NCBI GenBank assembly: GCA_965178125.1
Contig: OZ237757.1
Span: 744,001 to 808,000, forward strand
Length of the DNA stretch: 64,000 nt
Source of the DNA: Bilabrum cf. latius
Taxonomy: Eukaryota
Direction: 5' to 3'
In this document: piece after piece, positions 1 to 64,000 of the stretch
How the letters are laid out: each line of letters begins with the position of its first letter
How positions within the stretch are numbered: the first letter of the stretch is position 1
Position numbers and translations under genes: made by a program
The notes under the pieces: generated by a model
Databases searched by the model: none
Seen by the model: only the letters and a program-made list of their open reading frames with translations
What the model was told of the DNA's origin: nothing

Positions 1-3000
1 AGCGTCCAGGTCGGCGGTGCTCGTCGATTCAGCGTGCGCGTTGCTTGAGCTGTCCTCGGGTAACACGCACCCCGAGTCCTATGGTGCTTGCAGTGCATCG
101 CTGTCCTGCAAGCTTGGCGAGAATGCAGTGCATCCTGGGGCAGTGCGGGCAGATGCCCAGGAGGAGCCAAGAGCCACGAGGCCTTGCATGTTCACTTGGC
201 TCTGGCCCCGATGATATTCGTCACCACCTAGTTCCCTAGGAGTTATGCTGCCACTGTCAACCACGCCGGCCCCTGCATGGCGACCATCCGAAGGTGCAAC
301 GGACTCGACTTTCCTGCGCAGCCGCCTGCGGATCCCCCCCGCCGCCCTCTCCGCCTCTATCGCAGCATCGCTGGCGAACTCCAGCCCGAGCACCACCGAG
401 TTCAGAGGCACCCTGCACTCGTGAGAGACGAACCGCAGCCTGGCTCGCAATGCGGCTGCATGTCTGTCCGCCTGCGCCACGGCAGTCTCCAGCTCATCGG
501 ATTGCACGGCGAACAAATAGAGCGCGCCCAGCACCGCAACCCGGATTGCAAGCCAAGCAAATCTCCAAGCCGACTCGCCTACCGTGTACGCCATCGCAGC
601 ATCTTCCCAGTCCTCCCGCAGGAGTTGCTGCAACGATCGATCAGCAAGATCTTCCGTGGGACAGGGGAAGAAATCCCGGATGCCTGCGATCAACGTGTAT
701 GCGCACTGGCAGACAGCCTCGGGGCGAGCAATCAGCGACTCCTGCAGGATATTCACCGCGATAAAGTGAAGGATTGCGGCAGTGGCCATCCCTTTCAGTA
801 CCACGGCCAAGAGCGTTGTGCGAGATCGCACCTGCCGCACCAGTGCCGCGCCGAGACTGCTCTGTGCCCCCGTCAGTCCCTGTCCACCGGGGTCCACGAG
901 AGACTCCACGCGACCGTCTCGAGAGCCGAGGAGCAGCGCTGCAGACCTCAACACGTGGTTCTCCGTCGCAGGATAGGTGGGATCATCGCCTTCAGCGCCT
1001 GCCCGGCCGCCTAAAGGACCGCAGCACAAGTCACAGCGCCCGCTAGTGCGATCCGGAGCGCTGCTTTTAAGGTCTGGCTGGCCACTCTGATGCCCACACC
1101 CGGGCGAAATCGCCACACTTGCAGCAACGAAGAACCCGTACGTGTCCGAGGCGGCCAAAATCCACTCGTCGCTGTCCTCCCAGATAGAGCACCACCCCTC
1201 CTTCCGTCCCATGCCGCCCTACTGCTACATAGCGCGACCAACGGTTGAACTGCTGCCAGCGCCTGCTCCTCGTCTGGTCCCTCCTGCGGGCGCCTGCTAG
1301 ATCTTTCGCAGTACCCTCAGGAGGCGCTGCTGGCCGCTGCGCAGCCTGGGAGTTCCTCGTCCTTTGCTAGACGACACATCGTTAGATGCAGCTGGTAGGT
1401 GGCCGCCATCGCATACTTGGTAGCAGCAGCAGGTGCTTATGCATGCGCCCATGCATCGGCACGGCACTCGCCAGCAGCACAGCGCTTTGCAGCACACCGA
1501 GGCGTGGCACTGACCAAAGCACACTGCGCATGAGACGGCAGCGGGAGCATCCGCCCAGTCCCAGGCGATCGTGCTCGTTAGCTCTCGGCTGGCCTCTCTA
1601 GAGCTTGGTGTTGCAGGCCCGCGTCTGGCGGCACCAGTTTCAGGGTCCAGCTGCACGTGAGAGCGCGGTGCAGCAACTGCAGCAGCGGCATGAATCGTGC
1701 TGGTATTGGCGGTCGAAACTGCGGGGGCCGTATCCGACGCAAGGTGAGGCACCGGAGCCACACCGCTTTGGTTGGCACCGAGAGGCGTGACCTTGCCCTT
1801 GCCCTTTGATGTCGATCTCCTCCTTTGCTGCTGGACGGCGTGCCCCCTCAATCTTGCTGCAATCACGTGCTACCCAAAGTGGACATCAGCTCGGTGAAGG
1901 GCCCGCCTCAAGCCCACCGCCGGTGTCAGCACAAAGAGGAGGAATCCCCACAGCGTGAATGCGACATGAACCACGGCAAGCAGCACGATCAGGCCCGGAA
2001 GATAAGCGTACACTCCCTCCAGTTTCTCTTCGTACAGCCTGGGCTGGCTGTTGCTTGTCCCGTCCAGCACATCGCTGACGGAAAGTGGGAAGGCCAGACC
2101 AGCAGCAGATGCGTTCCCGCCCGATGCAGCCACCTTGCCCCTGGCGTAGTCGAGGGCAGTCAGGGCCACAGAGGACTCGGCCGAGCTCATCCTCACGATG
2201 CACGTGTGCAGTACGTCAGATCGAGTGACTTCATTTTCAAGCAAGACGTCAGCATTGTGCTGGATTGCGCCACTGGCGAGCGCTGCCTGTAGAGCGGCGG
2301 AGGCATTGTCTCGGTCGTTGTCAGCATCTGCTCGCAGGGCGTGCTGCTGCATTGCTAGGAAATACAGTGGCTGGCCATCGGTGCCGGTGATGAGAGGCTG
2401 GGCCCACAGCGGCAGCTGCACGGACGCACTGCGATTCGGGGCAGGCGTGGCATCCGCGGGTCCCGCGGCCGACTGTGCCCACCCCTCCGTAGGTGCCCAC
2501 CAGAATCCACCGGTGGACCGCTGATCCGATCCCGACGATCCCGACCGGATCCGGTCGAGCTCCCTTGTGGCAGACACGCCTTTCTCGTACGACGCCGCGG
2601 AGGCCGCCAAGTTCGTGAAGCCAATGGTGGCAGATACGAATGCGTTTGCCGCGAATCCAACCACCACGCACGTGATGATGGTCACCAGCCTGCTCCTCTT
2701 GGCCTGGATCTCTGCCCTGGGCCTCGTGGCGTTGGCCGAGCCGATAATCATAGTGGAAATCACCACCGTGCTCACAAACACGGCCCCGGATACTGCCACT
2801 AGTGGTGACACGGTGCTCTGCTGCGGGATGGAGTACCGAACGTCCCCCACCGTCCATGGCTCCCCGCGCACCATGCGGGACAGGTAGTGCACGATGCCGC
2901 GAATCAGGCCGCGAGCGCTCGAAAATCGGATGACCAGCGGACCTTTCCCGAAGGTACCACCTTTGGGATCGCTGGTCTCTGGGACGTACTGGAAAAAGCT

Positions 3001-3723
3001 CTCCAACGTTGCCATGGCTGCAAGCGTCGTTACAAGCATCAACAGGACCGATCTGCGGGTGCTGCACTCGGCCAGGCAAGCACACTGCCAACAGGAGCCC
3101 GCGACAACGCGACGGCCGCCAACGTAATCTTTACGAATAGTGCTTGGCGGCACATGGTTGATAGGCCGAGTGCTTGCGGAAATCGCGGCGGTGTTGCCAA
3201 CTGCACCAAGTTCGCTTCCAGCAGGCAGAGATGAATCTTCAGCTCTATCTCTACGACAACCGCTGCATGCGTACATTTGCAGCAAAGTTTTCATTAAGCG
3301 GTTTCCCCCACCGTTTTTCCAAGCTTCAAGTACCCACAGAGCTGTTAATAATACCATGCAAGCGATAGCCACTAACACATTGCAGGCGCTAAAAATACCG
3401 ATTGCGTGCTGAGCCATCCGGGTAGAAGCCTGGAAATCCAGAAGCGAAGACAGTATTGTGCCAGTTTGCGATAGTCTAGACGAATAGTTTCTGGACGTAA
3501 GCGAAGGCCAAGGGGCAGCGAGCTCCGCTGAAGGATTCGCACCGCTCCTGTACAGCACTCCACTGCCCAATTCCCCCGTAAGTATATCGAGCACAATCGA
3601 GGTACCAGCAATAAGGATCATCGAAGCAAGTACAGGAACCAGCAGGCTTGTCCATGCGTGCGTTGCGAGCGCTTCGATCGCCGCGGCGCTTCTAGGCTAA
3701 ACGGTTCCACTGCTCGACACCAT
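1..3723 (-). CDS. Multi-pass membrane sensor histidine kinase (3' end runs off the window)
   Basis: ORFs 1870..3621, 1297..1866 and 79..1212 share one frame and are joined only by TAG (3697, 1870, 1297, 1225, 1219, 79). ATG at 3723 (caaATG). Several hydrophobic segments are followed by a coiled coil and an HisKA H-box, RLRFVSHECRVPLNSVVLGL. The frame stays open to position 1. Confidence 0.75.
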
Positions 3724-4298
3724 TTGAGACCGCACAGGGCGCAACCGAGGTTATTAGCAAGTCATGATTGATCCTACCAAAGGCAGATAAATCTAGATTC
3801 GTGTTGCAGAAGCTTACCGTCGCAGTCGCCGTTCGTGCTGCGAACAACGCCGTGACCGGCTGCTTTTGGTCGCAACTTGATTGAAGTCGCGGCGCTCATC
3901 AGCCCGGCTGCCAGTGGTCGGAGCCTGAAGTAATTAGGCTGACCGCAAAAGATCGGCTGAGGAACAAACGCATGCTACCAAGTGGAGCCAAAAGAAGGAA
4001 TTCCAAGAAACAAGAAATTGTATCCAAGCGTGCAAGCTGCGGCATCAGACCCCCGTGCTCAAACAGGCACAGGGACGCCGGCCAGTCTCGACATCCAAGG
4101 CCGAGCCGCTGCAGTCGCAGGGTGTCGCGCGGGACCAGCCCCCGAGGTAGCATCCAATACCGCCCCCAGGCGCTAGCCCCCAACGCCCCGCCGCCGAACC
4201 ATGCAAATAGAATGGTCGGGATTCAGGCGTGCGCGCGCGAACACATCCTGTTCCAGCTCTAGACTATCCACCACACCTCGTGGCAACTCACTGGGCTA

Positions 4299-4340
4299 CA
4301 CTGCACTGCACTGCACTGCACTGCAATGCACTGCACTGCA
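4299..4340. repeat. (CACTG)n pentanucleotide microsatellite
   Basis: About 8 units, immediately 3' of the TGA at 4343 of the minus-strand gene. Confidence 0.9.
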
Positions 4341-4342
4341 AT

Positions 4343-6840
4343 TCAGTCGGCGAGCTCATCATCCCCTTCCAGCACCACCCCGCCCCCGGCTCCTTGTGCA
4401 CCAACAACGAAAGAGCCGCCCGAGGCAGGAAATGCCGAGGGCATTCCATCTGTTCGGGCACGCTTGGCCTCCCTGCCCCAGCCTCCCTCCCACCCCCCTT
4501 CCTGAGTGCATGGTGGCAGCGATGCAGCGGTGCTCCGAGTCGCTCCGTGGCTCGCTGGTTGGTTGGAGGCCTAGCTCGGGCGCAGGGCAGCGGATCTAGT
4601 CTGGCTCCCGCCGGGGGCAGACACGTGGGAGAATTCTGGACTCAAATCTGAGCCAGAGTCATAGTCTGGCTCACTTTCAGACGCCGAGTTGGAGTCGGCC
4701 GCAGCACCGTTCCCTGCGGCAGCACCGGCGGCATCCGTGAAGTGCGGCGGCGAGGAGCCATGGCACGTCCGGCTGCCAGTGCTGAGGGGCCCCGACATGA
4801 TACGAGCTACATGCCGCTCCGGGGTTTGCGAGCTGGTGCGCCTCCGCTTCTTCAAGTGCTCTAGGCTCATGGAGTGGATCCTCGTAGCGGGGCTGTCGCC
4901 AATGGCATCGCCCTTACCGCGAAAAGAAGGCCCGGCTCCACCGCCAGCAATGGGCATGTCGCTCCTGCCAGTGGCATCGCCCTCACTGCGAGAAGGAGGC
5001 CCAGCTCCACCGCCGGCAATGGGCATGTCGCTCCTGCCAGTGGCATCGCCCTCACTGCGAGAAGGAGGCCCGGCTCCACCGCCGGCAATGGGCATGTCGC
5101 TCCTGCCAGTGGCATCGCCCTCACTGCGAGAAGGAGGCCCGGCTCCACCGCCAGCAATGGGCATGTCGCTCCTGCCAGTGGCATCGCCCTCACTGCGAGA
5201 AGGAGGCCCGGCTCCACCGCCAGCAATGGGCATGTCGCTCCTGCCAGTGGCATCGCCCTCACTGCGAGAAGGAGGCCCGGCTCCACCGCCAGCAATGTTG
5301 CCTGACCCGCTTGCTCGGCCGGTAGTGGGCGACCATGGCTGTGAGGCCTCCCAGCCCTGGCCCTGGATAGTTTGGCTCGCAACGGGTGCTGCATCTGGCA
5401 GTCGCTGCTCGGATGGCGCCATGCCAGGCTTACCGGATTTCGCAGCTACATTTGTCTACTTGCTCCCCAAGGGTTGCCGATGCCGCGCTGCGGCTTTCGT
5501 TGATTCAATAAACTCTTGGTTCGGCACTGGGCCTGTCTGGGATACACGCTGATGACGCCATGCCGCCGCTTCTTGCTTTTGCCCAGTTTTCTCGCTCGGG
5601 CATTCAATAAGCTTCTATGCTGTTTCAACTGGTGACAACGAGCCCGTGCCTGGGGAATAACTAGTACCACTGCGAAACAAGGAAAATGCAAGCTAATTTG
5701 TGCAGCATTACTGTTGACTGTGGTTGCAGCCTGCTGAGCGGTGCGAGAAGACTGCGATCCTTTGCCGTGACAAATAAAAGCGACCAAACCACGCAACGGG
5801 GGCGAGTCAGATGTCATTGCAGTGAATCGCGCTATAATGATACACACAGTTCACTGCAAAGGAGGCGATGTTAGTCTGCCGAAAGGCTTGCAGGGGGAAA
5901 TGGGCAGGATCGATGGATGGCCGACACGATGTGGCTCAAGCTGACCGCCAGCGAGGAATCATTCAATTCTTACTTGCATTCCATGGCGCCTGAATGTATG
6001 TTTTGCCAATCAAAGTCGCGCTTGACCCGTGGTGGATGCCTGCAAAGCAGTTGCTCGCCCCGGCTGCCGACGCGCACCGGTGCGCAGAAAACCCGACGCC
6101 GTACGCGGTATCCTGTCTTGAAGTACACGCAACTTGAATGCCCCGGGGAAAAGGAGAAAAAGACAGGTTCGATCCACAAACACGTGTCACGGGATGTCAA
6201 GGGGTCGTATTGGCTTGAGAGAATGCCTGCTCAGTCTTCAAAGCTGCTAGGATTGTTTATTGGCAGCACCCCACAGACTCCGCGACTAGATCCACCACAT
6301 AGTCCGTGGTGGATTCAAATGCCACGTCTCGGTCGCAAATGATATCGGTAGGCGGTCTTGCGTCGTATCGCCACACCTGTTGTTGCTACCCTCCGCCTCA
6401 CCTTCTCCTCCTTCTCCTCCGCTAGCCACTGGCCGAACGACTGGCCCCCACCTTGAAACCGGCTTTCCCCACCCACGCACTGGTGTGCCATCGGCGCCGC
6501 AGGAGCCTCGCTATAGTCCAAGCCGACCGTAGTGTCTTCGCTCAACCCTGGCAGAGCGCCGTGCAAAGGTCTCAGCACTGCCTCCAACGACTGGCACAGC
6601 AGGATGGCAGACTGCGGGCGCAACTCATTGGAGGCATTCGCGGCATCAACGGCGCTTTCGCTGAAGCCCCTCACGGAGAATACCAGGTAGGCTGCAGTTG
6701 GCCGCCGCCGGCGTGTCCACACGCAACCGAATTTTTTCGGTGTGTGACGACGAAACAATGTCCGCAAATTTACTTTGCGTTGTAGCGGACCAATAAGGCG
6801 ACTTCGGGTTTAATTGGTACATTTCAACGAAAATCTCCAT
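4343..6840 (-). CDS. Hypothetical multi-exon protein with 23-aa tandem repeat (exon structure partly uncertain)
   Basis: The last exon (about 5669 to TGA 4343) is open except for TAG at 5615, 5456 and 4571. Phase-compatible introns at 6773-6692 (GTAAAT..GCAG) and about 5973-5670 (GTAAGA..GCAG). The middle intron and the start (6840 or 6822) are not resolved. Confidence 0.45.
4903..5297. repeat. 69-bp coding tandem repeat, about 5.5 copies
   Basis: Near-identical units encoding MPIAGGGAGPPSRSEGDATGRSD on the minus strand; no spacers. Confidence 0.95.
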
Positions 6841-6873
6841 TATTACGTCGATGGTACGGAGCGACGCTGCCGA

Positions 6874-9800
6874 ATGATTGCCTAGAATGGTGGACTTTAC
6901 CGCAAGCGCAAGCGGGCGCGCAACCGCCTCAACAGACACAGTCTCCCATTGCGGCATCAGGTTGCAGCCACGGTGGGATGTCTACTTTTGATTCTTGCGT
7001 ACATTTTCGGCCGCCCTGCTAATCTGCCAGGCAGTCCGGAACCTGCAGATGAGCCAGCGAGCGAGTGTGCACTTGGGCCTGCCTCCCGTAGGAATGCCGT
7101 TCTGTCGCAATTTAGAGACTTAAAGTAGGCTTCTAGGATTTTGGTTGTAGATCAAATCTCAGTCTCAGACTGGCAGGGGGCATGGAGTGCTGACTTGCAT
7201 CTGGCGCCGAGAGGCTGGGAAGAAGCCATGTCATTTGGCATGTCACGCACCGGAGCCACCCGACAGGTAGCAAGAACTGAAATCATGCAGGATGCAGCCC
7301 CCGGCCCATACTCCCACTCAGATCGATTCCGAGACTCCTTGGAGCGAGCAGGCCTGGAGGCAGCCGAGCACCTGCCCATGCTCGGAACAGCGCTGGCGCT
7401 CGCACGGGAGAGCGGGCAGCCCCTCGCGATGGCTAGCGTGACATTCCTTCTCACCGGGCCGGGTGTGCAGGAGCTGGCTGCGGCCGAGCTGGCGGTAGCG
7501 CAGGCACTCACTGCGGGCAGCGAGGCCTGCGCTGACCATGCCATCCGCGCCTCAGGTGTATCCGCCGACCGCTTGTCCCTCCTGTTCGTATGGAGGGGGC
7601 TGGTGCGCCTCCTAGCCCAGCGGGGCATCCGGGCTCTTCTCCTGCCTCGCTCCCCGGGCAACGTAATCGTCACACCGGCCAGCGAGATGGCCTCCTCGGC
7701 CAGCGATTTTCTGGACTGGATCGACCCCACTGCCGCTACAGGGGGGGAGGAGCCCGGGGCGGCCCCGGTCCGACTGGGGCACGCATTGGGGAACACACTG
7801 AGGCACTCGTTGGGCGGAACAGGTGCCGCGGGCACGCTGGGTGACCACGGGCCACAGAGTGGACAGCCAGGCTCTCAGTCGAAACAGGCCGATTGGGCGG
7901 CACGGCTGCCACCAGCCGCAGAAGGCCTCGGACCGTTCGAAGAGGTGCACGTGAGGGCAAGCCGGTCGCCCGCCGTCCACGCCATGCGCCGGCGCCGGAT
8001 GGGTGTGACGAGTGCACTCGCGGGCACCCGTTTCGTGGTCCACGCGGTGGGCGGCGGGGACGACCGCATGGTTCGCCAGGGAAGGTTCGTTGGGTCCGTG
8101 GACGAGTTGGTCGCAAGTGCCGCGGAGTACGTCAGCGTCGAGCTGGCCGATGCCGTGGTCGCGTGGGATGCAGGCGCGCTCCGTCGGCTCCGGAGGGCGG
8201 GCGCAGCGCCGCGCAATCCCGTTCTGGTCCCACCGCCGCTGCCGAACTTCACCGCTGCCAAGAGCGATTGGACCATCAGAGACGCCCCTTCCAGCACGTC
8301 TGGAACCCCCCGTGGTCCCAGCACCACTCGTCCTCCTCGCACGCGTCCAGCTGCCTCGAGGCATAGCAGCCTATCCGCGGCTGCCGCCAACTGCCTCTCG
8401 CACCGGCTGCATATATCCGTTGAGTCCCCGTCCTGGACCCCACTGCTTGCGAGAGAGACGGGCTTGTCGCTGGTGAAAGCAGCGGAAAGCATGCTGCAAG
8501 AGCTGCACCAGCACCAGGGGCAGGGGTAGGGGTAGGCACTTAATGGCGGCGGCGGTATGATAGAATCAGAGCAGGGCGCGCGGGTGCTGTTCCTATGCAA
8601 GCTGCACTGCACTGTGGCGGTATCTACGATGCAGGCGGCCGGCCTCGACGTGAAGAAGCTGAGCCGCGGCACTGCTCACGAGAGCAAGGGTCTTGACGAG
8701 CTGGAGAGTGCCTGGTTCAAACGGGTGGACAAAGTGGAAGATACAAGCGAGAGTGGTCAAAGAGGCAATGACGAGGACGCGGCACTCCGGGGTACCGGCG
8801 AGGACACCTTGCGGCCTCTGGCACAGACAGGCGAATCTGCAGAGGCCGCCCAGCACAGGGGCTTTGCAAACGGCCTGGGCCCCGCGCTCGGTCACACCCC
8901 GGGCCAGGCGCTTTCTCATTCGGAGGTGCTGGAGGACCCGTTGGTTGGCATGACATCGCTGGAACTCGGGGGATAGTGGGAGGCCAAGTTGGACGGGTGG
9001 CGTTCGGCAGCTGCTTCCAACATCGGTAGCAGGCGAAGATACCACGTGTCTGTTGAGATCGTGCAGGTGAGCTCGTACAGCGTAGCGTGGAGGCGCGCTG
9101 GGCTGCTCGGGCAGGTGCCGGAGCTCTGCGCCCTCGCGTTGTTCCCTCCCTCCTTCGCCGATGCCGCCTGGGACGCGCGCAGGTTCGCAAGCTTGGGGAT
9201 CCCGCCCGTGCTTCCTGGTGCGTTGTCGACTGAGGTGGAAGACGAGGCCATGCTGGTGGCACTGCAGCCAAATGCTGTGCGCGTGGACGGGCCGGGGGAG
9301 TCAGCCGGGCTCATTGAAGCGAGTTTACCCGTCGCACGTGCTGGGTCAGACACTGGCTGGGGGGAGGCGTGGGGCGCGCGGGATGGCAGCACGTCGGAGG
9401 GCGACGCGTGGGTGCTTGATCGGTATGAGATGCCGTCACCCACCACGCTGGGCAGGTGGCTAGCCAGGTCATTCGCTGGAGAGTCGCCAAAGGGTCGCAG
9501 CGGAGTCTCTGTATCTGGCCTCATCGGGCGGCTGGGAGTCGGCAGCCGGCCGCTTGCAATCACAGATCTAGATGAGGCAAGCACGCCTACAAGCGGTGCT
9601 TCCTCTTCTGCTGCTGCAACGGGTCGCGGCGCGGTGCATCGGCTGGTCGGTACCGAGGCAGTGGCAGCTGGCCTGCGCCAGGTCCGTGCCGCATCGGAAG
9701 ATTCCGCGCGGGCCGCCGCTGAGGCGATCGCGAACGTTCGCGATCGGATCAAGAACGACCCACCGCTGGTGACCGTCTGCATCGCGACAAAGAACCGAGG

Positions 9801-10761
9801 GCAGCTCCTGGCAGAGGCGCTCAAGTCGATCCGGCGGTCGGACTACCCTGCCCTGCGGATCGTGATCGTGGAGGACGGCTCGGGGCAGCCAGAGAGGGAC
9901 AGGTTTGGAGCCACGCTGTCGGCTCTGGTTGAAGAGGAGACCGAAGGCAATGGACCTCGGCGGATGCTCACGGCAGGTGCAGCGGATGAACGACTCACAC
10001 GGCACGGAGCTTCTGCCAGGCCCTCTTCCGCTGAAGCGGTTCTGGAGAGAAGAATGGCGAGACCGGGCAGGGTCATCTGGACCGAGGGGCGAGGGGCAGC
10101 TACCGCGAGGAACGCTGCTGCAGAGGCCGCATGGGCGGATGCAGCTGAACTCGGCTCTGGTACCGCCAGTCATGGTGCCGGTGGTGGTGCCCCAGAAGAA
10201 GGCCTGTTGCTGTTCTTCGACAGCGACGACATCATTCGTCCCACCATGGTGACCCGCATGGTGACGTCACTGCTCCTGGAAGACGCGGACGTCGTGACGT
10301 GCTGGCCGGAGTCGTTTCGGAACACGCAGCAGCACACCGTTGGGATGGAGGAGGGCGCATGGAGGGGGCAGTGGAGGCCATTCGGGCCGTTCGGTGCCCT
10401 GCCTCTTCTCGCCAACACATTCGGAGGGGGCTCTGCGATGTTCCGCCTGGGCGTGTTTCGGGAGCTCGGCGGATACACTCCAGCGCCTGTGGGCCGAGCG
10501 CACCTCGACTACAACCTGCTCTCCAAAGCCAAGGCAGCCGGCAAGAGAGTTGTCCTCGTGCCCGCGATAGGGTATGACTACCGGGCCAACTCCCCTGGCA
10601 GTGTGTTTTCCACGTCCTGGTCCGCTGCATTGAATCGGATGCACTCTCTGCAGCCGTGGCTAGACGCTCAGGGAGATTGGGAGCGCAAGGCCGCGCTGCG
10701 GTATGTGTACGGCAGGACCGACTTGGCCATCGCGGGGAACAACGGGCTGGGAAACACTTGA
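6874..10761 (+). CDS. Glycosyltransferase family 2 (GT-A) protein, probable type II membrane protein
   Basis: ORFs 7141..8529, 8557..8976 and 8989..10761 are in one frame, joined by TAG (6883, 7126, 8527, 8533, 8974), ending in TGA. The N-terminus has a basic tail plus TM segment (VAATVGCLLLILAYIFG). GT2 motifs: LVTVCIATKNRGQLLAEALKSI..IVIVEDGS and LLLFFDSDD (DxD). Start provisional. Confidence 0.8.
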
Positions 10762-10903
10762 TGAACACTGTACATAGTTTCTGATGGGCGGACGGGGATG
10801 GATCTGGATGTGGGGTGCAGCGCACTGTGGCGGGCGCTTCTGTGATCCGATTGGCTCTGTCAGAAATATGGATTGTTGTACCGCTTAGTTCACTCGTTGA
10901 TCC

Positions 10904-13900
10904 TCACGCCTTGACCACCTTCACTTCGATCGCGGGCGACTGCATGGCTGGTTCCCACAGCCGTTGCTCCGCCGATGCAGATCGTCCCACCACCTCCTAC
11001 CCAGCGACAGCCTGCGCCTGTGCCGACAACGTGGCCGCAAAGCCGTCCAGCTTGTCGCAATGGACGATCACGTCGTACCTAGAGGGCTGGAAAGACTCCG
11101 GCAGCCACGCAGGGCCGCGTAGCTCCAATCTCTTCCGAAGGTCCAGGCCACAGCCAGCACTCCCTGTGCCGGCGTTGACACCTCCGACATCACTACCACT
11201 TGCAGCGGTAGCAGATGCACCACTTCCAGCGCCAGAAGACGGCCCTTCCTGCTCACCAACCTCCCCATCCCCTTCATTGCCCATGAGCTGCTCCTTGCGG
11301 GCCTCCAGCATCGTCTGGATCGACTCGAGCCGCTTCACGCGAGCAAGTTTGGCCACCTTTCGCAGGCCGGTACGGGCCGCGTGCTCGAGGAGCAGCTAGG
11401 CGCTGCTTAATTCGGGCACGCTGGTGCCCCTAGCCCCCGCCTTGGCTCTGGCTACCTCTGCGCTGGCCATGCATTCGGACCAACCCTATCCGCTGACTTG
11501 CTGCAGCCAGGGGTCGTCAGAAGACTCATCGGTGGTGTCGTCACCGTCTTCGCCTTTATCCGCCTTATCTGCGGCTTGTTGGATCGCGTAGATGGCCAAA
11601 GCCGCCGCTTCCCATGCATCCGCACCGTCTATTTCTGCCTGTGGCAGCGCCGCCGCACTCTTCAGGCCGCCCGACCTGCAGAGCAGCACCACGCCCGCGT
11701 GTGACCCATCGACCGGACTCGTTTTACCTGCAGACGGGCCGCGCACTGACACCCGCACCAGCGCCAAGGGGACACACCCCATGGTGAGAGCATGTTCCAC
11801 CAACACCCGCCTGCTCCCCACCTTCATGGCGACCCAGCCACCGAGCACCAGCCCTCGGGAGAGCAGCCCCAGGCCCCGGTCCTCCTGCTTCTGTTCCAGC
11901 TAGCCGACGAGGTCCCTGCCCTTCGCGATTGATGGCGGTGCTCCATTTGCATCCGCTTTCACTGCATCCCTTAGGGATGGTCTCTCTAGCATCGAGGTGG
12001 CGCGGTCCATGACAGCCTGCAGCACCAGTGCCAGGCTCCTTCGCCGCAATCCACCGATGGAGTCCTCGGGCCAAGCTCGCGCCAGGTCATCGGCGAGGCC
12101 CCTGGGCTACATAAAGGGAGGCACCACCACCCGCCACGCCTGTCCCGGCCGCAGGACGATCCGCACCGCCACGCTGCCGCGAGGGAACAATGTGCCTGGT
12201 GCCACGTGCAGGCGTGGCTTGGCCTTGGCCTGCCGCCGCCTGCGACGCACGAGTGCGCGGCTGCTTTGTACCTTGCGGAACTTGCCCGCCGGCGAGGTGA
12301 TGCGCGGCGACATGAGATTCCGTCTGGACAGCATCCCACCGCGCGTGGAGCCGGGCTCGCGCCCCTGCCCCTGCCCCAGCCTGGCAGTGGGTGCAGGTGA
12401 CAGGAGCAGGCTAGGCCGTCGTCCACGCGCAGTTTTCTTTCCGCCTCGTCTCGTACCATCGTCTCCGTTCTTCCCCTCGTCATCCTCTTCCTAGTTACCG
12501 CCGCCATCGACCTCATCGCCGGCTATTGGAGCGGTGTTACCCTGGGCACCGTGCTGCTCCCTCATGGGCTCCTTGTCGTTGCTGTCCGCGATGGCAAGCG
12601 GGGCCAGCCCAGCCCCGGTGCTGGAGATCCTGCTAGTGCCGCCGCCCGTTTTGCTGCCATAACGGGTAGCGCCATCCTCGTGCTCTGCTAGCTTTGTTGT
12701 TCCCTCGGCGCTGCCAGGGGCCGGTGCTCCCCTTTTGGCCGTCGTGTCTCGGTCTCTGACCTCCTGGCCATCGCTCGATGCATCTACGGTCGCGGCATGT
12801 CCGCCAGAAGCCGCGGAATTAACACCACGAGACTGAGGCCCGCCCGGCCCCTCTGCGGTCTATGCAACACCAATGGCTGGGGAATCATCTTTGCCGTGCA
12901 AGCCCTTCCCGAGAGCATCGGCTTCCATTGCGAGTCCGTTCGCATCGGCGTCTTCGAAGGGGGAGAAGCCCAGCGGGTGCAGCCGACCCATCCCATCGTC
13001 TGCTCCGGCTGCCATCAGCTCAGACCTCGTCCAATCCACCGCCTCTCTTTGGCCCAGCAGGCCAGGCCACGGCCCCTCCCCCTCAAACACAGCCTCGTCT
13101 TCATCATCGCCCCGCAAAACGACCCCGCCAACACCCGCCTCCCCTGGGTCCACCACACTGCCCTCCATCTCGAGCCCCGCCAACGCGAGGCCCAGACGAG
13201 CCCGGTACATGGCGTAGGCTAGCAGCATTGCTGCCCGCATCCCGCGGACGTCTTCCGGCATGGGCTGCGGCGGCGCCGCACCACCTCTTGCGGAACCACC
13301 CCCGGGGGACGGAGCCGGGACGGGGGCGGCCTGGCCAAGCATGTCCACGTTCCTGGTGGCGCCCGCAGGCAAAGATCCCTGCTGCAGGGCGAGCAGATCC
13401 AGCTCCGGCACGACGTACGAGTACATCACACGGTCGCCGGCGGTGGATTCGCTGGCACCGGGCTGGTTCTCTCCCTCTCCAGGGAGCCCCAAGTCGATGC
13501 CGAGCACCTGCACCACCACCTCGTACTCGTGCTCCGGGGCCTGCTGCCACCCCTGCACCATCTCGGGGAGCGGCTTCGTAAGCACAACGTGCCTGCACAG
13601 CACGATGTCTTCCACCCACCTGCCCCGGAACACCCACGCCCTTCCCTTCTTGTCCGTTTGGAGCCTCTCCTCGTCGGGCACGTCTCGCCGCAGCCTCCTG
13701 GCGAGCACCATTGCCGCCTCGTCCGAGATCCGCATCTCCTCCTCTTTGGCCACCTGGGCCTCCTCCTCCGGCGAGGGCGGGCCCTTGCCGAAGATCGCAG
13801 CGAAGAAGCCGCCCCTGGGCAGCGCGTCAAGCTTTGCCTGCACCCGTACTGGCGCAGTGCCTCCCTCTTCCCACCTTCGAAGCGCTGTCAGCTGCTTCTG

Positions 13901-16900
13901 AAGTACGCGGGAGGCCTCTTCGTCCACCTCCTCCTCGGCGCCCACCGCCTCGTGCCTACCGCTCCCATCTCCAGCAACGGCATCTTTCTGCGTGCTCGCG
14001 TCCTGTTTCTTCCTGTTTGGCTGTTTCCTCTTCTTCTTCTTCTTCTTCGGGGAGCCCAGGCTGCCCCCCATGCTAGGCACCGCACCTGACCGGATCAGCA
14101 TGGTGACTTCCTCCTGCAGAGCCAGCTCGAACCTGGGCCGCACCCTCCTCACGAGCACTCCCTCGGGCAGCGCCTTGCGCATGTCGTGCGCCTGTCTCAG
14201 GCGTTCCGCGACCCTGCGCTCCCTCAGCCCGCGGAACACTGCAGAGAACAGCGTGGCGGCGCTTGACTTCACGGCGTGGTCTGCCTTCCTTCGGTTCAGC
14301 TCACGCTTCGCCAGTGCCGCACGGACCGCGCTCTGCGCCCGGATCGCGGCCTCACGCTTACGGCTGAAATCGGCGCGGGCTTGCTTGCCCTTCCAAGCTG
14401 CGGCGATCGAGGAACTGGCTCGGGCCTGCTCGGCGAGCTTGCGGCGCTCCGCGTGGCCTTTCCAGACGCTCTGCAGCCGCTGCGCTGCCTCGGTGTGCTC
14501 GATTCGCATCCTAGCCGCGCGGCGCCGCGCGAGCATGCCCCGCGCGCCCGACTGGAGTGCCAGCACGGCGACTCTTCGCTTCTTCTCCTCAGCCATCTGC
14601 GGCGCAGTGAGGCCTCTGGATTGTCTGCCCCGCCACGCGGCCTGCACCAGAACTGCCGCCCTGTGTTCCCTGGAATCTTTGATCCCCGCGGCGCGTTTTC
14701 GGCCCTGCAGTCCCCGCCACGCCCGCTGCACTCCGGTGGCGCTCCGGTGGAGCGAGCGCACCTCCTCCCGCCCTGTGTGACCCCGCCACGCAGACTGTAT
14801 GACGAGTGCGGAGCGCTGCGATTGCATCCTGTACGATCGGGCCCGCTTCCTCGCCAGCGCTCCCCGCACCACTCTCTGAATGGCGGTGGCGGCAGCACCG
14901 GCGTGGATGCGCCAGCCCTTGGCGTACAGCCGGTCCATGTGCCCCCTCCACAGCGCCTGCATCCCCACGGCGGCGGTCCTTTGTCTTGACCTGTGCAGCA
15001 GCAGCATGGTCCGGGTGGCCCTTCGGATGGCATGCCCCCTCCAAGCCGACTGGATCTCCACGGCGGCCTCCTCGCGGGCCCTCCATCGTGTGGCTCGCTG
15101 CAGCACCGCCAGCTCGCGGCTGATCTGCCTGCGCGCGGCGTGAGGGGCGCGGAGCACCCTGCGTGCGGACTGGGGAGGCAGCGGCTGGGACCGGGCAGAT
15201 TGCCCCTGCTGCTGCCTGTGCATGCCCGATGGCTGCTAGTGCTGCTGCTGGGCGAACAGCGACTCGCTACTTGCTGCGATGGGGGCGGACTCGTGGGCGC
15301 CGTGTTCCCTGGCCCTGCCGGTGCCGCGGCCAGCTGTGGCGCGATTTTCGATTCCGAGTCCGTGACCGATGCCGAACGGCAGTCGGCCCAATCCGCCCGC
15401 TGGCGCGGGCACGGGTGCAGACCTGCCCCCGCCCGCCAGCGCATGCCTGGAGCGATCGTCACCTCCATCAGCGCCAGCAGGTGCGGGTGCCAGTTTCCCA
15501 CCACCAGAGACAGGAAGAGGACGAGCACGTCCTTGGCCACCAGCTGTGGATGCGTTGTTCCCTGGGACGCCAGACCCTCGCTCCTCGTCCTGTGCCTGCC
15601 TTGCGCTCCCCGCGCCCTGCAGGCCGGGCTCGAGCTCTGCATCCAGATCATCGTCAGCAGCCTCGCCCGTCTCGGGTGCACCATCGTGCGATGCATCCGC
15701 GCCACCGTGCTGCTCGTCCCAGCGCCTCCCGGCTTCTGCCACCCTGCGCGCCCTGTGCGTGGCGGGCTGCTGCATGTGCCTCTGCCGCCGCATCAGCATC
15801 GCCCTCATCTGCTGGTACCGGAGCTCAGCGAGCCCCCCCGGGCTGAATCCAGGGTAGGCGGGGGAGCGGGCCGAAACGACGTTGCGGCTGTACGGGGAAG
15901 CACTCGTCACACCGCGTCGAGCGGTAGAGCTGCCCCTCCCGCCCGAGTGGCCCCGGGCCCGCCCCTGCCTCCCCCCTACCTCGTCATCATCCTCATCCTG
16001 TTCTGAGGGGTCAGTGTATGCGCGAACCGTGGCCACGGTCGCAGCCCGAGCGGCCTCGCGGATTCCCCTCAGCGACAGACCGGGCACGTGCTGGCGCACC
16101 CGCGGTATGCTCCCTTGATGCTGATGCTGCTGGCGGTCCCGCGGGGGTTTGGGGCTGCCCCGGCGTGCGGAGTGGGCGCCCTGGTGTGACGAGTAAGATG
16201 AGGAGAGGATGGGGCTCCATCTCGGCTTGTAGCCGCGGTCTTGCTCCTGCTCCATACCATGCTCCACGAGGGGTACACTCACCACAGTGTCGGTGGTGGC
16301 TGCTGTGTTCCCCAGCGATGCCCCTTCGGTGGCGGGAACTGCTGATGAACGACCGCCTCCGCGATGATGCAGGCCCCTGTCGCTGCTCATGCCTCGTTTC
16401 TAGCTGCCACCGCTCGGTGGCGGTGGGGCCGCCTCTCGCCAGGCGGCGGGCACCGAGTACCCTGCGGATGCCCCGCCGCGGCCGAGCCTCGAATCCACGT
16501 ACCGGCGGGCCCCTGATACCACGCCAGACTGGTACAGACCGCGGGTCCGGGGCGTCTGCTCGGCTATCGGGGGTGCTGGTGTGACGAGTGCGCTGCCCCT
16601 AGACGTCGGGGACGTCCCGGGGCGCTTGGGGATTGTGCGCGAATGCTGGTCTGAGTTTTGGAGATGGCGGCCCCCGCCGACGCTGGCGCGAGATGCGCGG
16701 GTGTGACGAGTGTCATCGCGACCGAGGTCGCGATCCTGCTCGTCGTCATTCCCACGGCTCGCGCCCGACCTTGATGCGTCGGCGAGGGCCCAGCCAAAAG
16801 GCCGGCCGAGGCGGAGGCCCTCCGCTTCTTCCGGCTTTCCGCCGGTTTGGCCACCGTATCCGTGATTGGTGCTGCGATCATTGTGTCCCGTGCCAGTACT

Positions 16901-19900
16901 ACCACTTTGACCAACCTCGTGATGCAAACCCGCGGTGACGTGGAGGGTAGCCGGCGGGAGCAGCATTCCTCCCTGTGACCCCCCCGGATCCATCCCCGGA
17001 CCTGGGCCGTTCTTGCCGTGAGTTTGGCCACCCATACCCACCATGGGGAGGGTAGACCCGGGCGAGGGCGCCCCGTCGGTGTGACGAGTGCCCTCCAGCC
17101 TTCGCTGCTCGTCCCTCGCCCTGGCAAGCTCCCTCAGCTGCCGCTTGTGCACTGCTTCGTCGCCCAGCATCGTGTTCCCGTGTGACGAGTGGCCTCGCCC
17201 CGAGGCAGAGCTGCCCTGCCGCCCTTTCTGATGCTGCGACTGCTGCTGATGCGATGGGGTCGAGATCATGCCCGGTTCTGGCGCGGCCAGCTCGCCCCTC
17301 TCCGCTGCCAGCCTGGCCTGCTTGATCTCGAACTTCGCCACTGTGGCGTAGCTGTGCGCGGTCTGGCTGGGCCTGCCCGCCCCGGGCGGTTGCTGCAGGC
17401 GCTCCCGGCGGTGCCTGGGGGCTTCTACCGGGGCGTGGCCTCTCCTTGCGAGGTCCTCGGCCCGTTCACCCGGCCTTGCGCCCGCACCGGCCTTCAGCAG
17501 CCGCATCCCGAAGGCACCCGGGCCCGCCGATAGCTCCTGCTTTGGGGGCACCAGGCCCCTCCGGGCCGCCTCTGCCTCCTCCCTGAGCCGTTGTTCCCTG
17601 GATTCCCGGTCCGCCTCGTGACCCGCCCCCGCGGGCCGCATCTCCTGCATGCCCATTGGCTTGATGGGCTGAAGCAGATAGCCTGACCTGGGCACGTGGG
17701 TGTCCGAGGCCCCCCTGGATTTAGCCAGCTTTTCCTGCTCCTGCCTGGCCTGTTCCGCAGCAATCGCGCTCTTGGACCCCGGCTCGTGCGCGGAGAGAAC
17801 GGCTGGCGAGTCCTCCATGGCCTGCTGCTGCCTCCGGAAGGCCGCGGGGGGCGCGGGTCGGCCGGACGTGGCGCCGCCCTGCCCCCTCCACCAAAGGACC
17901 GGGTTGGCCTGCCCCGCCGTCCCCGGCTCTGCGACGGCCGCCACATTGGCCACTTTTCCCTTCTTGGTCGCACGGGTGGGACTGGTCGCTTCTGGGTTGC
18001 TCTGCTGCACCCGCCAGTGCTCGTCGCGATGCCTCCAGTGGCCCAGCGGAAGGGCGCCAGCACCATCACCGGATCCAGCCTACGAAGACGTGGTATTACC
18101 GGCGGTTCTGGTGTGACGAGTGCCCCGCATCGGAGCCGCAACCACGGTGTCGACCCCCGCGGTGCCTCCACCGGTCATGCGCGCGGGCCCGCCCATCGGC
18201 CTCGCCGGCGACTCGCCCAGCGCGTAATCGAAGATGGGGCGGACCCCCTCCAGCTTGAACGGCTTCAGGGGGTCGTACGTGGGTCCTCGTCCCTTGGGCC
18301 CCGTGTTGAGCGGGTCACCAACCAGCGCGTTCCTCTGTCCGTCTCGTGACCCGGGCTCCGCCCTCCGACTCAGCCTGCTGTCCACGGGCCTCCGCAGCAT
18401 GACTTCCTGTGCCGTACTGCCGTAGGCGTACTCGAGCGGGTGTCGGCCGTTGCTTTGCTGCTAGGCCTCTTGCTCGCCCAACTGCCTGTCCCCCTGCACG
18501 AGCCCTTCCAGCCCCCCTGCAGAGGCGTTGACGCCCAGGTGCAGGTTGGCGTCCAGCGTCTGGGAGCCCGTGATGGACCGCCTGCGGCCCCTGAGTCTGC
18601 CGCTGGCTCGCAGCAGTTGCTCGTTGAGCATCTCCGGTGACAGTCCCCTTGCATCGCCGCTGAGGCCGCCCCTCATCTGCTCCCCGAATCCATACTGGCT
18701 GGCCAGCGCGGCTTCTAGCCTGGCCCGGGCCTGCTCCGCGCCCCCGTCGTCCGTTGTTCCCTCGTACTCGGCCCGCATCCAGTCTCCCAGCTCGTCACCC
18801 GAGGACATGACCGGGGGCAGGCCGCGAGCGGCGCGCTTCTTGTCGTACCGTGTGCCAGCCAGCAGGACGGGGAGAAGCGCAGGGGCATGCTTCTCGGCGA
18901 AATGCAGGGTGTCATCGCTGACCGCCTTGTACCTCCCGCCGGGTATGTGCGCTGGCGCGGGGCCCGCGTCTGCGTACCCTTTCAGCTTCTTGAGGAGTTC
19001 CTTGTCTGGCGCGTTCGGGTCTTTGTCCCGCGAGGATGATCCCCTGCCCCGGGCACCCCTAATGGGCGACGATATCGATGTCGATGTCACTCCCGCGCGA
19101 TGCCTTCCACCGCTGGTGGCGGCTTTCCTGAGGCCTCGTGCCCTGCCACCCCCAGTCAGCTTCACCGCAAGGGGGCTGTCTGCCTGCCCGCCCCCGGAAA
19201 AAGGCCCACCGAAGCTGCCACCGCCAGGAACGGAAGAGCCGCCCCACGCAGACTTGCGTGACCCGCCGCCCGCCCGCAGACCCGCCAGTGACGTGGTGCT
19301 CCGAGCATGACCCGTCCCGCCGTTGCGCAACGCCCGACCACCGGCGGCACCCAGCATCGAGGTGCTGCGGCTTCGTCCCATTATCGCCTCTTCCTCGTCC
19401 AGCCCCTCTTCACCGCCTTGTTCCCTGTCCTCGGACCCACCCTGCTGCGCCCTGACGAGTGCGGTGCGTGCCCCGGTGAACGCCAGCATGCCGCGCACCC
19501 TGCCCCCCGGCCCCTCCCCGATCAGCTGCCCCGCCGCCCTGGCGTACTTCATCTGCCGGCCCGTCTTGAACTCGATGGCCTGCAGCTCCCGGGCGCGCTT
19601 CACGGCCTCATCCCGGGGACTGATGGGCTTCCCGCCGGCCGTGTCGCCCAGCCCAGGCCCCGCCGTGGCTGGGTCGTGGAAGCCCTCGAGCTCCAGCTCC
19701 TGGCCCTCCAGGAACTCCCCCGGTCGCACCTCGGTGTGACGAGTGCTACCTGCCGTGTGACGAGTGTCCCCGTCGCTGCCCTCCCTCCGGTCCGCCTACC
19801 TCCTCCTCTCCTGCATGTCGATGGCGAACTGGGTGCCATCCGCTGGCAGCCTGGAGGATGAGGAGCCGCCCGCTCCCTCCAGCGCCACGCCGTGTTCCCT

Positions 19901-22900
19901 GAGCCACTCCCTCGCCACCTGCCCGGTGGGAATCGCACCTGCGCTCGACCTGCGCGCCGCCACGGCGAGCTTCTGCCTGGGGGTGAGGCCCAGCGCCTTG
20001 GCGGGGATCATGCCTGTTTCCGCGGTCTCGATGAGCATCCCAGCCACGTCTCTCGGGGCAGCATCCGCGGCCTCCTCGGGCGACAAGCCGTGCTCGGGCA
20101 GCAGCAGCTGGGGGCCCGCGGTGGAGGGCCGCGCCGAGGAATCGCCCCCATGCGCGCCGCTCCTGCCCGACTGCCGCTGCTGTTGTTCCCTGGACCGATT
20201 GCCGTCCCGGCTGCCATAGTCCCCAGAGCCCCGCATGTTCCGCAAAGCCAGCGGCGCCACGCGACCCTTGGAACCACCGGAGCCGCCGCTGCCGCTGCCG
20301 CTGCCGCTGCCGCTGGCTGCATCCGTACCACCCACGTCGCCGTAGTGCCCCTCGGCACTCGGGTCGTATCCCAGCTCGCCATGTGGCCCCGCCACGCCCG
20401 GCAGCGCTCGCCGCGGGGACGACTTGGCTGCGATCTGCTTCTTCTTGGTCTTGACCTCGGGGGCAAGCTCTGACCCCGCCATGGGGGCTCGCGGGGTGGG
20501 CGGCAGCGGTTCCGCAGTACCCGCCGGCGGCGCCGCGTGCCTCAGGGAGCGAGCGGCGTCCCGCATGGCTCGCCCGAGCGGGTCCGCGAGAGCCGCCGCT
20601 CGCCCCAGCGCGGCCTGGCAGGCCTCCCACCCCTCGGTATACGCCACCCTGGCCTGCCACAGTTCCATGCGGTGCTCGTGGGTGGCACCCAGGTTGTAGC
20701 ACGCGCCCATCAGAGCGGGGAGGGCACCGTCGTTCACCGCCCGGCGCAGCGGCGTGACACCGTCCAGGGTAGGCTCGGCCACGAACGCGCCGACGCGCCG
20801 GGCGAGTGCAGACGTCACGGCTCGGGACATGGTTCTGGTAGCCTTTTTCTTGCTCGCGCCATCGTGGCCCCGCCGGGACCGGGACTGGCCTCCGCGGCGA
20901 GACGCTGCCTGGCTGCGGCTGGTGACCCCCGTCCGGCGGGAGGCCGCGGTGTGACGAGTGGTGGCGCTACCGACCGATGCGGAGTCGCCGATCGCTTCGC
21001 CCGGATCGACTTCCCCTGCCGCCAGCATACCGCTTCGCGCGCTCGACGGCTGGTTGCCAGCGGCAGATGTCCTGGACCTGGTCGACCTGGCGGACCTCGC
21101 CGTCGAGATGCCCGGGCTGTCACTCGTCACACCCTATTCCTTGTTCTCCGGACTCCGGGCCGAGTCTCCCCCGCCGCCTCCGCCACCACCACCTCCACGA
21201 ACTGCCCTGCCGCCCACCCTGTCGAATTTCTTGGGCCGAAGCACCGGAGGCGGCGGCAGCGCGTCTGGCCCGAACACCGCAAGGATGAGTCGTCGCATCC
21301 TCCTCTTGGCCGCAATCGCGTGTGCCTGTGCCTGCTCCATTCGCTTGAGAGCCATCAGCGGGGCGCACACGGCCAGGTGCGCCTTGGCCGTCTCGATGGC
21401 CGACTGCGCCTCGCCGGGCGTCAGCGGCAGGTACCTCACATAGGCGGGCACCTGGGCGGCGGAGTCGTCCACCTCGTGACCCGCCGGCGCCGCGAGCGGA
21501 ACCACCGATCCACCGGTGGAGCCCGTTCGGGTCCGACTGGCCGTTGTGCTGCTGCGCATCAGCACCCCGGCACTCGTCACACCGCCGGCGGCCTCGATGG
21601 CCGGCATGGCCCTCGCCAGAGCACCCACCTCCTGATCCGAGGCCCCGAACGGGTTCGTCACACGGCCGCTCTGGCTCGTCACACCACCGTACCCGCCACC
21701 GCGGGAGCCCCGGGCTGCCGCAGCATCCCTGGCCGCAGCCTGCATGGCTTTGTCCATGGTCTCCGCGGGATCGAACCCCGATGAGGGCCCCATCCTCACC
21801 TTTGCTTGCGCGAACCGGGCCCCGTGGAATATGGTGGGCTCCTCGCCCCCTGGGACTCGTATGACCCTGCCCCCGCCTGCTCTCTGCTCCTCCATGCGCT
21901 TCTCTCCCTCTGTGTCGCCCACGATGGTCACTTTTAGGCTGCCGTCGTCTTTTTCTTCTTCGTCTTCTTCATTCTCCGTTCCGCCTCGTGCTGCACCCCC
22001 GCCGCCGCCGCCGCCGGAGAGGGAGACTTCGCCCGCCCGCCTCTTGACGATCTCTGCCGCGGCTGCCATCGCAACGTCCAGCCGTTGCAGCCCCATGAGC
22101 GGCGCGCCGCCCTCCCCATGCCCCACCAGCCCCTGCTCGTCCAGCACCGGCTCGCCCCCTGCTTTCCCCCCGCCCGACCCACCTCGCCCCCCCTCCTCCT
22201 CGTCATCGTCCCCACCTTGCCCTCCGGTCACCTCGCTCCACATGGCCTCTGCCCCCTTTCGCCTCGCCTGCTTGTGCCCCTCGGTGGCCAAAGACGCTGT
22301 GCCCCGACGGAGGCCCCCGCTCGCGTTCCTGGCGAGCCGGTCCACGGGGACGTCATCCAGCATGGCCCGGCGGGGCAGGTGCGTGCTCCGCACCGACACT
22401 AGCGCGCGGCGCCCCTTGGGCACGCGGCCGCTCGTCACGGTACCCGCCGACGGATCGTTGGGGTCTGCAGCGTACCGGCCCAGGCGGAACCCCGTCCCAG
22501 ACTCCCGGCCAGAGCCGATCCCACCGGAGGCCGTTGAGCCCTCGTCTCCCATGCTGGAACGACTCATCACAGATCCCTCGCCGCCGCCGCTTTGGCCACT
22601 CGTGCCACCCGCGGTGTACCCGCCCTCCGTCTCCGCATCCTCCGCGATCCCCACCCCGGACAGCGCCCCGGTACCCGCTGTTCCCCGAGTGGCCACAGAC
22701 GCACGGCTGCCCCTGCGGCTCCCCCGCGCGGACCCCGAAATCTCTGCGGAATTCCCCTGCAGCTGACCCCCCGGGGAACCACCGCTTTTCTTCCCCTGCC
22801 CCTGCCCCTGCCCCTGCCCCTGCCCCTGCCCCTGCCCCTGCCCCTGCCCCTGACCCTGCCCCTGCCCCTTGCCCCGGCCGTGCCTGGCCGCTTTCAGGTC

Positions 22901-25900
22901 AGCCCGCCTAGAGACCGCGTGCTGCCTGACCGAGGCGTCTAGCACACGCTTGCGCAGGGCGGCGGCGAGCGCCACGTCCTGCGCCCCCGTCGCACTCGTC
23001 ACACCACCGCCGGTGGCGGACGCCAGCCCCGCCGCCAGGAGGAGCCGCCCGTCCCTCTGGGCCTCCTCGCTGCTGCCTGGCCTAATCGCCTCCCCCTCCT
23101 CCCCCCCGAAGAGCCTGGCGGGGTCCTCGCCCGCCATCCGGCGGCGGGTCCGGCCCTCGGAGCGAGCGATCACGGACTCGGAGTCCCTGCCCCAGCGCTG
23201 CAGCTGCAGCTGGTGGGCCCCGAGCAGCTGCAGAGCCTCGAGGGCGCAGTTGAGTGCCTCCTCCGGCCGCCCCGCCCGCATCAACGCCCCGGCTGCGTGG
23301 CTCTGGGCCTGGGCCAGCCGAGGGGGGGCGGCCCAGGAGCTCCAGCGGTCCGAGGCGGCGCGTGCGGCGCGGCGCCGCGCCTGGGGGTGGAGGTTCCGCA
23401 TGCCCCGCTGCAGGTCGAGCAGGGCGGTTTTGCCCCCGCGCTCCGCGGGCGCGTCGTCGTCGTCGTCGCCACCGTGCGATGCACCCGATCGAGTCGACGC
23501 CGACTCGATCGATTCCAGTGGATTGCTATCGCCATTTGCAGCCTGGCCCGGGCGGTGAGGCACCAGGTCGAGGGTGTCTCTGGTGCCCCCTGCTACTGCA
23601 CCCCCCTGACGTGCGCCTTCCCGGGCGTGCTGTGACGAGTGAGGTGGGAAGGAGGGTATGTCCTAGGGGGTGGCGGCTAGGAGAGCACGCTCGTCCTCGC
23701 CCCCCGTGAATGCGGGTGTCCGGGCCCGCATGCCCCCCCTCGAGGCCGGCACCTGTGGCACGGTGTCTTTGGAGCCCCGTCTGTGGCGATGTTCCGCAAA
23801 CACGCTCGAGGGAGTGCGCGGCGCCGGGCCGGCCCTGGCCGCCCCCACGTCCGTCGCTCGCATCGGCGTCATGACGAGAGGCCCGGATCGCGCGGCGCCG
23901 GTTCCGCCGTGGCTCGGGGGCGTCAACGCGGCGCGACCGCTGCTGGCCGGGGCAGCGTCTTCACCTGAGGCGCTGCCCCGCATCCGGGCCACCGGGGTGC
24001 GCGGCGCCGAGGATGCGGAACCGCCCGGGGCAGCCCGGCTCGAGTCGTCCATTGGAAAGGCGCCGAGATCCTCCAGCCTGGTTGCAACCGGGTGAGGATC
24101 GGTGTGACGAGTGGATGCGCCGCTTCCCTTCGAGCCGCGGATGGCGGCGGCCAGGGGGTGCTCTTGCTCCTCCTGCTCCCGATGCAGCCTTTGTCCCACT
24201 CCTGTGTCCGCGGTGCTGGCTGTGCTGCCCGCGGTCCGGCTCGATTGGGCGCTGCCCAGCAGCTGCCTGCGCTTGGGGTGACCCATTTCCGATTCCGGGT
24301 CCCCGGCAGAGCCCGCGTCACCCCCCTCCCCGTCCCCCTCCCCCTCCCTTGGGGTCAGGTCGAGCACGGTGTCGTGTCCCTCCGAATCCAGGCTAACCAG
24401 CCTCGTGCGATGCACCCCGTCCTAGTGGTCGAGATGCTGGCCGCCGGTGAGATCCCGCTGCTGCTTTTGCCACTGCTGCTGCTGCTGCTGCTGCTGCAGC
24501 TCGCCCACGTCCACGTCCCCGTCCACAGACGGGTCCGTCACCGCGGTGATGCGAGAATGGGCCGAGTCGGGCCTCAATTGCGCGGCGCCGCCGAAGCGGA
24601 ACCTCTGAGGGGAGGGCCGGCCGGACTCGCCGGTCCCTACGGAGGCTGCCCCGAGGGGGCTGGGGAACACAGAACCGCCGCTTTGACCACCCGCGCTGGT
24701 GAGGGCACGTCTCGGGGGCAGGCCTTCCTCGTGCTCGTGCTCGTCACCGTCGCTCGCTTTCTATGCGGCAGCGGTACCTCCTTCTCGTTCTCCTCCTTCT
24801 TGTTCTCCTTCTTGTTCTCTGTCTCGCCGGTGCCCAGCAACAGCCCCCGTCCGAAGCTCCTCTCCTTTCCTTGGCATGAAGGCGTCCCGCCTAGACATGC
24901 CCTCGTCGTCGTCGTCGACCCCAACCCCCCTCCTACCCCCTTGCTCCCCCCTACCCCCGCGCCTGACCCCACTTCCCCCGGGTAGGGCGGGGACAGACAC
25001 CCCGTCCGGCGCATCTCTAGTACCGTCCCCAGACTTGGTCGATCCCCCCGTTGTTGTCGTTGTGGGCGAAGAACCGGCCGACCTGCGCTCGGAGAGAGGG
25101 GACCCCTGATGCCTCACGATGGTGGTGGCTCCGATCGATACGCGCCTCTGCTGGCGACGGACCCTGCGCACGGCCTCCGACCGGCTCTCATCCAGGTGCG
25201 CGGCGGCGCCTCCTGCGGAACCTGTTTGCGCGGCGCCGCCGTCCCGCCGCAGGATCCCACCGATGGACTCGTGGTCTCCGCCTCCGCCCCTGCCCCTGCC
25301 CCTGCCAAGCACCGGCCGCGCGTCGTCACCGACGCCCGTGGGTGCCTCAGACACCCCCGACACGGACGGAGCATCGTCTCCGCGGAGACGCCTGGCTGGC
25401 TGCGCTCCCCTTCCCGAAGCAACTGCTCCTGCTCGCCTGGTCCCGTGGCTGCGCAGCCCCAGGCCGGGCGAGCGAAGGCCTTGCCGCGCGGCGTCCACTA
25501 CCGGGCCGCCCATCCTCTCGTCAAACGCATCGGAACCGCCGTTCAATTCGAAGTCTTCCTCTTCGTCGACAGGGCCGAGCAGCGCGGCGGTAGCGTCCGT
25601 GAGCACTTGCAGCTTCATGCGGCCGTCGTCCGATCCGGCGCCGCCCCGCTCGACTCCGTGGGCGGAAGCCGGGTGCTCGGCTTCCTGTGCTATCGATCTA
25701 TTCAGTCTGTTGATCTGCCTGTCCTCTTCCTCCAGGGCAATTGCAAGCTCAAGTGTTGCCGCGTCAACGAACGGAGGCGGGGCTACGCCGGGCCCAGCAC
25801 GCATGGCATCCTGGACGCTTGCTTCCTCCAGCAAAGCATTCAGCTCATGTAACGTTGGATCCGGAGGCTCTGCGGCACGCAGGCGCGATGAACCACAAAA

Positions 25901-26039
25901 TAAAAGATTCAGAAGTGACGACGAGCGCAAAGGGTTAAGGGCCGTTGGCACCGTTCTAGGGATTACTTGAGGCAAAGGGCAGCACATATGCGAGCCTCAG
26001 CTTACTTTTAAATACTGGCGGTCTTTGTGACCGCGACAT
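10904..26039 (-). CDS. Giant (~5,000 aa) low-complexity protein with an array of IQ calmodulin-binding motifs
   Basis: Thirteen ORF-track fragments lie in one frame, separated by 16 TAG and no TAA/TGA until TGA 10904. Short exon 1 (26039-26006) and a phase-matched intron 26005-25870 (GTAAGC..GCAG). IQ motifs at about 14200-15080 (IQSAWRGHAIRR, IQRVVRGALARK, VQRAWRGLQGRK, LQSGARGMLARR). Confidence 0.75.
15901..24113. other. Cluster of dispersed 13-bp motif GGTGTGACGAGTG / CACTCGTCACACC
   Basis: Exact copies at 15901(r), 16578, 16700, 17078, 18110, 19733, 20948, 21121(r), 21571(r), 22993(r) and 24101; two more exact copies at 8002 and 27825. Confidence 0.9.
22793..22869. repeat. (CCCCTG)n hexamer repeat encoding poly-(Gly-Gln)
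   Basis: Direct reading; encodes GQGQGQ in the giant minus-strand CDS. Confidence 0.9.
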
Positions 26040-26405
26040 GTCGAACTTTACGTTCTGCTAGCGGGAAGGAAAGGTTTCGGCAACGGATGTTGCATTGCAT
26101 GGAGGTGCAAATTGCGGTGTGGTCGCTGGCGGAGGTCGCAGCAGCTGCTGAGCAGCATCCTAGATCGAGCGATGATATCCATGCACGCGCCGCATTCAAC
26201 TCCATACCCGGAGCATAAGCTGCCTAGTCAACCCTGTTATAGCAGCGGGGAAATTCACCCGGCTGCTGCCCCGGTAACGGCGTGCAGCGTGTGTGGTGTG
26301 TGTGTGCACGGGAGGTCGCAAAGTCCTCGTCACATGCGTCGCACCACCGCCGGCGGCGGTTGGATCAATCCAGATTCAAGCGCCTGGTAAGCCCTAGGCT
26401 AGGTC

Positions 26406-29234
26406 ATGGAGGATGCATCGAAGTTTATGGACGCTTTGCCCTCCCGGCTGACCGAAAAACATGCGGCCAAGCTTGCTCTGCAAGCTAGCGGACAAGCAAA
26501 CAAAATGGCGTCGCACAAGGCGTTTCGCGGCTTGGTCGTCTTGCTTGCAGAGGCAGTAGCAGAACCGCCCAGCCAAAAATCTAGGCTGTATGCGCTTGAA
26601 GCTCTCTCTGAGCTTGCACGCGGTGTCGTGCAGTTTCGGCCAGCCGAGCGCGAGTACGTGCTCATGCAGCTGCTCGAGACAGCAGGGGAGCCTCTCGAGG
26701 AGCTGCTAACTCGAAAGGAGCGGGGCAGGAGCGAATTCGGCGACGCGGCCTTTTCCTCAAGCCTGCATGAAACTGTGCTCGTGCTCCTCGTCCGGCTGCA
26801 AGGCTACAAGCTCCGGGCCTCTGATTTGCTCGAGCTGCTCGCGGGCGACGTCGCCCTCGGAGCGAGGCTCGTTGCCAAGGCCCTTCGGGTGGACGACTAC
26901 GAAGCAGAGGCATCCGCGGCACTGTCTGCTCTTCTTGTGGACCTCACGCGGCCGGACGCATACTTTGGGATGGGCGCGGGTGCGGGCGATGGCTCCTCCT
27001 CTGCATCGATAGAGCACGCCGACGGGAGCACCTCCCTGGGCGCGTTCACTGCCAGAGTGGACGCGGTGGGGCAGTATGTCCTCTCGCAGCCGGGGACGGA
27101 GGCGCTCGGCGTGGTGTGCGAGGGCCTGGGGCACAGGGCCGTGCGCGCATCGAGGTCGCTCCAGAGGGCAGTCAGGGCGGCCAGCGGAACCGGGGGCAGC
27201 GCCGCGCAGCGGGCCCTGGATGGGCTGCAGGAGGCGTGCGCTGACGTGGCTCTGGCGCACACCTCCTGCGGCGCCGCGGCGAGGCTTGTGCGGAACCTGT
27301 GGGAGTTCTCCAGCGTGGGGGTGGGCGGCCGGGTGCCTGCTCACATGGCACTGGGCTGCGGCCAGTACGTCGATCTCATGGCGGCACAGGCGCGGCGGGC
27401 CTGCTTGGAGGCTGCGGTGCTGCGGCGCCTGGCCGTGGGAGAGCTGGGTCAGGTGGGTCTCCCCGGGAAACGGCGGAGAGTGGCGGTCCGTGCGGCGTGG
27501 GCGGCGGCCCGCTGCGCGAGGTCGTGCCTGGAGTGCCTCGCAGTAGTGGGGTTCAGGGGAGGAAAGGGTGTGTGGGGGCGGGTGCTGGGGGCTCTGATGG
27601 CGGGGGGCAGGGCGGAGTAGGAGGAGGAGGTGGCCAGAGTGGCTGCACGGGCGGCGGGTGCAGCGCACGGCGGTGCGGCAGCGCTTGGCAGCCCCAGGCA
27701 GCGGGGGGGCCTGTGGTGGCTGTCTGGCCTGGCGGAGCCCGGCGGCGCCGCGGTGCTACCCGCTTTGGTTCCGCTGCTGGCGGTGCTGGTGAACTGCGAA
27801 GCCCTCGCACCGGCGGGGTGGGCCGGTGTGACGAGTGCGGGCGGCGCCTCGTCGCAGTCGCAGAGGCTGGGCGGGGCGGGTGCCAGCAGCGGGGTCCAGG
27901 AGCCCATGCCCCTCGGGAGGGGGGCGGCGTCGGGGTCCGGAGCCGGAATGCACGCCTGGGCGGAGTCGCTGGTCGCCGCCGCCGTTGGGCCCGGGGGCGA
28001 CCTGTCGGACGGTTCCGCAGCCGCTGTGCGCGGCGCCCTGGGTGGCGGTGCCGCGCGGTGCGGGGATGGGGTGTGCGTGTGGGGGGCGGCTGGTTCCGCA
28101 AAAGCCGCCTGGGACACCGTGGTGCGCGGCGCCGCCGGTTCCGCGGGGATCTAGCTGTCGATTGGGTGGCTGCCGCTTGCACGAGACGGCCCCTCCTACG
28201 GCCGTCTGATGGAGCTGCTTGGGCGCGAAGAGGGGAAGGAGGACGAGGGAGAGGGAGAAGCTGTAGTGCCCGGAGCAGAAAGTGCTGCGGCTCCAGACGC
28301 AAGCGGCGCGGGCAAGCAAGGAAACACTGAATCCGCAGCAGCAGACGCAGACCCATCCTCGCATCCTGCAGCCGCACGCTCGCCAGCACCAGCACCGGCA
28401 CCAGCAGCGCCTAAGGCCGAGCCGAAGGCAGCTGCGACCGCAAGCAGCGCATCTACCGGGCTGTTAGGCCCCCTCCCCTCCCTAACCCCCGTTCACAATC
28501 CTGACTCCGCTGCTGCACTGGAGGAAGCGGCCAGGGCTGCAGAGGGCGCTCTGGAAGCCCCCGAGGCCAGGAGACGCAGGGAACAAGCGCTCGCTGCGGC
28601 CCGTCGCGCGGCGCCCAAGGCCGGTTCCGTAGGTCTTGGGGTGCCCCCGAAGCTCCTGTGCGGGCTAGGGGGTCACGTGGTGCGCGATCCCGTGAGGACG
28701 CATGCAGGGGGGCCGGTGTACGAGCGGTCCTCGCTGGAGCGGTGGGTGGCCAAAATGGGGCGCGTGGATCCGGTGACTGGGACTGATTTCAGCGAGGGGG
28801 GTGTCCTTGAGGCCGGTGATGTGCGTGAGGAGGCAAGGGCCTGGAGGGTAGGGGCGCAGAGGGACGGTGGAGCGGGCGAGGGGAAGGGGAAGGGGAAGGG
28901 GAAGGGGAAGGGGCACAAAGGGGGGTCTAAAGGGGGCAAGGGAGATGCGGGGGTAGGAACAGGAGCAGGTAGCAGCAGCAGGCCAGCAGGAGAATCGCAC
29001 ATTGCTGAAACTGCAAGTGAGGTGGGTCTGTCTGGGGGCATGGCTCCTGCCGTGGGGGGCGCGGGCAGCTCGGATGGGAATCTCATGGGACTGTTCGAGG
29101 AGGAGGACGAGGTGGGAGGGGAGGGCATGGGGTCGGGCGGGGGCATGATGGGGGCTGCTGGTGCCGGGGCAGATAGCGTGTCTGCGCTGTTAGGCCGTGG
29201 GGATTTCCTGGGAGATGACCTGTACGAATTTTGA
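26406..29234 (+). CDS. U-box domain protein (putative E3 ubiquitin ligase)
   Basis: ORFs 26406..27620, 27630..28154 and 28209..29234 share a frame, joined by TAG at 27618 and 28152, ending in TGA. U-box motif VPPKLLCGLGGHVVRDPVRT..VYERSSLERWV..DPVTG. Confidence 0.8.
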
Positions 29235-29462
29235 CATGCGGAATGGCGATCCTAGGATCAGATGGTGGTGCTTGGATTCAGAGACAATTACGCTTGCGCA
29301 GATCCAGGATCGAAACAATTAACTTCAACACTTTATGCTCGATGAATAACAGCGATACCTGACGCTGACTGATTCGCAACAGGCCAGTTGTCGAATGATC
29401 CCGTTGGATCGCTACAAACGAATCCAGGTTTTCAATCCGTGATGGCGAGCTGTTGCTTCCAA

Positions 29463-30145
29463 TCAGTCCCTATCCTCAAATGCCTTCACAATGGTCGAGT
29501 GGTCGCACAGCCCCTTCATGAATCTGCAAGAGGTGAGAAGAGCAATGGGTGGTGGCAAATTGCTGACCGTCTGATTTACAGTGGCTCGTTCACAAGCAAC
29601 GACACGCGCGCGATACCCGAGTAGGGCCGTGCAAATATATGCAAATACACTGCTGCTCACCTGTTGCACTTATCGGCGATCGCGCGAACTACGGTATTGC
29701 GACTGCCGGTAGTGATCCCCACGCCTGTCAGCCATTTGCCGAATGCCTCCTGCAATAATCAAAAGCAGGGACCGCGGACAGCTACCATGCTCAAATCATG
29801 AGCCGGCATTGGGTCGCTATAGGTGAACTGGCATGGGAATCTCCCCAAGCTCAAGGCGATCTTGCGAAAGTTCGCAAGATCCAATTTAAGGATCGGTCGG
29901 CACTACCAACATATGGCTTTGCTCACACAGTGGTCCAGTGAAGACGCGCTCTTCTCATGCAAGCTCAAGAACTAGCCGATCACCGCAACGGTACTGGTGC
30001 AACCAGCATCCTGCAGTGCCTTGACGTACGCAGGACCGATGCCCGGGATCGTGAGGAGGTCCTCGTCGATATCATCCGATACGAACTTGTCAATGCTGCC
30101 CTTGGCTGTCTCGCTCTTGAGTGGGTCATAGTGTACTCCTGCCAT
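29463..30145 (-). CDS. Barrier-to-autointegration factor (BAF)-like protein, copy A
   Basis: Exons 30145-29927, 29749-29661 and 29523-29463 (GT..CAG introns, phases match), 122 aa, TGA end. KFVSDDIDEDLLTIPGIGPAYVKALQDAG..AVIG*FLSL..EAFGKWL resembles the BAF helix-hairpin-helix fold (LAGIGEVLGKKL..VVLGQFLVL..FREWL). In-frame TAG at 29972. Confidence 0.75.
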
Positions 30146-30388
30146 GTCGTTCTTCTGTGCCTTTTGATTTGCTGAAATTGTGAGCATGTAGTCGGCGTAT
30201 TGCCACCTGCGTGCAAATCCGGAACACAGGAACCGGAACCGGAAGCAGGCGTCCGGAACACTCCGGGACAACTCCTTGATACACGTTCTACTATACCTCG
30301 ATTGAATTACCGCTACCCTAATGACCCCGACTGCTGGTAACGGAGCCATAATCTGATAGGGCTACTGGACCACGTGGCTGGTCTCGGT

Positions 30389-30700
30389 GCGTGAATCCTG
30401 TGACTGGGACAGATTTCAGCGAGGGGGGTGTGCTTGAGGCCGTGGATGCCAGCAGGAGAATCGCGCATTGCTGAAACTGCAAGCGAGGTGGGTCTGTCTG
30501 GGGGCATGGCTCCTGCCGTGGGGGGCGCGGGCAGCTCGGATGGGAATCTCATGGGACTGTTCGAGGAGGAGGACGAGATGGGAGGGGAGGGCATGGGGTC
30601 GGGCGGGGGCATGATGGGGGCTGCTGGTGCCGGGGCAGATAGCGTGTCTTCGCTGTTAGGCCGCGGGGATTTCCTGGGAGATGACCTGTACGAATTTTGA
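30389..30700 (+). pseudogene. Duplicated, internally deleted 3' fragment of the U-box gene
   Basis: Matches about 28762-28815 fused to 28983-29234. Confidence 0.8.
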
Positions 30701-30928
30701 CATGCGGAATGGCGATCCTAGGATCAGATGGTGGTGCTTGGATTCAGAGACAATTACGCTTGCGCAGATCCAGGATCGAAACAATTAACTTCAACACTTT
30801 ATGCTCGATGAATAACAGCGATGCCTGACGCTGACTGATTCGCAACAGGCCCGTTGTCGAATGATCCCGTTGGATCGCTACAAACGAATCCAGGTTTTCA
30901 ATCCGTGATGGCGAGCTGTTGCTTCCAA

Positions 30929-31611
30929 TCAGTCCCTATCCTCAAATGCCTTCACAATGGTCGAGTGGTCGCACAGCCCCTTCATGAATCTGCAAGAGGT
31001 GAGAAGAGCAATGGGTGGTGGCAAATTGCTGACCGTCTGATTTACAGTGGCTCGTTCACAGGCAACGACGCGCGCGCGATACCCGAGTAGGGCCGTGCAA
31101 ATATATGCAAACACACTGCTGCTCACCTGTTGCACTTATCGGCGATCGCGCGAACTACGGTATTGCGACTGCCGGTAGTGATCCCCACGCCTGTCAGCCA
31201 TTTGCCGAATGCCTCCTGCAATAATCAAAAGCAGGGACCGCGGACAGCTACCATGCTCAAATCATGAGCCGGCATTGGGTCGCTATAGGTGAACTGGCAT
31301 GGGAATCTCCCCAAGCTCAAGGCGATCTTGCGAAAGTTCGCAAGATCCAATTTAAGGATCGGTCGGCACTTCCAACATATGGCTTTGCTCACACAGTGGT
31401 CCAGTGAAGACGCGCTCTTCTCATGCAAGCTCAAGAACTAGCCGATCACCGCAACGGTACTGGTGCAACCAGCATCCTGCAGTGCCTTGACGTACGCAGG
31501 ACCGATGCCCGGGATCGTGAGGAGGTCCTCGTCGATATCATCCGATACGAACTTGTCAATGCTGCCCTTGGCTGTCTCGCTCTTGAGTGGGTCATAGTGT
31601 ACTCCTGCCAT
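30929..31611 (-). CDS. BAF-like protein, copy B (near-identical to copy A)
   Basis: Same three-exon structure offset by 1,466 bp; in-frame TAG at 31438; TGA end. Confidence 0.75.
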
Positions 31612-31854
31612 GTCGTTCTTCTGTGCCTTTTGATTTGCTGAAATTGTGAGCATGTAGTCGGCGTATTGCCACCTGCGTGCAAATCCGGAACACAGGAACC
31701 GGAACCGGAAGCAGGCGTCCGGAACACTCCGGGACAACTCCTTGATACACGTTCTACTATACCTCGATTGAATTACCGCTACCCTAATGACCCCGACTGC
31801 TGGTAACGGAGCCATAATCTGATAGGGCTACTGGACCACGTGGCTGGTCTCGGT

Positions 31855-32164
31855 GCGTGAATCCTGTGACTGGGACAGATTTCAGCGAGGGGGGTGTGCT
31901 TGAGGCCGTGGATGCCAGCCGGAGAATCGCCCATTGCTGAAACTGCATGCGAGGTGGGTCTGTCTGGGGGCATGGCTCCTGCCGTGGGGGGCGCGGGCAG
32001 CTCGGATGGGAATCTCATGGGACTGTTCGAGGAGGAGGAGGATGAGATGGGAGGGGAGGGCATGGGGTCGGGCGGGGGCATGATGGGGGCTGCTGGTGCC
32101 GGGGCAGATAGCGTGTCTGCGCTGTTAGGCCGCGGGGATTTCCTGGGAGATGACCTGTACGAAT
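31855..32164 (+). pseudogene. Second duplicated 3' fragment of the U-box gene
   Basis: Same fragment as 30389-30700, truncated just before the stop. Confidence 0.75.
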
Positions 32165-32303
32165 CCGGATATTCAGTGCGGTGGGGGGGGGGGGGGGGGT
32201 GTTGGAAACGCAATTCTACAACTGGTGGCGAGACCGGTATCAATATAGGCCTAAGATATACATGATCCGGACAAACACTGGCTTGCATCAAGGTTCTTTA
32301 AAA

Positions 32304-32973
32304 TTAGCCTCTTGCCTCAAATTCTGTCAAAACGGCCGAATGGGCGCACAAACCCATCATGAACCTGCGCCGTCGAGCTAGACTTGGAGGGGTGGAAAGT
32401 CGCTCTGCACTTCAGTGGACAAAGTAGGGCTACGCCCACCCACCTACCTGTATCAGATGGGGCTTATGCAACTGCAATCCATCGTCTGCTAGACTACTCA
32501 CCTGTTGCACTTTGAGGAAATAGCGCGGACGATGACGCTCCGTCCAGCGTTGACCCCAATCTCTGTGAGCCAGGCTGCAAATGCCTCCTGCGTCGATGCG
32601 GATGGAGAACGTCCGGACAATGTAAACGATTCTGCCGCATGGTACATGCATTCATAGTACAATCTGAGCGAACACAAGCAAGGCAGGGTAAAGCCCTCGT
32701 ATCGGGCCTAGTCCTGCATTGATTGCCGAGGTGCATGCCAACTAGCGTTTTACTCACACAGTGCTCAAGGGGAGACATGCCGCTTTTGTGCACGCTCAGA
32801 AACTTGCCGATCACTGCTACGGTGCTGTTGCATTCCGCAGCCCCGAGAGAAACTACCGCTGCGTCGTTCACGCCTGGGATCGTGCTCAGGTCCTCGGCTA
32901 CATCGTTCGAAACGAAATCAGCAATGGCCTCTTCGGACGCAGGGCTGGTGGGATCATAGTGTACAGCTGCCAT
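32304..32973 (-). CDS. BAF-like protein, copy C
   Basis: Exons 32973-32758, 32587-32502 and 32364-32304; same intron positions as copies A/B; ends in TAA. Confidence 0.75.
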
Positions 32974-33589
32974 ATTGTAGCGCCTTTCTGGCGCGGTGCT
33001 GAAAGAGTACAAGCTTGCAAGAGTCGCGTAACTTTGGGGGATCCGGACTCCGGATCGATACATTCGGTTCGGGTTCGGTGTACCGAAAAACTTCACGGCA
33101 GGGATTATGTGGGTCGCGGGCACAACCCGCACTACGTTGTGCGAATGTATGTGGGCTCTCACCAGCTCCTGGCAGCAGATAGGATAGAATTGGAGGCTTG
33201 TGCCCGTGGGCGGGCGTGTCCCCGAGGCTGGCTAGTTGCGAGTGTCTAAGACATGACCAATGCGAATTCTGACGACACCAGGCCAACATGTATCAGCCTC
33301 AGTAACGATCATGCATCAAGGACGTGTGCCTGGAGCATGGATGGATCTAGGCGCCGGTCACCTCAACACATACGGGACAGCCCTGCGCAGGTGCCCGGGA
33401 TGGGAGGGGCCGATGCCCTTAGCATGAGTTTCTAACAAATTATTTGTATAGCTGTGGTAGAAATTGAAGTGGCGTTGGAATAAAGGCCTGAAGGTTTTCT
33501 CTAAGTAGCGATCAAAGCAGATGCGGACGCTGCGCCCGGGGCGCACCCGCAACTTGCCCGTCCTGGGGACAACCTGGGCGCGAATCAGC

Positions 33590-34273
33590 TCAGTCTCTGT
33601 CCTCGTACTCCGAAAGGATGCTGCTGTGGTCGCACAGACCCTTCATAAACCTGCGAAGGGCCAGGAAGGTACTGGGTGGTGAATGGTCCGATGCGCAAGA
33701 ACGGGGCCTGAATCGGCAAATACATGAACTAGGAGCGCACAACCATCGACAGCGTGGATAATAAACTGACCTGTTGCACTTCTCGGCAATAGCGCGCGTA
33801 ACTGTGTTGCGAGTGCGGTGAATCTCGAGCTCGGTGAGCCATGCTCCGAAGGCGTCCTGCGTTCGGGGATATTATAGACACGATTTGAAAGCGGCCTAAA
33901 TCGACAGTCGAACATATAATTTACACAAAAAGCTTATGATGGGGCGAAAAACACGAATGAATGAACACGGAGGGCCAAGAACAGTCCGATACTACGCAGG
34001 CCTATTTGGGATGCAGCTCATTAGCAATCATTTAGCCCTTGTTCTCACGCAGTGGTCCAAGGCAGACATCCCCTTTGTGTGCAAACTGAGAAATTTCCCG
34101 ATCAGCGCGACCGTGCTCGTGATTCCAACCTTCTCGAGGTTTGCAACAGCGGCTGGGCCGATGCCTGGCACCGAGGTCAGATCCTCGTCCACATCATCCG
34201 AAACGAACTTTCCAATCGCCTCAACATGTGTCTTTTCGCTCTTTACGGGGTCATACTTTCCAGCGGCGGCCAT
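33590..34273 (-). CDS. BAF-like protein, copy D
   Basis: Exons 34273-34049, 33856-33771 and 33650-33590; LTSVPGIGPAAVANLEKVGITSTVALIGKFLSL; ends in TGA. Confidence 0.75.
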
Positions 34274-34475
34274 ATTTACTCTGAAATGTGCTATTTGTGA
34301 GGGTTGTGGACCAACGGCTGCCAGCTGTGATCAGCGAACCTGCTGTGAACCTTCATCAGCGCAACCATCACTTGGCCATCCGGTGCTCGATTCAAGCCAC
34401 ATCTATGGAAGGGAAAAGATGCTGGGCGCTGCAACGCCTGCTTCGATGCTCCGGTCAAGCTGAATTGCAGCCAGC

Positions 34476-35748
34476 TCAAGCTGTGGCCCCGCCAGCAGCC
34501 CCCAGCTTCACCTTGATCCCTCCGCTCTTGCCCCTGCCCCTGCCCCTGCCCTTGCCCCTGCCCCTGCCCCTGCCCCTGCCCTTGCCTCGGCCTCCTGCAG
34601 CCGCCCCGCCCATTGACGCTCCCGCTCGAGAGCCAATTGTAACTCCTGCTCCTGCTCCTGCTGCCGTGGCATCAGCACCGCCTGCTGCCGGGCCTGCCGC
34701 GGCTCCACTAGCACCATCGTGCGATGCACCCACAGCTACCCATGACTCTGCTTCGGCCCAGGCCACCTGCACCGCCTCGATCGCGGAACGCGCGGCGTCA
34801 CTGGTGGTTCCGTCACCAGCCAGAGCCGCTGCCTCTGCCGCTGCGCTTCGGCTCGATAAAGACGACGCGGATGCTGGCGCAGCACTCGTCATACCACTAC
34901 CGGCACCGCCACTGCTAGAAGCAGCAGCACCGGCCCACACCAGCGCCTGCGCGGCAAGTAAGGCGGCGCGGCCCACCCCACTCCCAGCCCCAGCCCCAGC
35001 CCCAGCCCCAGTCCCAGCACCTTCATGCGCTGCACCCGCCGCCGTGACGACTTCTCGCAGCACCCAGTGGTGCGGAGTGTCGCCCGCGTTGGTCCTAGGA
35101 GACGGGCTGGCCCCAGTTCCGGCGCCGCGCTCGGTTCCGCTGGCGGCCGGTTCCGTGGCCTCCCAGGCCGGGAGCAGCTGCTTGGGCATCGCCTCTTTGC
35201 TCGCTCCCGGCCGCAGCAGCCGGAGGAGGGCGCCGACGAACATGAGTCCATCGCGGTCTGACTTGCTGCTTGCGGCCCTCTGGGCAAGCCAGTGCGCTGC
35301 TGCTCGCCCCGTCGCGTCCACAGAGTTGCGGACGTCATCGCTTGCGGCGTGAGCGAGCCGGGCTGCCAGCATGGGATGTCCTGCGCCGACGTTGGGAATG
35401 ATGCAGACTAAATAGTACAATCGAGTGATATATACCCCCAAATAACTTAGAGCCGGCCGCTTCGCATGGAAAGCCACAGATCTCACCGAACATCGCTGCG
35501 GCGACTACAGGCGTCCTGCCGTGTGCATCGGACTCTGATAGACTCGCACCATGGTGCAGCAACAGTGAAGCTATCTGAAGTTGCTTTGCACTTCCAGCCT
35601 CCTCGATAGATGCATGAGATAGCCAGTGCAACGATGTCTCGCCATTCTTGGCATCTCGAGACCGAGCTGCCGCCCCATCTGAGGTGGCAATGGCCCTAGC
35701 CCTCTCCACGTCTAAAGCGCGGATGGCAAGCCTGAGAGTAGATTCCAT
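34476..35748 (-). CDS. Ankyrin-repeat protein with Ala/Gly-rich C-terminus
   Basis: NGETSLHW..IASLLLHHGASLSESDAHGRTPVVAA. A phase-1 intron 35486-35381 (GTGAGA..GCAG) joins the two ORFs; TGA end. Confidence 0.75.
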
Positions 35749-35880
35749 GATTTATGCGGTGTGGTGGGCGCTATCCTCAATGCAAAGGTAAAAAATGAAT
35801 TGAAAAGCTGCATCGGTTCGCAGCGAACATTCGCTCAAGTTGAAACGAAACTCGAGCAGCTTGAAAAATTAAGGCTAGCC

Positions 35881-36552
35881 ATGGGCGGCGATTCGCTGCC
35901 CTGGCCCCTATTCCCCGTTATTGCAGCCTTAATTATTGCCTGCAATGCCGACGCGGAAAGGGGCGATGTAGAACCGCAGGCACCGCCACAGAGCGTGGCA
36001 GTACGGAGTGCTAGCATCGGTTTGACAACGTCCACAGCGAAATAGCATGATGTTCCTCTGCCGAGATGGTACTATGTGACCACAGTAAGACCCAAAATGG
36101 AGTTGTAGGGTGGAAAACCCGCCGACAACACGAATCATGGGCGCAATGTCACTGCTCCACCCCGGCGAGGCGTTGGACTGTCGTTGCCTACTACAGTTCC
36201 AGGACGACAATTCGCTCATCGTTATGAGTAGGGAGTGATCAGGATAAAACCCAAAATGGAGTTGTACGGGGGAAAACCCGCCGACAACATGAACCAAGGG
36301 CTCACTGTCACTGCTTCACCCAAGCGAGGAGTTCGAACGTCGTTTCCTGCTACAGGTGTAGGACGACAATTTGCTCATCGCTATGAGTAGGGAGTGATCA
36401 GAATAAAACCCAAAATGGAGTTGTATGGGGGGAAACCCGCCGACAACATGAACCAAGGGCTCACTGTCACTGCTCCACCCACGCGACGAGTCAGGATGTT
36501 ACAGCCGTTTAGAGGAGCAGCCCCAGGGTCCGGGGCGCTCTTCAGCAATTGA
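35881..36552 (+). CDS. Hypothetical secreted protein with 53-aa repeats (visible only if TAG is sense)
   Basis: Signal-peptide-like start MGGDSLPWPLFPVIAALIIACNADA. TAG at 36043, 36106, 36229 and 36388; TGA at 36550. Repeat copies differ by many synonymous third-position changes in this frame. Confidence 0.55.
36091..36480. repeat. 159-bp imperfect tandem repeat, about 2.5 copies
   Basis: CCCAAAATGGAGTTGTA recurs at 36091, 36250 and 36409. Confidence 0.9.
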
Positions 36553-37185
36553 TCTTCGCCAGCATATCGCAGCGAGAGGTCAGCATCGCTGGGAACACCA
36601 CAGGTGACTACCAGTGTTGCTACTGCAGCTCTGGTCGCTCTGACAAGAGTGACGGGTGCTGCACCACATCAACGTGGAGGTTGCTAATGACACCTTGGGT
36701 GAATGAAGCAATCGGAATTTAATTCGGTGGAGTCAGGTCCGATTTTGGTCTGGCTGCACTGGTTGGATCCTTCAAGGCATGAGTTGCCTGGAGGATCAAC
36801 GGTGCCACAGCGGCTGCTGTGGTTGGATGCGAGGGCTTGTCCCGCAACAACCCGTCTGTTTTGGTCATCGCTACGCCTGTGTTAGGTGTTCTACCGCACG
36901 GGTACGGCGTTGATCTGGATTTTCGAGTTGTGTGCTCTTTCACTGTCGTGGATTGCATCTTAAACCAATTTTCCTATCCTATCCTATCCTATCCTATTGA
37001 AGGTCACCGGCACGTGTCAAACGAAGCGATCGTTTCATCACAAAACCTGGGAAACGCGCAAATCCACCTCTGCTTGCCGGTCCGAAGGCTTTTAGGGAAT
37101 ACGATAGCCGCGTCTGCACCCGCCCACTGCCCAGTACACAGCTGCGAGCCTCGATCTCTGCCAGTGCGCACCAGGACGATCGCGC

Positions 37186-38204
37186 TCACCCCATGGCCTC
37201 TTCAAGAGTGGCGTCAGATACGTAGTGCCCCCCCGCCGCGCACCTCCAGCCGCCACCCACCTGCCTCCAGGCATACCCCGAGGGGCACCTGCCCACCTTC
37301 TTGAGCGCCTCCTGGATCTTGGCCATCGGCGGCTCCGGGGGCACCAGCTGCACCACCGCGTCCCTCAGGATCTCCTCGGCCTTGCCCTGGTCGTCAGAAA
37401 AAGAGAAAGAGGCCACGATCTCTGCCTTGTTCTGGACGTCCTTGATCCCCAGCTTCTTGAGGACGGGCAGAATCGCGATCTTGTCGTCAGACATGGACAT
37501 GCAGCCCAGCAGGTCGATCACTTCCTCGCAGGAAAGAGGGTATACGAGCTTGGGTCCCGCGAATGCACCCAGAACGGCGATCCTGTCGTCGCTGAATGAC
37601 AGCTTCTCGACGACCTGCTTGAGCTGCTCGGCGTTGAGCGGCGGGGACGGATGCTCCTTGGCCTCCGCCTCGGCGACGGCGACCTTGTCATCGGACATGC
37701 TGGCCCCGTCCAGGGCCTCGAGGAAGCGCCCCATGTCCTCCTCGGAGCGGGTGCCATCGTCCTCGATGGGGTAGACGGCCTGCTCGCCGCTCTTGGCGGG
37801 GCTCCAAGCGCCGACCTTCTCTCCAGCCGCCTCTTTGTCGTCGCTGAATGAAAAGAGATCTACGATTGGCGCGCTTTCGCTCGGGTTGCTGCACCTCTCG
37901 GCCCAGATGTCGAGCGCTTCGAGCTTGTCGGATGACATGGACACCTTGTCTACCATAGCAGCAATCTGCGTGCAGCTCGAGAGCGAGTTGTGGCGTAACA
38001 GATTGCACTGCCCATCACGTTTCATGGTACACGCGGATACTCATGGCTCACCTGCTCCGTTGTACACACATAGTTCTGCGCCAACGTACGCATCATAGCA
38101 TCCTTGCCAAAGGCGCTTCCATCCACAAGTTCAGCGGCCCGCTCTAAGTAGTCTTCGGGCATTGTGATCCCAACAGCAACACTGCTGCCTGCTGCTGCTG
38201 CCAT
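37186..38204 (-). CDS. DUF4476-like repeat protein with C-terminal Cys/His motif
   Basis: Exons 38204-38052 and 37965-37186 (intron GTGAGC..GCAG). Repeated FSFSDDK/SMSDDK motifs typical of DUF4476; C-terminal GRCPSGYAW..WRCAAGGH; TGA end. Confidence 0.65.
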
Positions 38205-38492
38205 AGTTGCGTAGTATGTGTTCGAGTCTATCAAAAAGATCCATCCAAGTTGGGGTGCGCGGCGCCGAATCCTGCATAAATCATCCACGTGCAACGATTA
38301 ATTGGCAAGCACGACCGTAGTTGCAAGCCGGACTGATTAAGCTCTAAACTATTCTACTGGTGCTCGTGGTGAAGCTGATATCTGTAGCCTGCCAGCGAGG
38401 ATTGCGGAACCAGTGCTATCCAAAGGATCAAGGTCGGGCAGCTAGATTCCCTTTCTTACCAGACCTTCCTTGCCTAACTTGGCCCAGGTTTC

Positions 38493-41113
38493 ATGCATCG
38501 AATAGCTTATGCAGGATTGGACTTGAATTTTGTGGCTACCAATGCTGTCCGCTCTGACGAGTCCGATTCAGCTGTCGCTCTGTCGTTCTCAAGTCGTCTG
38601 CTTCGCGTGCTGGCCCACTCGGGCGCGAAAATAGAAGAAGGGGTTTGCAGTATTGTAGTAGCTGATAACCTTACGCACCCGCATGCAATTCGAATTGGAC
38701 CGCCGGCACTTTTGAAATCGAGTGCAGATGTCTTGGTGCAGGGGTCATCGTTCGGTCAAGCGAACGGCCAGTACTCAAGACATTCTGATTTCGGCGGATT
38801 CCCATCGTACGAACATTCAAAACTTGGGCCCGCTATGGGCTTTTGGAAGAACCACGGCAATTGGCGGATGGGACGAACGAACTGCTACGCCTTCGTTTCA
38901 GAGGACGGGCAAGCATGGGAGCCCGCCGCGGCGGTTCACAGGGATGCATTGTGCGACGATCGAGCCGCTGGACACAACCCACCATCCAGTTTATCATACC
39001 TAGTTCGAATTCCCGGCTGGCTAAAGGGAAGCTTGGACTCGGCAGCGACGAGCGGCACAGCAGCCGGCAGCCCAGCAACTTCTAGCCGTGCTGCCCCTTG
39101 CGCCGCTTCTATCGCGAGTGCCGATAGCACTACTCGAGAGCATGGCAGTGCCAGTTTTCATGGCTCCAGCAGCAGTGCTAGCCCTAGTAGCACTGTGGAA
39201 TGGATGCTCCAATTGCCTGGAGGCAGGGCAGGGACAGGCGTCCCCTGGGCCGCCTCGCCCTCCCCCAAATCGGCGGAACCCGCAGAATGCACCGATGAAG
39301 TAGCCGGCGCCCCCACTCCACAGCTTATCCGCCTCGTGGCTCGCGCGAGCCCGTGCGCGCACCCTGCCGCGGACCTGCAGGTGGTGCTCGACCTCGACCT
39401 CGACCAAGGGCCCGCGGGCAGTTCCGCAGGAGGGGGCGCCGCGCACGGCGCGGAGCAGATGGCCTCCACTGAGGCAGTGGCCGCCCTGCTAGCCAAGCGC
39501 GGGCGGGGGCTGCTGTTCGGTCGCACCCGGGTACCGTTCGCGCTATCGTCGTGGGTTACTGCTCCTTTGCTGGTTCCTCCGGGTCTGACTGGGAGGAGTC
39601 GGATCGGCTTGATGATGCCCTGGCGCTGTGCCTGCTGCGGAGGGGGGTGAGGCCCGGTGCGATGGAGCTGCTCATGGACGCGGATGGAACCGCGGAGAAG
39701 GTTCGTTCGGCGATCGACCGGCAGTGCGCGAGATCGAGACCGGGAGAGACCCTCTTTTTCTATTTCGGGAGCCACGGCAGCCGCCAAGCGAGCAGGTCGG
39801 GAGGATCCAGGTCCAGCGGTGCGACGACAGGAAAAGTACCGTATGACGCAAGCACGGACGGGCTGGACGGATTCAGGGTGTCTGCGTACGACGGTAGTCT
39901 GCGTTTCTCTGGGCTCGTGCAGCAGATCAGAGAAGGCTTCAAGGGCTCCCGCTGCGTGGTGGCAATCGACACCTGCTACAGCGGATCTGCCTTCCAGTTC
40001 CTAGAGCGACTGCACGCATCGGAGCGATCCCACAGCGGGGGTGCTGACGGGTGTGGCGCGGTCGCCTCCTGTACGGGCCACCAGGGCGGGGGCACGAAAG
40101 AGCCCATTTCCAGCGGTATCTCCTGGGCCTGTCTCTCCTCCACCTCGCCCTACCAGACCGCGTGGAGCCGATGGAGGTTCTGCCAGTGCCTGCTGAGGGG
40201 GCTGCAGGGGCACCCCGACGTGTTCCGCTTCGCAAATGCGTGGCGCCGGGCTGGTGAGGGCCTGGCTATCACGATGGACGCCGGGGCCGATCCGGGCGCT
40301 GCCAGCAGCTGCAGCACTATCAGCAGCACTGCAGGAGGGCCGTCGATCGCGAGCGAAATTTCGCTGCGAGAGGCGTTTGAGTATACCCGTTGGCGCATGT
40401 CGTTTCTGGCCGAGGGCTTCCCCGAGATTGCAGACTACGGATTCGGGCTGGGGTCTGCTGCGACGGCTTGGGATGCCGGGCAAGAGTTTGTGTCTGGTTC
40501 CGCGGGGTTCGGCTGGCCGGGGAACCGAGTGTGGGGCGCGGGGCGAGAGGGCGACAGGGTGGAGGTGCTTGGGGATGATGACGAGTGGATGAGGGGAGAG
40601 GTGCTCGGGGAGGCAGGCGGTGCGGGTGCTTTGACGCTTGCGGTTGGAGACACCAGGGGCGCTAGACCTGTGCCTGGGGCTGGTGCCGGGGCTGGGGCCG
40701 GCAAGGGCGTGGGCGTGGGCGTGGGAACTGTGTACAGGGTCAGGATCGGGGACAAGGGGGAGAAAGAGTTCCTCGGGCGATTCGATGACAGCTCCAGGGA
40801 ACAATCCAGGGTACAAGAGGGCGGTCCCAGGGTGCATCGGCTGCGGCCGTGCACCGCGTTGGGTGATGCTGCAGGCGAGGATCGGGGCATCCGGGCGGGG
40901 CATGCCGTCGAACTCTGTTGGTGGGGGTGGGGCAGCCTGTGGGTACCAGCGGTGGTGAAGGAGGTGTACGGGCGCCTGTGTCTTGTGGAGTTCGATCGAG
41001 ACTTGGTCCTTGCTAGGGGAGGGCCCGCCACCTTTGGGTCCCTGTGGGTGGGTCCCGCGTGCCTGAGGGCTGGTGGTGCTGGTGCTGCTGTGAAAAAGGG
41101 GCGTGGCGATTGA
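38493..41113 (+). CDS. Metacaspase-like (peptidase C14) protein with C-terminal Agenet/Tudor-like domains; one apparent frameshift
   Basis: Catalytic-dyad motifs LFFYFGSHG and VVAIDTCYSG; GDRVEV..EWMRGEV and GHAVEL..WVPAVVKEV..LVEFD. The frame changes near the G5 run at 39505-39509. TGA end; start uncertain. Confidence 0.65.
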
Positions 41114-41256
41114 GATCGTTCCATGCAAGAAATTGCCAGTCGATTGATTGCAGTTTATAGCTAATGCAAGAAGTAGCAGTAATGCCTACTAGTCCTGCCT
41201 GACGCCGCACCAACAACTCGTTCGCCGGAGAAGGAGCAGTAGGCAGGAACAGCACA

Positions 41257-41479
41257 GGCCAAACTCAGTGCTTCTTGGGCCTGCAGATGAAGTGTAGCAC
41301 CACCGAGACGAGGATGACGGCGAGCCCGATTAAGCCGACCGGAATGGCCACGGCATCCGGGCGGGGGCATGCAGCTGATCTCTGCTGGTCGGGCCTGGGG
41401 TGGAGCAGCCTGCCAGTCTTGGTGCCAGCGGTGGCGACTCGGCAGGAGGTGTATGGGCGTCTGTGTATGGTGGAGTTCG
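41257..41479. pseudogene. Degenerate Vti1 3' end (minus, 41257-41349) fused to a degenerate metacaspase-gene 3' fragment (plus, 41353-41479)
   Basis: Matches 49559-49651 (VVLHFICRPKKH vs VVLYFIFRPKKH) and about 40887-40993. Confidence 0.8.
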
Positions 41480-41808
41480 GCCAAAACCCGGATGCATTGC
41501 TTGGGGTACAGCGCTCACAGACTGCCATAACTGCACGCTACTAGTAGACAACAAATCTGATTTAGGAACCCCTGTGGAGGTGGCCGTCCACGCGAAAATC
41601 GGTATCGCGTAGTTGGTTCTGTTCCAGCTTTGATAAGTTGCCCGCTGTGTGCACCCAAATATCCAAAACTGTATTTTCTTCAGGGTGAACACAAGATTTG
41701 CAACTAGAGTGATTCCTGACTTGGCTAGACGGGGCAGATTTCGGCAGTGATTCCAGACTTGGTTATACAAATAGAAGTCCTAATATTTGGCGGGGATCGT
41801 CGACAACT

Positions 41809-44800
41809 ATGAACCTAAAACAAGCTGGCGTTGAGTTTGGCGCTCTCTATGGGATAAAGAAGCTACGCACTGGTTCGGGATCTGGTAAGCCTCTGGGCTG
41901 CAATTCGGCCACCTTCCAATTGCCAGCAGTGCACACAATCCGATCAGGTGCTCTAGTTTCCATCACGAATGACACCCCACTTTAAAATGGATATGCACAC
42001 TTCTCGCAGAACTTCCGCTGGTTTGCAGGGGAACTGATGCGGCACTGTTGCAGGCCTACCCTGCCCCGGCTGTTCCGACAACATCCACATCGGTGCGGTC
42101 CGACAAATTCTGGGGCCAAGCAGAAACCGTAGGTAACACCGGCTTCCCATTCCCATCTGGAGCACATATATCTCAAGAGCCAGCTGTATTACCTGGCGAC
42201 GTCGCGTATCACGCGTTCACGCATTCTTCGGGTGATGGGGCCCCTTTGTTTGGGCTGTGCGTAACGGAGTGGAGACGCATCGAGAAGCGAGCACGAAGGC
42301 AAATTTTGCGCATGCAGGCTGGGTTTCTTCCTATAGCGGTGGAGAGTGGGGCCAAACAGCTGGGGAACGGATAGGCAGTTCAGAAAGTGGCGCAAGAAAT
42401 CCAGCAAGACGATGCAAATGTAAAGTTCCTAATGAACACTCCCGCGTTTGAGCCCGTAACGGCTTGTATTGCAATACGGATTCCGTTACTTGAGTTTGCC
42501 CGTGCTGTCATGGCAGCTGCGGTGGTGAGGAGATAGCAGGTGGTAAAAGCAGCAAAAGCTCTCGGCCAGCGCGTCCCAGTTGTCTGCCCGGCCCTCGCTG
42601 GAGCCATCTTTGCGGACGTAACAGTGGCCATGCGTGCCATTCTCACCCCACCGAAGCTCCCATCAGGCTTTGGGAAGCACGACCAGGAGCGCGCAGAACA
42701 GATGATGATGCCAGTGGAGTCCTGCGTGTACACGACCGTGGACAACTCAGGAGGTGACGGTGGGCGCACCGTTTATTTGAGCCGATGGGCAGCCCTTGGG
42801 GCACTTCTTGACCACGGTGCCGCCACTGTGAAAGAGACTCTCATGCGCGCCTCACCTGGTGACGATGCCACTGTAGATGCCGCAAATGCCGCGGCCTACA
42901 CAGCAAACAACCCTGCACCAGGTTTCGAACCCGGGCCCACATCCCCGTACTCTGGGTACGATCTTGATCTCGCGAGGTTGCACGACGTTTCGCTGATGCG
43001 TGGGGCGCGTGCATGGGGCGATGACGGCACACGCGGTGGCATGCCGGCATCAATGGCAACTTTACCGAAGGCAGCATCAGCAGCATCATTAGCATCGGAG
43101 GCAGCGGGAGCAGCATCAGGATAGCCCCGCCACGTAGCGGCAGGCAGTACTGTGGGCATCGCATTGTCTGGCTCACCCCGCAGCAAGGTACGGGAAAGTC
43201 GAGTCTGCTTGCAATACCCAACCGACGAAGATGCACGCACTGGCTCTGTCATAGCGCGTTCTGCTGCACTCCCCCTCGTCGACGTCAACTGGGAGCCGCT
43301 TCTGTCTCGTCTCTCCCCTCGGAACATCCTGCGGCTCCTTCATGCAATCTTGAATGAGAGTACAGTGCTTATGGTGGGTCGGGATCTGACGGTCTTCATC
43401 GATATCGCGCTAGCGGCCATGAGTCTATGCCAGCCTCTCGAGTGGACAGGCCCGTTTGTCCCGACCCTTCCTCCCATTCCAGGCTTCATGAATCTAATCG
43501 CCAGCCCTAGTGGTCGGATCCTGCTTGGTATGCATCCCGTCATGCTGGCTCGGGCCACGTCGGACGATGGCAAAGTCTTCGCGCCGCCTGGGCCGCCCCC
43601 ACCTCTAGGTGACCCAAGAAACATGCTGCCCTCTGCTCGACGCCGCTGGGAGAGGTGGACTGGCACCCTAGACCAGACGCTGAAGCTGGCAGGGTCTTGC
43701 TGCGAGGGGTACAGTTGTACTCCTGCTGGCGTAGAGGCGGCCGCTTTCCGTGCACTCCGCAGCTTGTGGCCCCTGTCTGCTGACGAGGTGCCCAGCACCA
43801 GCGGCATCCCACTCAGCGACGTGGTGCTATCCCGAGACAGGCGAAGGAGGCGCAAGGCGCTCCGTCGGGCGGCCACGTGGACGGGTCTGAAGGCCTTCGT
43901 GGCGCAAGGGCTGGCAGATGTTTCTGCTCTCGAGTCAGACCGGGACGATACTATTGAGCTGCCGACTGCCGATATGGCGGATGATTCGGAAGAGGCCAAC
44001 GATTCAGATGCGGAAGGGGTCGACGGCGAGAGTGAAGCAGGGGCGGCTGCGCTGCCCAGCAGAGGAGCATTGCAGTAGCTGGCGGAGGAGCGGGGCATGT
44101 GCCATGGGCAGACCGTCGTTGACCTGGACCACGATTGGGTGTCCAATCCCAACACCGAGGACGCCATGCTGCCAGCTCGCTTGACGATGCGGCTCTACCG
44201 AGCACTGGCTCTGCATGGCGGTGCCACTGTTCGCAGCTTCGACACTTTCAAGCACGTCGTGTCTCAGCCGGACCTTCCTGCCAGCACTACAGATGCTGAG
44301 AGGAATGGGCTTGTGCGAGACACCTATGTTGAAGTGCAGTCGATCTGCCATGACAGGGCCCGCAGGAGTCTAGCCCTCATGGAGCGTGACGTGGCCCTCG
44401 GCACGTCCGGCAAAGGCAATGCAGGCGCGCCTGTAATTGGCGTGCACGTGTGCATGGAGGATATGGCTGCCTTGCGAGGAGCGGTAGGTAGGGCTGGGGC
44501 AGCATAGAGCATCGCTGAAGGCGACTGCACAGCCGCGCCCACGAAAGCGGTGGCAAGTAGCTCACCTACTCCACCTTGCGAAGCGCATGAACCAGCTCCA
44601 CGTGGATTTCTTGCGGGAAGTTCGCCATGCGCTCGCGTCTAGGTGGATGAATCGCTGGACGGGTAGCCGCTCCAGCTGCTTTCGAAGTCGGCATAGGAAG
44701 TACACAGGCAGGTGTACAGCCGGGTGGCAGGTAGTGCTGGCGGCGTTGGCAGCCCGGTAGGCGGGGACAAGGAAGGCACGCCTTTCGTTCGACGTGGCGG

Positions 44801-47800
44801 GCTCAAGGCGACCGGCTACGGCTCTGGCATACTGTACAAGAAGACCACTCCCAGTGAGAGGATGCAGCTGGCAGGAGTAGGGGCAGTGACTGCTTCGATC
44901 ATGCAGGGTGAGGTCGACGACGATGCCATTAGGAACGTCGCCCCGTAGCAATACGGTATGCAGAGATCACTGGGCCCCGCGGACCCGCAAGCATCCGACA
45001 GGGCCCTTGCTGTAGGGCTTGCCTTCGCAGATGAGGAAGAAGCAACTGAGTGGGCTGCAGTACGTGCAGCGGCCAAGGTATACGACGCTATGCCACGCAT
45101 CAAGGCCTCAATCGTGGGAGACAATGACCGTGCTCGCATTTTTCCAGTGCACAGTAACAGTGCCCACCTGGTTGGCGTGGATGCCCCGTGGAAGGGCTGG
45201 AGGGACAGGCTGCTCCGGCTTCGGTTTGAGCAGTCCCTCGAGGAACTCCAATGCTCCAATGGCACAGCTGCTATGCCCACTGCTGTGCCTGCTGCTGGGC
45301 CAACTCCTGTGCCTGATGCTGGGACCGAAGCTGGAACTAATGCTGAGTCCGCTGCATCGCCCGCTGCTGTGTCTGCTGCTGGGACCGACGCTGGGACCAA
45401 TGCTGAGTCTGATGCTGTGCCTGCTGCTGAGTCCGCGATTGTGCCTGCTGCTGGGACCGAAGCTGGGACCAATGCTGATTCCGATGCTTCACCTGCTGCT
45501 GTGTCCGCGATTGTGCCTGCTGCTGGGACCGAAGCTGGGACCAATGCTGATTCCGATGCTTCACCCGCTGCTGAGTCCGCGATTGTGCCTGCTGCTGGAA
45601 CCGACGCTGGGACCAATGCTGAGTCCGATGCTTCACCCGATGCTGCGTCCGCTGCTGGGACCACTCCTATGCCCGATGCTGCGTCCGATGCTGCGTCCGA
45701 TGCTGTGTCTGCTGCTGGGACCGACGCTGGGACCAATGCTGAGTCCGATGCTGTGCCTGCTGCTGAGTCCGCGATTGTGCCTGCTGCTGGGACCGAAGCT
45801 GGGACCAATGCTGATTCCGATGCTTCACCCGCTGCTGAGTCCGCGATTGTGCCTGCTGCTGGGACCGACGCTGGGACCAATGCTGATTCCGATGCTTCAC
45901 CCGCTGCTGAGTCCGCGATTGTGCCTGCTGCTGGAACCGACGCTGGGACCAATGCTGAGTCCGATGCTTCACCCGATGCTGCGTCCGCTGCTGGGACCAC
46001 TCCTATGCCTGATGCTGCGTCCGATGCTGCGTCCGATGCTGTGTCTGCTGCTGGGACCGACGCTGGGACCAATGCTGAGTCTGATGCTGTGCCTGCTGCT
46101 GAGTCCGCGATTGTGCCTGCTGCTGAGTCCGCGATTGTGCCTGCTGCTGGGACCGACGCTGGGACCAATGCTGATTCCGATGCTTCACCCGCTGCTGAGT
46201 CCGCGATTGTGCCTGCTGCTGGGACCGAAGCTGGGACCAATGCTGAGTCCGATGCTTCACCCGCTGCTGTGGCTGCTGCTGGGACCAATCTTGTGCCTGA
46301 TGCTGAGTCCGATGCTTCACCCACTGCTGTGTCTGCTGCTGGGACCGACGCTGGGACCAATGCTAAGTCCGATGCTGTGCCTGCTGCTGAGTCCGCGATT
46401 GTGTCTGCTGCTGGTACTGCTGCTGGGACCGATTTTGCTACCGTTGTGCAGGATGCCCACGCTGCCTCTGCAGAGTCATCCGAAGCGAGTTTGGCATCGT
46501 CAAATGCTGCAGGACAGATACGTGCTACCTAGCACGAGACCCGCACCATGCACCTGGCGAGGCAAGTGCTCGTGTATCCTGACGAGGTTCGGGGCACTCC
46601 GAGCGACCATGAGGACGAGGAGACGTATGGAAATGACGATGCCAGAGGCTTGCGCTGGGATGATGACGTGTGCGGTGGGGACAACGGAACGATCGCCCGT
46701 AGGTGTGTGCGGCGATTGCTTGCTGCTGTGCGACCATCGTGGTGGAGGTTTCGTTCGTGTGATCGAAATCCAGATGAAAAAGGTCGCGACAAGCCAGGTC
46801 CAAACGTAACGCGAGTGTCAAGTGGCCACTACCGAGGCTGGAAGTCTACCGCCTCTCTCAGTGAGGACTAGGAGGACGATTCGAGTCAAGTTTGGAATGC
46901 TACCTTCGTTAGAGAAGCAGTTCCTTCAACCGGAAGATAGGTGGACGGCTCTGGCGGGTTGACGGCATAGCCAGAGCACAGTAGCGTTGGATCCTACCAT
47001 AATAGTCTTGTAGGTGGCAGCGGTACTGATCCAGGGCTCTAGCTCCCTAAAGATTGTAGTGCCACCTGTCATGCTATTGCTGCTCTGCCGAAGGAGGGGA
47101 GGCTGCTGCTGATGGATGCAGACGAGTCGCCTAGTTCACCGCGAGGGTGGAGGCCCGACATCCAGCTGCTACGCGTCATCGCAGGCTCCACCATGGTGAC
47201 ACTTCTGAGGTCATTCCGCCTATACATTAGGGAGGAGTCTCCGGCTAGATACGACTCTGAAGCGTCGGATGGCAGGCCGATACCAACAGCTGGCATACTT
47301 AGGCTGGACAACCTAGAGGCCAACTTTAGGGCTGCGTTCAACCGTAAGCTGTTTGTGGCAGAGCAGCCACCTGATATGGAGGCTATTCTTAAGCATTTCT
47401 CTACCTATAGCGGACACTTTCAGAGCCTATTGTTTGACAGGGTTGCCCCCAAGCGACTCACCTCGGACAGCGATATCTAGAGACTGAATCAGACTGGTGA
47501 GGTGCCCCGCTCCATTGACTGGTTCGATATGTGGTGTTTCGAGCGAATGCAGACATCCGTGAAGAAGTTGGCAGCATTCCGGGAAGCAGATTTTGAAGGG
47601 GCGCTATACATCGCGAACAGAGGCAGCACCACCAGATCGTTTAACAAGTACTATGTTCGGCTCATTGGGAACATGCTGGTGTGGTATCGAGACCCAGACT
47701 GCATTAGTCAGGTGCAGACGCGCCGTAAGAGGCTCCTACAAGAGCTCAAGCAAGCACCTCGTAGTTCGAAGCGGAGGCGAGAGTGGAAACGTCTCTACAA

Positions 47801-49034
47801 GAAGGCAGGGCGGCAGCTACAGCATCTCATGGCTTCCAACATTCAAGCTAAGGTGCAGATTGGGCGCACCTCCGAAGCCGAGACGATGATCAGGAGTAAG
47901 AGGCATGAGTTGGAGACGCTTAGCTAGCGAATAGTGGGCAGCTCTGCACATGACATGGAGGTATATCATCAACTTCAATAGAGGGTCAGGCAGCGCGAAG
48001 AGCAGGAAGATGCGGCACAGCGGTGGGAGGTAAGGCACGCGACCGTAAAGCAGGCAGATCTTCCAACGCCGTTCCCGTTCCAGCTTATTCGCAAGGCCAA
48101 GGGCGGTGAGAAAGGTGTCAGCCTGTAGTCGAATGTGCTGACTCTCTGCGCTGTGCACCAGCAGGATAGACGCGACTTGATCACGTGCTTGCGTGCGAGG
48201 TTGCAGAGTACTGAGTATCTCGAGAAGCTGAGAAACAAGTATTTGTCGCCTTCCGTGGATGAGACCACCCGGATGATGCTGGCAAAGAATCTCAAGTATC
48301 TCCTAGCGAGGAGAGCACACCACTCAGCTGCGACGATTGGCAGTGCTGGTGATAGGATAGGGGAGTCGGTAGCACGTGCTAGAGACAGGGGCGCGCCTTC
48401 TATTGGTGGTCCAGCCTCAGGAGCTGGTAGCGCAGCCTCCGGTGAAGACCCCAAGGCTGCCGCGTGGCTGTCAGGCCGTGTACGGTGGTTCCAAAGAAAG
48501 AGCAGCAGGCCCACTCGGGCGACAAAGCTCGCTGCTCGGTGCAAGCTGAAGCCCACTTACTGTGGGCCAAGGAAGAGGCCGAAGTCCGGCAACCTCGCGC
48601 CTGTGCTGACCGCTGCTGCCGGAGGCAAGGCACCGACATCAGGCATGCTGGATGGGCAAGATGAGGCTGAGCAGAAGCCCGCTTACTGTGGGCCAAGGAA
48701 GAGGCCGAAGTCCGGTAACCTCGCGCCTGTGCTGACCGCTGCTGCCGGAGGCAAGGCACCGACATCAGGCATGCTGGATGGGCAAGATGAGGCTGAGCAG
48801 AAGCCCGCTTACTGTGGGCCAAGGAAGAGGCCGAAGTCCGGTAACCTCGCGCCTGTGCTGACCGCTGCTGCAGGCGTACTGAGTGGGCAAGATGAGACCG
48901 GCCGAGCAGTAGGCAGCTCGAAAGTAGGTGCAAGAATGGCCATCGAATCTGCGAGTATCTCGTCTAAGCCGCGAGGCAAGAGTCGGGATCTAGGTATAGG
49001 GAGCGTGGCCGACGCATGTCAGGAATGGCAGTAA
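41809..49034 (+). CDS. DENN-domain protein (putative Rab GEF) with PH-like domain, ~2,366 aa
   Basis: Ten ORF-track fragments in one frame, joined by 18 TAG, ending in TAA. Phase-1 intron 41885-42009 (GTAAGC..GCAG). uDENN-like FPSG..HAFTHSSGDGAPLFGLCV; cDENN LLSRLSPRNILRLLHAILNE..LCQPLEWTGPFVPTLP; PH-like EGALY..FNKYYVRLIGNMLVWY. Confidence 0.8.
45270..46435. repeat. Complex coding minisatellite (AAGTDAGTNAESDA../PAAESAIVP)
   Basis: Nested near-identical units inside the DENN CDS. Confidence 0.9.
48548..48870. repeat. 123-bp coding tandem repeat, about 2.6 copies
   Basis: Unit encodes KPAYCGPRKRPKSGNLAPVLTAAAGGKAPTSGMLDGQDEAEQ-like sequence. Confidence 0.9.
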
Positions 49035-49166
49035 TCCGGTGGACGGAGACAGGCACGTCAATTCGTCCCAAGTCGCAGTGAAATAGCATTATGCGCTACA
49101 GATCCGTTTGATTTGCTGTAAGTCGGTGCCAGGGAATGATCTATGGAACGAGGGGGAGGCCCTAGT

Positions 49167-49417
49167 GCATCCGGGCAGGCAGGGCATGCAGTTTATCTCT
49201 GCTGGTCGGGGTGGGGCAGCCTGCCAGTCTGGGTCTCAGCGGTGGCAACTCGGAAGGAGGTGTACGGGCGCCTGTGCCTTGTGGAATTCGATCGAGACTT
49301 GGTCCTTGCTAGGGGAGGGCCCGCCACCTTTGGGTCCCTGTGGGTGGGTCCCGCGTGCCTGAGGGCTGGTGGTGCTGGTGCTGCTGTGAAGAAGTGGCGT
49401 GGCGATTGAGATCGTTC
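49167..49417 (+). pseudogene. Duplicated 3' end of the metacaspase-like gene
   Basis: EVYGRLCLVEFDRDLVLARGGPATFGSLWVGPACLRAGGAGAAVKK is nearly identical to about 40887-41121. Confidence 0.85.
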
Positions 49418-49566
49418 ACTCCATCATGCTTATTTGATTGATTGGTTGTAGTTTATGCAAGAAATAACATTCACTGGCATACAATTCCATCCCTCTTAGG
49501 CCAGCCCCGCCGTACACCCCCTCACCCCTGCCCCATTCACAGGAGCAGGAGCAGCTTGGGCCAAAA

Positions 49567-50374
49567 TCAGTGCTTCTTGGGCCTAAAGATGAAATACAGG
49601 ACCACAGCAATGAGGATGACGGCGAGCACGATGAAGCCCACCATGATGGCCCTGTACCTGCACTCGCGGGAATTCATCCCGCGCAGGATGCGGTTGGCGA
49701 GCAGCGCCTGCGTGTTCACCTCACCGACCTTATCCCTGCTCGCTTCGAGCGTTTCACGGTTGCGAGCGAGCTCCTCCGAGGTTGCCATCGCTACCTGCTC
49801 GGTTTCTGCGAGGACGCCGCGGGACTGCTCCAGCATCATCGTGCTGTTTCCCATCCGGCGAGTGGCGTCCTGCATTCGACCGCGAGCCTCCATGCTCTGG
49901 TCTGAATAATCAGTCGGTGCAGCTGCGCCATCGAACAATTCCTTCCTGTTGGATGCACCTTGCGCGCGACGGAAATCTTGCTGGATAGACTGCAACGATT
50001 CGTCAAGGGTCCGGATTTTGTTTCCGAGAGCTCGCCTAGTCGGCTTTGAGACACTTCTTGCCTGCATTTATAGATAGGTTACACTTTTTGCAACATGATT
50101 TGGGAAACGAGCAGCCGTATTGTGCGGCAACGGCGGTGTGGTTGGGCGCCAAGTGCAACCCTTCGTCATCGACAGGGTAACTCACCTCAGCGCGCATATC
50201 ATCCAACAGCTGCTTTGCTTTTAACAATTCTTTCTCGATCTATGAAATTTCGTCCGGAGAGGCGCCCTGGTAGCTCGTTCCACTACCAAGAGCCGCTACT
50301 CTGGACTGCAGCGGCTGCACGCATCGCTGAAAATCTGCCTCTAGTTCTGAGTACGCCGACGTTTCCGTAGCCAT
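49567..50374 (-). CDS. VTI1: Vti1-family Qb-SNARE
   Basis: Exons 50374-50186 and 50061-49567 (intron GTGAGT..GCAG). The Habc region contains an in-frame TAG at 50240 (EIS*IEKEL..LLDDMRAEAR). SNARE motif LEQSRGVLAETEQVA..ELARNRETL and C-terminal TM; TGA end. Confidence 0.85.
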
Positions 50375-50690
50375 TTGAGATATTTTCAAAGTGTGCTCGA
50401 TATACGACCAGCAGCGATATACTTATATTTAGCCGTGCGCCTGCAAGCGGAGCTTGTTTGTGCGTGCCGCAACAGCGGGTGGCGGCGCCGCGCATTCTCT
50501 CGCGCCTTGCCGGGACGTTTCCCTGATAGCTTCATACCATGGCGATTTTCGCACGGCAGCAACGATTCACAACTACCAGTAATCTGCCTGTTCAATCAAT
50601 GCAAATACCCCCGCAGTCCCACGTTCCCCAGTCGTCCTCCAACCAAGCTCCGGCCAAGCAAGCCAACCAACCCTCCCCTCCCCCACCTCA

Positions 50691-51904
50691 TCACAGCCTC
50701 GCCCCCACGACCTTGCACACGGCCAGGTCCTCCCTCACCTTCCTCAGCCTGACACCCTCGGGCAGGGCCAGCTCACCCGCGTACACCTTATCCCCGATCC
50801 GCTTGCCCCGCAGGTCAACCAGCAGGCAGTGGGGCACCCTCTCCCCCGAGGCGTACACCGGCAGCCTCCAGACAAGATCGAGGACCCAACCCCCTGCCTT
50901 GATTCCGTCGCATTTGCCCGCGTTGATGGGTTCCATGGGCAGCCGAAGCTTGCTGCCGGGCTGGGCGCCCGCCACATACCTAACGAATGAGACGTTGAGC
51001 GTCTTGCCGGTGACTGGGTCCGTGTCCACGTGCCGGGGAACAACCCTCTGCATGCGGCCCCCGGGCCCCTCCCCCAGGTCCAGGTCGAACAGGGTGCACT
51101 CGAAGGACATCTTTCGCCTGCGCATCTCCCTGTCCACGTCCTGGGTGCGGATCCAGAAGGCGACCGTGGGCTCGTTGCCGCTGGGGCCCTGCGGTGGATC
51201 AGAGGGTATTGGAAAATGAAAAAACTAGGATCAAGTAGGCAGTGTCCGCGAGGTGGACACGTTGGAACTGTGCTGGGGGCGATACAAGGGCGGCTACCTG
51301 AGTGGCAGCAGCACAATAGTGAATGAGCAACGCTGCACACAGGGACGCACGCAATGAATTGAGGGCCGGTTGCTCAGTACGCAACTAGACTCACCGGGCC
51401 GTATACAATCGCGGGTACAAGACCTGCCGACCTAGCTTTGTTGGAGGCGTACGTGCCCAAATCTGCCGCCGTTCGTCGGATGCCGTGCATGTGCCCAACT
51501 TCGAACGACTGGTGCAGCAGTCCTCTTCGCTGCACCGTTGACGCAGCCGGCCTAGAAATATTTCCTAGTCTGGACCGACAAACGCGAGATCCAAATGTTC
51601 CGGGTTTGGGCACCAAACCGCTTCCAGATGAGGCGCCCGCTCGAGAGTGCCCTGCGGCTGGTACAGTGCTAGCGTATCGCCTCTACGAGCCAGTGCCATG
51701 CACTCCATCTGCCCCAACTGATGCACACAACTGTTTTACAGCAGGTAGACTCGGCTATGTGCTCGCGGTGCCAACTGTCTGGGTTGCAATGCAGCCGCTT
51801 GCAGCTGCTGATGCTCGCCCGGTGCTCGAGCAACCAGTGCCGCTGCTTACAGCCTTCCAAGAACAAATACTAGCGCGAGTGAGCTTTGATACGGAACGTT
51901 TCAT
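50691..51904 (-). CDS. Organellar (probably mitochondrial) ribosomal protein bL25/Ctc
   Basis: GTYASNKARSAGLVPAIVYG motif and C-terminal CDGIKAGG..VDLRGKRIGDKV. Intron 51394-51189. A Ser/Arg/Ala-rich presequence from ATG 51904 contains two in-frame TAG (51755, 51683); TGA end. Confidence 0.85.
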
Positions 51905-52224
51905 GTTGAGGCTGCGTCCAAACAGCGTAATGAGTCTGCTACCGGGAGAAAATGGGATTCAATGTAGCTTGTCGTGGCGAACCGGCTAAAATCAGACTTT
52001 CTATCAAATTAACGTTACTTGTCCGCAATCGATCATCGATAGAAAAAAATGGACAATGGACAACTTTTGCGGAGTCTGTGCACCCGCCACATGCCCACAA
52101 ACAGCTTTATCATGCGTACCAATGAGTACGCGCCCCAGCCTCCCACGCGCCATTACAGGCTACCATTTGTCGGCTCAACAAGAGGGCCGATGGAATGCTT
52201 CTTCGACCTGAAACGGAACCCCTC

Positions 52225-52971
52225 TCACATGGTCTCGCCCCTAGCGCAGGAGGAAAGCATGTCGGCGTACGGCTGGCACATCGCAATCTGGCCCGGATTG
52301 TCCGCCATGCACTGGTTGAAATCCGCCTGGTACTTGGTGCAGTCCGCCTGGGGAGCAGAGGAGCCCGCCGCCGCGCCTGCGCCAGCCGCGGCACCGGCAG
52401 CCGCGGGTGCGGCACCGGCGGAGTCACCGGAGCCCTCATGCTTCACGGTCATTTCACGAGGTCCCATGAGGCTATCCACGGCGCGGTGTGCGACGCCGCT
52501 CCCGGCGCCGAACGCTGCTCCCTGAATCATAGTGCTGGCGATGCCGCCGAAAATGCCGCCGCCGCCGGTCGAGCCAGTTGCGCCCGACGTAGCCGGAGTG
52601 GCTGCTGCGGGGCGACGAGCGGGGGCGGGGGCGGCGCGCCGGGCGGGCGCTGCCTTCTTGGAGCCACCGAAGAGGCCGCCAAACATGCCGCCTCCTCCGG
52701 ACCGGCCAGAAGAGCGCGAACCACCGAGTCTAGAACCACCTCCACGTCTGCGATGTACGAATAGATAGGTTGGAACGGTTTTGGCGCCTTATACTTTTCA
52801 ACGAAAGCGCTAAGGAGGCTGCTGCTCGTTTCGAATGCGCAAGAAACACTTGGCATCCTGCAACGCCCGATACACACTCAACACGGAGGAATTTTGCGCT
52901 GCTAATTTGCGCACACAAAAATGAATACATAAAAAACCATATTGTTCTGGTTGTTTGTCTTACCTTGGCAT
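52225..52971 (-). CDS. CHCHD2/CHCHD10 (Mix17)-like mitochondrial protein
   Basis: Exon 1 ATG CCA AG, then intron 52963-52748, giving MPRRGG... Motif STMIQGAAFGAGSGVAHRAVDSLMG and twin CX9C (CTKYQADFNQC..CQPYADMLSSC); TGA end. Confidence 0.9.
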
Positions 52972-53209
52972 AGTAATCTGTGTTTTTGTCGCTTAGAAAG
53001 TGGGCCAGCGAAGTGAGGCCATCATTCTGCGGAACTGGCGCCGCGCATGTACGGAGCAACAATCGACCGAGGGGCGCGTTTCCCCGCAGTAGTCTCAGGC
53101 TCAATACAAGCTTTTGATAGCTACTTCTGAGACATGATTGGATCGATGAGCATTTGTTCCGTGCATTCATTCGCTGAAAGTGCATCAAGTACGTCGCACA
53201 GAGTCTCAA

Positions 53210-55897
53210 TCAGTCACCTTTGGCACCCTTGGCCTGCGAGAGCCCCTGGGCGTTCGACGGCCGGGGCCCCGGAAACGGCCGCGCACCGAACGTTCCATTA
53301 GAGACCATCGGCGGACGACCCCCAAGAACTGCGCCCGCTCTCCTTGGGCTTAGAGAGGACCCGACCCCCCCTGTTCCAGCCGCAAACCCTCTAGGCCGCC
53401 CCCCCCCAAAGCCCAAGCCCGGGCCAGGGCCAGCTCGAGGCACCGGCCTCCCAAAGCTGCCCGCGCTCGAGGCGGACCGGGCCGTTGCGGAACCGGCGCC
53501 GCGCGAGAATCCACCCGTGGACCCGAAGGACCCGAAGCCCGGCCTGGCCTGCAAGGGGTGCAGCCCGCCCGCACCACCCGACGCCGACCCCACTGAGCCC
53601 CGGGGGGTCGTCCCCGAAACCCCCGGGGGTCCCATCCGGGGCGCCGGCAGCTGTATCGGACGGGCGAGCGGTGAAGACACGGCCCCTTGCGGAACCGAAC
53701 CCATTTGCGTGGCGCCGAACCCTGAGGACACGGCGAGGGGCCGGGCCCCCGGGCTGCGACCGCCGGCCGCGGCCGCGGCGGCGGCGCCGCGCATCATGGA
53801 GGAGGTTCCGCTGCGCGACCGCCGCTCGGCCTCTCCCGCGGACCTCAATCGCGCCCTGGAGGCAGGGGCAGGGGCAGGGGCTGTTCCGCCCTTCCCGAAT
53901 CCGCCTGATGATTGCTGCTGCTGCTGCTGCTGCTGCTGATAATGGAAGTGCTGGCGGGTGCTTTCTTGACCGGTCTGGTGCGAGGTACCCCCGAATGTGG
54001 TCCCATAGGCACCCCCCACCAGGGCCGGGGAGGCAGGCATCGACACCGGACTCAGCGGAGGCATATGCGGAACCTATCCTGGCAATTGCGCGGCGCCGCC
54101 GCCGGCGTGTCCGTTGTTCTTCTTGTTCAGTACCAGAGCAGGCACCACCGGCCTGCCGGTCGCGGAATGAATCGGCTCCGAATCATTCGCTCCAGGCCTT
54201 GCACCTGCATCGGCACCACCAGATTCCGAATCCGCGGCCGTACCCTCTTCCCGCCCGTACTCCGAGGAGGCCGCATCCGGGCCCGCTTCAGCGGAACCAA
54301 ATTGCGCGGCGCCCCCGTCTCCTGCGGACCACGACTGGGCGCGCTCCAAGGGGAAGCGACGGCCAGCGAACCTTCGCTGCAAACCTGCCCCATCGCCCGC
54401 ACCCCCTTCTTCCCCGTCCCCACCGTCAACACCGTGCCCCGCACCACCGTGCGATGCACCTTCGCCGCCGTCGCCACCCGATGACCCGGTCACCACCCAG
54501 CCCCCTCCCATCCCCACCCTCCGATGCCCCCCCCTCCCCCCGCCCAGCCGAGCCCGAAGACCGCCACCCCCGGCCCCCAGAGACCTGGCGCTGATGCTCC
54601 CAGGCCCGCTGGCCCCCTGGCTGCTCCTCGCCCGGCGGAGCCGGGCCGCTCCGGCGAGGCGCCGTGCGCCGTGCGGAACCGGTGGCCCGCCACCGATACC
54701 CCCGTACTGCTGCTGCTGCTGCTGGTAATCGTCCGCCCACCCCGTAGCCGATGACTCGGAGCCGAAAGTGGGCGTGCCCAGGAAGGACGACCCGCCCCCG
54801 GGACCACCCCCCCACCCAGAGTCCTCTACCCCCCCCGCTGCAGACGTTCCGCTGGCTTCGGAGGCACCCGTGATCGAGCGCTCCCGGTGTGACGAGTAAC
54901 CGGTTGCAACCGATGGGTCGACCTGCTATCGGTAGGGCTCCGGCTGCGAGTCAACTGCACCTTCGTGCGATGCACCTTCGTCGCTTGCAGCCCCAGCAAC
55001 GACACCCGCGTCGCCTTTCTGCTCCTCCTGCTCAGACGCCTGCATGATGGACTTGGACACGATGGCCAGCGCGTCAGCTGCCAGGGGAGGCCACCATGAG
55101 AGGGGCAGGGCCCACAGCCCCAGCGCGTAGTAGGACACCCCGCGGACCAGTGTGACGAGTACCCACGCCGCTGGCATGCACTGTGGGGGTATGACCGCGC
55201 CCCCAGGGGTATTTCCCCTGGGGCCACCCCCCCTCCCGACCCCCCTGACCCCTCTACCCCCAGGGGCCGAAAGCACGGCCCCCTCCCTCAGGCCGGCCTG
55301 GGCGAGTGCAACGTCGTAGGCCTCGAAGGAAGCCACGCGGCCCCAGCAGCTCTCGCAGCTCGCGCGCATGCACCAGCCCAGGGAAACGAGCAGGCCGGGC
55401 AGCACCACGAGAAAATACACCCCTTGGTCCGCCAGCTGCACCCACGAGAGCTCCTTACCGACCGCGGAGCGAGCGCCTTCCAGCGTCATGGACCCGTACT
55501 CGTCCACGACGTCAAGGCCGTCAGAGATGGCCTTGTCCGTCCGCCGAGCGGCCTATGTGGCCTTGGTCGCCCTGACTTGGAACTGCTTAATCTCGGCCTC
55601 GAGTGCATCGCTGGCGTCCCGCACCAGACCTGTTAGTCTCTGCCGATTCTCGCGCACCTCACGGACGGCGCGGCTCCGAGCCGCCATGTCCGACATTTCT
55701 TGCTTTGCGCGCGCAGCAGCTGCTACATGCAGTCTCTTGAGGTCTTCCTCGGACAACGTTTCAGCCTCTGTATCTTGCCTGGCATCTTGATCGACGCTGT
55801 CGAGCGAAACGTGTTTCTTCCGTGTTTGCCCCATTGCTCCAGAGGCGACAAGCAGGATACAAGCAGTGAGAAGTGCAATTAGACGCGATTTGAACAT
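53210..55897 (-). CDS. Hypothetical membrane protein with signal peptide and low-complexity C-terminus
   Basis: Four ORFs in one frame joined by TAG (55553, 54926, 54074); TGA at 53210. N-terminus MFKSRLIALLTACILLVASGAMG, then a coiled coil and hydrophobic segments. Confidence 0.65.
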
Positions 55898-56069
55898 GTT
55901 GCGCACAGCGATTGAAGTTGACTGGTGCGCGAAGAATGTGCTGCGTGTTGGCACAATGGTGGTGTGGTTTTCTTGCCGATGTTGGGCTCGTCATCCCGGC
56001 CGGCGGTGGATTTGGTGACCGTTTGTTGGAATCATCTGGAAGAGGATTGCGAGTTGTACGTCCGCGAAA

Positions 56070-59000
56070 ATGGATCAACCTGTGGCATGCATTACAGGAC
56101 GGGTTCCAGAAAAACGCCGTCGACGGATGCCTTCAAGAAGTCCGGCATTGAACGAGGGAGACGGACAGTTGCACTTCACTGGCGAGGACGAAGAAGCCGT
56201 GAAGCCGTACAAACATACAGTTAAAGGGACGAATAGTGTACCAGCATTACCCAATTCAAGAAGCACGGGAACTTTCGACGCGCTGCTGTCGTTGATGCTG
56301 GCATCAAGGGCTGCGAGGCATTTTGGGCTGCAGAGGTCCGTGCCGGTGCCGTGGGACGGCCTAGCGCATGCAAGCACTGCATGCCACCAATAGGTAGGCG
56401 AAGCCATATCTAAACCCATTCCTGGTGGAGGGAAACGCCCGACGGTAGTGCAGCTGGATTTCGGTGAAACCCCACCACCGCGTGCTGCTGCTCCAAGGAG
56501 CGAGGGTGCTGGTGGCGGCGAGCACACGCAGCGGCTGAGCCCAAGGCAGCGACAGGACCTTCCATCGCAGGGCCAGGACGACGATTTCATGAGCTTTCAA
56601 GGATCTGACGATTCGGGCGACTCGTGCTCGGACTCTGGAGCGGAGCAGCAGCCGAGCAATGCCGCGGTGCTAGTGGAGAGTGCTCGCACTAGCCCTCGCC
56701 CTTCCTTCGAGGAGCCGACGTGGCAGCAGCAGCCGAGCAATGCCGCGGTGCTAGTGGAGAGTGCTCGCACTAGCCCTCGCCCTTCCTTCGAGGAGCCGAC
56801 GTGGCAGCAGCAGCCGAGCAATGCCGCGGTGCTAGTGGAGAGTGCTCGCACTAGCCCTCGCCCTTCCTTCGAGGAGCCGACGTGGCAGCAGCAGCCGAGC
56901 AATGCCGCGGTGCTAGTGGAGAGTGCTCGCACTAGCCCTCGCCCTTCCTTCGAGGAGCCGACGTGGCAGCAGCAGCCGAGCAATGCCGCGGTGCTAGTGG
57001 AAAGTGCTCGCACTAGCCCTCGCCCTTCCTTCGAGGAGCCGACGTGGCAGCAGCAGCGAAGCCCGGCCCAATCCGTCTTTGTGGACAGCCCCGCTCCTCC
57101 CTTGTAGGGAACAGACGATTCACCCCAGGGAACAATAGAGGCCCCGGTGTCTGGCAAGAGCAAGGTAGCAGGGGCAGGGGGGCGATCTGCGAGGTCGAAT
57201 GGAAGCTGCGTAAGCTGGGCTGCATCGGTAAGGATGGGCGCGTCGCCCAGCCCCCGCCATTCAGTCTCAAGCACAGTCGGCTCAGGCAGCAGGAAGAGCA
57301 AACACAAGAAAAAGAACTCGGAGAGAAAGAGAAGCAATGGAAGAGAGTCCTCGAGAAGGCCGTCTCCTGCGTGCGACTGCCTCAGCCCGGTGTCTGGGGA
57401 ACATGCGGTGGTTCCGCAGACCGCGCGGCGCCGCGCAGCCATCCTCTCGGACTCTGAATCCTCCTCCTCCTCATCATCTGAGTCTCCCTCACCCTTTCAG
57501 TCGTTGCCTGCATCAGCGTCCCAGCAGCGGCGGCAGAAGCTGCAACGCGGTAGATCTACCGCCGCGTCTGCTGGCTCCGGTTCCGATTCCGAGTCGGGAT
57601 CACGACACGGTGCAGCAGCACCAGCAGCAGCGCTACCCGCCGTAGGTCCTATGGCAGGGCTGCTGCCGAGTGGGCCCCTGGACCCCGTGGGTGCATCGCA
57701 CGACAGTGCCCAGAAAGGCAGCGACCGGACGTCCTCGGCAGCCGAGGCTGCTCCTGCCCCCCCGAATCACGAGGTAGAATCATCGGATGACGAGTGCAGC
57801 GACAGCGACGACGTTGACGTGGAGGAAGCAAAGAGGAAGATGCTGGGAAGAAGAGGCAGAATTGGGAATGGGATTGGACATGGGATTGGGAAGAAGCGCC
57901 GCGGCCGGGCCTCGAGGGAAGCAGCTGAGCCTGAGCCTGAGCCTGCCGCCAACGACGGGTCTCGGTCTGGGTCTGGCAGCGATGCATCCACCTCTGACTC
58001 CGATTCCTAGCCCGATTCGGGCTCGTAGGGAACAGACTCGGAGTCGGAATAGGACCGGGATAGAGGCAGGCGACGAGGAAGAGAAAGAGGCAGGGTCAGG
58101 GGCAGGGACAGCTGGCTGGCATCGTCCGACTCGGAATCATACTCTGGCTCGGACCCGAGCTAGGGTTCGGATTCCGAGTCGGACGATGCCAGCCAGCTGG
58201 ACGTGAGTGACGACGAGGATCAGGAAGTGGAAGATGAAGATCGGGAGGAGGAGGAGGAGGAAGGTGGGAGGGGAAAGGGGTCGAATCGTCGACCCCATCG
58301 CGATGATGCACACGCAGACGAGGATGACTACGACCGGCCGGTGCCCACCAGCCGCTCAGCTCGAGAGGCCTTGTCCCTGGAATGGTACAGGAGGTGCAAC
58401 GCCTCCGTGTTCCAGGGTCTGCTGCCTCCGCCGGTCGCGGGCGGCGGCGGGGGTTCCGCAGGGAGTCGCGGCGCCGCGCAATCCGACGTCTTGGATGTGA
58501 GTTGGAACGCCCGCCTGCGCAAGACGGCCGGCCTCACGTACACCTGGGGACGCGCGGCGCCGCCCCTTGGTTCCGCAAAGAGTGGTTGCCCTCCGGCCCG
58601 CCGCCCGGGGGCCCGCGCCCGCATCGAGTTGTCCACCAAAGTGCTCACTACAATCGGGAGGCTCCGCCAGACGCTCCTGCACGAGATGTGCCACGCGGCC
58701 GCCTGGCTCATAGACGGCTCCAGGAAACCGCCGCACGGGGCCGTGTTCCGCAAGTGGGGCGCCGCGGCGGGGCGTGCGGAACCGGGGTACCCCGTGACCA
58801 CCACTCACACGTACGACATCTTCTACAAGTTCCGCTGGGAATGCGCGGCGTGCGGTCGGGAGATCGGCCGGCACTCGCGCAGCATCGACCCCGCGAGACA
58901 CCGGTGTGGGGCCTGCGGGGGCGACTTGCTGTACCTCGGGACGTTCCGCAAGGATCGCGCGGCGCCTGGTGCGCGGGGCGGGCGACCTTCGAAAGCTGCA

Positions 59001-59357
59001 GTTGCAGCCGCGGCAGGCCGGGGGCAAGATCGCGGTGCGGTGCTTGCGACCCCCGTGGCTGGCGGGGCGGGGGCGGGGGCGGGGGCAGGTCGGGCCAGCG
59101 CCCGGAAGGCCACCGGGTTTGCGAGGTTCGTGAAGGTTCGATACGCGGAGGTGCGACGAGACCTGGCGAGCAGGATGGACTGGGACGCCATGCGCGGTGA
59201 AGGCGAAGGCGAAGGTGGGGGAGGGGGAAATGGTGGTGCGGCCATCCCCGCCCCCGCCCCCGCCCCCGCACACAAGGAGGTGATGGCAGAGCTGTCGCGT
59301 CGCTGGAAGAACGGAGGGAAGGAGGAGATGGGAGGGGTTGATGTGCATGGGTTGTGA
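56070..59357 (+). CDS. GCNA: GCNA/ACRC-like SprT metalloprotease
   Basis: Four ORFs in one frame joined by 6 TAG (56391, 57105, 58008, 58026, 58050, 58161); TGA end. Long acidic disordered N-terminus, WNARLRKTAG, TLLHEMCHAA (HExxH), HGAVF, CxxC..CxxC zinc ribbon and HMG-like FARFVKVRY..HKEVMAELSRRW. Confidence 0.85.
56646..57056. repeat. 81-bp coding tandem repeat, 5 copies
   Basis: Encodes QQPSNAAVLVESARTSPRPSFEEPTWQ; copies near-identical. Confidence 0.95.
58109..58199. repeat. Perfect 30-bp inverted repeat with 31-nt spacer
   Basis: CAGCTGGCTGGCATCGTCCGACTCGGAATC (58109-58138) and its exact reverse complement (58170-58199). Confidence 0.95.
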
Positions 59358-59716
59358 GTGAAAGGGGCCTATGTGCTGGGTGCTGCGGCGAGATTCTCGT
59401 GTTCTATCCCCAGGCGACTGGTCTCAGCGGACGGATAGGCGAGTGTGCTGCAAGCGAAGAAGTTACTCGTCAAAGTGCCCCTTCTGTTGCTCCAAAAAAC
59501 TGCTTTCACGGCTAGCGTTGCAAGTTCACTGGGGTGCGTAGTGAGTGCGCACTTCTTGATTGTATGCAGGCTCAATGTTTGTTTCATACGATGGTTGGTG
59601 CCCGAGACGGGCTGCCGGTTGAACTGTTCTGCATTTCGGGTGGTTGCGTGTGATTTGATCGCACCAGTCAGCAGCCTGCTCATCGCACGCAGAAAAAGCC
59701 GCCTTGGGCGGCCAAC

Positions 59717-62700
59717 ATGGCACGTATCCGCGAAATTGAGCACCCTTATGAGGTGTCATGGGATAGTTTAAAACCACTTGTGGACTGCGATCCTACCCTT
59801 GTCTAGGCGCTTGGCATTCCAAAGACAGAATAGGGTAATTGGTTTTATCAATCTGCAACTATCCACTTTCAGCCAACAGGGTCGCAAGAAGGTACAAATT
59901 TGATAGCAGGGGCTGAAATACATGCTATTGATTCCCAAAGCATATTGAAAGGCAGCCCTGGGTCGAAGCAATCACCGGGCGGCAAAGATATGTGTCGGTT
60001 TGCTGGAGTACTGAAGTGTGAGGATAATCTATCCGTGTCTCCTGGTGTTTGCTAGGGCGTGGCGGCTGATCCAAAGAATTATGCTAGTATGCTTCGAGTT
60101 GGTGGAGCATGGGATGCTCCAGTGTCAGGTTTGTCCGCGAGGACCGCAGGAGACCCTGCAGCAATCGGTTTGTCGTTTGGCACGAAGCCGCCGCCGGCAC
60201 CGCTTCACTTCGGGTTCGACGACCCCTTACCCTCAAGATCAGGCGGTCATCTATCTGGTTTAGCTACATCTGGTAATTCTAATGGGACTTCGACATCGTG
60301 GACGGGAGCTACATCGTATGGAGCAGGCAGTAGAACACACATGCAGCCAAGCGTTAACATTAGCTCACTTGTAGTAGCTTGTGCACTGAGAAAGGGCACT
60401 GGAATCACCGGAGGTACGGCATATAAATCACTTCCATGCCGTATGTACTGTTGCGAAGCCAGCCTGGTGCTCGAAGAATCTAGATCAGGCCTGATGTTGG
60501 GCGCGGGAGCTGCTGCTTGGCAGTCCCAGACGAAACCAAAGCGCGAAGCACTGACAGTACAGATACCATTTAAGGTATCATCGCATGCAAGCGCCATGCA
60601 TCTCAAATCGTACAGCCCGGATACATTCAAGGATGAAGTAGTTGGTAAGCTCGCGGCGCAGATGGAGCTCGACGCAGCAAAAGCACGAGCAGCGCCTGCA
60701 GGACCCCCACCGCCACCGCCGGTCACCGGCGCAGTGCAAACATGCAGGCCATGGCTAAATCAAGTGAATTTAGATCAGATCGTGAGCATGGTGCGCAGCG
60801 ACGCGCCCGGACTGCAGGCGGCTCGTTGGACGCTGCCAGAAGGCGAGGCAGGCCCTTCTTCCGGTGACAAGGGCAAATTGCCCCCGCGGGGATGGGGATT
60901 GGAAGGAAACGTGAATTCGGCATGGGCGCGCATGGCGCTTGCAGAGTGGATCGACGCCGTGGGGGGGAGGGGAGGCGCATAGCCGGGCAGCACGGGCACC
61001 GGTCTTGCCCTCAAAGCCGCGGCCCCCCTGGACCGCAAGCTCGGTTCGAGCACTGCCATGAGGCTGCTGCTGCAGCTGTGGAAGCGAAGGGGGCAGGGAA
61101 GCAGCGGCGGCGGCACAATGCCGTCGGCCCGCAACACGACGTCGAACGCAGATGTTGCCGCCCAGGTCGCGCTGGAGTCGATGGCCGTGGCAGCAGCAGC
61201 TGCTGACGCTTCCAGTGGCCAGACCAAGCAATCGAGCAAGACCACGATGGCCACGTCGATGGAACGGAACCTAAATGCGCGGCGCCTTGCCCTTGGGCTG
61301 ATGCGGGCCGGGCTGCGGCAGGCCGCCGCCTCGTCGGGGGAAATCCTCAAACCGGAACATCTTTCGATTCCGGGTGAGATTTCCGTCCGGCGGGGAAAGT
61401 GGGTATCCCGTGGCGTGCCCAAGCAAGGGGCCCAGGGCAAGGAGTAGGAGGGGCCCTTGTCCTGCGAGGCCGTCGTGGACGCGTGCACGCAATCTCCAGC
61501 CTCGCTCGAGCTCGTCACACGGACCATCGGCCAGCTGTCGAGTGCCCTGTACCGCAATGCGGTGCACCCATCGCCCGATTACAACGAGGCGTTGCAGGCC
61601 GAGCTCAGCTCTGAAGCGCTCGAGGCGATGCGCAATACCGGGGTGCTTCGTATGGCAGAGGCGCAGCAACACGGGGGTGGGAGTGAAGGCGGGGGGGCAC
61701 AGCTGAGCGGTGCCATAGGAACCGATGGCGGGCTGAACACGGAGCAGCTGGCAGCCGTGGGCATGTGCCTGCGGAAGCCACCGCTGGCGGTGCTGTTCGG
61801 GCCCCCGGGGACCGGCAAGACCACCACTCTCGCGACCATGCTGGCGCACCTGCTGCGGGATCCGGCGGAGCCTCGGGTGCTCGTGCTATCACGCAGAGAA
61901 GAGGGGTCGGACGCTGCGGTGGCGCGCGTGCTGGGACATCTGGAACACGTGCAGCAGCGAGAGGAAGAGGAGGAGGAGGAGCAGCAGCGCCAGAGGCAGG
62001 CCAGGCAGAAGCAAGCACACGCTTTGAGAGCGGCAGGGAGCGGTGGAGGGATGGGCAGCAGCACAGCAACAGCTGGTATGGACGGCTTTGAGGCGCTCGC
62101 CGAGGCCCTCTAGGCCGACGATGATGAGGAACAGGAAGATGCACACACGCACGGGCAAGGGAACACCAGGCCTGGGCAAGCGCGGGTCACCTCTGCCGCG
62201 AGTGACGTCATGCGTGTGGTGGGTGCGAGTCACGAGCCGCAGGAGACGGAACGGGCTCTGGGCCGCGAGCAGGCGCGAGTGGCGTGGGCGCTTGCGGCCC
62301 CCGCCGAGAGGATGTGCCGGCTGGGGGGGTAGGGCCTAAGCGCGCTGGCGGCCTGCAAGCGGGCGGTGTTTGCGACTGTGGACGAGGCCGCCGCCTGGCT
62401 GGGTCACGCGCGGCAGCTGCTGCAGGGGATAAAGAGCAGCAGCGACAGAGGGCAGGGTGCGGTCAGGGGGCACAAGGGTTCGTGGGGGCGGGCTGTCGAG
62501 ACCAAGCCAAGCACGGGTGCAGGCGCGGGCACAGGTGCAGGCGCGAGTGCAGACCAGTCGCTGTACCATCGCGCGCTTCATTTCGACTATATCATGCTGG
62601 ACGATGCGAGCGGTATCACCCGGGAAGAGGTGCTGCCAGCACTGGCGGCGTGCCATCTCGCTTCACAGCTGAGTCAGGGAACACGTGGTGAGTCAGGTGC

Positions 62701-64000
62701 GGGCACCAGGGTGGGACTCACTCACGGCAGCACGGCTGCAGCGGCAGCCGCCGCAACCAGCGCGACAGGTGCACCTGCAGGCACCCTCCCGGGGATGCCG
62801 ACGCTGATCCTGGCGGGGGACCCTCGTCAGCTGGGGCCCGTAATCCACGACCGGCTGGCGGAGCTGGCGGGGGCGGGTGTCTCGCTGCTTGAGAGGATGC
62901 TGGGGGCAGGGTACAAATTCAGTGCCACAAGCAGCAGCAGCTCAGGTGATGGATCACAAGACGACAAAGAACCTCTGCAGCAGCATTCCATCCAGGCCTT
63001 CCCGAGAGGAGTGTGGATGCAAGGGACAGTAGGCGTGGCTCACCTGACTACGAACCACAGAGCTGCCCCCGTGCTGGCTGCGTTGACCAAGCACCTCGCT
63101 CAGAATGAGGTAGGTGCAGCAGGCGATGCAGAGCGCGAGCAGACACACATGCAGGCACAGAAATAGCCTTCGCGAATCCCGCCCACCGGCAGGGAAGCAG
63201 CTGTTTGCAGTGCACTGCATGCGGTGCTCGTCCAGGGACCAGCCAGCGAAGCGGGTCATGCATAGGATGACGATGATGCACAGAAGCACTCGGCCGTGTA
63301 GCCCGTCACGATGGACGATCTGGACGAGCTGGAGGAGGAGCTCTTCGGAGATGGGCCCAAACGGGCTGCCGGAGGACCGCCGGTATCTGAATCTGAATCA
63401 GCACAAGAAGAATACGATGATATCGGGGCCCCTGTCGATGCCGATGATGCTGCAACCCAGGCAGCCCTGGATCTGCTCGCGCCGGGATCCCCCACCAGGC
63501 CTGCAAACGAAGAAGAGGCTGGTGCTGATGCAAGCGCCGAGGCAGAGACGGAGCCTTAGGTTAAAGACTAGCACGGCGAAACAAAGGCAAAAGAAGGAGA
63601 CGATACCCAGCGTACTAGTCTAGACGTCCGAGCGGCGCGAAAAGCGCGCAAGGAGAGGAGGCGGGCTGTCGCGGCAGCAGCCACCACGTCGGGTTGGGGA
63701 GGCAGGCAGTCCCTCCCGCAAAGCGACTCCGACTCGGAATCTGATTCCGAGTCCAACGGCGGCGGCGAGGACGGTGCCGCGGAAGAGGCGAAGAAGCAAG
63801 GGCCGATCAAGTACGCGCAGCCCGCTGCCGGGTCCTCGTCGTCGACTGCCGCCGGGTACAGCTCCATACCAGGCGCATTGCATGCAAGTGCGGGCGATGG
63901 CGCGTCCAGCAGCGGATGGGCAACGAGGGGGCAGACCCCTGCTTCGGGTAGCGGGTCAGTTCCCACATCTCCAGTGAGCGGTGGCAGCGGTGCGGGTGCG
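59717..64000 (+). CDS. Upf1/DNA2/NAM7-like superfamily 1 helicase (3' end runs off the window)
   Basis: One frame from ATG 59717 (provisional) with 12 TAG and no TAA/TGA. LNTEQLAAV, Walker A GPPGTGKT, FDYIMLDDAS, LILAGDPRQLGPVI, SLLERM, LTTNHR. Confidence 0.8.

What the first reader, a model, noticed from the sequence alone, without database searches (positions are those of the whole stretch)
1..64000. Non-standard nuclear genetic code: UAG is a sense codon, UAA and UGA remain stops
Seen: about 80 in-frame TAGs (hand count) lie inside 14 genes, including conserved ones (Vti1, bL25, GCNA, DENN, SF1 helicase, U-box, GT2, BAF-like). Successive ORF-track fragments share a frame and are separated only by TAG: 16 TAG and no TAA/TGA over about 5,000 codons at 10904-25869, and 18 TAG over about 2,340 codons at 42010-49034. 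Every completed gene model ends in TGA or TAA (TAA at 32304 and 49032), none in TAG. Established: most eukaryotic stop reassignments change UAA and UAG together; UAG-only cases are rare (for example UAG=Gln in the fornicate Iotanema, UAG=Leu in an uncultured rhizarian, some phyllopharyngean ciliates). Inference: this GC-rich protist does not look like those lineages, so it may be an independent and possibly undescribed reassignment.
Basis: partly seen in the sequence, partly recalled or inferred. Interest (0 to 1): 0.97.

Follow-up and report, generated by a model that had tools for sequence, protein, structure and literature searches.

The report
UAG read as glutamine, not stop
This GC-rich eukaryotic nuclear DNA uses the stop codon UAG as an ordinary amino-acid codon, most likely glutamine, while UAA and UGA still end genes; this rare code is known from only a few other lineages.

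Summary
Eight large ORFs (14,381 codons) contain 69 in-frame TAG, 0 TAA and 0 TGA. The two off-frames hold 83-97 TAG, 38-46 TAA and 188-242 TGA. Reading TAG as sense opens ORFs of 5,030 and 2,353 aa. Reading TAA as sense changes nothing. Conserved domains (U-box, SprT, GT2, V-SNARE) lie downstream of TAGs. Transcript-like contigs from three runs in two studies splice two GT..AG introns and keep four TAG codons unchanged.

Meaning of TAG:
- Close relatives (81-94% identity) show Q at 3, Y at 2 and W at 1 of 6 spanned sites.
- Three metagenome contigs from more distant relatives also read TAG as sense.
- Those contigs place TAG at two invariant helicase glutamines (123 of 124 and 76 of 76 aligned homologues).

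Gln is therefore the best reading, at about 0.8.

Every gene end checked is TGA, except one TAA. I found no tRNA or eRF1 gene and no whole genome, and the lineage is unresolved. It is neither ciliate-like nor fornicate-like. The code itself is known (NCBI table 15 type). This is probably a further independent case, shared by an environmental clade.

The parts
10904..25996 (-). 5030-codon ORF (IQ motifs) with 16 in-frame TAG, no TAA or TGA, ending in TGA
41973..49034 (+). DENN-domain gene: 2353 codons, 18 in-frame TAG, TAA stop at 49032-49034. TAG sites 134, 845, 890, 898 and 1836 were compared with close relatives.
59654..64000 (+). SF1 (AAA_11) helicase gene, open at the window end, with 12 in-frame TAG. 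Its motif III Gln is CAG at 62828-62830, where the metagenome relatives have TAG.
56019..59357 (+). GCNA-like gene. The SprT domain and zinc ribbon (aa 822-970) lie downstream of 6 in-frame TAG. TGA stop.
53210..55990 (-). 926-codon gene with 3 in-frame TAG (55553-55555, 54926-54928, 54074-54076), each covered by transcript-like contigs with no differing letters. TGA stop.
26391..29234 (+). U-box gene. The U-box (aa 751-818) lies downstream of TAG at aa 410 and 588. TGA stop.
6814..10761 (+). GT2 glycosyltransferase gene. The domain (from aa 987) lies downstream of 5 TAG, including GGG-CAG-GGG-TAG-GGG-TAG at 8521-8538. TGA stop.
1..3750 (-). 1250-codon ORF, open at the window start, with 6 in-frame TAG. 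I saw a histidine-kinase-like H-box motif by eye; Pfam gave no hit.
49446..50450 (-). Vti1 mRNA with a GT..AG intron at 50061-50184 that is spliced in three runs. One in-frame TAG at 50240-50242 is kept in the contigs. TGA stop at 49567-49569.
50691..51951 (-). bL25 mitoribosomal protein mRNA with a GT..AG intron at 51188-51393 that is spliced in three runs. TGA stop at 50691-50693. TAG at 51755-51757 and 51683-51685 are in-frame only if the upstream ATG (51904) is the start.
51998..52719 (-). CHCH-domain mRNA. An 18-T loose end before 51998 marks a poly(A) tail on the minus strand. TGA stop at 52225-52227, no TAG.
29900..34273 (-). Four BAF-like paralogs. One helix column reads TAG, TAG, Lys, Lys (TAG at 29972-29974 and 31438-31440). 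The tandem copies differ TAG versus AAG at 29903-29905.

Best explanation
The window is nuclear DNA of a GC-rich, intron-poor eukaryote that has mitochondria. Its cytoplasmic translation reads UAG as a sense codon, most likely glutamine. UGA (the main stop) and UAA still terminate. This is the NCBI table 15 type of code.

Shown here:
- UAG sits inside genes and must be read through to reach conserved domains.
- UAG is present in spliced, polyadenylated-looking transcripts.
- UAA and UGA are absent from reading frames and end the genes.
- Related organisms share the trait.

Inferred, not shown:
- The decoder is a tRNA-Gln with anticodon CUA, which pairs with UAG but not UAA. It probably arose from a duplicated tRNA-Gln(CUG).
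- eRF1 has lost or weakened recognition of UAG.
This is the mechanism that Panek et al. propose for Iotanema (passages of PMC5304391).
For: (1) Frame statistics. The eight ORFs hold 14,381 codons with 69 TAG, 0 TAA and 0 TGA in frame. Off frame there are 97/83 TAG, 38/46 TAA and 188/242 TGA. About 257 TGA+TAA would be expected in frame.

(2) Specificity. TAA-as-sense lengthens no major ORF.

(3) Domains downstream of TAG: U-box, SprT with zinc ribbon, GT2 and the V-SNARE C-terminal domain.

(4) Transcripts. Contigs of runs X5, X6 and X7 (studies P2 and P3) skip 50061-50184 and 51188-51393, with CT..AC ends on the plus strand, which is GT..AG on the minus strand. Each joint has 255-letter sides. 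The X1 contig runs straight through both. X5 has an 18-T loose end at 51998. These contigs cover TAG at 50240-50242, 55553-55555, 54926-54928 and 54074-54076 with 0 other letters.

(5) Gln in distant relatives. Metagenome loci L001-L003 are relatives of the window's helicase; over a 38-aa stretch around motif III they are nearly identical to it. They have ORFs of 750, 811, 482 and 758 codons with 12, 6, 7 and 4 in-frame TAG and no TAA or TGA.
- Their TAG in GDPRxLG aligns with Q in 123 of 124 (L003), 118 of 120 (L002) and 117 of 119 (L001) homologue domains.
- Their TAG in ITPYALxR aligns with Q in 76 of 76 (L003) and 90 of 90 (L002, first gene).
- The window has CAG at the first of these sites.

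(6) Close relatives (81-94% identity). Of 6 window TAG sites spanned, 3 are Q: DENN 898 and 1836, and SF1 820. Three fragments end exactly at window TAG sites 384, 890 and 908.

(7) Local contexts fit Gln: CAG-GGG-TAG-GGG-TAG in a GQ repeat, TAG-CAG-TAG, and CAG-CAG-CAC-TAG-CAG.

(8) In a weak profile match to a solved BAF chain (E 0.41), the TAG/Lys column aligns with Q.
Against: For the window's own organism the amino acid is not settled.
- The other 3 of the 6 spanned sites read Y, Y and W in close relatives.
- Two BAF-like paralogs have K where two copies have TAG, and a recent tandem copy has AAG for TAG.
- Q, Y, W and K are all one-base neighbours of TAG. A 3:2:1 split does not differ clearly from unconstrained mutation.
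- No window TAG falls on an invariant column of a known domain (winSF1 rows).
- At variable columns, the relatives' TAGs do not align mainly with Q (L, P, V or A are commonest).
- The two invariant-Gln sites come from other organisms: 41% identity over 148 aa and 30% over 239 aa to the window protein. They are at most two independent events.

No tRNA gene, no Rfam hit, no eRF1 gene and no genome were available. The mechanism is therefore inference.

The kind of library is not on record for X5-X7. The tool guesses 'probably DNA' for X5. Contigs also drop rare variants, so partial editing cannot be excluded.

A 64-kb window cannot show that UAG never terminates.
Confidence: 0.8

Rival explanations
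1. UAG is a sense codon but codes for another residue (Tyr, Lys or Trp). Alternatively it is read ambiguously by near-cognate tRNAs, with no dedicated tRNA, because eRF1 no longer recognises it.
For: Close relatives show Y at DENN 134 and 845 and W at 890. The BAF-like paralog column reads K, K, TAG, TAG, and the tandem copies differ TAG versus AAG. From my own recall, not tested here: near-cognate readthrough of UAG in yeast inserts Gln, Tyr and Lys.
Against: TAG sits at two invariant Gln columns in related contigs, with Q in 76 of 76 and 123 of 124 aligned homologues. Ambiguous decoding at catalytic helicase motifs would be costly. Q is the commonest counterpart in close relatives (3 of 6). 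Several contexts continue Gln runs. A neighbour-residue likelihood test could not tell residues apart.
Confidence: 0.12
2. UAG has a dual, context-dependent meaning. It is sense inside genes but still a terminator at some gene ends, as in the ambiguous codes of some ciliates.
For: A 64-kb window cannot exclude it. The last TAG of the giant ORF lies only 30 codons before its TGA, so that TAG could be the real stop.
Against: All three transcript-supported small genes end in TGA. The other gene models checked end in TGA, or TAA in one case. No model needs a TAG stop. TAA and TGA are fully excluded from frames, unlike in known ambiguous codes, where all stops recur in frame (abstract of 10.1101/2022.04.12.488043, seen in the listing).
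Confidence: 0.06
3. The TAGs are not translated. They lie in small introns, are edited in the RNA, or mark pseudogenes or assembly errors.
For: None was found. Only four TAG sites were checked in transcript-like contigs.
Against: The same contigs that remove the two true introns run colinear through the TAGs, with 0 gaps and 0 other letters. Sixteen TAGs in a 15-kb frame that is free of TAA and TGA cannot be frame-preserving introns or decay. Related contigs from separate metagenomes show the same pattern.
Confidence: 0.02

Closest known systems
Iotanema spirale (Fornicata): UAG = Gln, UAA and UGA stops (Panek et al. 2017, PMC5304391; I read the abstract and passages)
   Same: Only UAG is reassigned, to Gln. 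UAA stays a stop. The predicted decoder is tRNA-Gln(CUA), with an altered eRF1.
   Different: In Iotanema UAA is the primary stop; here TGA ends nearly all genes. Iotanema is an anaerobic metamonad. This window encodes a mitoribosomal protein (bL25) and a CHCH protein and is 58-72% GC.
Phyllopharyngean ciliates and Protocruzia tuzeti with UAG = Gln (McGowan et al. 2024, PMC11687900; passages read)
   Same: UAG alone became Gln, independently several times. UAG then occurs in most genes.
   Different: Those genomes are 27.4-53.6% GC and use UAA most and UGA least as stop. Here GC is 58-72% and TGA dominates. The introns are 124-206 nt with GTGAGT..CAG ends, and the contig is 64 kb with many genes.
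Rhizarian exLh (UAG = Leu) and Scotinosphaera (UAG = Ser), as listed in PMC11687900
   Same: UAG is decoupled from UAA in a non-ciliate nuclear genome. exLh was also noticed inside another organism's transcriptome (abstract of PMC5304391).
   Different: The residue differs. Leu or Ser was seen at 0 of 6 spanned window sites, and the relatives place TAG on invariant Gln.
UAR = Gln codes (NCBI table 6: many ciliates, hexamitin diplomonads, ulvophytes, Amoeboaphelidium; list read in PMC11687900)
   Same: A stop codon became Gln, probably through anticodon mutation of a tRNA-Gln.
   Different: UAA is not reassigned here: 0 in-frame TAA where about 19 would be expected.
Soil giant virus reading TAG as Gln with TAA as stop
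   Same: The same split of UAG (Gln) from UAA (stop).
   Different: That is a virus and another genome. No link to this organism was tested. A scan of viral contigs with the relatives' helicase found nothing.

Membership tests
Nuclear code with UAG = Gln and UAA/UGA stops (table 15 type) | In-frame UAG inside protein-coding genes, upstream of conserved domains | tested here: met
   69 TAG in 14,381 codons. The U-box, SprT, GT2 and V-SNARE domains lie downstream of TAGs.
Nuclear code with UAG = Gln and UAA/UGA stops (table 15 type) | UAA and UGA are absent from reading frames and are used as terminators | tested here: met
   0 TAA and 0 TGA in frame, where about 257 would be expected. TGA ends 10 gene models and TAA ends 1.
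Nuclear code with UAG = Gln and UAA/UGA stops (table 15 type) | UAG is present in mature mRNA, neither spliced out nor edited | tested here: met
   Four TAG sites in two genes are covered, with 0 other letters, by contigs of runs that splice two introns. The library kind is not on record, and only 4 of about 73 sites were checked.
Nuclear code with UAG = Gln and UAA/UGA stops (table 15 type) | UAG aligns with conserved Gln (related organisms) | tested here: met
   In L001-L003, TAG aligns with Q at motif III (123 of 124, 118 of 120, 117 of 119) and at TPYxxQ (76 of 76, 90 of 90).
Nuclear code with UAG = Gln and UAA/UGA stops (table 15 type) | UAG aligns with Gln (the window's own genes) | tested here: inconclusive
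   The 6 sites spanned by close relatives read Q 3, Y 2 and W 1. No window TAG lies on an invariant column.
Nuclear code with UAG = Gln and UAA/UGA stops (table 15 type) | A tRNA-Gln gene with anticodon CUA | not testable with these tools
   No tRNA in the window or in L001-L003. No genome is held.
Nuclear code with UAG = Gln and UAA/UGA stops (table 15 type) | eRF1 N-domain changes that weaken UAG recognition | not testable with these tools
   eRF1 is not in the window and no genome is held.
UAR = Gln code (table 6) | In-frame UAA as well as UAG | tested here: not met
   0 in-frame TAA, where about 19 would be expected from CAA:CAG = 124:450. TAA-as-sense lengthens no major ORF.
UAG = Leu code (rhizarian exLh type) | UAG aligns with Leu | tested here: not met
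   Leu at 0 of 6 spanned sites. Invariant Gln in the relatives.
Ambiguous codes in which all stops are also sense (Condylostoma or Blastocrithidia type) | UGA and/or UAA also occur in frame | tested here: not met
   0 TGA and 0 TAA in 14,381 codons.

The most novel reading that the evidence does not exclude
This may not be a single odd species. A whole environmental clade of GC-rich eukaryotes may share an old UAG-to-Gln reassignment with TGA as the main stop. The clade would include the window organism, its 81-94% relatives in public runs, and the 30-41% relatives on three metagenome contigs. It would have arisen in a genome where UAG was not a rare codon, which goes against simple codon capture. 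Such a clade would also be a candidate for the unknown host of the giant virus with the same UAG/UAA split that this scan noted earlier.
Probability: 0.2. Interest if true: 0.8.

Novelty: new member of a known kind. Interest (0 to 1): 0.6.

Why it matters
Nuclear codes that give UAG and UAA different meanings were unknown before 2017 and remain few (PMC5304391, PMC11687900).

A further case would be a useful contrast to the AT-rich ciliate cases, because here the genome is GC-rich, TGA terminates most genes, and TAG makes up about 11% of putative Gln codons. It could help test whether such changes come from codon capture, from ambiguous intermediates or from eRF1 drift.

There is also a practical point. 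Standard gene callers cut these genes into pieces: the relatives in the protein databases appear only as fragments of 74-262 aa. Any annotation, BUSCO score or proteome of this organism and its relatives will be wrong until table 15 is used.

Tried and rejected
- Whole genome: none is held, so there was no genome-wide codon inference and no search for tRNA or eRF1.
- tRNA and RNA families: none in the window or in L001-L003.
- First homologue search, with the full helicase at near lengths: no hit at E <= 1e-5, swamped by low-complexity words.
- Neighbour-residue likelihood for the identity of TAG: every residue scored negative, and my calibration was circular. I rejected it as uninformative.
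- Lineage placement with the protein atlas: Vti1 gave tied clusters from several phyla, and DUF4476 gave one weak hit (0.76). No placement resulted.
- Scans that found no relative: metagenome contigs with the DUF4476 protein, viral contigs with P0008, genome contigs with P0001.
- Earlier notes of this scan: nothing for this genome, its look-alikes or P0001.
- Sequencing runs: no RNA holder is listed on record. Stretches without cover in X5-X7 were not used as evidence.
- Distant N-terminal homologue P0011: window TAG sites 51, 60 and 134 fall on D, a gap, or an unaligned stretch. This was uninformative.
- Fragment ends: P0005 and P0006 end just before a window CAG, and P0001 just before AAG. 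This could mean TAG in the relative. However, P0158 runs on past P0005's end and itself stops before an Asn codon, so contig ends occur. I did not count these.
- Solved structures with one BAF-like copy: no BAF match. The four-paralog profile gave only E 0.41-0.63 for BAF chains.
- Supplements of the papers were closed. The species tables of PMC11687900 and PMC5304391 may list further UAG-only taxa that I could not see.
Full report
**What the window is.** The window is 58-72% GC. Read from stop to stop under the standard code, its longest ORF is 842 aa. With TAG as sense the longest ORFs become 5030, 2353, 1449, 1315, 1250, 1112, 947 and 926 aa. With TAA as sense the longest stays at 842 aa. 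With TGA as sense, the commonest stop triplet in this GC-rich DNA, the longest is 1436 aa. The effect is therefore specific to TAG.

**Frame statistics.** The eight large ORFs hold 14,381 codons with 69 TAG, 0 TAA and 0 TGA in frame. The two off-frames of the same DNA hold 97 and 83 TAG, 38 and 46 TAA, and 188 and 242 TGA.
- At the off-frame rate, 89.9 TGA+TAA would be expected in the 5030-codon frame. None is seen (P about 9e-40).
- TAG is used at about three quarters of its off-frame frequency, so it is not avoided as a stop would be.
- If TAA shared the meaning of TAG, about 19 in-frame TAA would be expected from CAA:CAG = 124:450. None is seen (P about 5.5e-9).

**These are real eukaryotic genes.** Pfam finds the following:
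- DENN, U-box, SprT plus its zinc ribbon (GCNA-like), GT2, IQ motifs and AAA_11 (SF1 helicase);
- V-SNARE N- and C-terminal domains (Vti1), both bL25 domains and DUF4476;
- CHCH, a caspase-like domain and, in two copies, BAF, all below Pfam's cut-offs.

In several genes the conserved domain lies downstream of TAGs:
- the U-box at aa 751-818, after TAG 410 and 588;
- SprT at aa 822-970, after six TAGs;
- GT2 from aa 987, after five TAGs.
The protein therefore exists only if TAG is read through.

**Transcript evidence.** I laid four public runs on 48880-56640.
- X1 has one contig that is colinear with the window from 49361 to 56640.
- X5, X6 and X7 come from two studies. Each has contigs that skip 50061-50184 (124 nt, Vti1) and 51188-51393 (206 nt, bL25). 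The joints have CT..AC ends on the plus strand, which is GT..AG on the coding minus strand, and 255-letter sides. The introns read GTGAGT...CAG.
- X5 also has an 18-T loose end before 51998, the poly(A) end of the minus-strand CHCH mRNA.
- The library kind is not on record. The tool guesses 'RNA?' for X6 and X7 and 'probably DNA' for X5. Spliced joints and a poly-T end are what mRNA-derived libraries give.
- The same contigs cover four TAGs with 0 other letters and 0 gaps: 50240-50242 in Vti1 exon 1, and 55553-55555, 54926-54928 and 54074-54076 in the 926-codon gene.
- The only differing letter reported in the stretch is A>G at 49286, in one X5 contig.

Joined as those contigs join them, Vti1 is a 227-aa CDS with one TAG and a TGA stop. 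CHCH is 153 aa with a TGA stop. bL25 also ends in TGA. The TAGs are therefore neither spliced out nor edited in the dominant RNA.

**Which amino acid: close relatives.** The protein collections hold fragments of close relatives (81-94% identity, unnamed, from Logan assemblies). They are cut into 74-262-aa pieces, as a standard-code gene caller would cut them. Six window TAG sites are spanned by such fragments:

| Site | Counterpart | Fragments |
|---|---|---|
| DENN 134 | Y | P0005, P0158 |
| DENN 845 | Y | P0004, P0157 |
| DENN 890 | W | P0157 (P0004 ends there) |
| DENN 898 | Q | P0157 |
| DENN 1836 | Q | P0001, P0156 |
| SF1 820 | Q | P0006 |

Three fragments end exactly at window TAG sites 384, 890 and 908, so the relatives share the trait. 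The tally of Q 3, Y 2 and W 1 does not decide the question. All three are one-base neighbours of TAG, and these are weakly constrained positions.

Within the window, four BAF-like paralogs read TAG, TAG, K, K at one helix column. Two nearly identical tandem copies differ TAG versus AAG. A profile of the paralogs matches solved BAF chains only weakly (E 0.41), and there that column is Q.

**Which amino acid: distant relatives.** The decisive evidence comes from more distant relatives. A homologue of the window's helicase (P0008) led to three metagenome contigs, L001-L003, of 57-59% GC.
- They have ORFs of 750, 811, 482 and 758 codons with 12, 6, 7 and 4 in-frame TAG and no TAA or TGA. One gene ends in TGA.
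- I aligned each ORF with phmmer to 148 of the 159 proteins fetched, leaving out 11 closer relatives of the window's proteins (the 81-94% fragments, P0002, P0011 and P0159).
- The TAG in GDPRxLG (helicase motif III) meets Q in 123 of 124, 118 of 120 and 117 of 119 aligned domains.
- The TAG in ITPYALxR meets Q in 76 of 76 and 90 of 90.
- At variable columns, the other TAGs meet mixed residues, with L, P, V or A commonest.
- The window protein aligns to L002 at 41% identity over 148 aa and 30% over 239 aa. Around motif III a 38-aa stretch is almost identical, and there the window has CAG (62828-62830) where the relatives have TAG.

L001 and L002 are identical over this part and L003 is 85% identical. 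These are therefore at most two independent sites, and they lie in other organisms. Local contexts in the window also fit Gln: CAG-GGG-TAG-GGG-TAG inside a GQ repeat, TAG-CAG-TAG, and CAG-CAG-CAC-TAG-CAG. Taking all this together, I put Gln at about 0.8.

**Mechanism (inferred).** To read UAG while leaving UAA as a stop, the only simple decoder is a tRNA with anticodon CUA. The likely route is mutation of a duplicated tRNA-Gln(CUG), together with an eRF1 that no longer binds UAG well. Panek et al. argue this for Iotanema (passages of PMC5304391). I could test neither part. There is no tRNA in the window or the loci, no Rfam hit, no eRF1 gene and no genome.

**Comparison with known cases.** McGowan et al. 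list the nuclear cases where only UAG changed: a rhizarian (Leu), Iotanema (Gln), Scotinosphaera (Ser), Protocruzia tuzeti (Gln), and phyllopharyngean ciliates (Leu, and Gln twice) (passages of PMC11687900).
- Phyllopharyngeans are 27.4-53.6% GC, with UAA the most used and UGA the least used stop.
- In exLh and Iotanema, UAA is the dominant stop.
- Here GC is 58-72% and TGA ends 10 of the 11 gene models checked. The introns are 124-206 nt, and the window encodes a mitoribosomal protein.

The code itself is known, but the carrier looks like none of the described ones. I could not name the lineage. The two atlas look-ups gave no placement and no marker gene is in the window. Six of my seven literature searches looked for such a report and found none for a GC-rich lineage (one search asked about one candidate genus, Amoeboaphelidium). 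Closed-access papers and supplements were not seen.

I record the parallel but did not test any link.

**Verdict.** The amino acid is probably Gln. This is a new member of a known kind of code, probably shared by an environmental clade. Interest is moderate to high for people who study code evolution, and it has a direct practical consequence for annotation.

Noticed in passing
window 29300-32300: A tandem repeat of a 1466-bp unit carries the 3' end of the U-box gene plus a BAF-like gene. The first two copies differ at only 9 positions over about 1270 bp and then diverge. Two further BAF-like paralogs lie at 32731-32973 and 34031-34273, making four in 5 kb.
   Followed up: partly
window 45277-46437; 56644-57057; 4898-5297; 48544-48871: Long in-frame tandem repeats lie inside coding sequence: units of 336 nt and sub-periods in the DENN gene, 81 nt x 5.1 at 99% identity in the GCNA-like gene, 69 nt x 5.8, and 126 nt x 2.6.
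   Followed up: no
window 12001-28000: GC rises to 67-72% over the giant ORF, against 58-61% over 28-52 kb. TAG density is lower there: 16 in 5030 codons, against 18 in 2353 in the DENN gene.
   Followed up: no
DENN aa 890 (window 44640-44642): Two close relatives differ at this site. One fragment stops there, as at a TAG, and the other reads Trp (P0004 versus P0157). This is a TAG/TGG difference between near-identical sources.
   Followed up: partly
L002 1-5019: This metagenome contig carries two helicase genes of the same family head to tail. The first ends in TGA at 1447-1449. The N-terminal part of the second switches frame near 2587-2782, which suggests an intron or an assembly error.
   Followed up: no
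window 48880-56640: The spliced contigs that match the window exactly come from runs filed under two coded organism labels (B, C) that differ from the label of the best DNA holder (A). The organism may live with, or be mixed into cultures of, other organisms. The labels could also simply differ.
   Followed up: no
window 1-3750 (minus): A long ORF with predicted membrane stretches carries a histidine-kinase-like H-box motif that I read by eye. Pfam gave no hit. The gene runs off the window start.
   Followed up: no
window 49286: One X5 contig (depth 3.5) reads G for A just after the DENN stop codon. This was the only differing letter reported in the laid stretch.
   Followed up: no

Follow-up and report, generated by a model that had tools for sequence, protein, structure and literature searches.

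Throughout the 64,000-nucleotide stretch of DNA analysed here (the window), UAG is clearly a sense codon, and it very probably specifies glutamine, with UAA and UGA serving as stops, as in genetic code table 15. We assign UAG to Gln because the residues replacing it in a close relative are mostly Gln and because TAG occupies near-invariant Gln columns in helicases of a more distant lineage. The original prediction had named Gln as the best inference from codon context; the assignment is now supported, through these two comparisons rather than through the context of the codons. In the mechanism that we propose, UAG would be an ordinary glutamine codon, stripped of its stop role, in the nuclear DNA of a eukaryote whose genome is GC-rich and densely packed with genes, while UGA, the main terminator, and UAA would be retained as stops. 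A dedicated tRNA-Gln with the anticodon CUA would read UAG, the inability of such an anticodon to read UAA would explain why UAA was kept as a stop, and eRF1 would no longer recognise UAG. No tRNA genes were detected within the 64-kb window (ARAGORN and Rfam) or in tRNA and Rfam scans of three metagenome contigs described below (L001, L002 and L003), and no eRF1 gene was present among the window ORFs scanned with Pfam.

UAG in the long reading frames of the window

In frame, eight long ORFs with a total of 14,382 codons contain 69 TAG but neither TGA nor TAA (0 each). Counts in the two remaining frames of these ORFs are 97 and 83 for TAG, 188 and 242 for TGA, and 38 and 46 for TAA. Per 1000 codons there are 4.8 TAG in frame, or 71-83% of the off-frame density. 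Given 69 TAG against no TGA or TAA in frame, UAG is clearly a sense codon in this genome. With TAG read through, the longest ORF extends over 5030 codons, compared with a maximum of 842 under the standard code, and the ORFs of the window terminate at TGA (13/14) or TAA (1/14). If counted as Gln, TAG would account for ~11% of the Gln codons in the window ORFs.

The window is a multi-gene stretch with a GC content of 58-72%, and a Pfam scan of its TAG-bearing ORFs identified the eukaryotic domains DENN, IQ, U-box, SprT and AAA_11. On the minus strand, an ORF running off the window start (1..3750) includes six in-frame TAG (3699, 1872, 1299, 1227, 1221 and 81); no Pfam family was found in it, and from the reading of one motif only it may be histidine-kinase-like. 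It is followed by a GT2-domain ORF on the plus strand (6814-10761; five TAG), the IQ-motif ORF of 5030 codons on the minus strand (10904..25996; 16 TAG) and a U-box ORF on the plus strand (26391..29234; three TAG, including that at 27618), all three ending in TGA. Further downstream are a DENN-domain ORF (41973..49034, plus strand; 18 TAG), which ends in TAA, a low-complexity ORF of 926 codons (53210..55990, minus strand; three TAG) and an ORF with SprT-like and zinc-ribbon domains (56019..59357, plus strand; six TAG, four of them in a Ser/Asp/Glu-rich tract), both ending in TGA, and an SF1 (AAA_11) helicase ORF that runs off the window end (59654..64000, plus strand; 12 TAG). Among the other genes of the window are those for a ribosomal protein of the bL25 type and a CHCH protein.

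Residues opposite UAG in close and distant relatives

Searches among shorter proteins returned three and two fragments of a close relative, with 83-94% amino-acid identity in the fragments and ~90-94% nucleotide identity in contigs; with the DENN piece as query, no relative was found in metagenome contigs or genome contigs. Sequencing runs that contain the relative carry the labels algae and protist metagenome. Contig codon counts rest on the 40 nucleotide differences listed of 1768, which affect 38 codons inside ORFs: 23 changed synonymously, 13 non-synonymously, and two are TAG codons, both of which changed to CAG (47478 and 60980, the latter in run X10). When contigs and fragments are considered together, the changed TAG sites show Gln in 4 of 7 cases and Tyr, Met and Asp in one case each, with no instance of Glu, Lys, Leu, Ser or Trp (0/7). 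The share of Gln is thus similar to the synonymous share of ordinary changed codons (23/36). Both sites with perfectly conserved flanks (20/20 identical) have Gln in the relative, namely TAG 47478 in the DENN ORF, where the relative has CAG, and TAG 12109 in the IQ ORF; the other two Gln sites are in the helicase ORF, at TAG 60980 and at TAG 62111, the latter opposite Gln in fragment P0007 of the relative. The remaining sites are TAG 11902 (IQ ORF; Met, flanks 19/20 identical), TAG 44505 (DENN ORF; Tyr, 17/20) and TAG 11488 (IQ ORF; Asp, 15/20). The Tyr at 44505, like the Tyr codons of a repeat and the Lys of BAF-like paralogues described below, is consistent with non-synonymous substitution at a site that is variable or may not be coding.

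Database fragments of the relative also bear on TAG sites that have not changed. Its DENN fragments end exactly before TAG 43122 and 44640, and one resumes just after 42534; fragment P0005 ends exactly before TAG 11398, and P0006 stops ~2 residues short of 12862. These boundaries indicate that the close relative has kept TAG at those sites. The fragments end exactly at TAG, and annotation of this genome and its relatives under the standard code cuts off most long genes; table 15 is needed to call genes, to inventory domains and to place the organism by phylogenomics.

A tally of the amino acids aligned with TAG at highly conserved columns had been proposed as a check on the assignment. None of the window's own TAG falls on a strongly conserved Pfam column, but in the lineage represented by L001-L003, which were found by a scan with the helicase relative P0009 and whose kinship to the window is based on one gene, Gln dominates. 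The ORFs of these contigs are open only when TAG is read, with 29 TAG and 0 TGA or TAA in 2801 codons. The column of the TAG in the motif LAGDPRxLG (here and below, x denotes TAG) is occupied by Q in 134/136, 135/137 and 105/106 distant SF1 helicases (98-99%), as well as in the window's own helicase, and that of the TAG in ITPYALxRMKI is occupied by Q in 80/87 and 75/90 homologues. With Q at both columns, neither Glu, Tyr, Lys, Leu nor Trp, the outcomes that would have spoken against Gln, emerged as the dominant residue. The variable parts of L001-L003, when compared with each other, are noisy, with Q opposite TAG in four cases, S in three, E and A in two each, H, K, V, R and D in one each, and additional gaps. 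Within the window helicase, Asp, a gap and Gln of P0012 stand opposite the N-terminal TAG codons, and P0009 and P0008 have Asp or a gap opposite TAG 62330; at ~30% identity, these alignments are uninformative. A search for proteins of near-equal length with the window helicase produced one weak match only, and among representative proteins it had one close fragment, a few relatives with 33-51% identity and otherwise distant helicases.

These comparisons weigh on the proposal that UAG encodes one other amino acid, be it Glu, Tyr, Lys, Leu or Ser. The Tyr at 44505 would agree with a Tyr reading, and the Met at 11902 would be a conservative replacement for Leu. However, Glu, Lys, Leu and Ser each appear at 0/7 and Tyr at 1/7 of the changed sites, although ~64% of ordinary changed codons are synonymous, and Gln is found both at the two sites with identical flanks and at the helicase columns of L001-L003, making any other single residue very improbable.

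Mixed decoding, in which UAG would mostly yield Gln and at times Tyr or Lys through near-cognate tRNAs, or would act as sense or stop depending on context, appears similarly improbable, if a shade less so. Context-dependent sense/stop codons exist in Condylostoma and karyorelict ciliates, the changed sites do include Tyr, Met and Asp, no tRNA with the anticodon CUA was seen in the window, and a true TAG terminator would not be recognisable when TAG is always read through in ORF calling. Yet the non-Gln residues occur mostly where the flanks vary too, and 14/14 ORFs reach TGA or TAA. The TAG density, at 71-83% of the off-frame value, and the presence of TAG inside conserved domains of the relatives likewise speak against mixed decoding, since inefficient read-through would permit neither.

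The explanation that TAG is not translated at all, and stems from pseudogenes, introns, RNA editing or assembly errors, can draw on the fact that introns exist in the window. An intron of 206 nt (GT..AG) in a bL25-like gene (51188..51393, minus strand) has been removed in one contig of run X8, and the BAF-like genes discussed below have a probable GTGAG intron, with 29905 probably intronic. The removed intron indicates that X8 holds spliced RNA, the run being counted as RNA solely on that one contig, and X8 contigs cover seven helicase TAG codons (60053, 61445, 63164, 63263, 63299, 63557 and 63569) without any difference. Furthermore, the same sites are conserved in the relative, TAG recurs in three independent metagenome contigs, and the reading frames are under purifying selection, as the changed codons are mostly synonymous (23 against 13). 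Together with 69 in-frame TAG against no TGA or TAA, this leaves untranslated TAG with a negligible probability, and the frame statistics effectively refute it.

Codon context and duplicated genes

The original prediction relied on TAG replacing CAG in Gln-rich tracts, above all at 8509..8535 on the plus strand (CAG CAC CAG GGG CAG GGG TAG GGG TAG, or QHQGQGxGx), in frame with the ORF at 6814-10761. All TAG sites quoted in its support exist, and each is in frame with a long ORF: on the minus strand 1227 and 1221 (AMxQxGG), 15238 (QQQHxQ) and 18463 (EAxQQ), and on the plus strand 47979 (QLQx) and 27618 (AExEEE). Real as these examples are, the general pattern barely exceeds chance across the 69 TAG. 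Gln occurs 11 times at ±1 versus 5.5 expected (p = 0.024, uncorrected for 20 residues) and 22 times at ±3 versus 16.4 expected (p = 0.10), and Asp, with 30 occurrences at ±3 versus 20.8 expected, is enriched at least as strongly as Gln. In a neighbour-profile likelihood, all log-likelihoods were negative, with Asp and Glu ranking above Gln. Taken alone, codon context cannot tell Gln apart from the acidic residues Glu and Asp. Acidic runs surround many of the TAG codons (AExEEE, NxEEDDE, SEDxEDD and SESExDRDR), and the Glu run that had been raised as a caveat, GAG TAG GAG GAG GAG at 27618, is indeed present. Such acidic contexts, with Asp and Glu as top neighbours, favour a residue other than Gln; they are the sole point for Glu, against which stand the 0/7 changed sites with Glu.

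A further argument had been that TAG aligns with the Gln of the animal BAF motif GQFL. TAG is present in the motif VIGxFLSL in both copies of a helix-hairpin-helix, weakly BAF-like gene, at 29974 in the first exon (29924..30145, minus strand) and at 31440 in its duplicate (31390-31611), but the likeness to BAF is below threshold: Pfam SAM_BAF, with a gathering cut-off of 25 bits, scores 21.5 and 21.6, HHH_5 scores about equally, and the PDB BAF chains match the BAF-like genes with E = 1.8. As had been cautioned, two BAF-like paralogues have Lys opposite the TAG site (AAG in 32755-32973 and AAA in 34046-34273), which would favour a Lys reading. The duplicated copies also differ by TAG/AAG at 29905, located 3' of a GTGAG splice-like 5' site; from this position, the difference is probably intronic. 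The caveat concerning a repeat likewise holds, in that TAG 36106 in a putatively coding tandem-repeat ORF (35716..36552, plus strand) pairs with TAC and TAT of the other two units, a point for Tyr, whereas TAG 36229 and 36388 are kept in both units. Self-comparison of the TAG contexts yielded only this repeat at 36106, a palindromic low-complexity match and one probably intronic site.

Comparison with known code variants

The code described here probably adds a new member to a known and rare variant (UAG=Gln, UAA and UGA stops). Nuclear code changes are rare and the uncoupling of UAG from UAA is rarer still, with only a handful of cases listed in the main texts of PMC11687900 and PMC5304391. 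It is quite possible, if somewhat short of probable, that a GC-rich lineage of eukaryotes not yet described, including the window organism, its ~7%-diverged sister and at least one distant environmental clade (three metagenomes), evolved a UAG-only Gln code independently of ciliates and fornicates. If so, the reassignment took place in a genome that terminates mainly at TGA rather than TAA; moreover, high GC should make TAG common rather than vanishing, which is awkward for simple codon-capture scenarios. Another lineage with this code, GC-rich and apparently outside the ciliates, would supply an independent data point on stop-codon capture and would bear on the question of why Gln recurs as the destination.

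Codes with UAR=Gln (table 6) are used by many ciliates, Hexamita, oxymonads, some ulvophyte algae and Amoeboaphelidium protococcarum. They resemble that of the window in the change from stop to Gln, presumably by a derivative of tRNA-Gln, but they also read UAA as Gln. Table 6 was rejected for the window: with TAA as Gln, the CAA:CAG ratio predicts ~19 in-frame TAA, yet there are 0 (P about 6 × 10−9), and TAA ends one ORF. A. protococcarum, considered as the source because of the algal and protist labels of the runs with the relative, was rejected on GC content, its genome having 40% GC (PMC10608142) compared with ~60-70% here.

Other codes that change UAG alone share with the window the uncoupling of UAG from UAA and differ in the residue. 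UAG is Leu in the rhizarian exLh and in TARA phyllopharyngean ciliates, Ser in Scotinosphaera, and Glu, with UAA=Lys, in an oligohymenophorean ciliate, whereas none of these three residues is found opposite the seven changed TAG sites. Glu is also encoded by UAG in Blastocrithidia (UAR=Glu) and some ciliates. For UAG-only changes, the expected mechanism is a tRNA with a CUA anticodon unable to read UAA, as set out in the main text of PMC11687900.

The closest counterparts are the table 15 type taxa given in the same main text (PMC11687900), namely Iotanema spirale (Fornicata) and the ciliates Protocruzia tuzeti, Hartmannula sinica and Trochilia petrani. They share with the window a UAG that has turned into a sense codon, in the window most likely for Gln, next to UAA and UGA that still terminate translation. 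Among Gln codons, UAG is in the minority both in the window (~11%) and in Iotanema (~8%, according to the main text of PMC5304391). A GC-rich, non-ciliate organism with UAG=Gln was not found in the main texts of the literature searched, nor was a GC content for Protocruzia. The window differs from the table 15 type taxa in its 58-72% GC, its 64-kb multi-gene contig and the dominance of TGA as terminator (13/14). The bL25 and CHCH proteins suggest ordinary mitochondria, unlike those of a fornicate, and the gene-sized chromosomes of phyllopharyngean ciliates are a poor fit to the multi-gene contig of the window.

Sense use of TAG in the window

Read with the standard code, the window (GC content 58-72%) has no stop-free frame longer than 842 codons; reading TAG alone opens frames of 5030, 2353, 1449, 1315, 1250, 1112, 947 and 926 codons. 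Across these eight long ORFs (14,382 codons), TAG occurs in frame 69 times and TGA and TAA never, compared with 97 and 83 TAG, 188 and 242 TGA, and 38 and 46 TAA when this DNA is read in its other two frames. TAG, with an in-frame density 71-83% of that off frame, is a sense codon in the window, from whose frames TGA and TAA are excluded. Among 14 ORFs, 13 terminate with TGA and one, the DENN gene (41973..49034, plus strand), with TAA. The possibility that TAA is a second Gln codon was ruled out: none is found in frame versus ~19 expected from the CAA:CAG ratio of 124:450.

The TAG-containing frames carry eukaryotic domains (Pfam), namely, DENN, IQ motifs (in the 5030-codon gene, 10904..25996, minus strand), U-box (26391..29234, plus strand), AAA_11 helicase (59654..64000, plus strand), SprT-like with a zinc ribbon, and glycosyltransferase 2. 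Smaller genes, closely spaced like the rest and with frequent strand changes, encode a Vti1-like SNARE, a DUF4476 protein, a caspase-like protein, and four weakly BAF-like helix-hairpin-helix paralogues; a bL25-type ribosomal protein is also encoded, as is a CHCH protein, and we take these two to suggest ordinary mitochondria. Contigs identical to the window were recovered from sequencing run X8; one is spliced at a GT..AG intron of the bL25-like gene, on the strand of that gene (51188-51393, minus strand, 206 nt), splicing being shown by one contig of a run whose record makes no statement of RNA, and others keep seven helicase TAG codons unchanged. The reading frames are under purifying selection, and it is exceedingly improbable that the TAG-bearing sequence lacks any translation.

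A segmental duplication (~99% identical, ~1466 bp apart) covers about 29370-30700 and about 30840-32260, each duplicate carrying a BAF-like/HhH gene together with a copy of the U-box gene's final ~95 codons (28.9-29.2 kb). Two additional, more diverged BAF-like paralogues come after it (32.7-33.0 and 34.0-34.3 kb). The BAF-like genes contain an apparent intron that starts with GTGAG directly after ...DHC(V). The 12-mer GGTGTGACGAGT is present in 15 exact copies (8002, 15902, 16183, 16578, 16700, 17078, 18110, 19733, 20948, 21122, 21572, 22994, 24101, 27825 and 54886) versus 0 expected in 100 shuffles. Its copies, 12 of them within the 5030-codon gene, occupy both strands, with unrelated flanks and G as the next base in 13 of 15, and at least 13 are in frame in coding sequence, yielding the peptides GVTS (6) or TRHT (7). 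It was not found in L001-L003, metagenome contigs of a more distant related lineage; a protein- or RNA-binding word and a recombination or insertion signature are candidate readings. Tandem repeats of ~150 nt (35900-36550, plus strand) form an ORF, KPKMELYGGKPADN..., whose start overlaps an opposite-strand ankyrin-repeat ORF and whose units carry TAG at homologous places, the one at 36106 facing TAC/TAT; this ORF has neither a family match nor a clear coding signal. A raw count gives 13 occurrences of Gly-Asn-Thr (GGN AAC/AAT ACN), spread over six of the eight long ORFs; one of them is the C-terminal tripeptide of the GT2 protein.

Codon context and substitutions in a close relative

The original prediction assigned UAG to glutamine from codon context, and every TAG site it quoted exists in frame. 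The Gln context is statistically weak: Gln was observed 11 times at ±1 of TAG versus 5.5 expected (uncorrected p=0.024) and 22 times at ±3 versus 16.4 (p=0.10), and Asp 30 times at ±3 versus 20.8. A neighbour-profile likelihood gave positive support to no residue, with Asp and Glu ranked first, and because many TAG codons sit in acidic runs, Glu is a serious rival on context alone. The argument from animal BAF is likewise weak. The TAG site exists, two BAF-like paralogues have Lys codons at this position, the BAF match is sub-threshold (SAM_BAF, 21.5 bits versus a Pfam cut-off of 25; PDB BAF chains, E=1.8), and the residue-level pairing of TAG with the animal Gln is putative.

Runs X9, X10, X11 and part of X8 yielded contigs that match the window at ~90-94% identity across 44001-64000. 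This second genome, possibly that of a sister species and possibly another haplotype or subgenome, is present by itself in three runs (one carrying an organism label, the other two labelled protist and algae metagenome) and accompanies the window's own sequence in X8. Among the 40 differences listed, out of 1768 between window and relative, 39 lie within long ORFs, where they alter 38 codons: 23 of these changes are synonymous, 13 are non-synonymous and two are in TAG codons, both replaced by CAG (47478 and 60980). Protein fragments predicted from such contigs, found in large protein collections, were aligned to the window, with flank identity scored over 20 residues around each TAG. The relative has Gln at 47478 (20/20), 12109 (20/20) and 62111 (15/20), Met at 11902 (19/20), Tyr at 44505 (17/20) and Asp at 11488 (15/20). 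With 60980, the seven distinct changed sites comprise four Gln and one each of Tyr, Met and Asp, and none has Glu, Lys, Leu, Ser or Trp. Gln at 4/7 fits the synonymous class, because 23/36 (64%) of the ordinary changed codons among the differences listed are synonymous; this class would be 0/7 if UAG encoded Glu, Lys, Leu, Ser or Trp, and 1/7 for Tyr. Despite the acidic runs that favour Glu, a single residue other than Gln is very improbable.

The non-Gln residues at 44505, 11488 and 11902, the TAC/TAT codons at 36106 and the Lys of the BAF-like paralogues are most readily accounted for by ordinary non-synonymous change; a single step separates TAG(Gln) from TAY, easing change to Tyr. Met at 11902 is the least comfortable observation, because two base changes are needed and the flanks are conserved. 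We regard ambiguous or context-dependent UAG decoding as quite improbable. The relative's fragments stop exactly before window TAG codons 43122, 44640 and 11398 (one restarts just after 42534); these ends imply a stop-type codon at the same places in the relative and, therefore, a reassignment that predates the split of the two.

Conserved helicase columns in a distant lineage

Because no window TAG falls on an invariant column, the tally of conserved columns that the original prediction called for was made in relatives. The JGI helicase homologue P0009 led to L001-L003 (GC 57-59%), the nearest homologues of the window helicase after the close relative, with long exact stretches common to both. 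Their helicase frames span the whole contig only when TAG is read (29 TAG and no TGA or TAA in 2801 codons), some TAG sites being common to several contigs. In L002, a helicase paralogue represented by its 3' portion (1-1446) precedes a second, complete-looking copy (1865-5019), whose N-terminal domain and core are in different frames, implying an intron or frameshift around 2590-2780.

Alignment to 143 distant helicases from a protein search showed that Gln predominates at the conserved TAG columns. All three contigs have TAG at x in LAGDPRxLG, a column with Gln in 134/136 (L001), 135/137 (L002) and 105/106 (L003) sequences and in the window's own helicase; we take it to be the motif III Gln of SF1 helicases. 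The ITPYALxRMKI column, presumably the Gln of the 'PYxxQ' element of SF1 helicases, has Gln in 80/87 (L002, upstream frame) and 75/90 (L003), the remainder being mostly gaps. A third TAG of L001 and L002 (HLAAxLS) aligns with Gln in the window's helicase, and L003 has Glu there. These columns and the relative's substitutions uphold the original assignment on firmer ground than codon context, and UAG very probably encodes Gln in this genome.

Proposed decoding and known UAG-only codes

On the best-supported reading, UAG has been reassigned completely to glutamine, and termination is left to UGA, the main stop, and UAA. By analogy with other cases, decoding of UAG and not UAA would fall to a tRNA-Gln whose anticodon is CUA, uncoupling the two codons because CUA reads only the former (reasoning as in a passage of PMC11687900), and the other step would be a release factor devoid of UAG recognition. 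The 64-kb window contains neither of these genes, and scans of it for tRNA genes and Rfam families detected none.

Passages of PMC5304391 and PMC11687900 describe UAG-only reassignment to Gln in Iotanema spirale, Protocruzia tuzeti, Hartmannula sinica and Trochilia petrani, and to Leu, Ser or Glu in other lineages. An aphelid origin of the present sequence was ruled out by GC content. Full-text searches, with incomplete literature coverage, returned no report of a GC-rich non-ciliate UAG-to-Gln case. Three features set the present genome apart from the known UAG-only Gln taxa: high GC content, termination mostly by TGA, and a multi-gene contig. To these can be added its genes for the bL25-type ribosomal protein and the CHCH protein. 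Most likely, it is a further case of an already known code variant, UAG-only reassignment to Gln, which bears on gene annotation and on the comparative study of stop-codon capture.

What the first reader, a model, noticed from the sequence alone, without database searches (positions are those of the whole stretch)
8002..27837. A 13-bp DNA motif (GGTGTGACGAGTG) written repeatedly into coding sequence regardless of frame or strand
Seen: 13 exact copies (8002, 15901r, 16578, 16700, 17078, 18110, 19733, 20948, 21121r, 21571r, 22993r, 24101, 27825). There are also 10-12-bp versions at 16183, 17180, 19755, 21675r, 23631, 54886, 55150 and 61511r. A given 13-mer is expected far less than once in 64 kb. 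Flanks are unrelated and the motif is translated as GVTS, TRHT, LVTP or HSSH/YSSH, so the signal is at DNA level, not protein level. Copies concentrate in the GC-rich interior of long genes. Inference: a genome-wide protein-binding or processing site (chromatin, replication, recombination or methylation related), conceptually like bacterial HIP1, Chi or uptake sequences.
Basis: partly seen in the sequence, partly recalled or inferred. Interest (0 to 1): 0.72.

Follow-up and report, generated by a model that had tools for sequence, protein, structure and literature searches.

The report
Recurring DNA words written into genes
A single-celled eukaryote has a 13-letter DNA word, plus several companion words, written thousands of times into its protein-coding genes even where this changes the proteins, and their placement along chromosomes suggests that recombination favours whichever gene copy carries the word.

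Summary
Observation confirmed. GGTGTGACGAGTG has 13 exact copies in the window and 1,527 in the 48.6-Mb genome (reversed control 0; about 950-fold over expectation), on both strands. The host is a stramenopile that reads TAG as Gln; 11 of the 13 window copies sit in one 5,027-codon ORF. The signal is in the DNA: all five stop-free frames are used, 146 of 173 GVTS peptides are motif-coded, and a change that is synonymous in the main frame is 59-fold rarer than the exact word. Flanks are unshared, so it is not an insertion element, nor the telomere repeat. It is one of at least five such words. A relative saturated at synonymous sites carries the same set at mostly different positions. Sites are rare between genes, denser on small chromosomes and 50-300 kb from chromosome ends, and sit in local GC peaks. 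Best reading (0.45): binding sites of abundant nuclear proteins driven up by biased gene conversion, the mirror image of PRDM9 hotspot erosion. Main rival (0.3): weak selection on site density for a chromatin or meiotic role. No reader protein is identified; binding and drive are inferred, not shown.

The parts
8002..8014 (+). M1 exact copy, read as GVTS in the glycosyltransferase-domain gene
15901..15913 (-). M1 exact copy (GVTS)
16183..16195 (+). M1, 1 mismatch (YSSH)
16578..16590 (+). M1 exact copy (LVTP)
16700..16712 (+). M1 exact copy (TRHT)
17078..17090 (+). M1 exact copy (TRHT)
17179..17191 (+). M1, 1 mismatch at the tolerant first base (HSSH)
18110..18122 (+). M1 exact copy (TRHT)
19733..19766 (+). 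M1 exact copy plus a 1-mismatch copy 21 bp on (in-frame tandem pair, TRHT twice)
20948..20960 (+). M1 exact copy (TRHT)
21121..21133 (-). M1 exact copy (GVTS), directly after an in-frame TAG
21571..21583 (-). M1 exact copy (GVTS)
21654..21685 (-). two partial M1 copies 21 bp apart (GVTS, RVTN)
22993..23005 (-). M1 exact copy (GVTS)
23629..23641 (+). M1, 1 mismatch (HSSQ)
24101..24113 (+). M1 exact copy (TRHT)
27825..27837 (+). M1 exact copy (GVTS) in the U-box gene
54886..54911 (+). M1, 1 mismatch (YSSH), followed by the palindromic companion word M4 GGTTGCAACC at 54902
10904..25987 (-). host ORF of 5,027 codons with 16 in-frame TAG and IQ motifs; holds 11 exact M1 copies and many companion words
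   Evidence: collinear in an approximately 90%-identical relative in run X9 over most of 14500-28300
6874..10761 (+). host ORF with a glycosyltransferase family 2 domain (true start uncertain)
26406..29234 (+). host ORF with a U-box domain
23890..23907 (+). companion composite M5 (GCGCGGCGCC) + M3 (GGTTCCGC), example with no spacer
28124..28144 (+). companion composite M5 + M3, example with a 3-nt spacer
24080..24089 (.). companion palindrome M4 GGTTGCAACC
17592..17600 (+). companion word M2 TGTTCCCTG (one of 11 in the window)
23474..23483 (+). companion word M6 GTGCGATGCA (one of 7 in the window)
6742..6751 (+). weak M1 variant in intergenic DNA just upstream of a gene (possible promoter-type site; untested)
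26326..26334 (-). 9-bp M1 core in the intergenic gap between two divergent genes (untested)

Best explanation
M1 and its companions are recognition sites of abundant, conserved sequence-specific DNA-binding proteins (inferred). During homologous recombination, an allele with a perfect site is transmitted slightly more often than one without, because the bound chromatid is cut less often or because the bound protein halts resection or heteroduplex extension so the site is copied but rarely overwritten (inferred; the sub-mechanism is not resolved). Over time this biased gene conversion writes perfect sites wherever protein constraint is weak (Gly/Ala/Ser/Pro/Arg-rich loops, also introns and UTRs), in proportion to local conversion rate, and restores them after decay. 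New sites are purged from intergenic and promoter DNA, where they would disturb regulation (inferred). SHOWN: enrichment, DNA-level constraint, specificity profile, shared specificity with positional turnover, chromosome-scale pattern, local GC peak.
For: (1) An ongoing force keeps sites exact: 1,527 exact vs 26 G9A, which is synonymous in the dominant GVTS frame; ln ratio 4.1, so a weak force suffices. (2) Tolerance is position-specific: C8T 142 vs G9A 26; T12V 279 vs T5V 25. (3) Individual sites are not kept: 1 of 11 M1 sites and 0 of 13 companion sites of the relative fall at the aligned position in 4 ortholog pairs; 1 of 3 GVTS peptides in P0124. (4) Density falls with chromosome length (rho -0.45, p 0.007, contigs C1-C34; about 10/Mb on C1-11, 81/Mb on C30-34), and the contigs are mostly telomere-capped. 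Density peaks 50-300 kb from ends (O/E 1.5-1.6), drops in the last 50 kb (0.18) and in centres (0.55), p 2.5e-6. This is the usual shape of crossover landscapes (recalled). M2 shows the same shape and co-locates with M1 (median 8.9 kb vs 38 kb null). (5) Four-fold GC is +10.8 points within 30 bp of M1 and fades by 500-1,000 bp after gene, amino-acid and neighbour-base corrections; peptide-matched anchors show none; composition-matched 12-mers give -0.3 vs +5.4 points. M3, M4 and M6 show similar peaks. (6) Two TP6A_N (Spo11/Top6A), one Mnd1 and three HORMA hits exist. (7) Such drive toward repressor-bound sites was predicted for KRAB-ZNF motifs (PMC5705219, passages).
Against: (a) The GC peak round M1 is strand-biased: mostly G and G-runs on the motif's own strand, whereas plain GC-biased conversion is strand-symmetric; only part of this is ascertainment. 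(b) Background four-fold GC does not track motif density across chromosomes in disordered sequence: 0.585 (C1-11), 0.607, 0.573 (C14), 0.603 (C30+), and 0.69 on three motif-poor contigs; ordered sequence tracks it only partly. (c) C14 (1.2 Mb) is the densest contig (about 170/Mb) and breaks the size rule; M4 shows no clear distal peak. (d) Motif-rich tiles also hold more disordered coding sequence, so gene content may explain part of the chromosome pattern; those tiles were chosen for being rich. (e) The fixed spatial relations between words (M3-M5 pairs, M1-M5 exclusion) are at least as natural under selection for function. (f) No recombination map, polymorphism data or reader was available; the meiotic families found also occur in non-meiotic roles.
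Confidence: 0.45

Rival explanations
1. Weak natural selection on site density. The bound factors do a job inside long GC-rich gene bodies or along chromosome arms (nucleosome barrier, suppression of cryptic transcription, handling of G-quadruplex or R-loop-prone strands, loading of cohesin, condensin or meiotic axis proteins on small chromosomes). Any position in a region serves, so sites turn over; a large population size makes a very small advantage effective.
For: 27 vs 1.1 exact sites per 100 kb in coding vs non-coding DNA; depletion in the first 600 bp of ORFs (13 vs 30 expected; ORF starts uncertain); G-run-rich flanks on the motif strand; M3-M5 pairs within 11-40 bp 68 vs 10.0 +/- 3.0 and M1-M5 0 vs 6.5 +/- 2.5 (30 comparisons made); the M5-M3 arrangement recurs in the 155-bp subtelomeric satellite; three of four ortholog pairs are motif-bearing in both species.
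Against: No regular spacing or nucleosome-scale or 10-bp periodicity among 446 M1 pairs. Density varies more than 20-fold among chromosomes, and long disordered ORFs on C1 and C10 have no sites. At least five unrelated words behave alike, which needs five parallel functions. Up to 14 sites crowd into single inflated proteins.
Confidence: 0.3
2. A replication- or repair-linked ratchet without sex, as proposed for cyanobacterial HIP1: a sequence-specific base modification or bound protein tells mismatch repair which strand to keep, so mutations that complete a site are fixed and those that break it are corrected.
For: Sharp exact-over-near ratio and graded edges, as in the HIP1 model (PMC4390886 section 3.4); complete turnover of positions; C5 methylase genes exist in the assembly.
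Against: 8 of the 11 PF00145 hits lie in AT-rich virus-like islands and 3 on small contigs; none was found as an ordinary host gene. The CpG in the word decays asymmetrically (142 vs 26). A non-palindromic 13-mer is long for a methylase target (recalled). The model predicts saturation at even spacing, not chromosome-size and telomere-distance dependence.
Confidence: 0.12
3. The word is inserted or copied as a unit: a tiny mobile element, a transposon footprint, a telomerase-like templated addition, or local template switching.
For: All 17 M1 pairs closer than 40 bp are same-orientation and a multiple of 3 apart, so local duplication happens; sites lie in expanded loops.
Against: Flank sharing between copies equals a column-shuffled null (extension of 10 nt or more in 0.02% of 18,240 same-frame pairs vs 0.02%; no excess among near pairs). 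The telomere repeat is TTAGGG. 13 bp is not a multiple of 3 yet frames stay open. Neutral decay after insertion would not give position-specific variants.
Confidence: 0.05
4. An RNA-level or protein-level signal (splice or processing element, RNA-binding site, favoured peptide).
For: Sense copies outnumber antisense 211 to 79.
Against: The sense excess is largely what codon usage predicts (expected sense share 0.62, observed 0.73) and antisense frames are enriched as strongly. Peptides are encoded by the motif's own codons far above expectation while permuted control peptides are not. No shared fold in 6 contexts, no Rfam match. Contigs of runs guessed to be RNA run through several sites without gaps (their RNA status is a guess).
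Confidence: 0.04

Closest known systems
DNA uptake sequences (USS/DUS) of Pasteurellaceae and Neisseriaceae
   Same: Hundreds to thousands of copies of a short asymmetric word, many in coding DNA, in several frames, at poorly conserved residues, raising the frequency of the encoded peptides (PMC2817400, abstract). Accumulation is usually ascribed to molecular drive.
   Different: Eukaryote with no known uptake step. The peptide effect is far larger (GVTS about 22-fold in a motif-enriched sample vs about 2-fold for tripeptides). At least five words act in parallel. Density depends on chromosome size and telomere distance.
HIP1 (GCGATCGC) of cyanobacteria
   Same: Frame-independent over-representation in ORFs, edge-tolerant variants, the same debate between repair ratchet and selection (PMC4390886 abstract and section 3.4; PMC5861425 abstract).
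   Different: HIP1 is an 8-bp palindrome tied to known methylases, conserved in position and periodic. M1 is a 13-bp non-palindrome, not conserved in position, not periodic within 1 kb, with no matched methylase.
PRDM9 motifs and the predicted drive toward KRAB-ZNF sites
   Same: A DNA word coupled to recombination with a local GC peak; drive toward recombination-suppressing sites is predicted in PMC5705219 (passages).
   Different: PRDM9 sites erode and change specificity fast (recalled). Here sites accumulate and specificity is stable across synonymous-site saturation. No SET or KRAB domain was found in the three zinc-finger arrays scanned.
Chromosome-marking motifs: C. elegans MEX/rex and pairing-centre words, Drosophila MRE (recalled, no call)
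   Same: Short eukaryotic words with strong chromosome-scale heterogeneity.
   Different: Those mark one chromosome or one end. M1 occurs on nearly all chromosomes in a graded way and is rare outside coding DNA.
Chi and KOPS (recalled, no call)
   Same: Asymmetric G-rich word over-represented in coding DNA; Chi acts by stopping end resection, one of the proposed sub-mechanisms.
   Different: No strand polarity at genome scale (773 vs 754) and the GC peak is symmetric on both sides of the word.

Membership tests
DNA uptake sequences | strong over-representation on both strands, in coding DNA, several frames | tested here: met
DNA uptake sequences | bias toward poorly conserved protein positions | tested here: met
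   alignments; correlation with low-complexity content
DNA uptake sequences | naturally competent bacterium with sequence-biased uptake machinery | tested here: not met
   host is a eukaryote with TTAGGG-capped chromosomes and stramenopile-like IMPDH
HIP1-type sites | GC-rich palindrome | tested here: not met
   M1 is non-palindromic; only companions M4 and M7 are palindromes
HIP1-type sites | matched host DNA methyltransferase | tested here: inconclusive
   11 PF00145 hits, in virus-like islands or small contigs; specificity unknown; adenine methylases not searched
HIP1-type sites | positional conservation between species | tested here: not met
   1 of 11 M1 sites shared, at a divergence where synonymous sites are saturated; not tested at 10% divergence because one search did not list the motif positions
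HIP1-type sites | periodic spacing | tested here: inconclusive
   none within 1 kb; 10-90 kb periods not tested
PRDM9-type hotspot motif | local GC-biased substitution peak | tested here: met
   but strand-biased and measured as composition, not as substitutions
PRDM9-type hotspot motif | erosion of sites and fast change of specificity | tested here: not met
   sites abundant and specificity shared with a distant relative
PRDM9-type hotspot motif | reader is a SET-domain zinc-finger array | tested here: inconclusive
   tandem C2H2 arrays abound; no SET or KRAB in 3 of 3 arrays scanned; no link to M1
sequence-specific protein-binding site (general) | position-specific tolerance of substitutions | tested here: met
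sequence-specific protein-binding site (general) | occupancy by a protein in vivo or in vitro | not testable with these tools
   needs pull-down, footprinting or ChIP
interstitial telomeric repeat / small insertion element | word equals the telomere unit, or copies share flanks or target duplications | tested here: not met
Chi/KOPS-type polar signals | strand polarity or one-sided effect | tested here: not met
   773 vs 754; symmetric GC peak; replichore-level polarity not testable

The most novel reading that the evidence does not exclude
In this stramenopile lineage, meiotic gene conversion systematically favours alleles bound by several general DNA-binding proteins, so their recognition words invade protein-coding sequence genome-wide and reshape the proteome: a eukaryotic counterpart of bacterial uptake-sequence drive and a direct, large-scale case of the inverse hotspot paradox, with motif density serving as a fossil recombination map. 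An expanded family of PRDM9-like zinc-finger arrays may be part of the same system.
Probability: 0.35. Interest if true: 0.9.

Novelty: new variant of a known kind. Interest (0 to 1): 0.77.

Why it matters
Frame-independent DNA words that rewrite proteins are known from bacteria (uptake sequences, HIP1, Chi), where drive versus selection is still argued. A eukaryote with several such words at about 1,000-fold enrichment, two relatives at useful distances (one about 90% identical, one saturated at synonymous sites) and a chromosome-level assembly makes that question directly testable by polymorphism and crosses. If drive holds, it shows that non-adaptive transmission bias can insert thousands of amino-acid changes into a proteome, and it tests the prediction that recombination-suppressing binding sites spread. 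If selection holds, it points to an undescribed gene-body code for chromatin or meiotic factors.

Tried and rejected
Telomerase addition: rejected, the telomere unit is TTAGGG. Insertion element or footprint: rejected, no shared flanks. RNA structure or known RNA family: none; no tRNA in the window. Nucleosome or helical periodicity: none. CpG deamination as the source of variants or of the GC peak: rejected. Virus link: the scan of viral contigs gave single matches only in the 80 loci listed of 120 or more, not followed further; the host's AT-rich virus-like islands have no copies, which composition alone could explain. Co-occurrence of M1 with other words within 600-nt windows vanishes once GC and low complexity are modelled (z -0.2). 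Chromosome-level background GC as a proxy for recombination gave a mixed result. Site conservation at 10% divergence: run X9 holds a collinear relative, but the listed rows did not cover the motif positions. No RNA holder is on record for the stretch; this is no evidence on expression. Searching for the FTase-alpha ortholog at full length found nothing, and one fragment among shorter proteins, so the spread of the motif to named relatives such as Cafeteria is untested. Predicting a reader from the C2H2 recognition code (recalled) gave no match for the 8 loci read. The Atlas gave no hit for the array N-terminus. Structure-database alignments added no informative TAG column. Earlier scan notes: nothing for this genome or sequence, and 8 notes from other genomes that do not bear on it. 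Literature: no description of this word or system; subscription journals and preprint supplements are not covered.


Full report
Observation. The window is G000:C23:744001-808000 of a 48.6-Mb assembly, which holds 1,527 exact copies (773 plus, 754 minus; reversed-pattern control 0). An order-3 Markov model scaled to the genome expects about 1.6, so enrichment is about 950-fold.

Host. Contigs end in TTAGGG arrays, and nearly all of C1-C42 have telomere tracts near one or both ends, so contig length is close to chromosome length. TAG is a sense codon: reading it through joins the window's fragments into ORFs of 5,027, 2,240, 1,295 and 942 codons. In IMPDH the TAG column is Gln in 116 of 120 homologs and CAG in the relative; 7 other TAG columns could not add support (6 in fast-evolving orthologs). 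The best named IMPDH hits are stramenopiles, the first a Cafeteria species at 71%. I infer a bicosoecid-like stramenopile and go no further. 11 of the 13 exact window copies lie in the 5,027-codon IQ-motif ORF.

The signal is in the DNA. In 847 kb of own-genome sequence (tiles plus motif-centred loci, so not a random sample), 290 of 307 copies of the 12-bp core lie in called ORFs, read as GVTS 186, HSSH 39, TRH 31, CDE 25, LVT 9 and the TGA frame 0. Every open frame is enriched thousands-fold over codon usage. GVTS occurs 173 times against 7.7 expected, and 146 of the 173 use the motif's codons against 0.4% expected; permuted control peptides use the matching codons 0 of 64, 0 of 49, 0 of 17, 1 of 7 and 0 of 61 times. 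Genome-wide, G9A, synonymous in the GVTS frame, has 26 copies, while C8T, which changes Thr to Met there, has 142; T5V has 25 (control 9) and T12V 279 (control 7). Edges are graded. This is the profile of a recognised site (about GGTGTGAYGAGYG), not of an insert decaying at random. Flanks are shared no more than a column-shuffled null predicts. Only the 17 pairs closer than 40 bp look like in-frame local duplications; spacing up to 1 kb is otherwise flat.

It is one of a family. A Markov scan of 576 kb found further words: M2 TTGTTCCCTGG, M3 GGTTCCGCA, M4 CGGTTGCAACCG, M5 TGCGCGGCGCCG, M6 GTGCGATGCACC, M7 TCCACCGGTGGA. Genome counts are M2 1,396 (control 17), M4 337 (control 2) and one orientation of M5-N0-15-M3 358 (control 0). 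M3 and M5 pair within 11-40 bp in all four orientations (68 vs 10.0 +/- 3.0), while M1 and M5 avoid each other (0 vs 6.5 +/- 2.5) (30 comparisons). A 155-bp subtelomeric satellite carries the M5-M3 arrangement, exactly so in the L012 variant. M1 is absent from it.

A relative shares the words but not the sites. A metagenome scan for two M1 copies within 30 bp gave 43 loci. I kept 17 as coming from a TAG-readthrough eukaryote and dropped 3 duplicates and 23 that are bacterial, tandem repeats or unassigned. In these 65 kb, selected on M1 only, M2 occurs 24 times (0.7 expected), M5 18 (0.2), M4 6 (0.1), M3 5 (0.8) and M6 0 (0.5). Its IMPDH is 93% identical to the G000 protein but only 68 of 198 four-fold sites match. 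In four ortholog pairs 1 of 11 M1 sites and 0 of 13 companion sites align with a site in G000; 1 of 3 GVTS peptides is shared in P0124. In the relative M1 also occurs in apparent introns and intergenic DNA. Run X9 holds a closer relative, about 90% identical and collinear over most of 14500-28300, but the rows returned did not cover the motif positions.

Where sites lie. Coding DNA has 27 exact copies per 100 kb, non-coding 1.1. Density rises with Gly/Ala/Ser/Pro/Arg content and with four-fold GC; an FTase-alpha-type protein is inflated to about 1,285 residues and holds 14 sites. From complete position lists for two flank-defined subsets, density falls with contig length (rho -0.45, p 0.007, C1-C34; six lengths interpolated): about 10/Mb on C1-11, 21 on C12-29 without C14, 81 on C30-34, with C14 an outlier at about 170. 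Within chromosomes M1 is enriched 50-300 kb from ends and depleted in the last 50 kb and in centres (89 vs 60 expected, p 2.5e-6; C1, C14, C23, contigs of unknown length and C30+ left out; sites within 2 kb merged). M2 follows the same pattern on C2-C3 and lies close to M1; M4 does not show it clearly. Around each M1, four-fold GC is 11 points higher within 30 bp and returns to baseline by 500-1,000 bp, after correction for gene, amino acid, next base and local disorder. Composition-matched 12-mers do not reproduce this. The excess is mainly G and G-runs on the motif strand, on both sides.

Mechanism. The exact-to-G9A ratio of 59 corresponds to a scaled force of about 4 per step, so weak drive or weak selection is enough, and small regional differences in force would give large differences in density. 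Turnover of positions, several unrelated words behaving alike, the size and telomere-distance pattern and the local GC peak fit biased gene conversion in favour of protein-bound alleles, either because the bound chromatid is cut less or because the protein blocks resection (the yeast break landscape and resection blocks by general regulatory factors are recalled, not from a call). Spo11/Top6A, Mnd1 and HORMA families are present. Against it: the strand-biased peak, background GC that does not follow motif density across chromosomes, the C14 outlier and confounding by gene content. I give drive 0.45, selection on density 0.30, a HIP1-like repair ratchet 0.12, insertion 0.05 and an RNA or peptide signal 0.04.

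Candidate readers. The genome has 1,067 zf-C2H2 candidates (150 scored) in clustered genes. Six of eight loci read are arrays of 12-14 near-identical 29-residue fingers that vary almost only at helix positions -1, 2, 3 and 6, behind an acidic VIDLVS-type motif that resembles a SUMO-interacting motif (label recalled); no SET or KRAB domain was found in the three scanned. Oomycete C2H2 proteins have two to five fingers (PMC11267843, passages). Such fast-changing arrays are unlikely to hold one specificity across synonymous saturation, so a conserved factor is the likelier M1 reader. Nothing here links any protein to M1.

Comparison and novelty. It works like bacterial uptake sequences (PMC2817400, abstract) and HIP1 (PMC4390886, abstract and section 3.4; PMC5861425, abstract) but fails their defining tests: eukaryotic host, non-palindrome, no positional conservation. 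It mirrors PRDM9 erosion; drive toward KRAB-ZNF sites was predicted in PMC5705219 (passages). Searches for the word and for such a system in protists returned nothing relevant (listings only); the one bicosoecid genome preprint checked mentions neither motifs nor recoding and has a different size and GC (passages; its supplement was not seen). I rate it a new variant of a known kind, interest 0.77.

Noticed in passing
window 10904-25987 (-), 42312-49034 (+), 59717-64000 (+); L294: The nuclear code reads TAG as Gln while TAA and TGA stop (116 of 120 IMPDH homologs have Gln at the TAG column). The relative shares the readthrough. The passages seen in PMC11687900 list UAG-only Gln for Iotanema and some ciliates; no stramenopile case appeared.
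   Followed up: partly
L345-L350 (G000 C3, C5, C4, C13, C9, C20): Large family of clustered C2H2 array genes with 12-14 near-identical 87-bp finger repeats varying at DNA-contact positions, a SIM-like acidic N-terminal motif and no SET/KRAB: PRDM9- or KRAB-ZNF-like architecture in a protist; possibly aimed at the endogenous viruses.
   Followed up: partly
L121-L129, L075, L080, L084, L093, L309: AT-rich (31-42% GC) virus-like islands in several chromosomes carry an rve integrase and a C5 methylase; in L125 the methylase is fused to Tet/JBP and FkbM domains. Their genes use the host's TAG readthrough.
   Followed up: partly
L012, L014, L015, L023, L024, L027, L311, L313, L314: 155-bp subtelomeric satellite alternating with telomere tracts; carries the M5-M3 arrangement and an M2-like word; period is about one nucleosome.
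   Followed up: partly
G000 C1 (1.2-1.6 Mb) and C14: C1 has an internal cluster of M1 and M2 like two chromosome ends, and C14 is far denser than its size predicts and starts in an AT-rich stretch; both could be fusions or misjoins.
   Followed up: no
window 29972-30349 (-) and 31438-31815 (-): Two 125-codon ORFs with the same weak helix-hairpin-helix hit, apparently a tandem duplicate of a small BAF-like gene.
   Followed up: no
window 6742-6751 and 26326-26334: Weak M1 variants lie in intergenic DNA near gene starts; non-coding DNA is enriched for 8-9-bp cores (O/E 5-14) but nearly lacks the perfect 13-mer, which may mean weak sites serve as ordinary promoter elements.
   Followed up: partly
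L081-L094 (G000 C14): Genes sampled on C14 use TAG for 26% of Gln codons against 3-18% on other contigs.
   Followed up: no
window 4898-5297, 45260-46440, 48544-48871, 56644-57057: Coding minisatellites of 69, 12-multiple, 126 and 81 bp inside long ORFs; they do not contain M1.
   Followed up: no
L126, L130, L131 (G000 C91, C81, C86): Three C5-methylase-like ORFs on small GC-rich contigs, possibly DNMT5/6-like or from another organism in the assembly.
   Followed up: no
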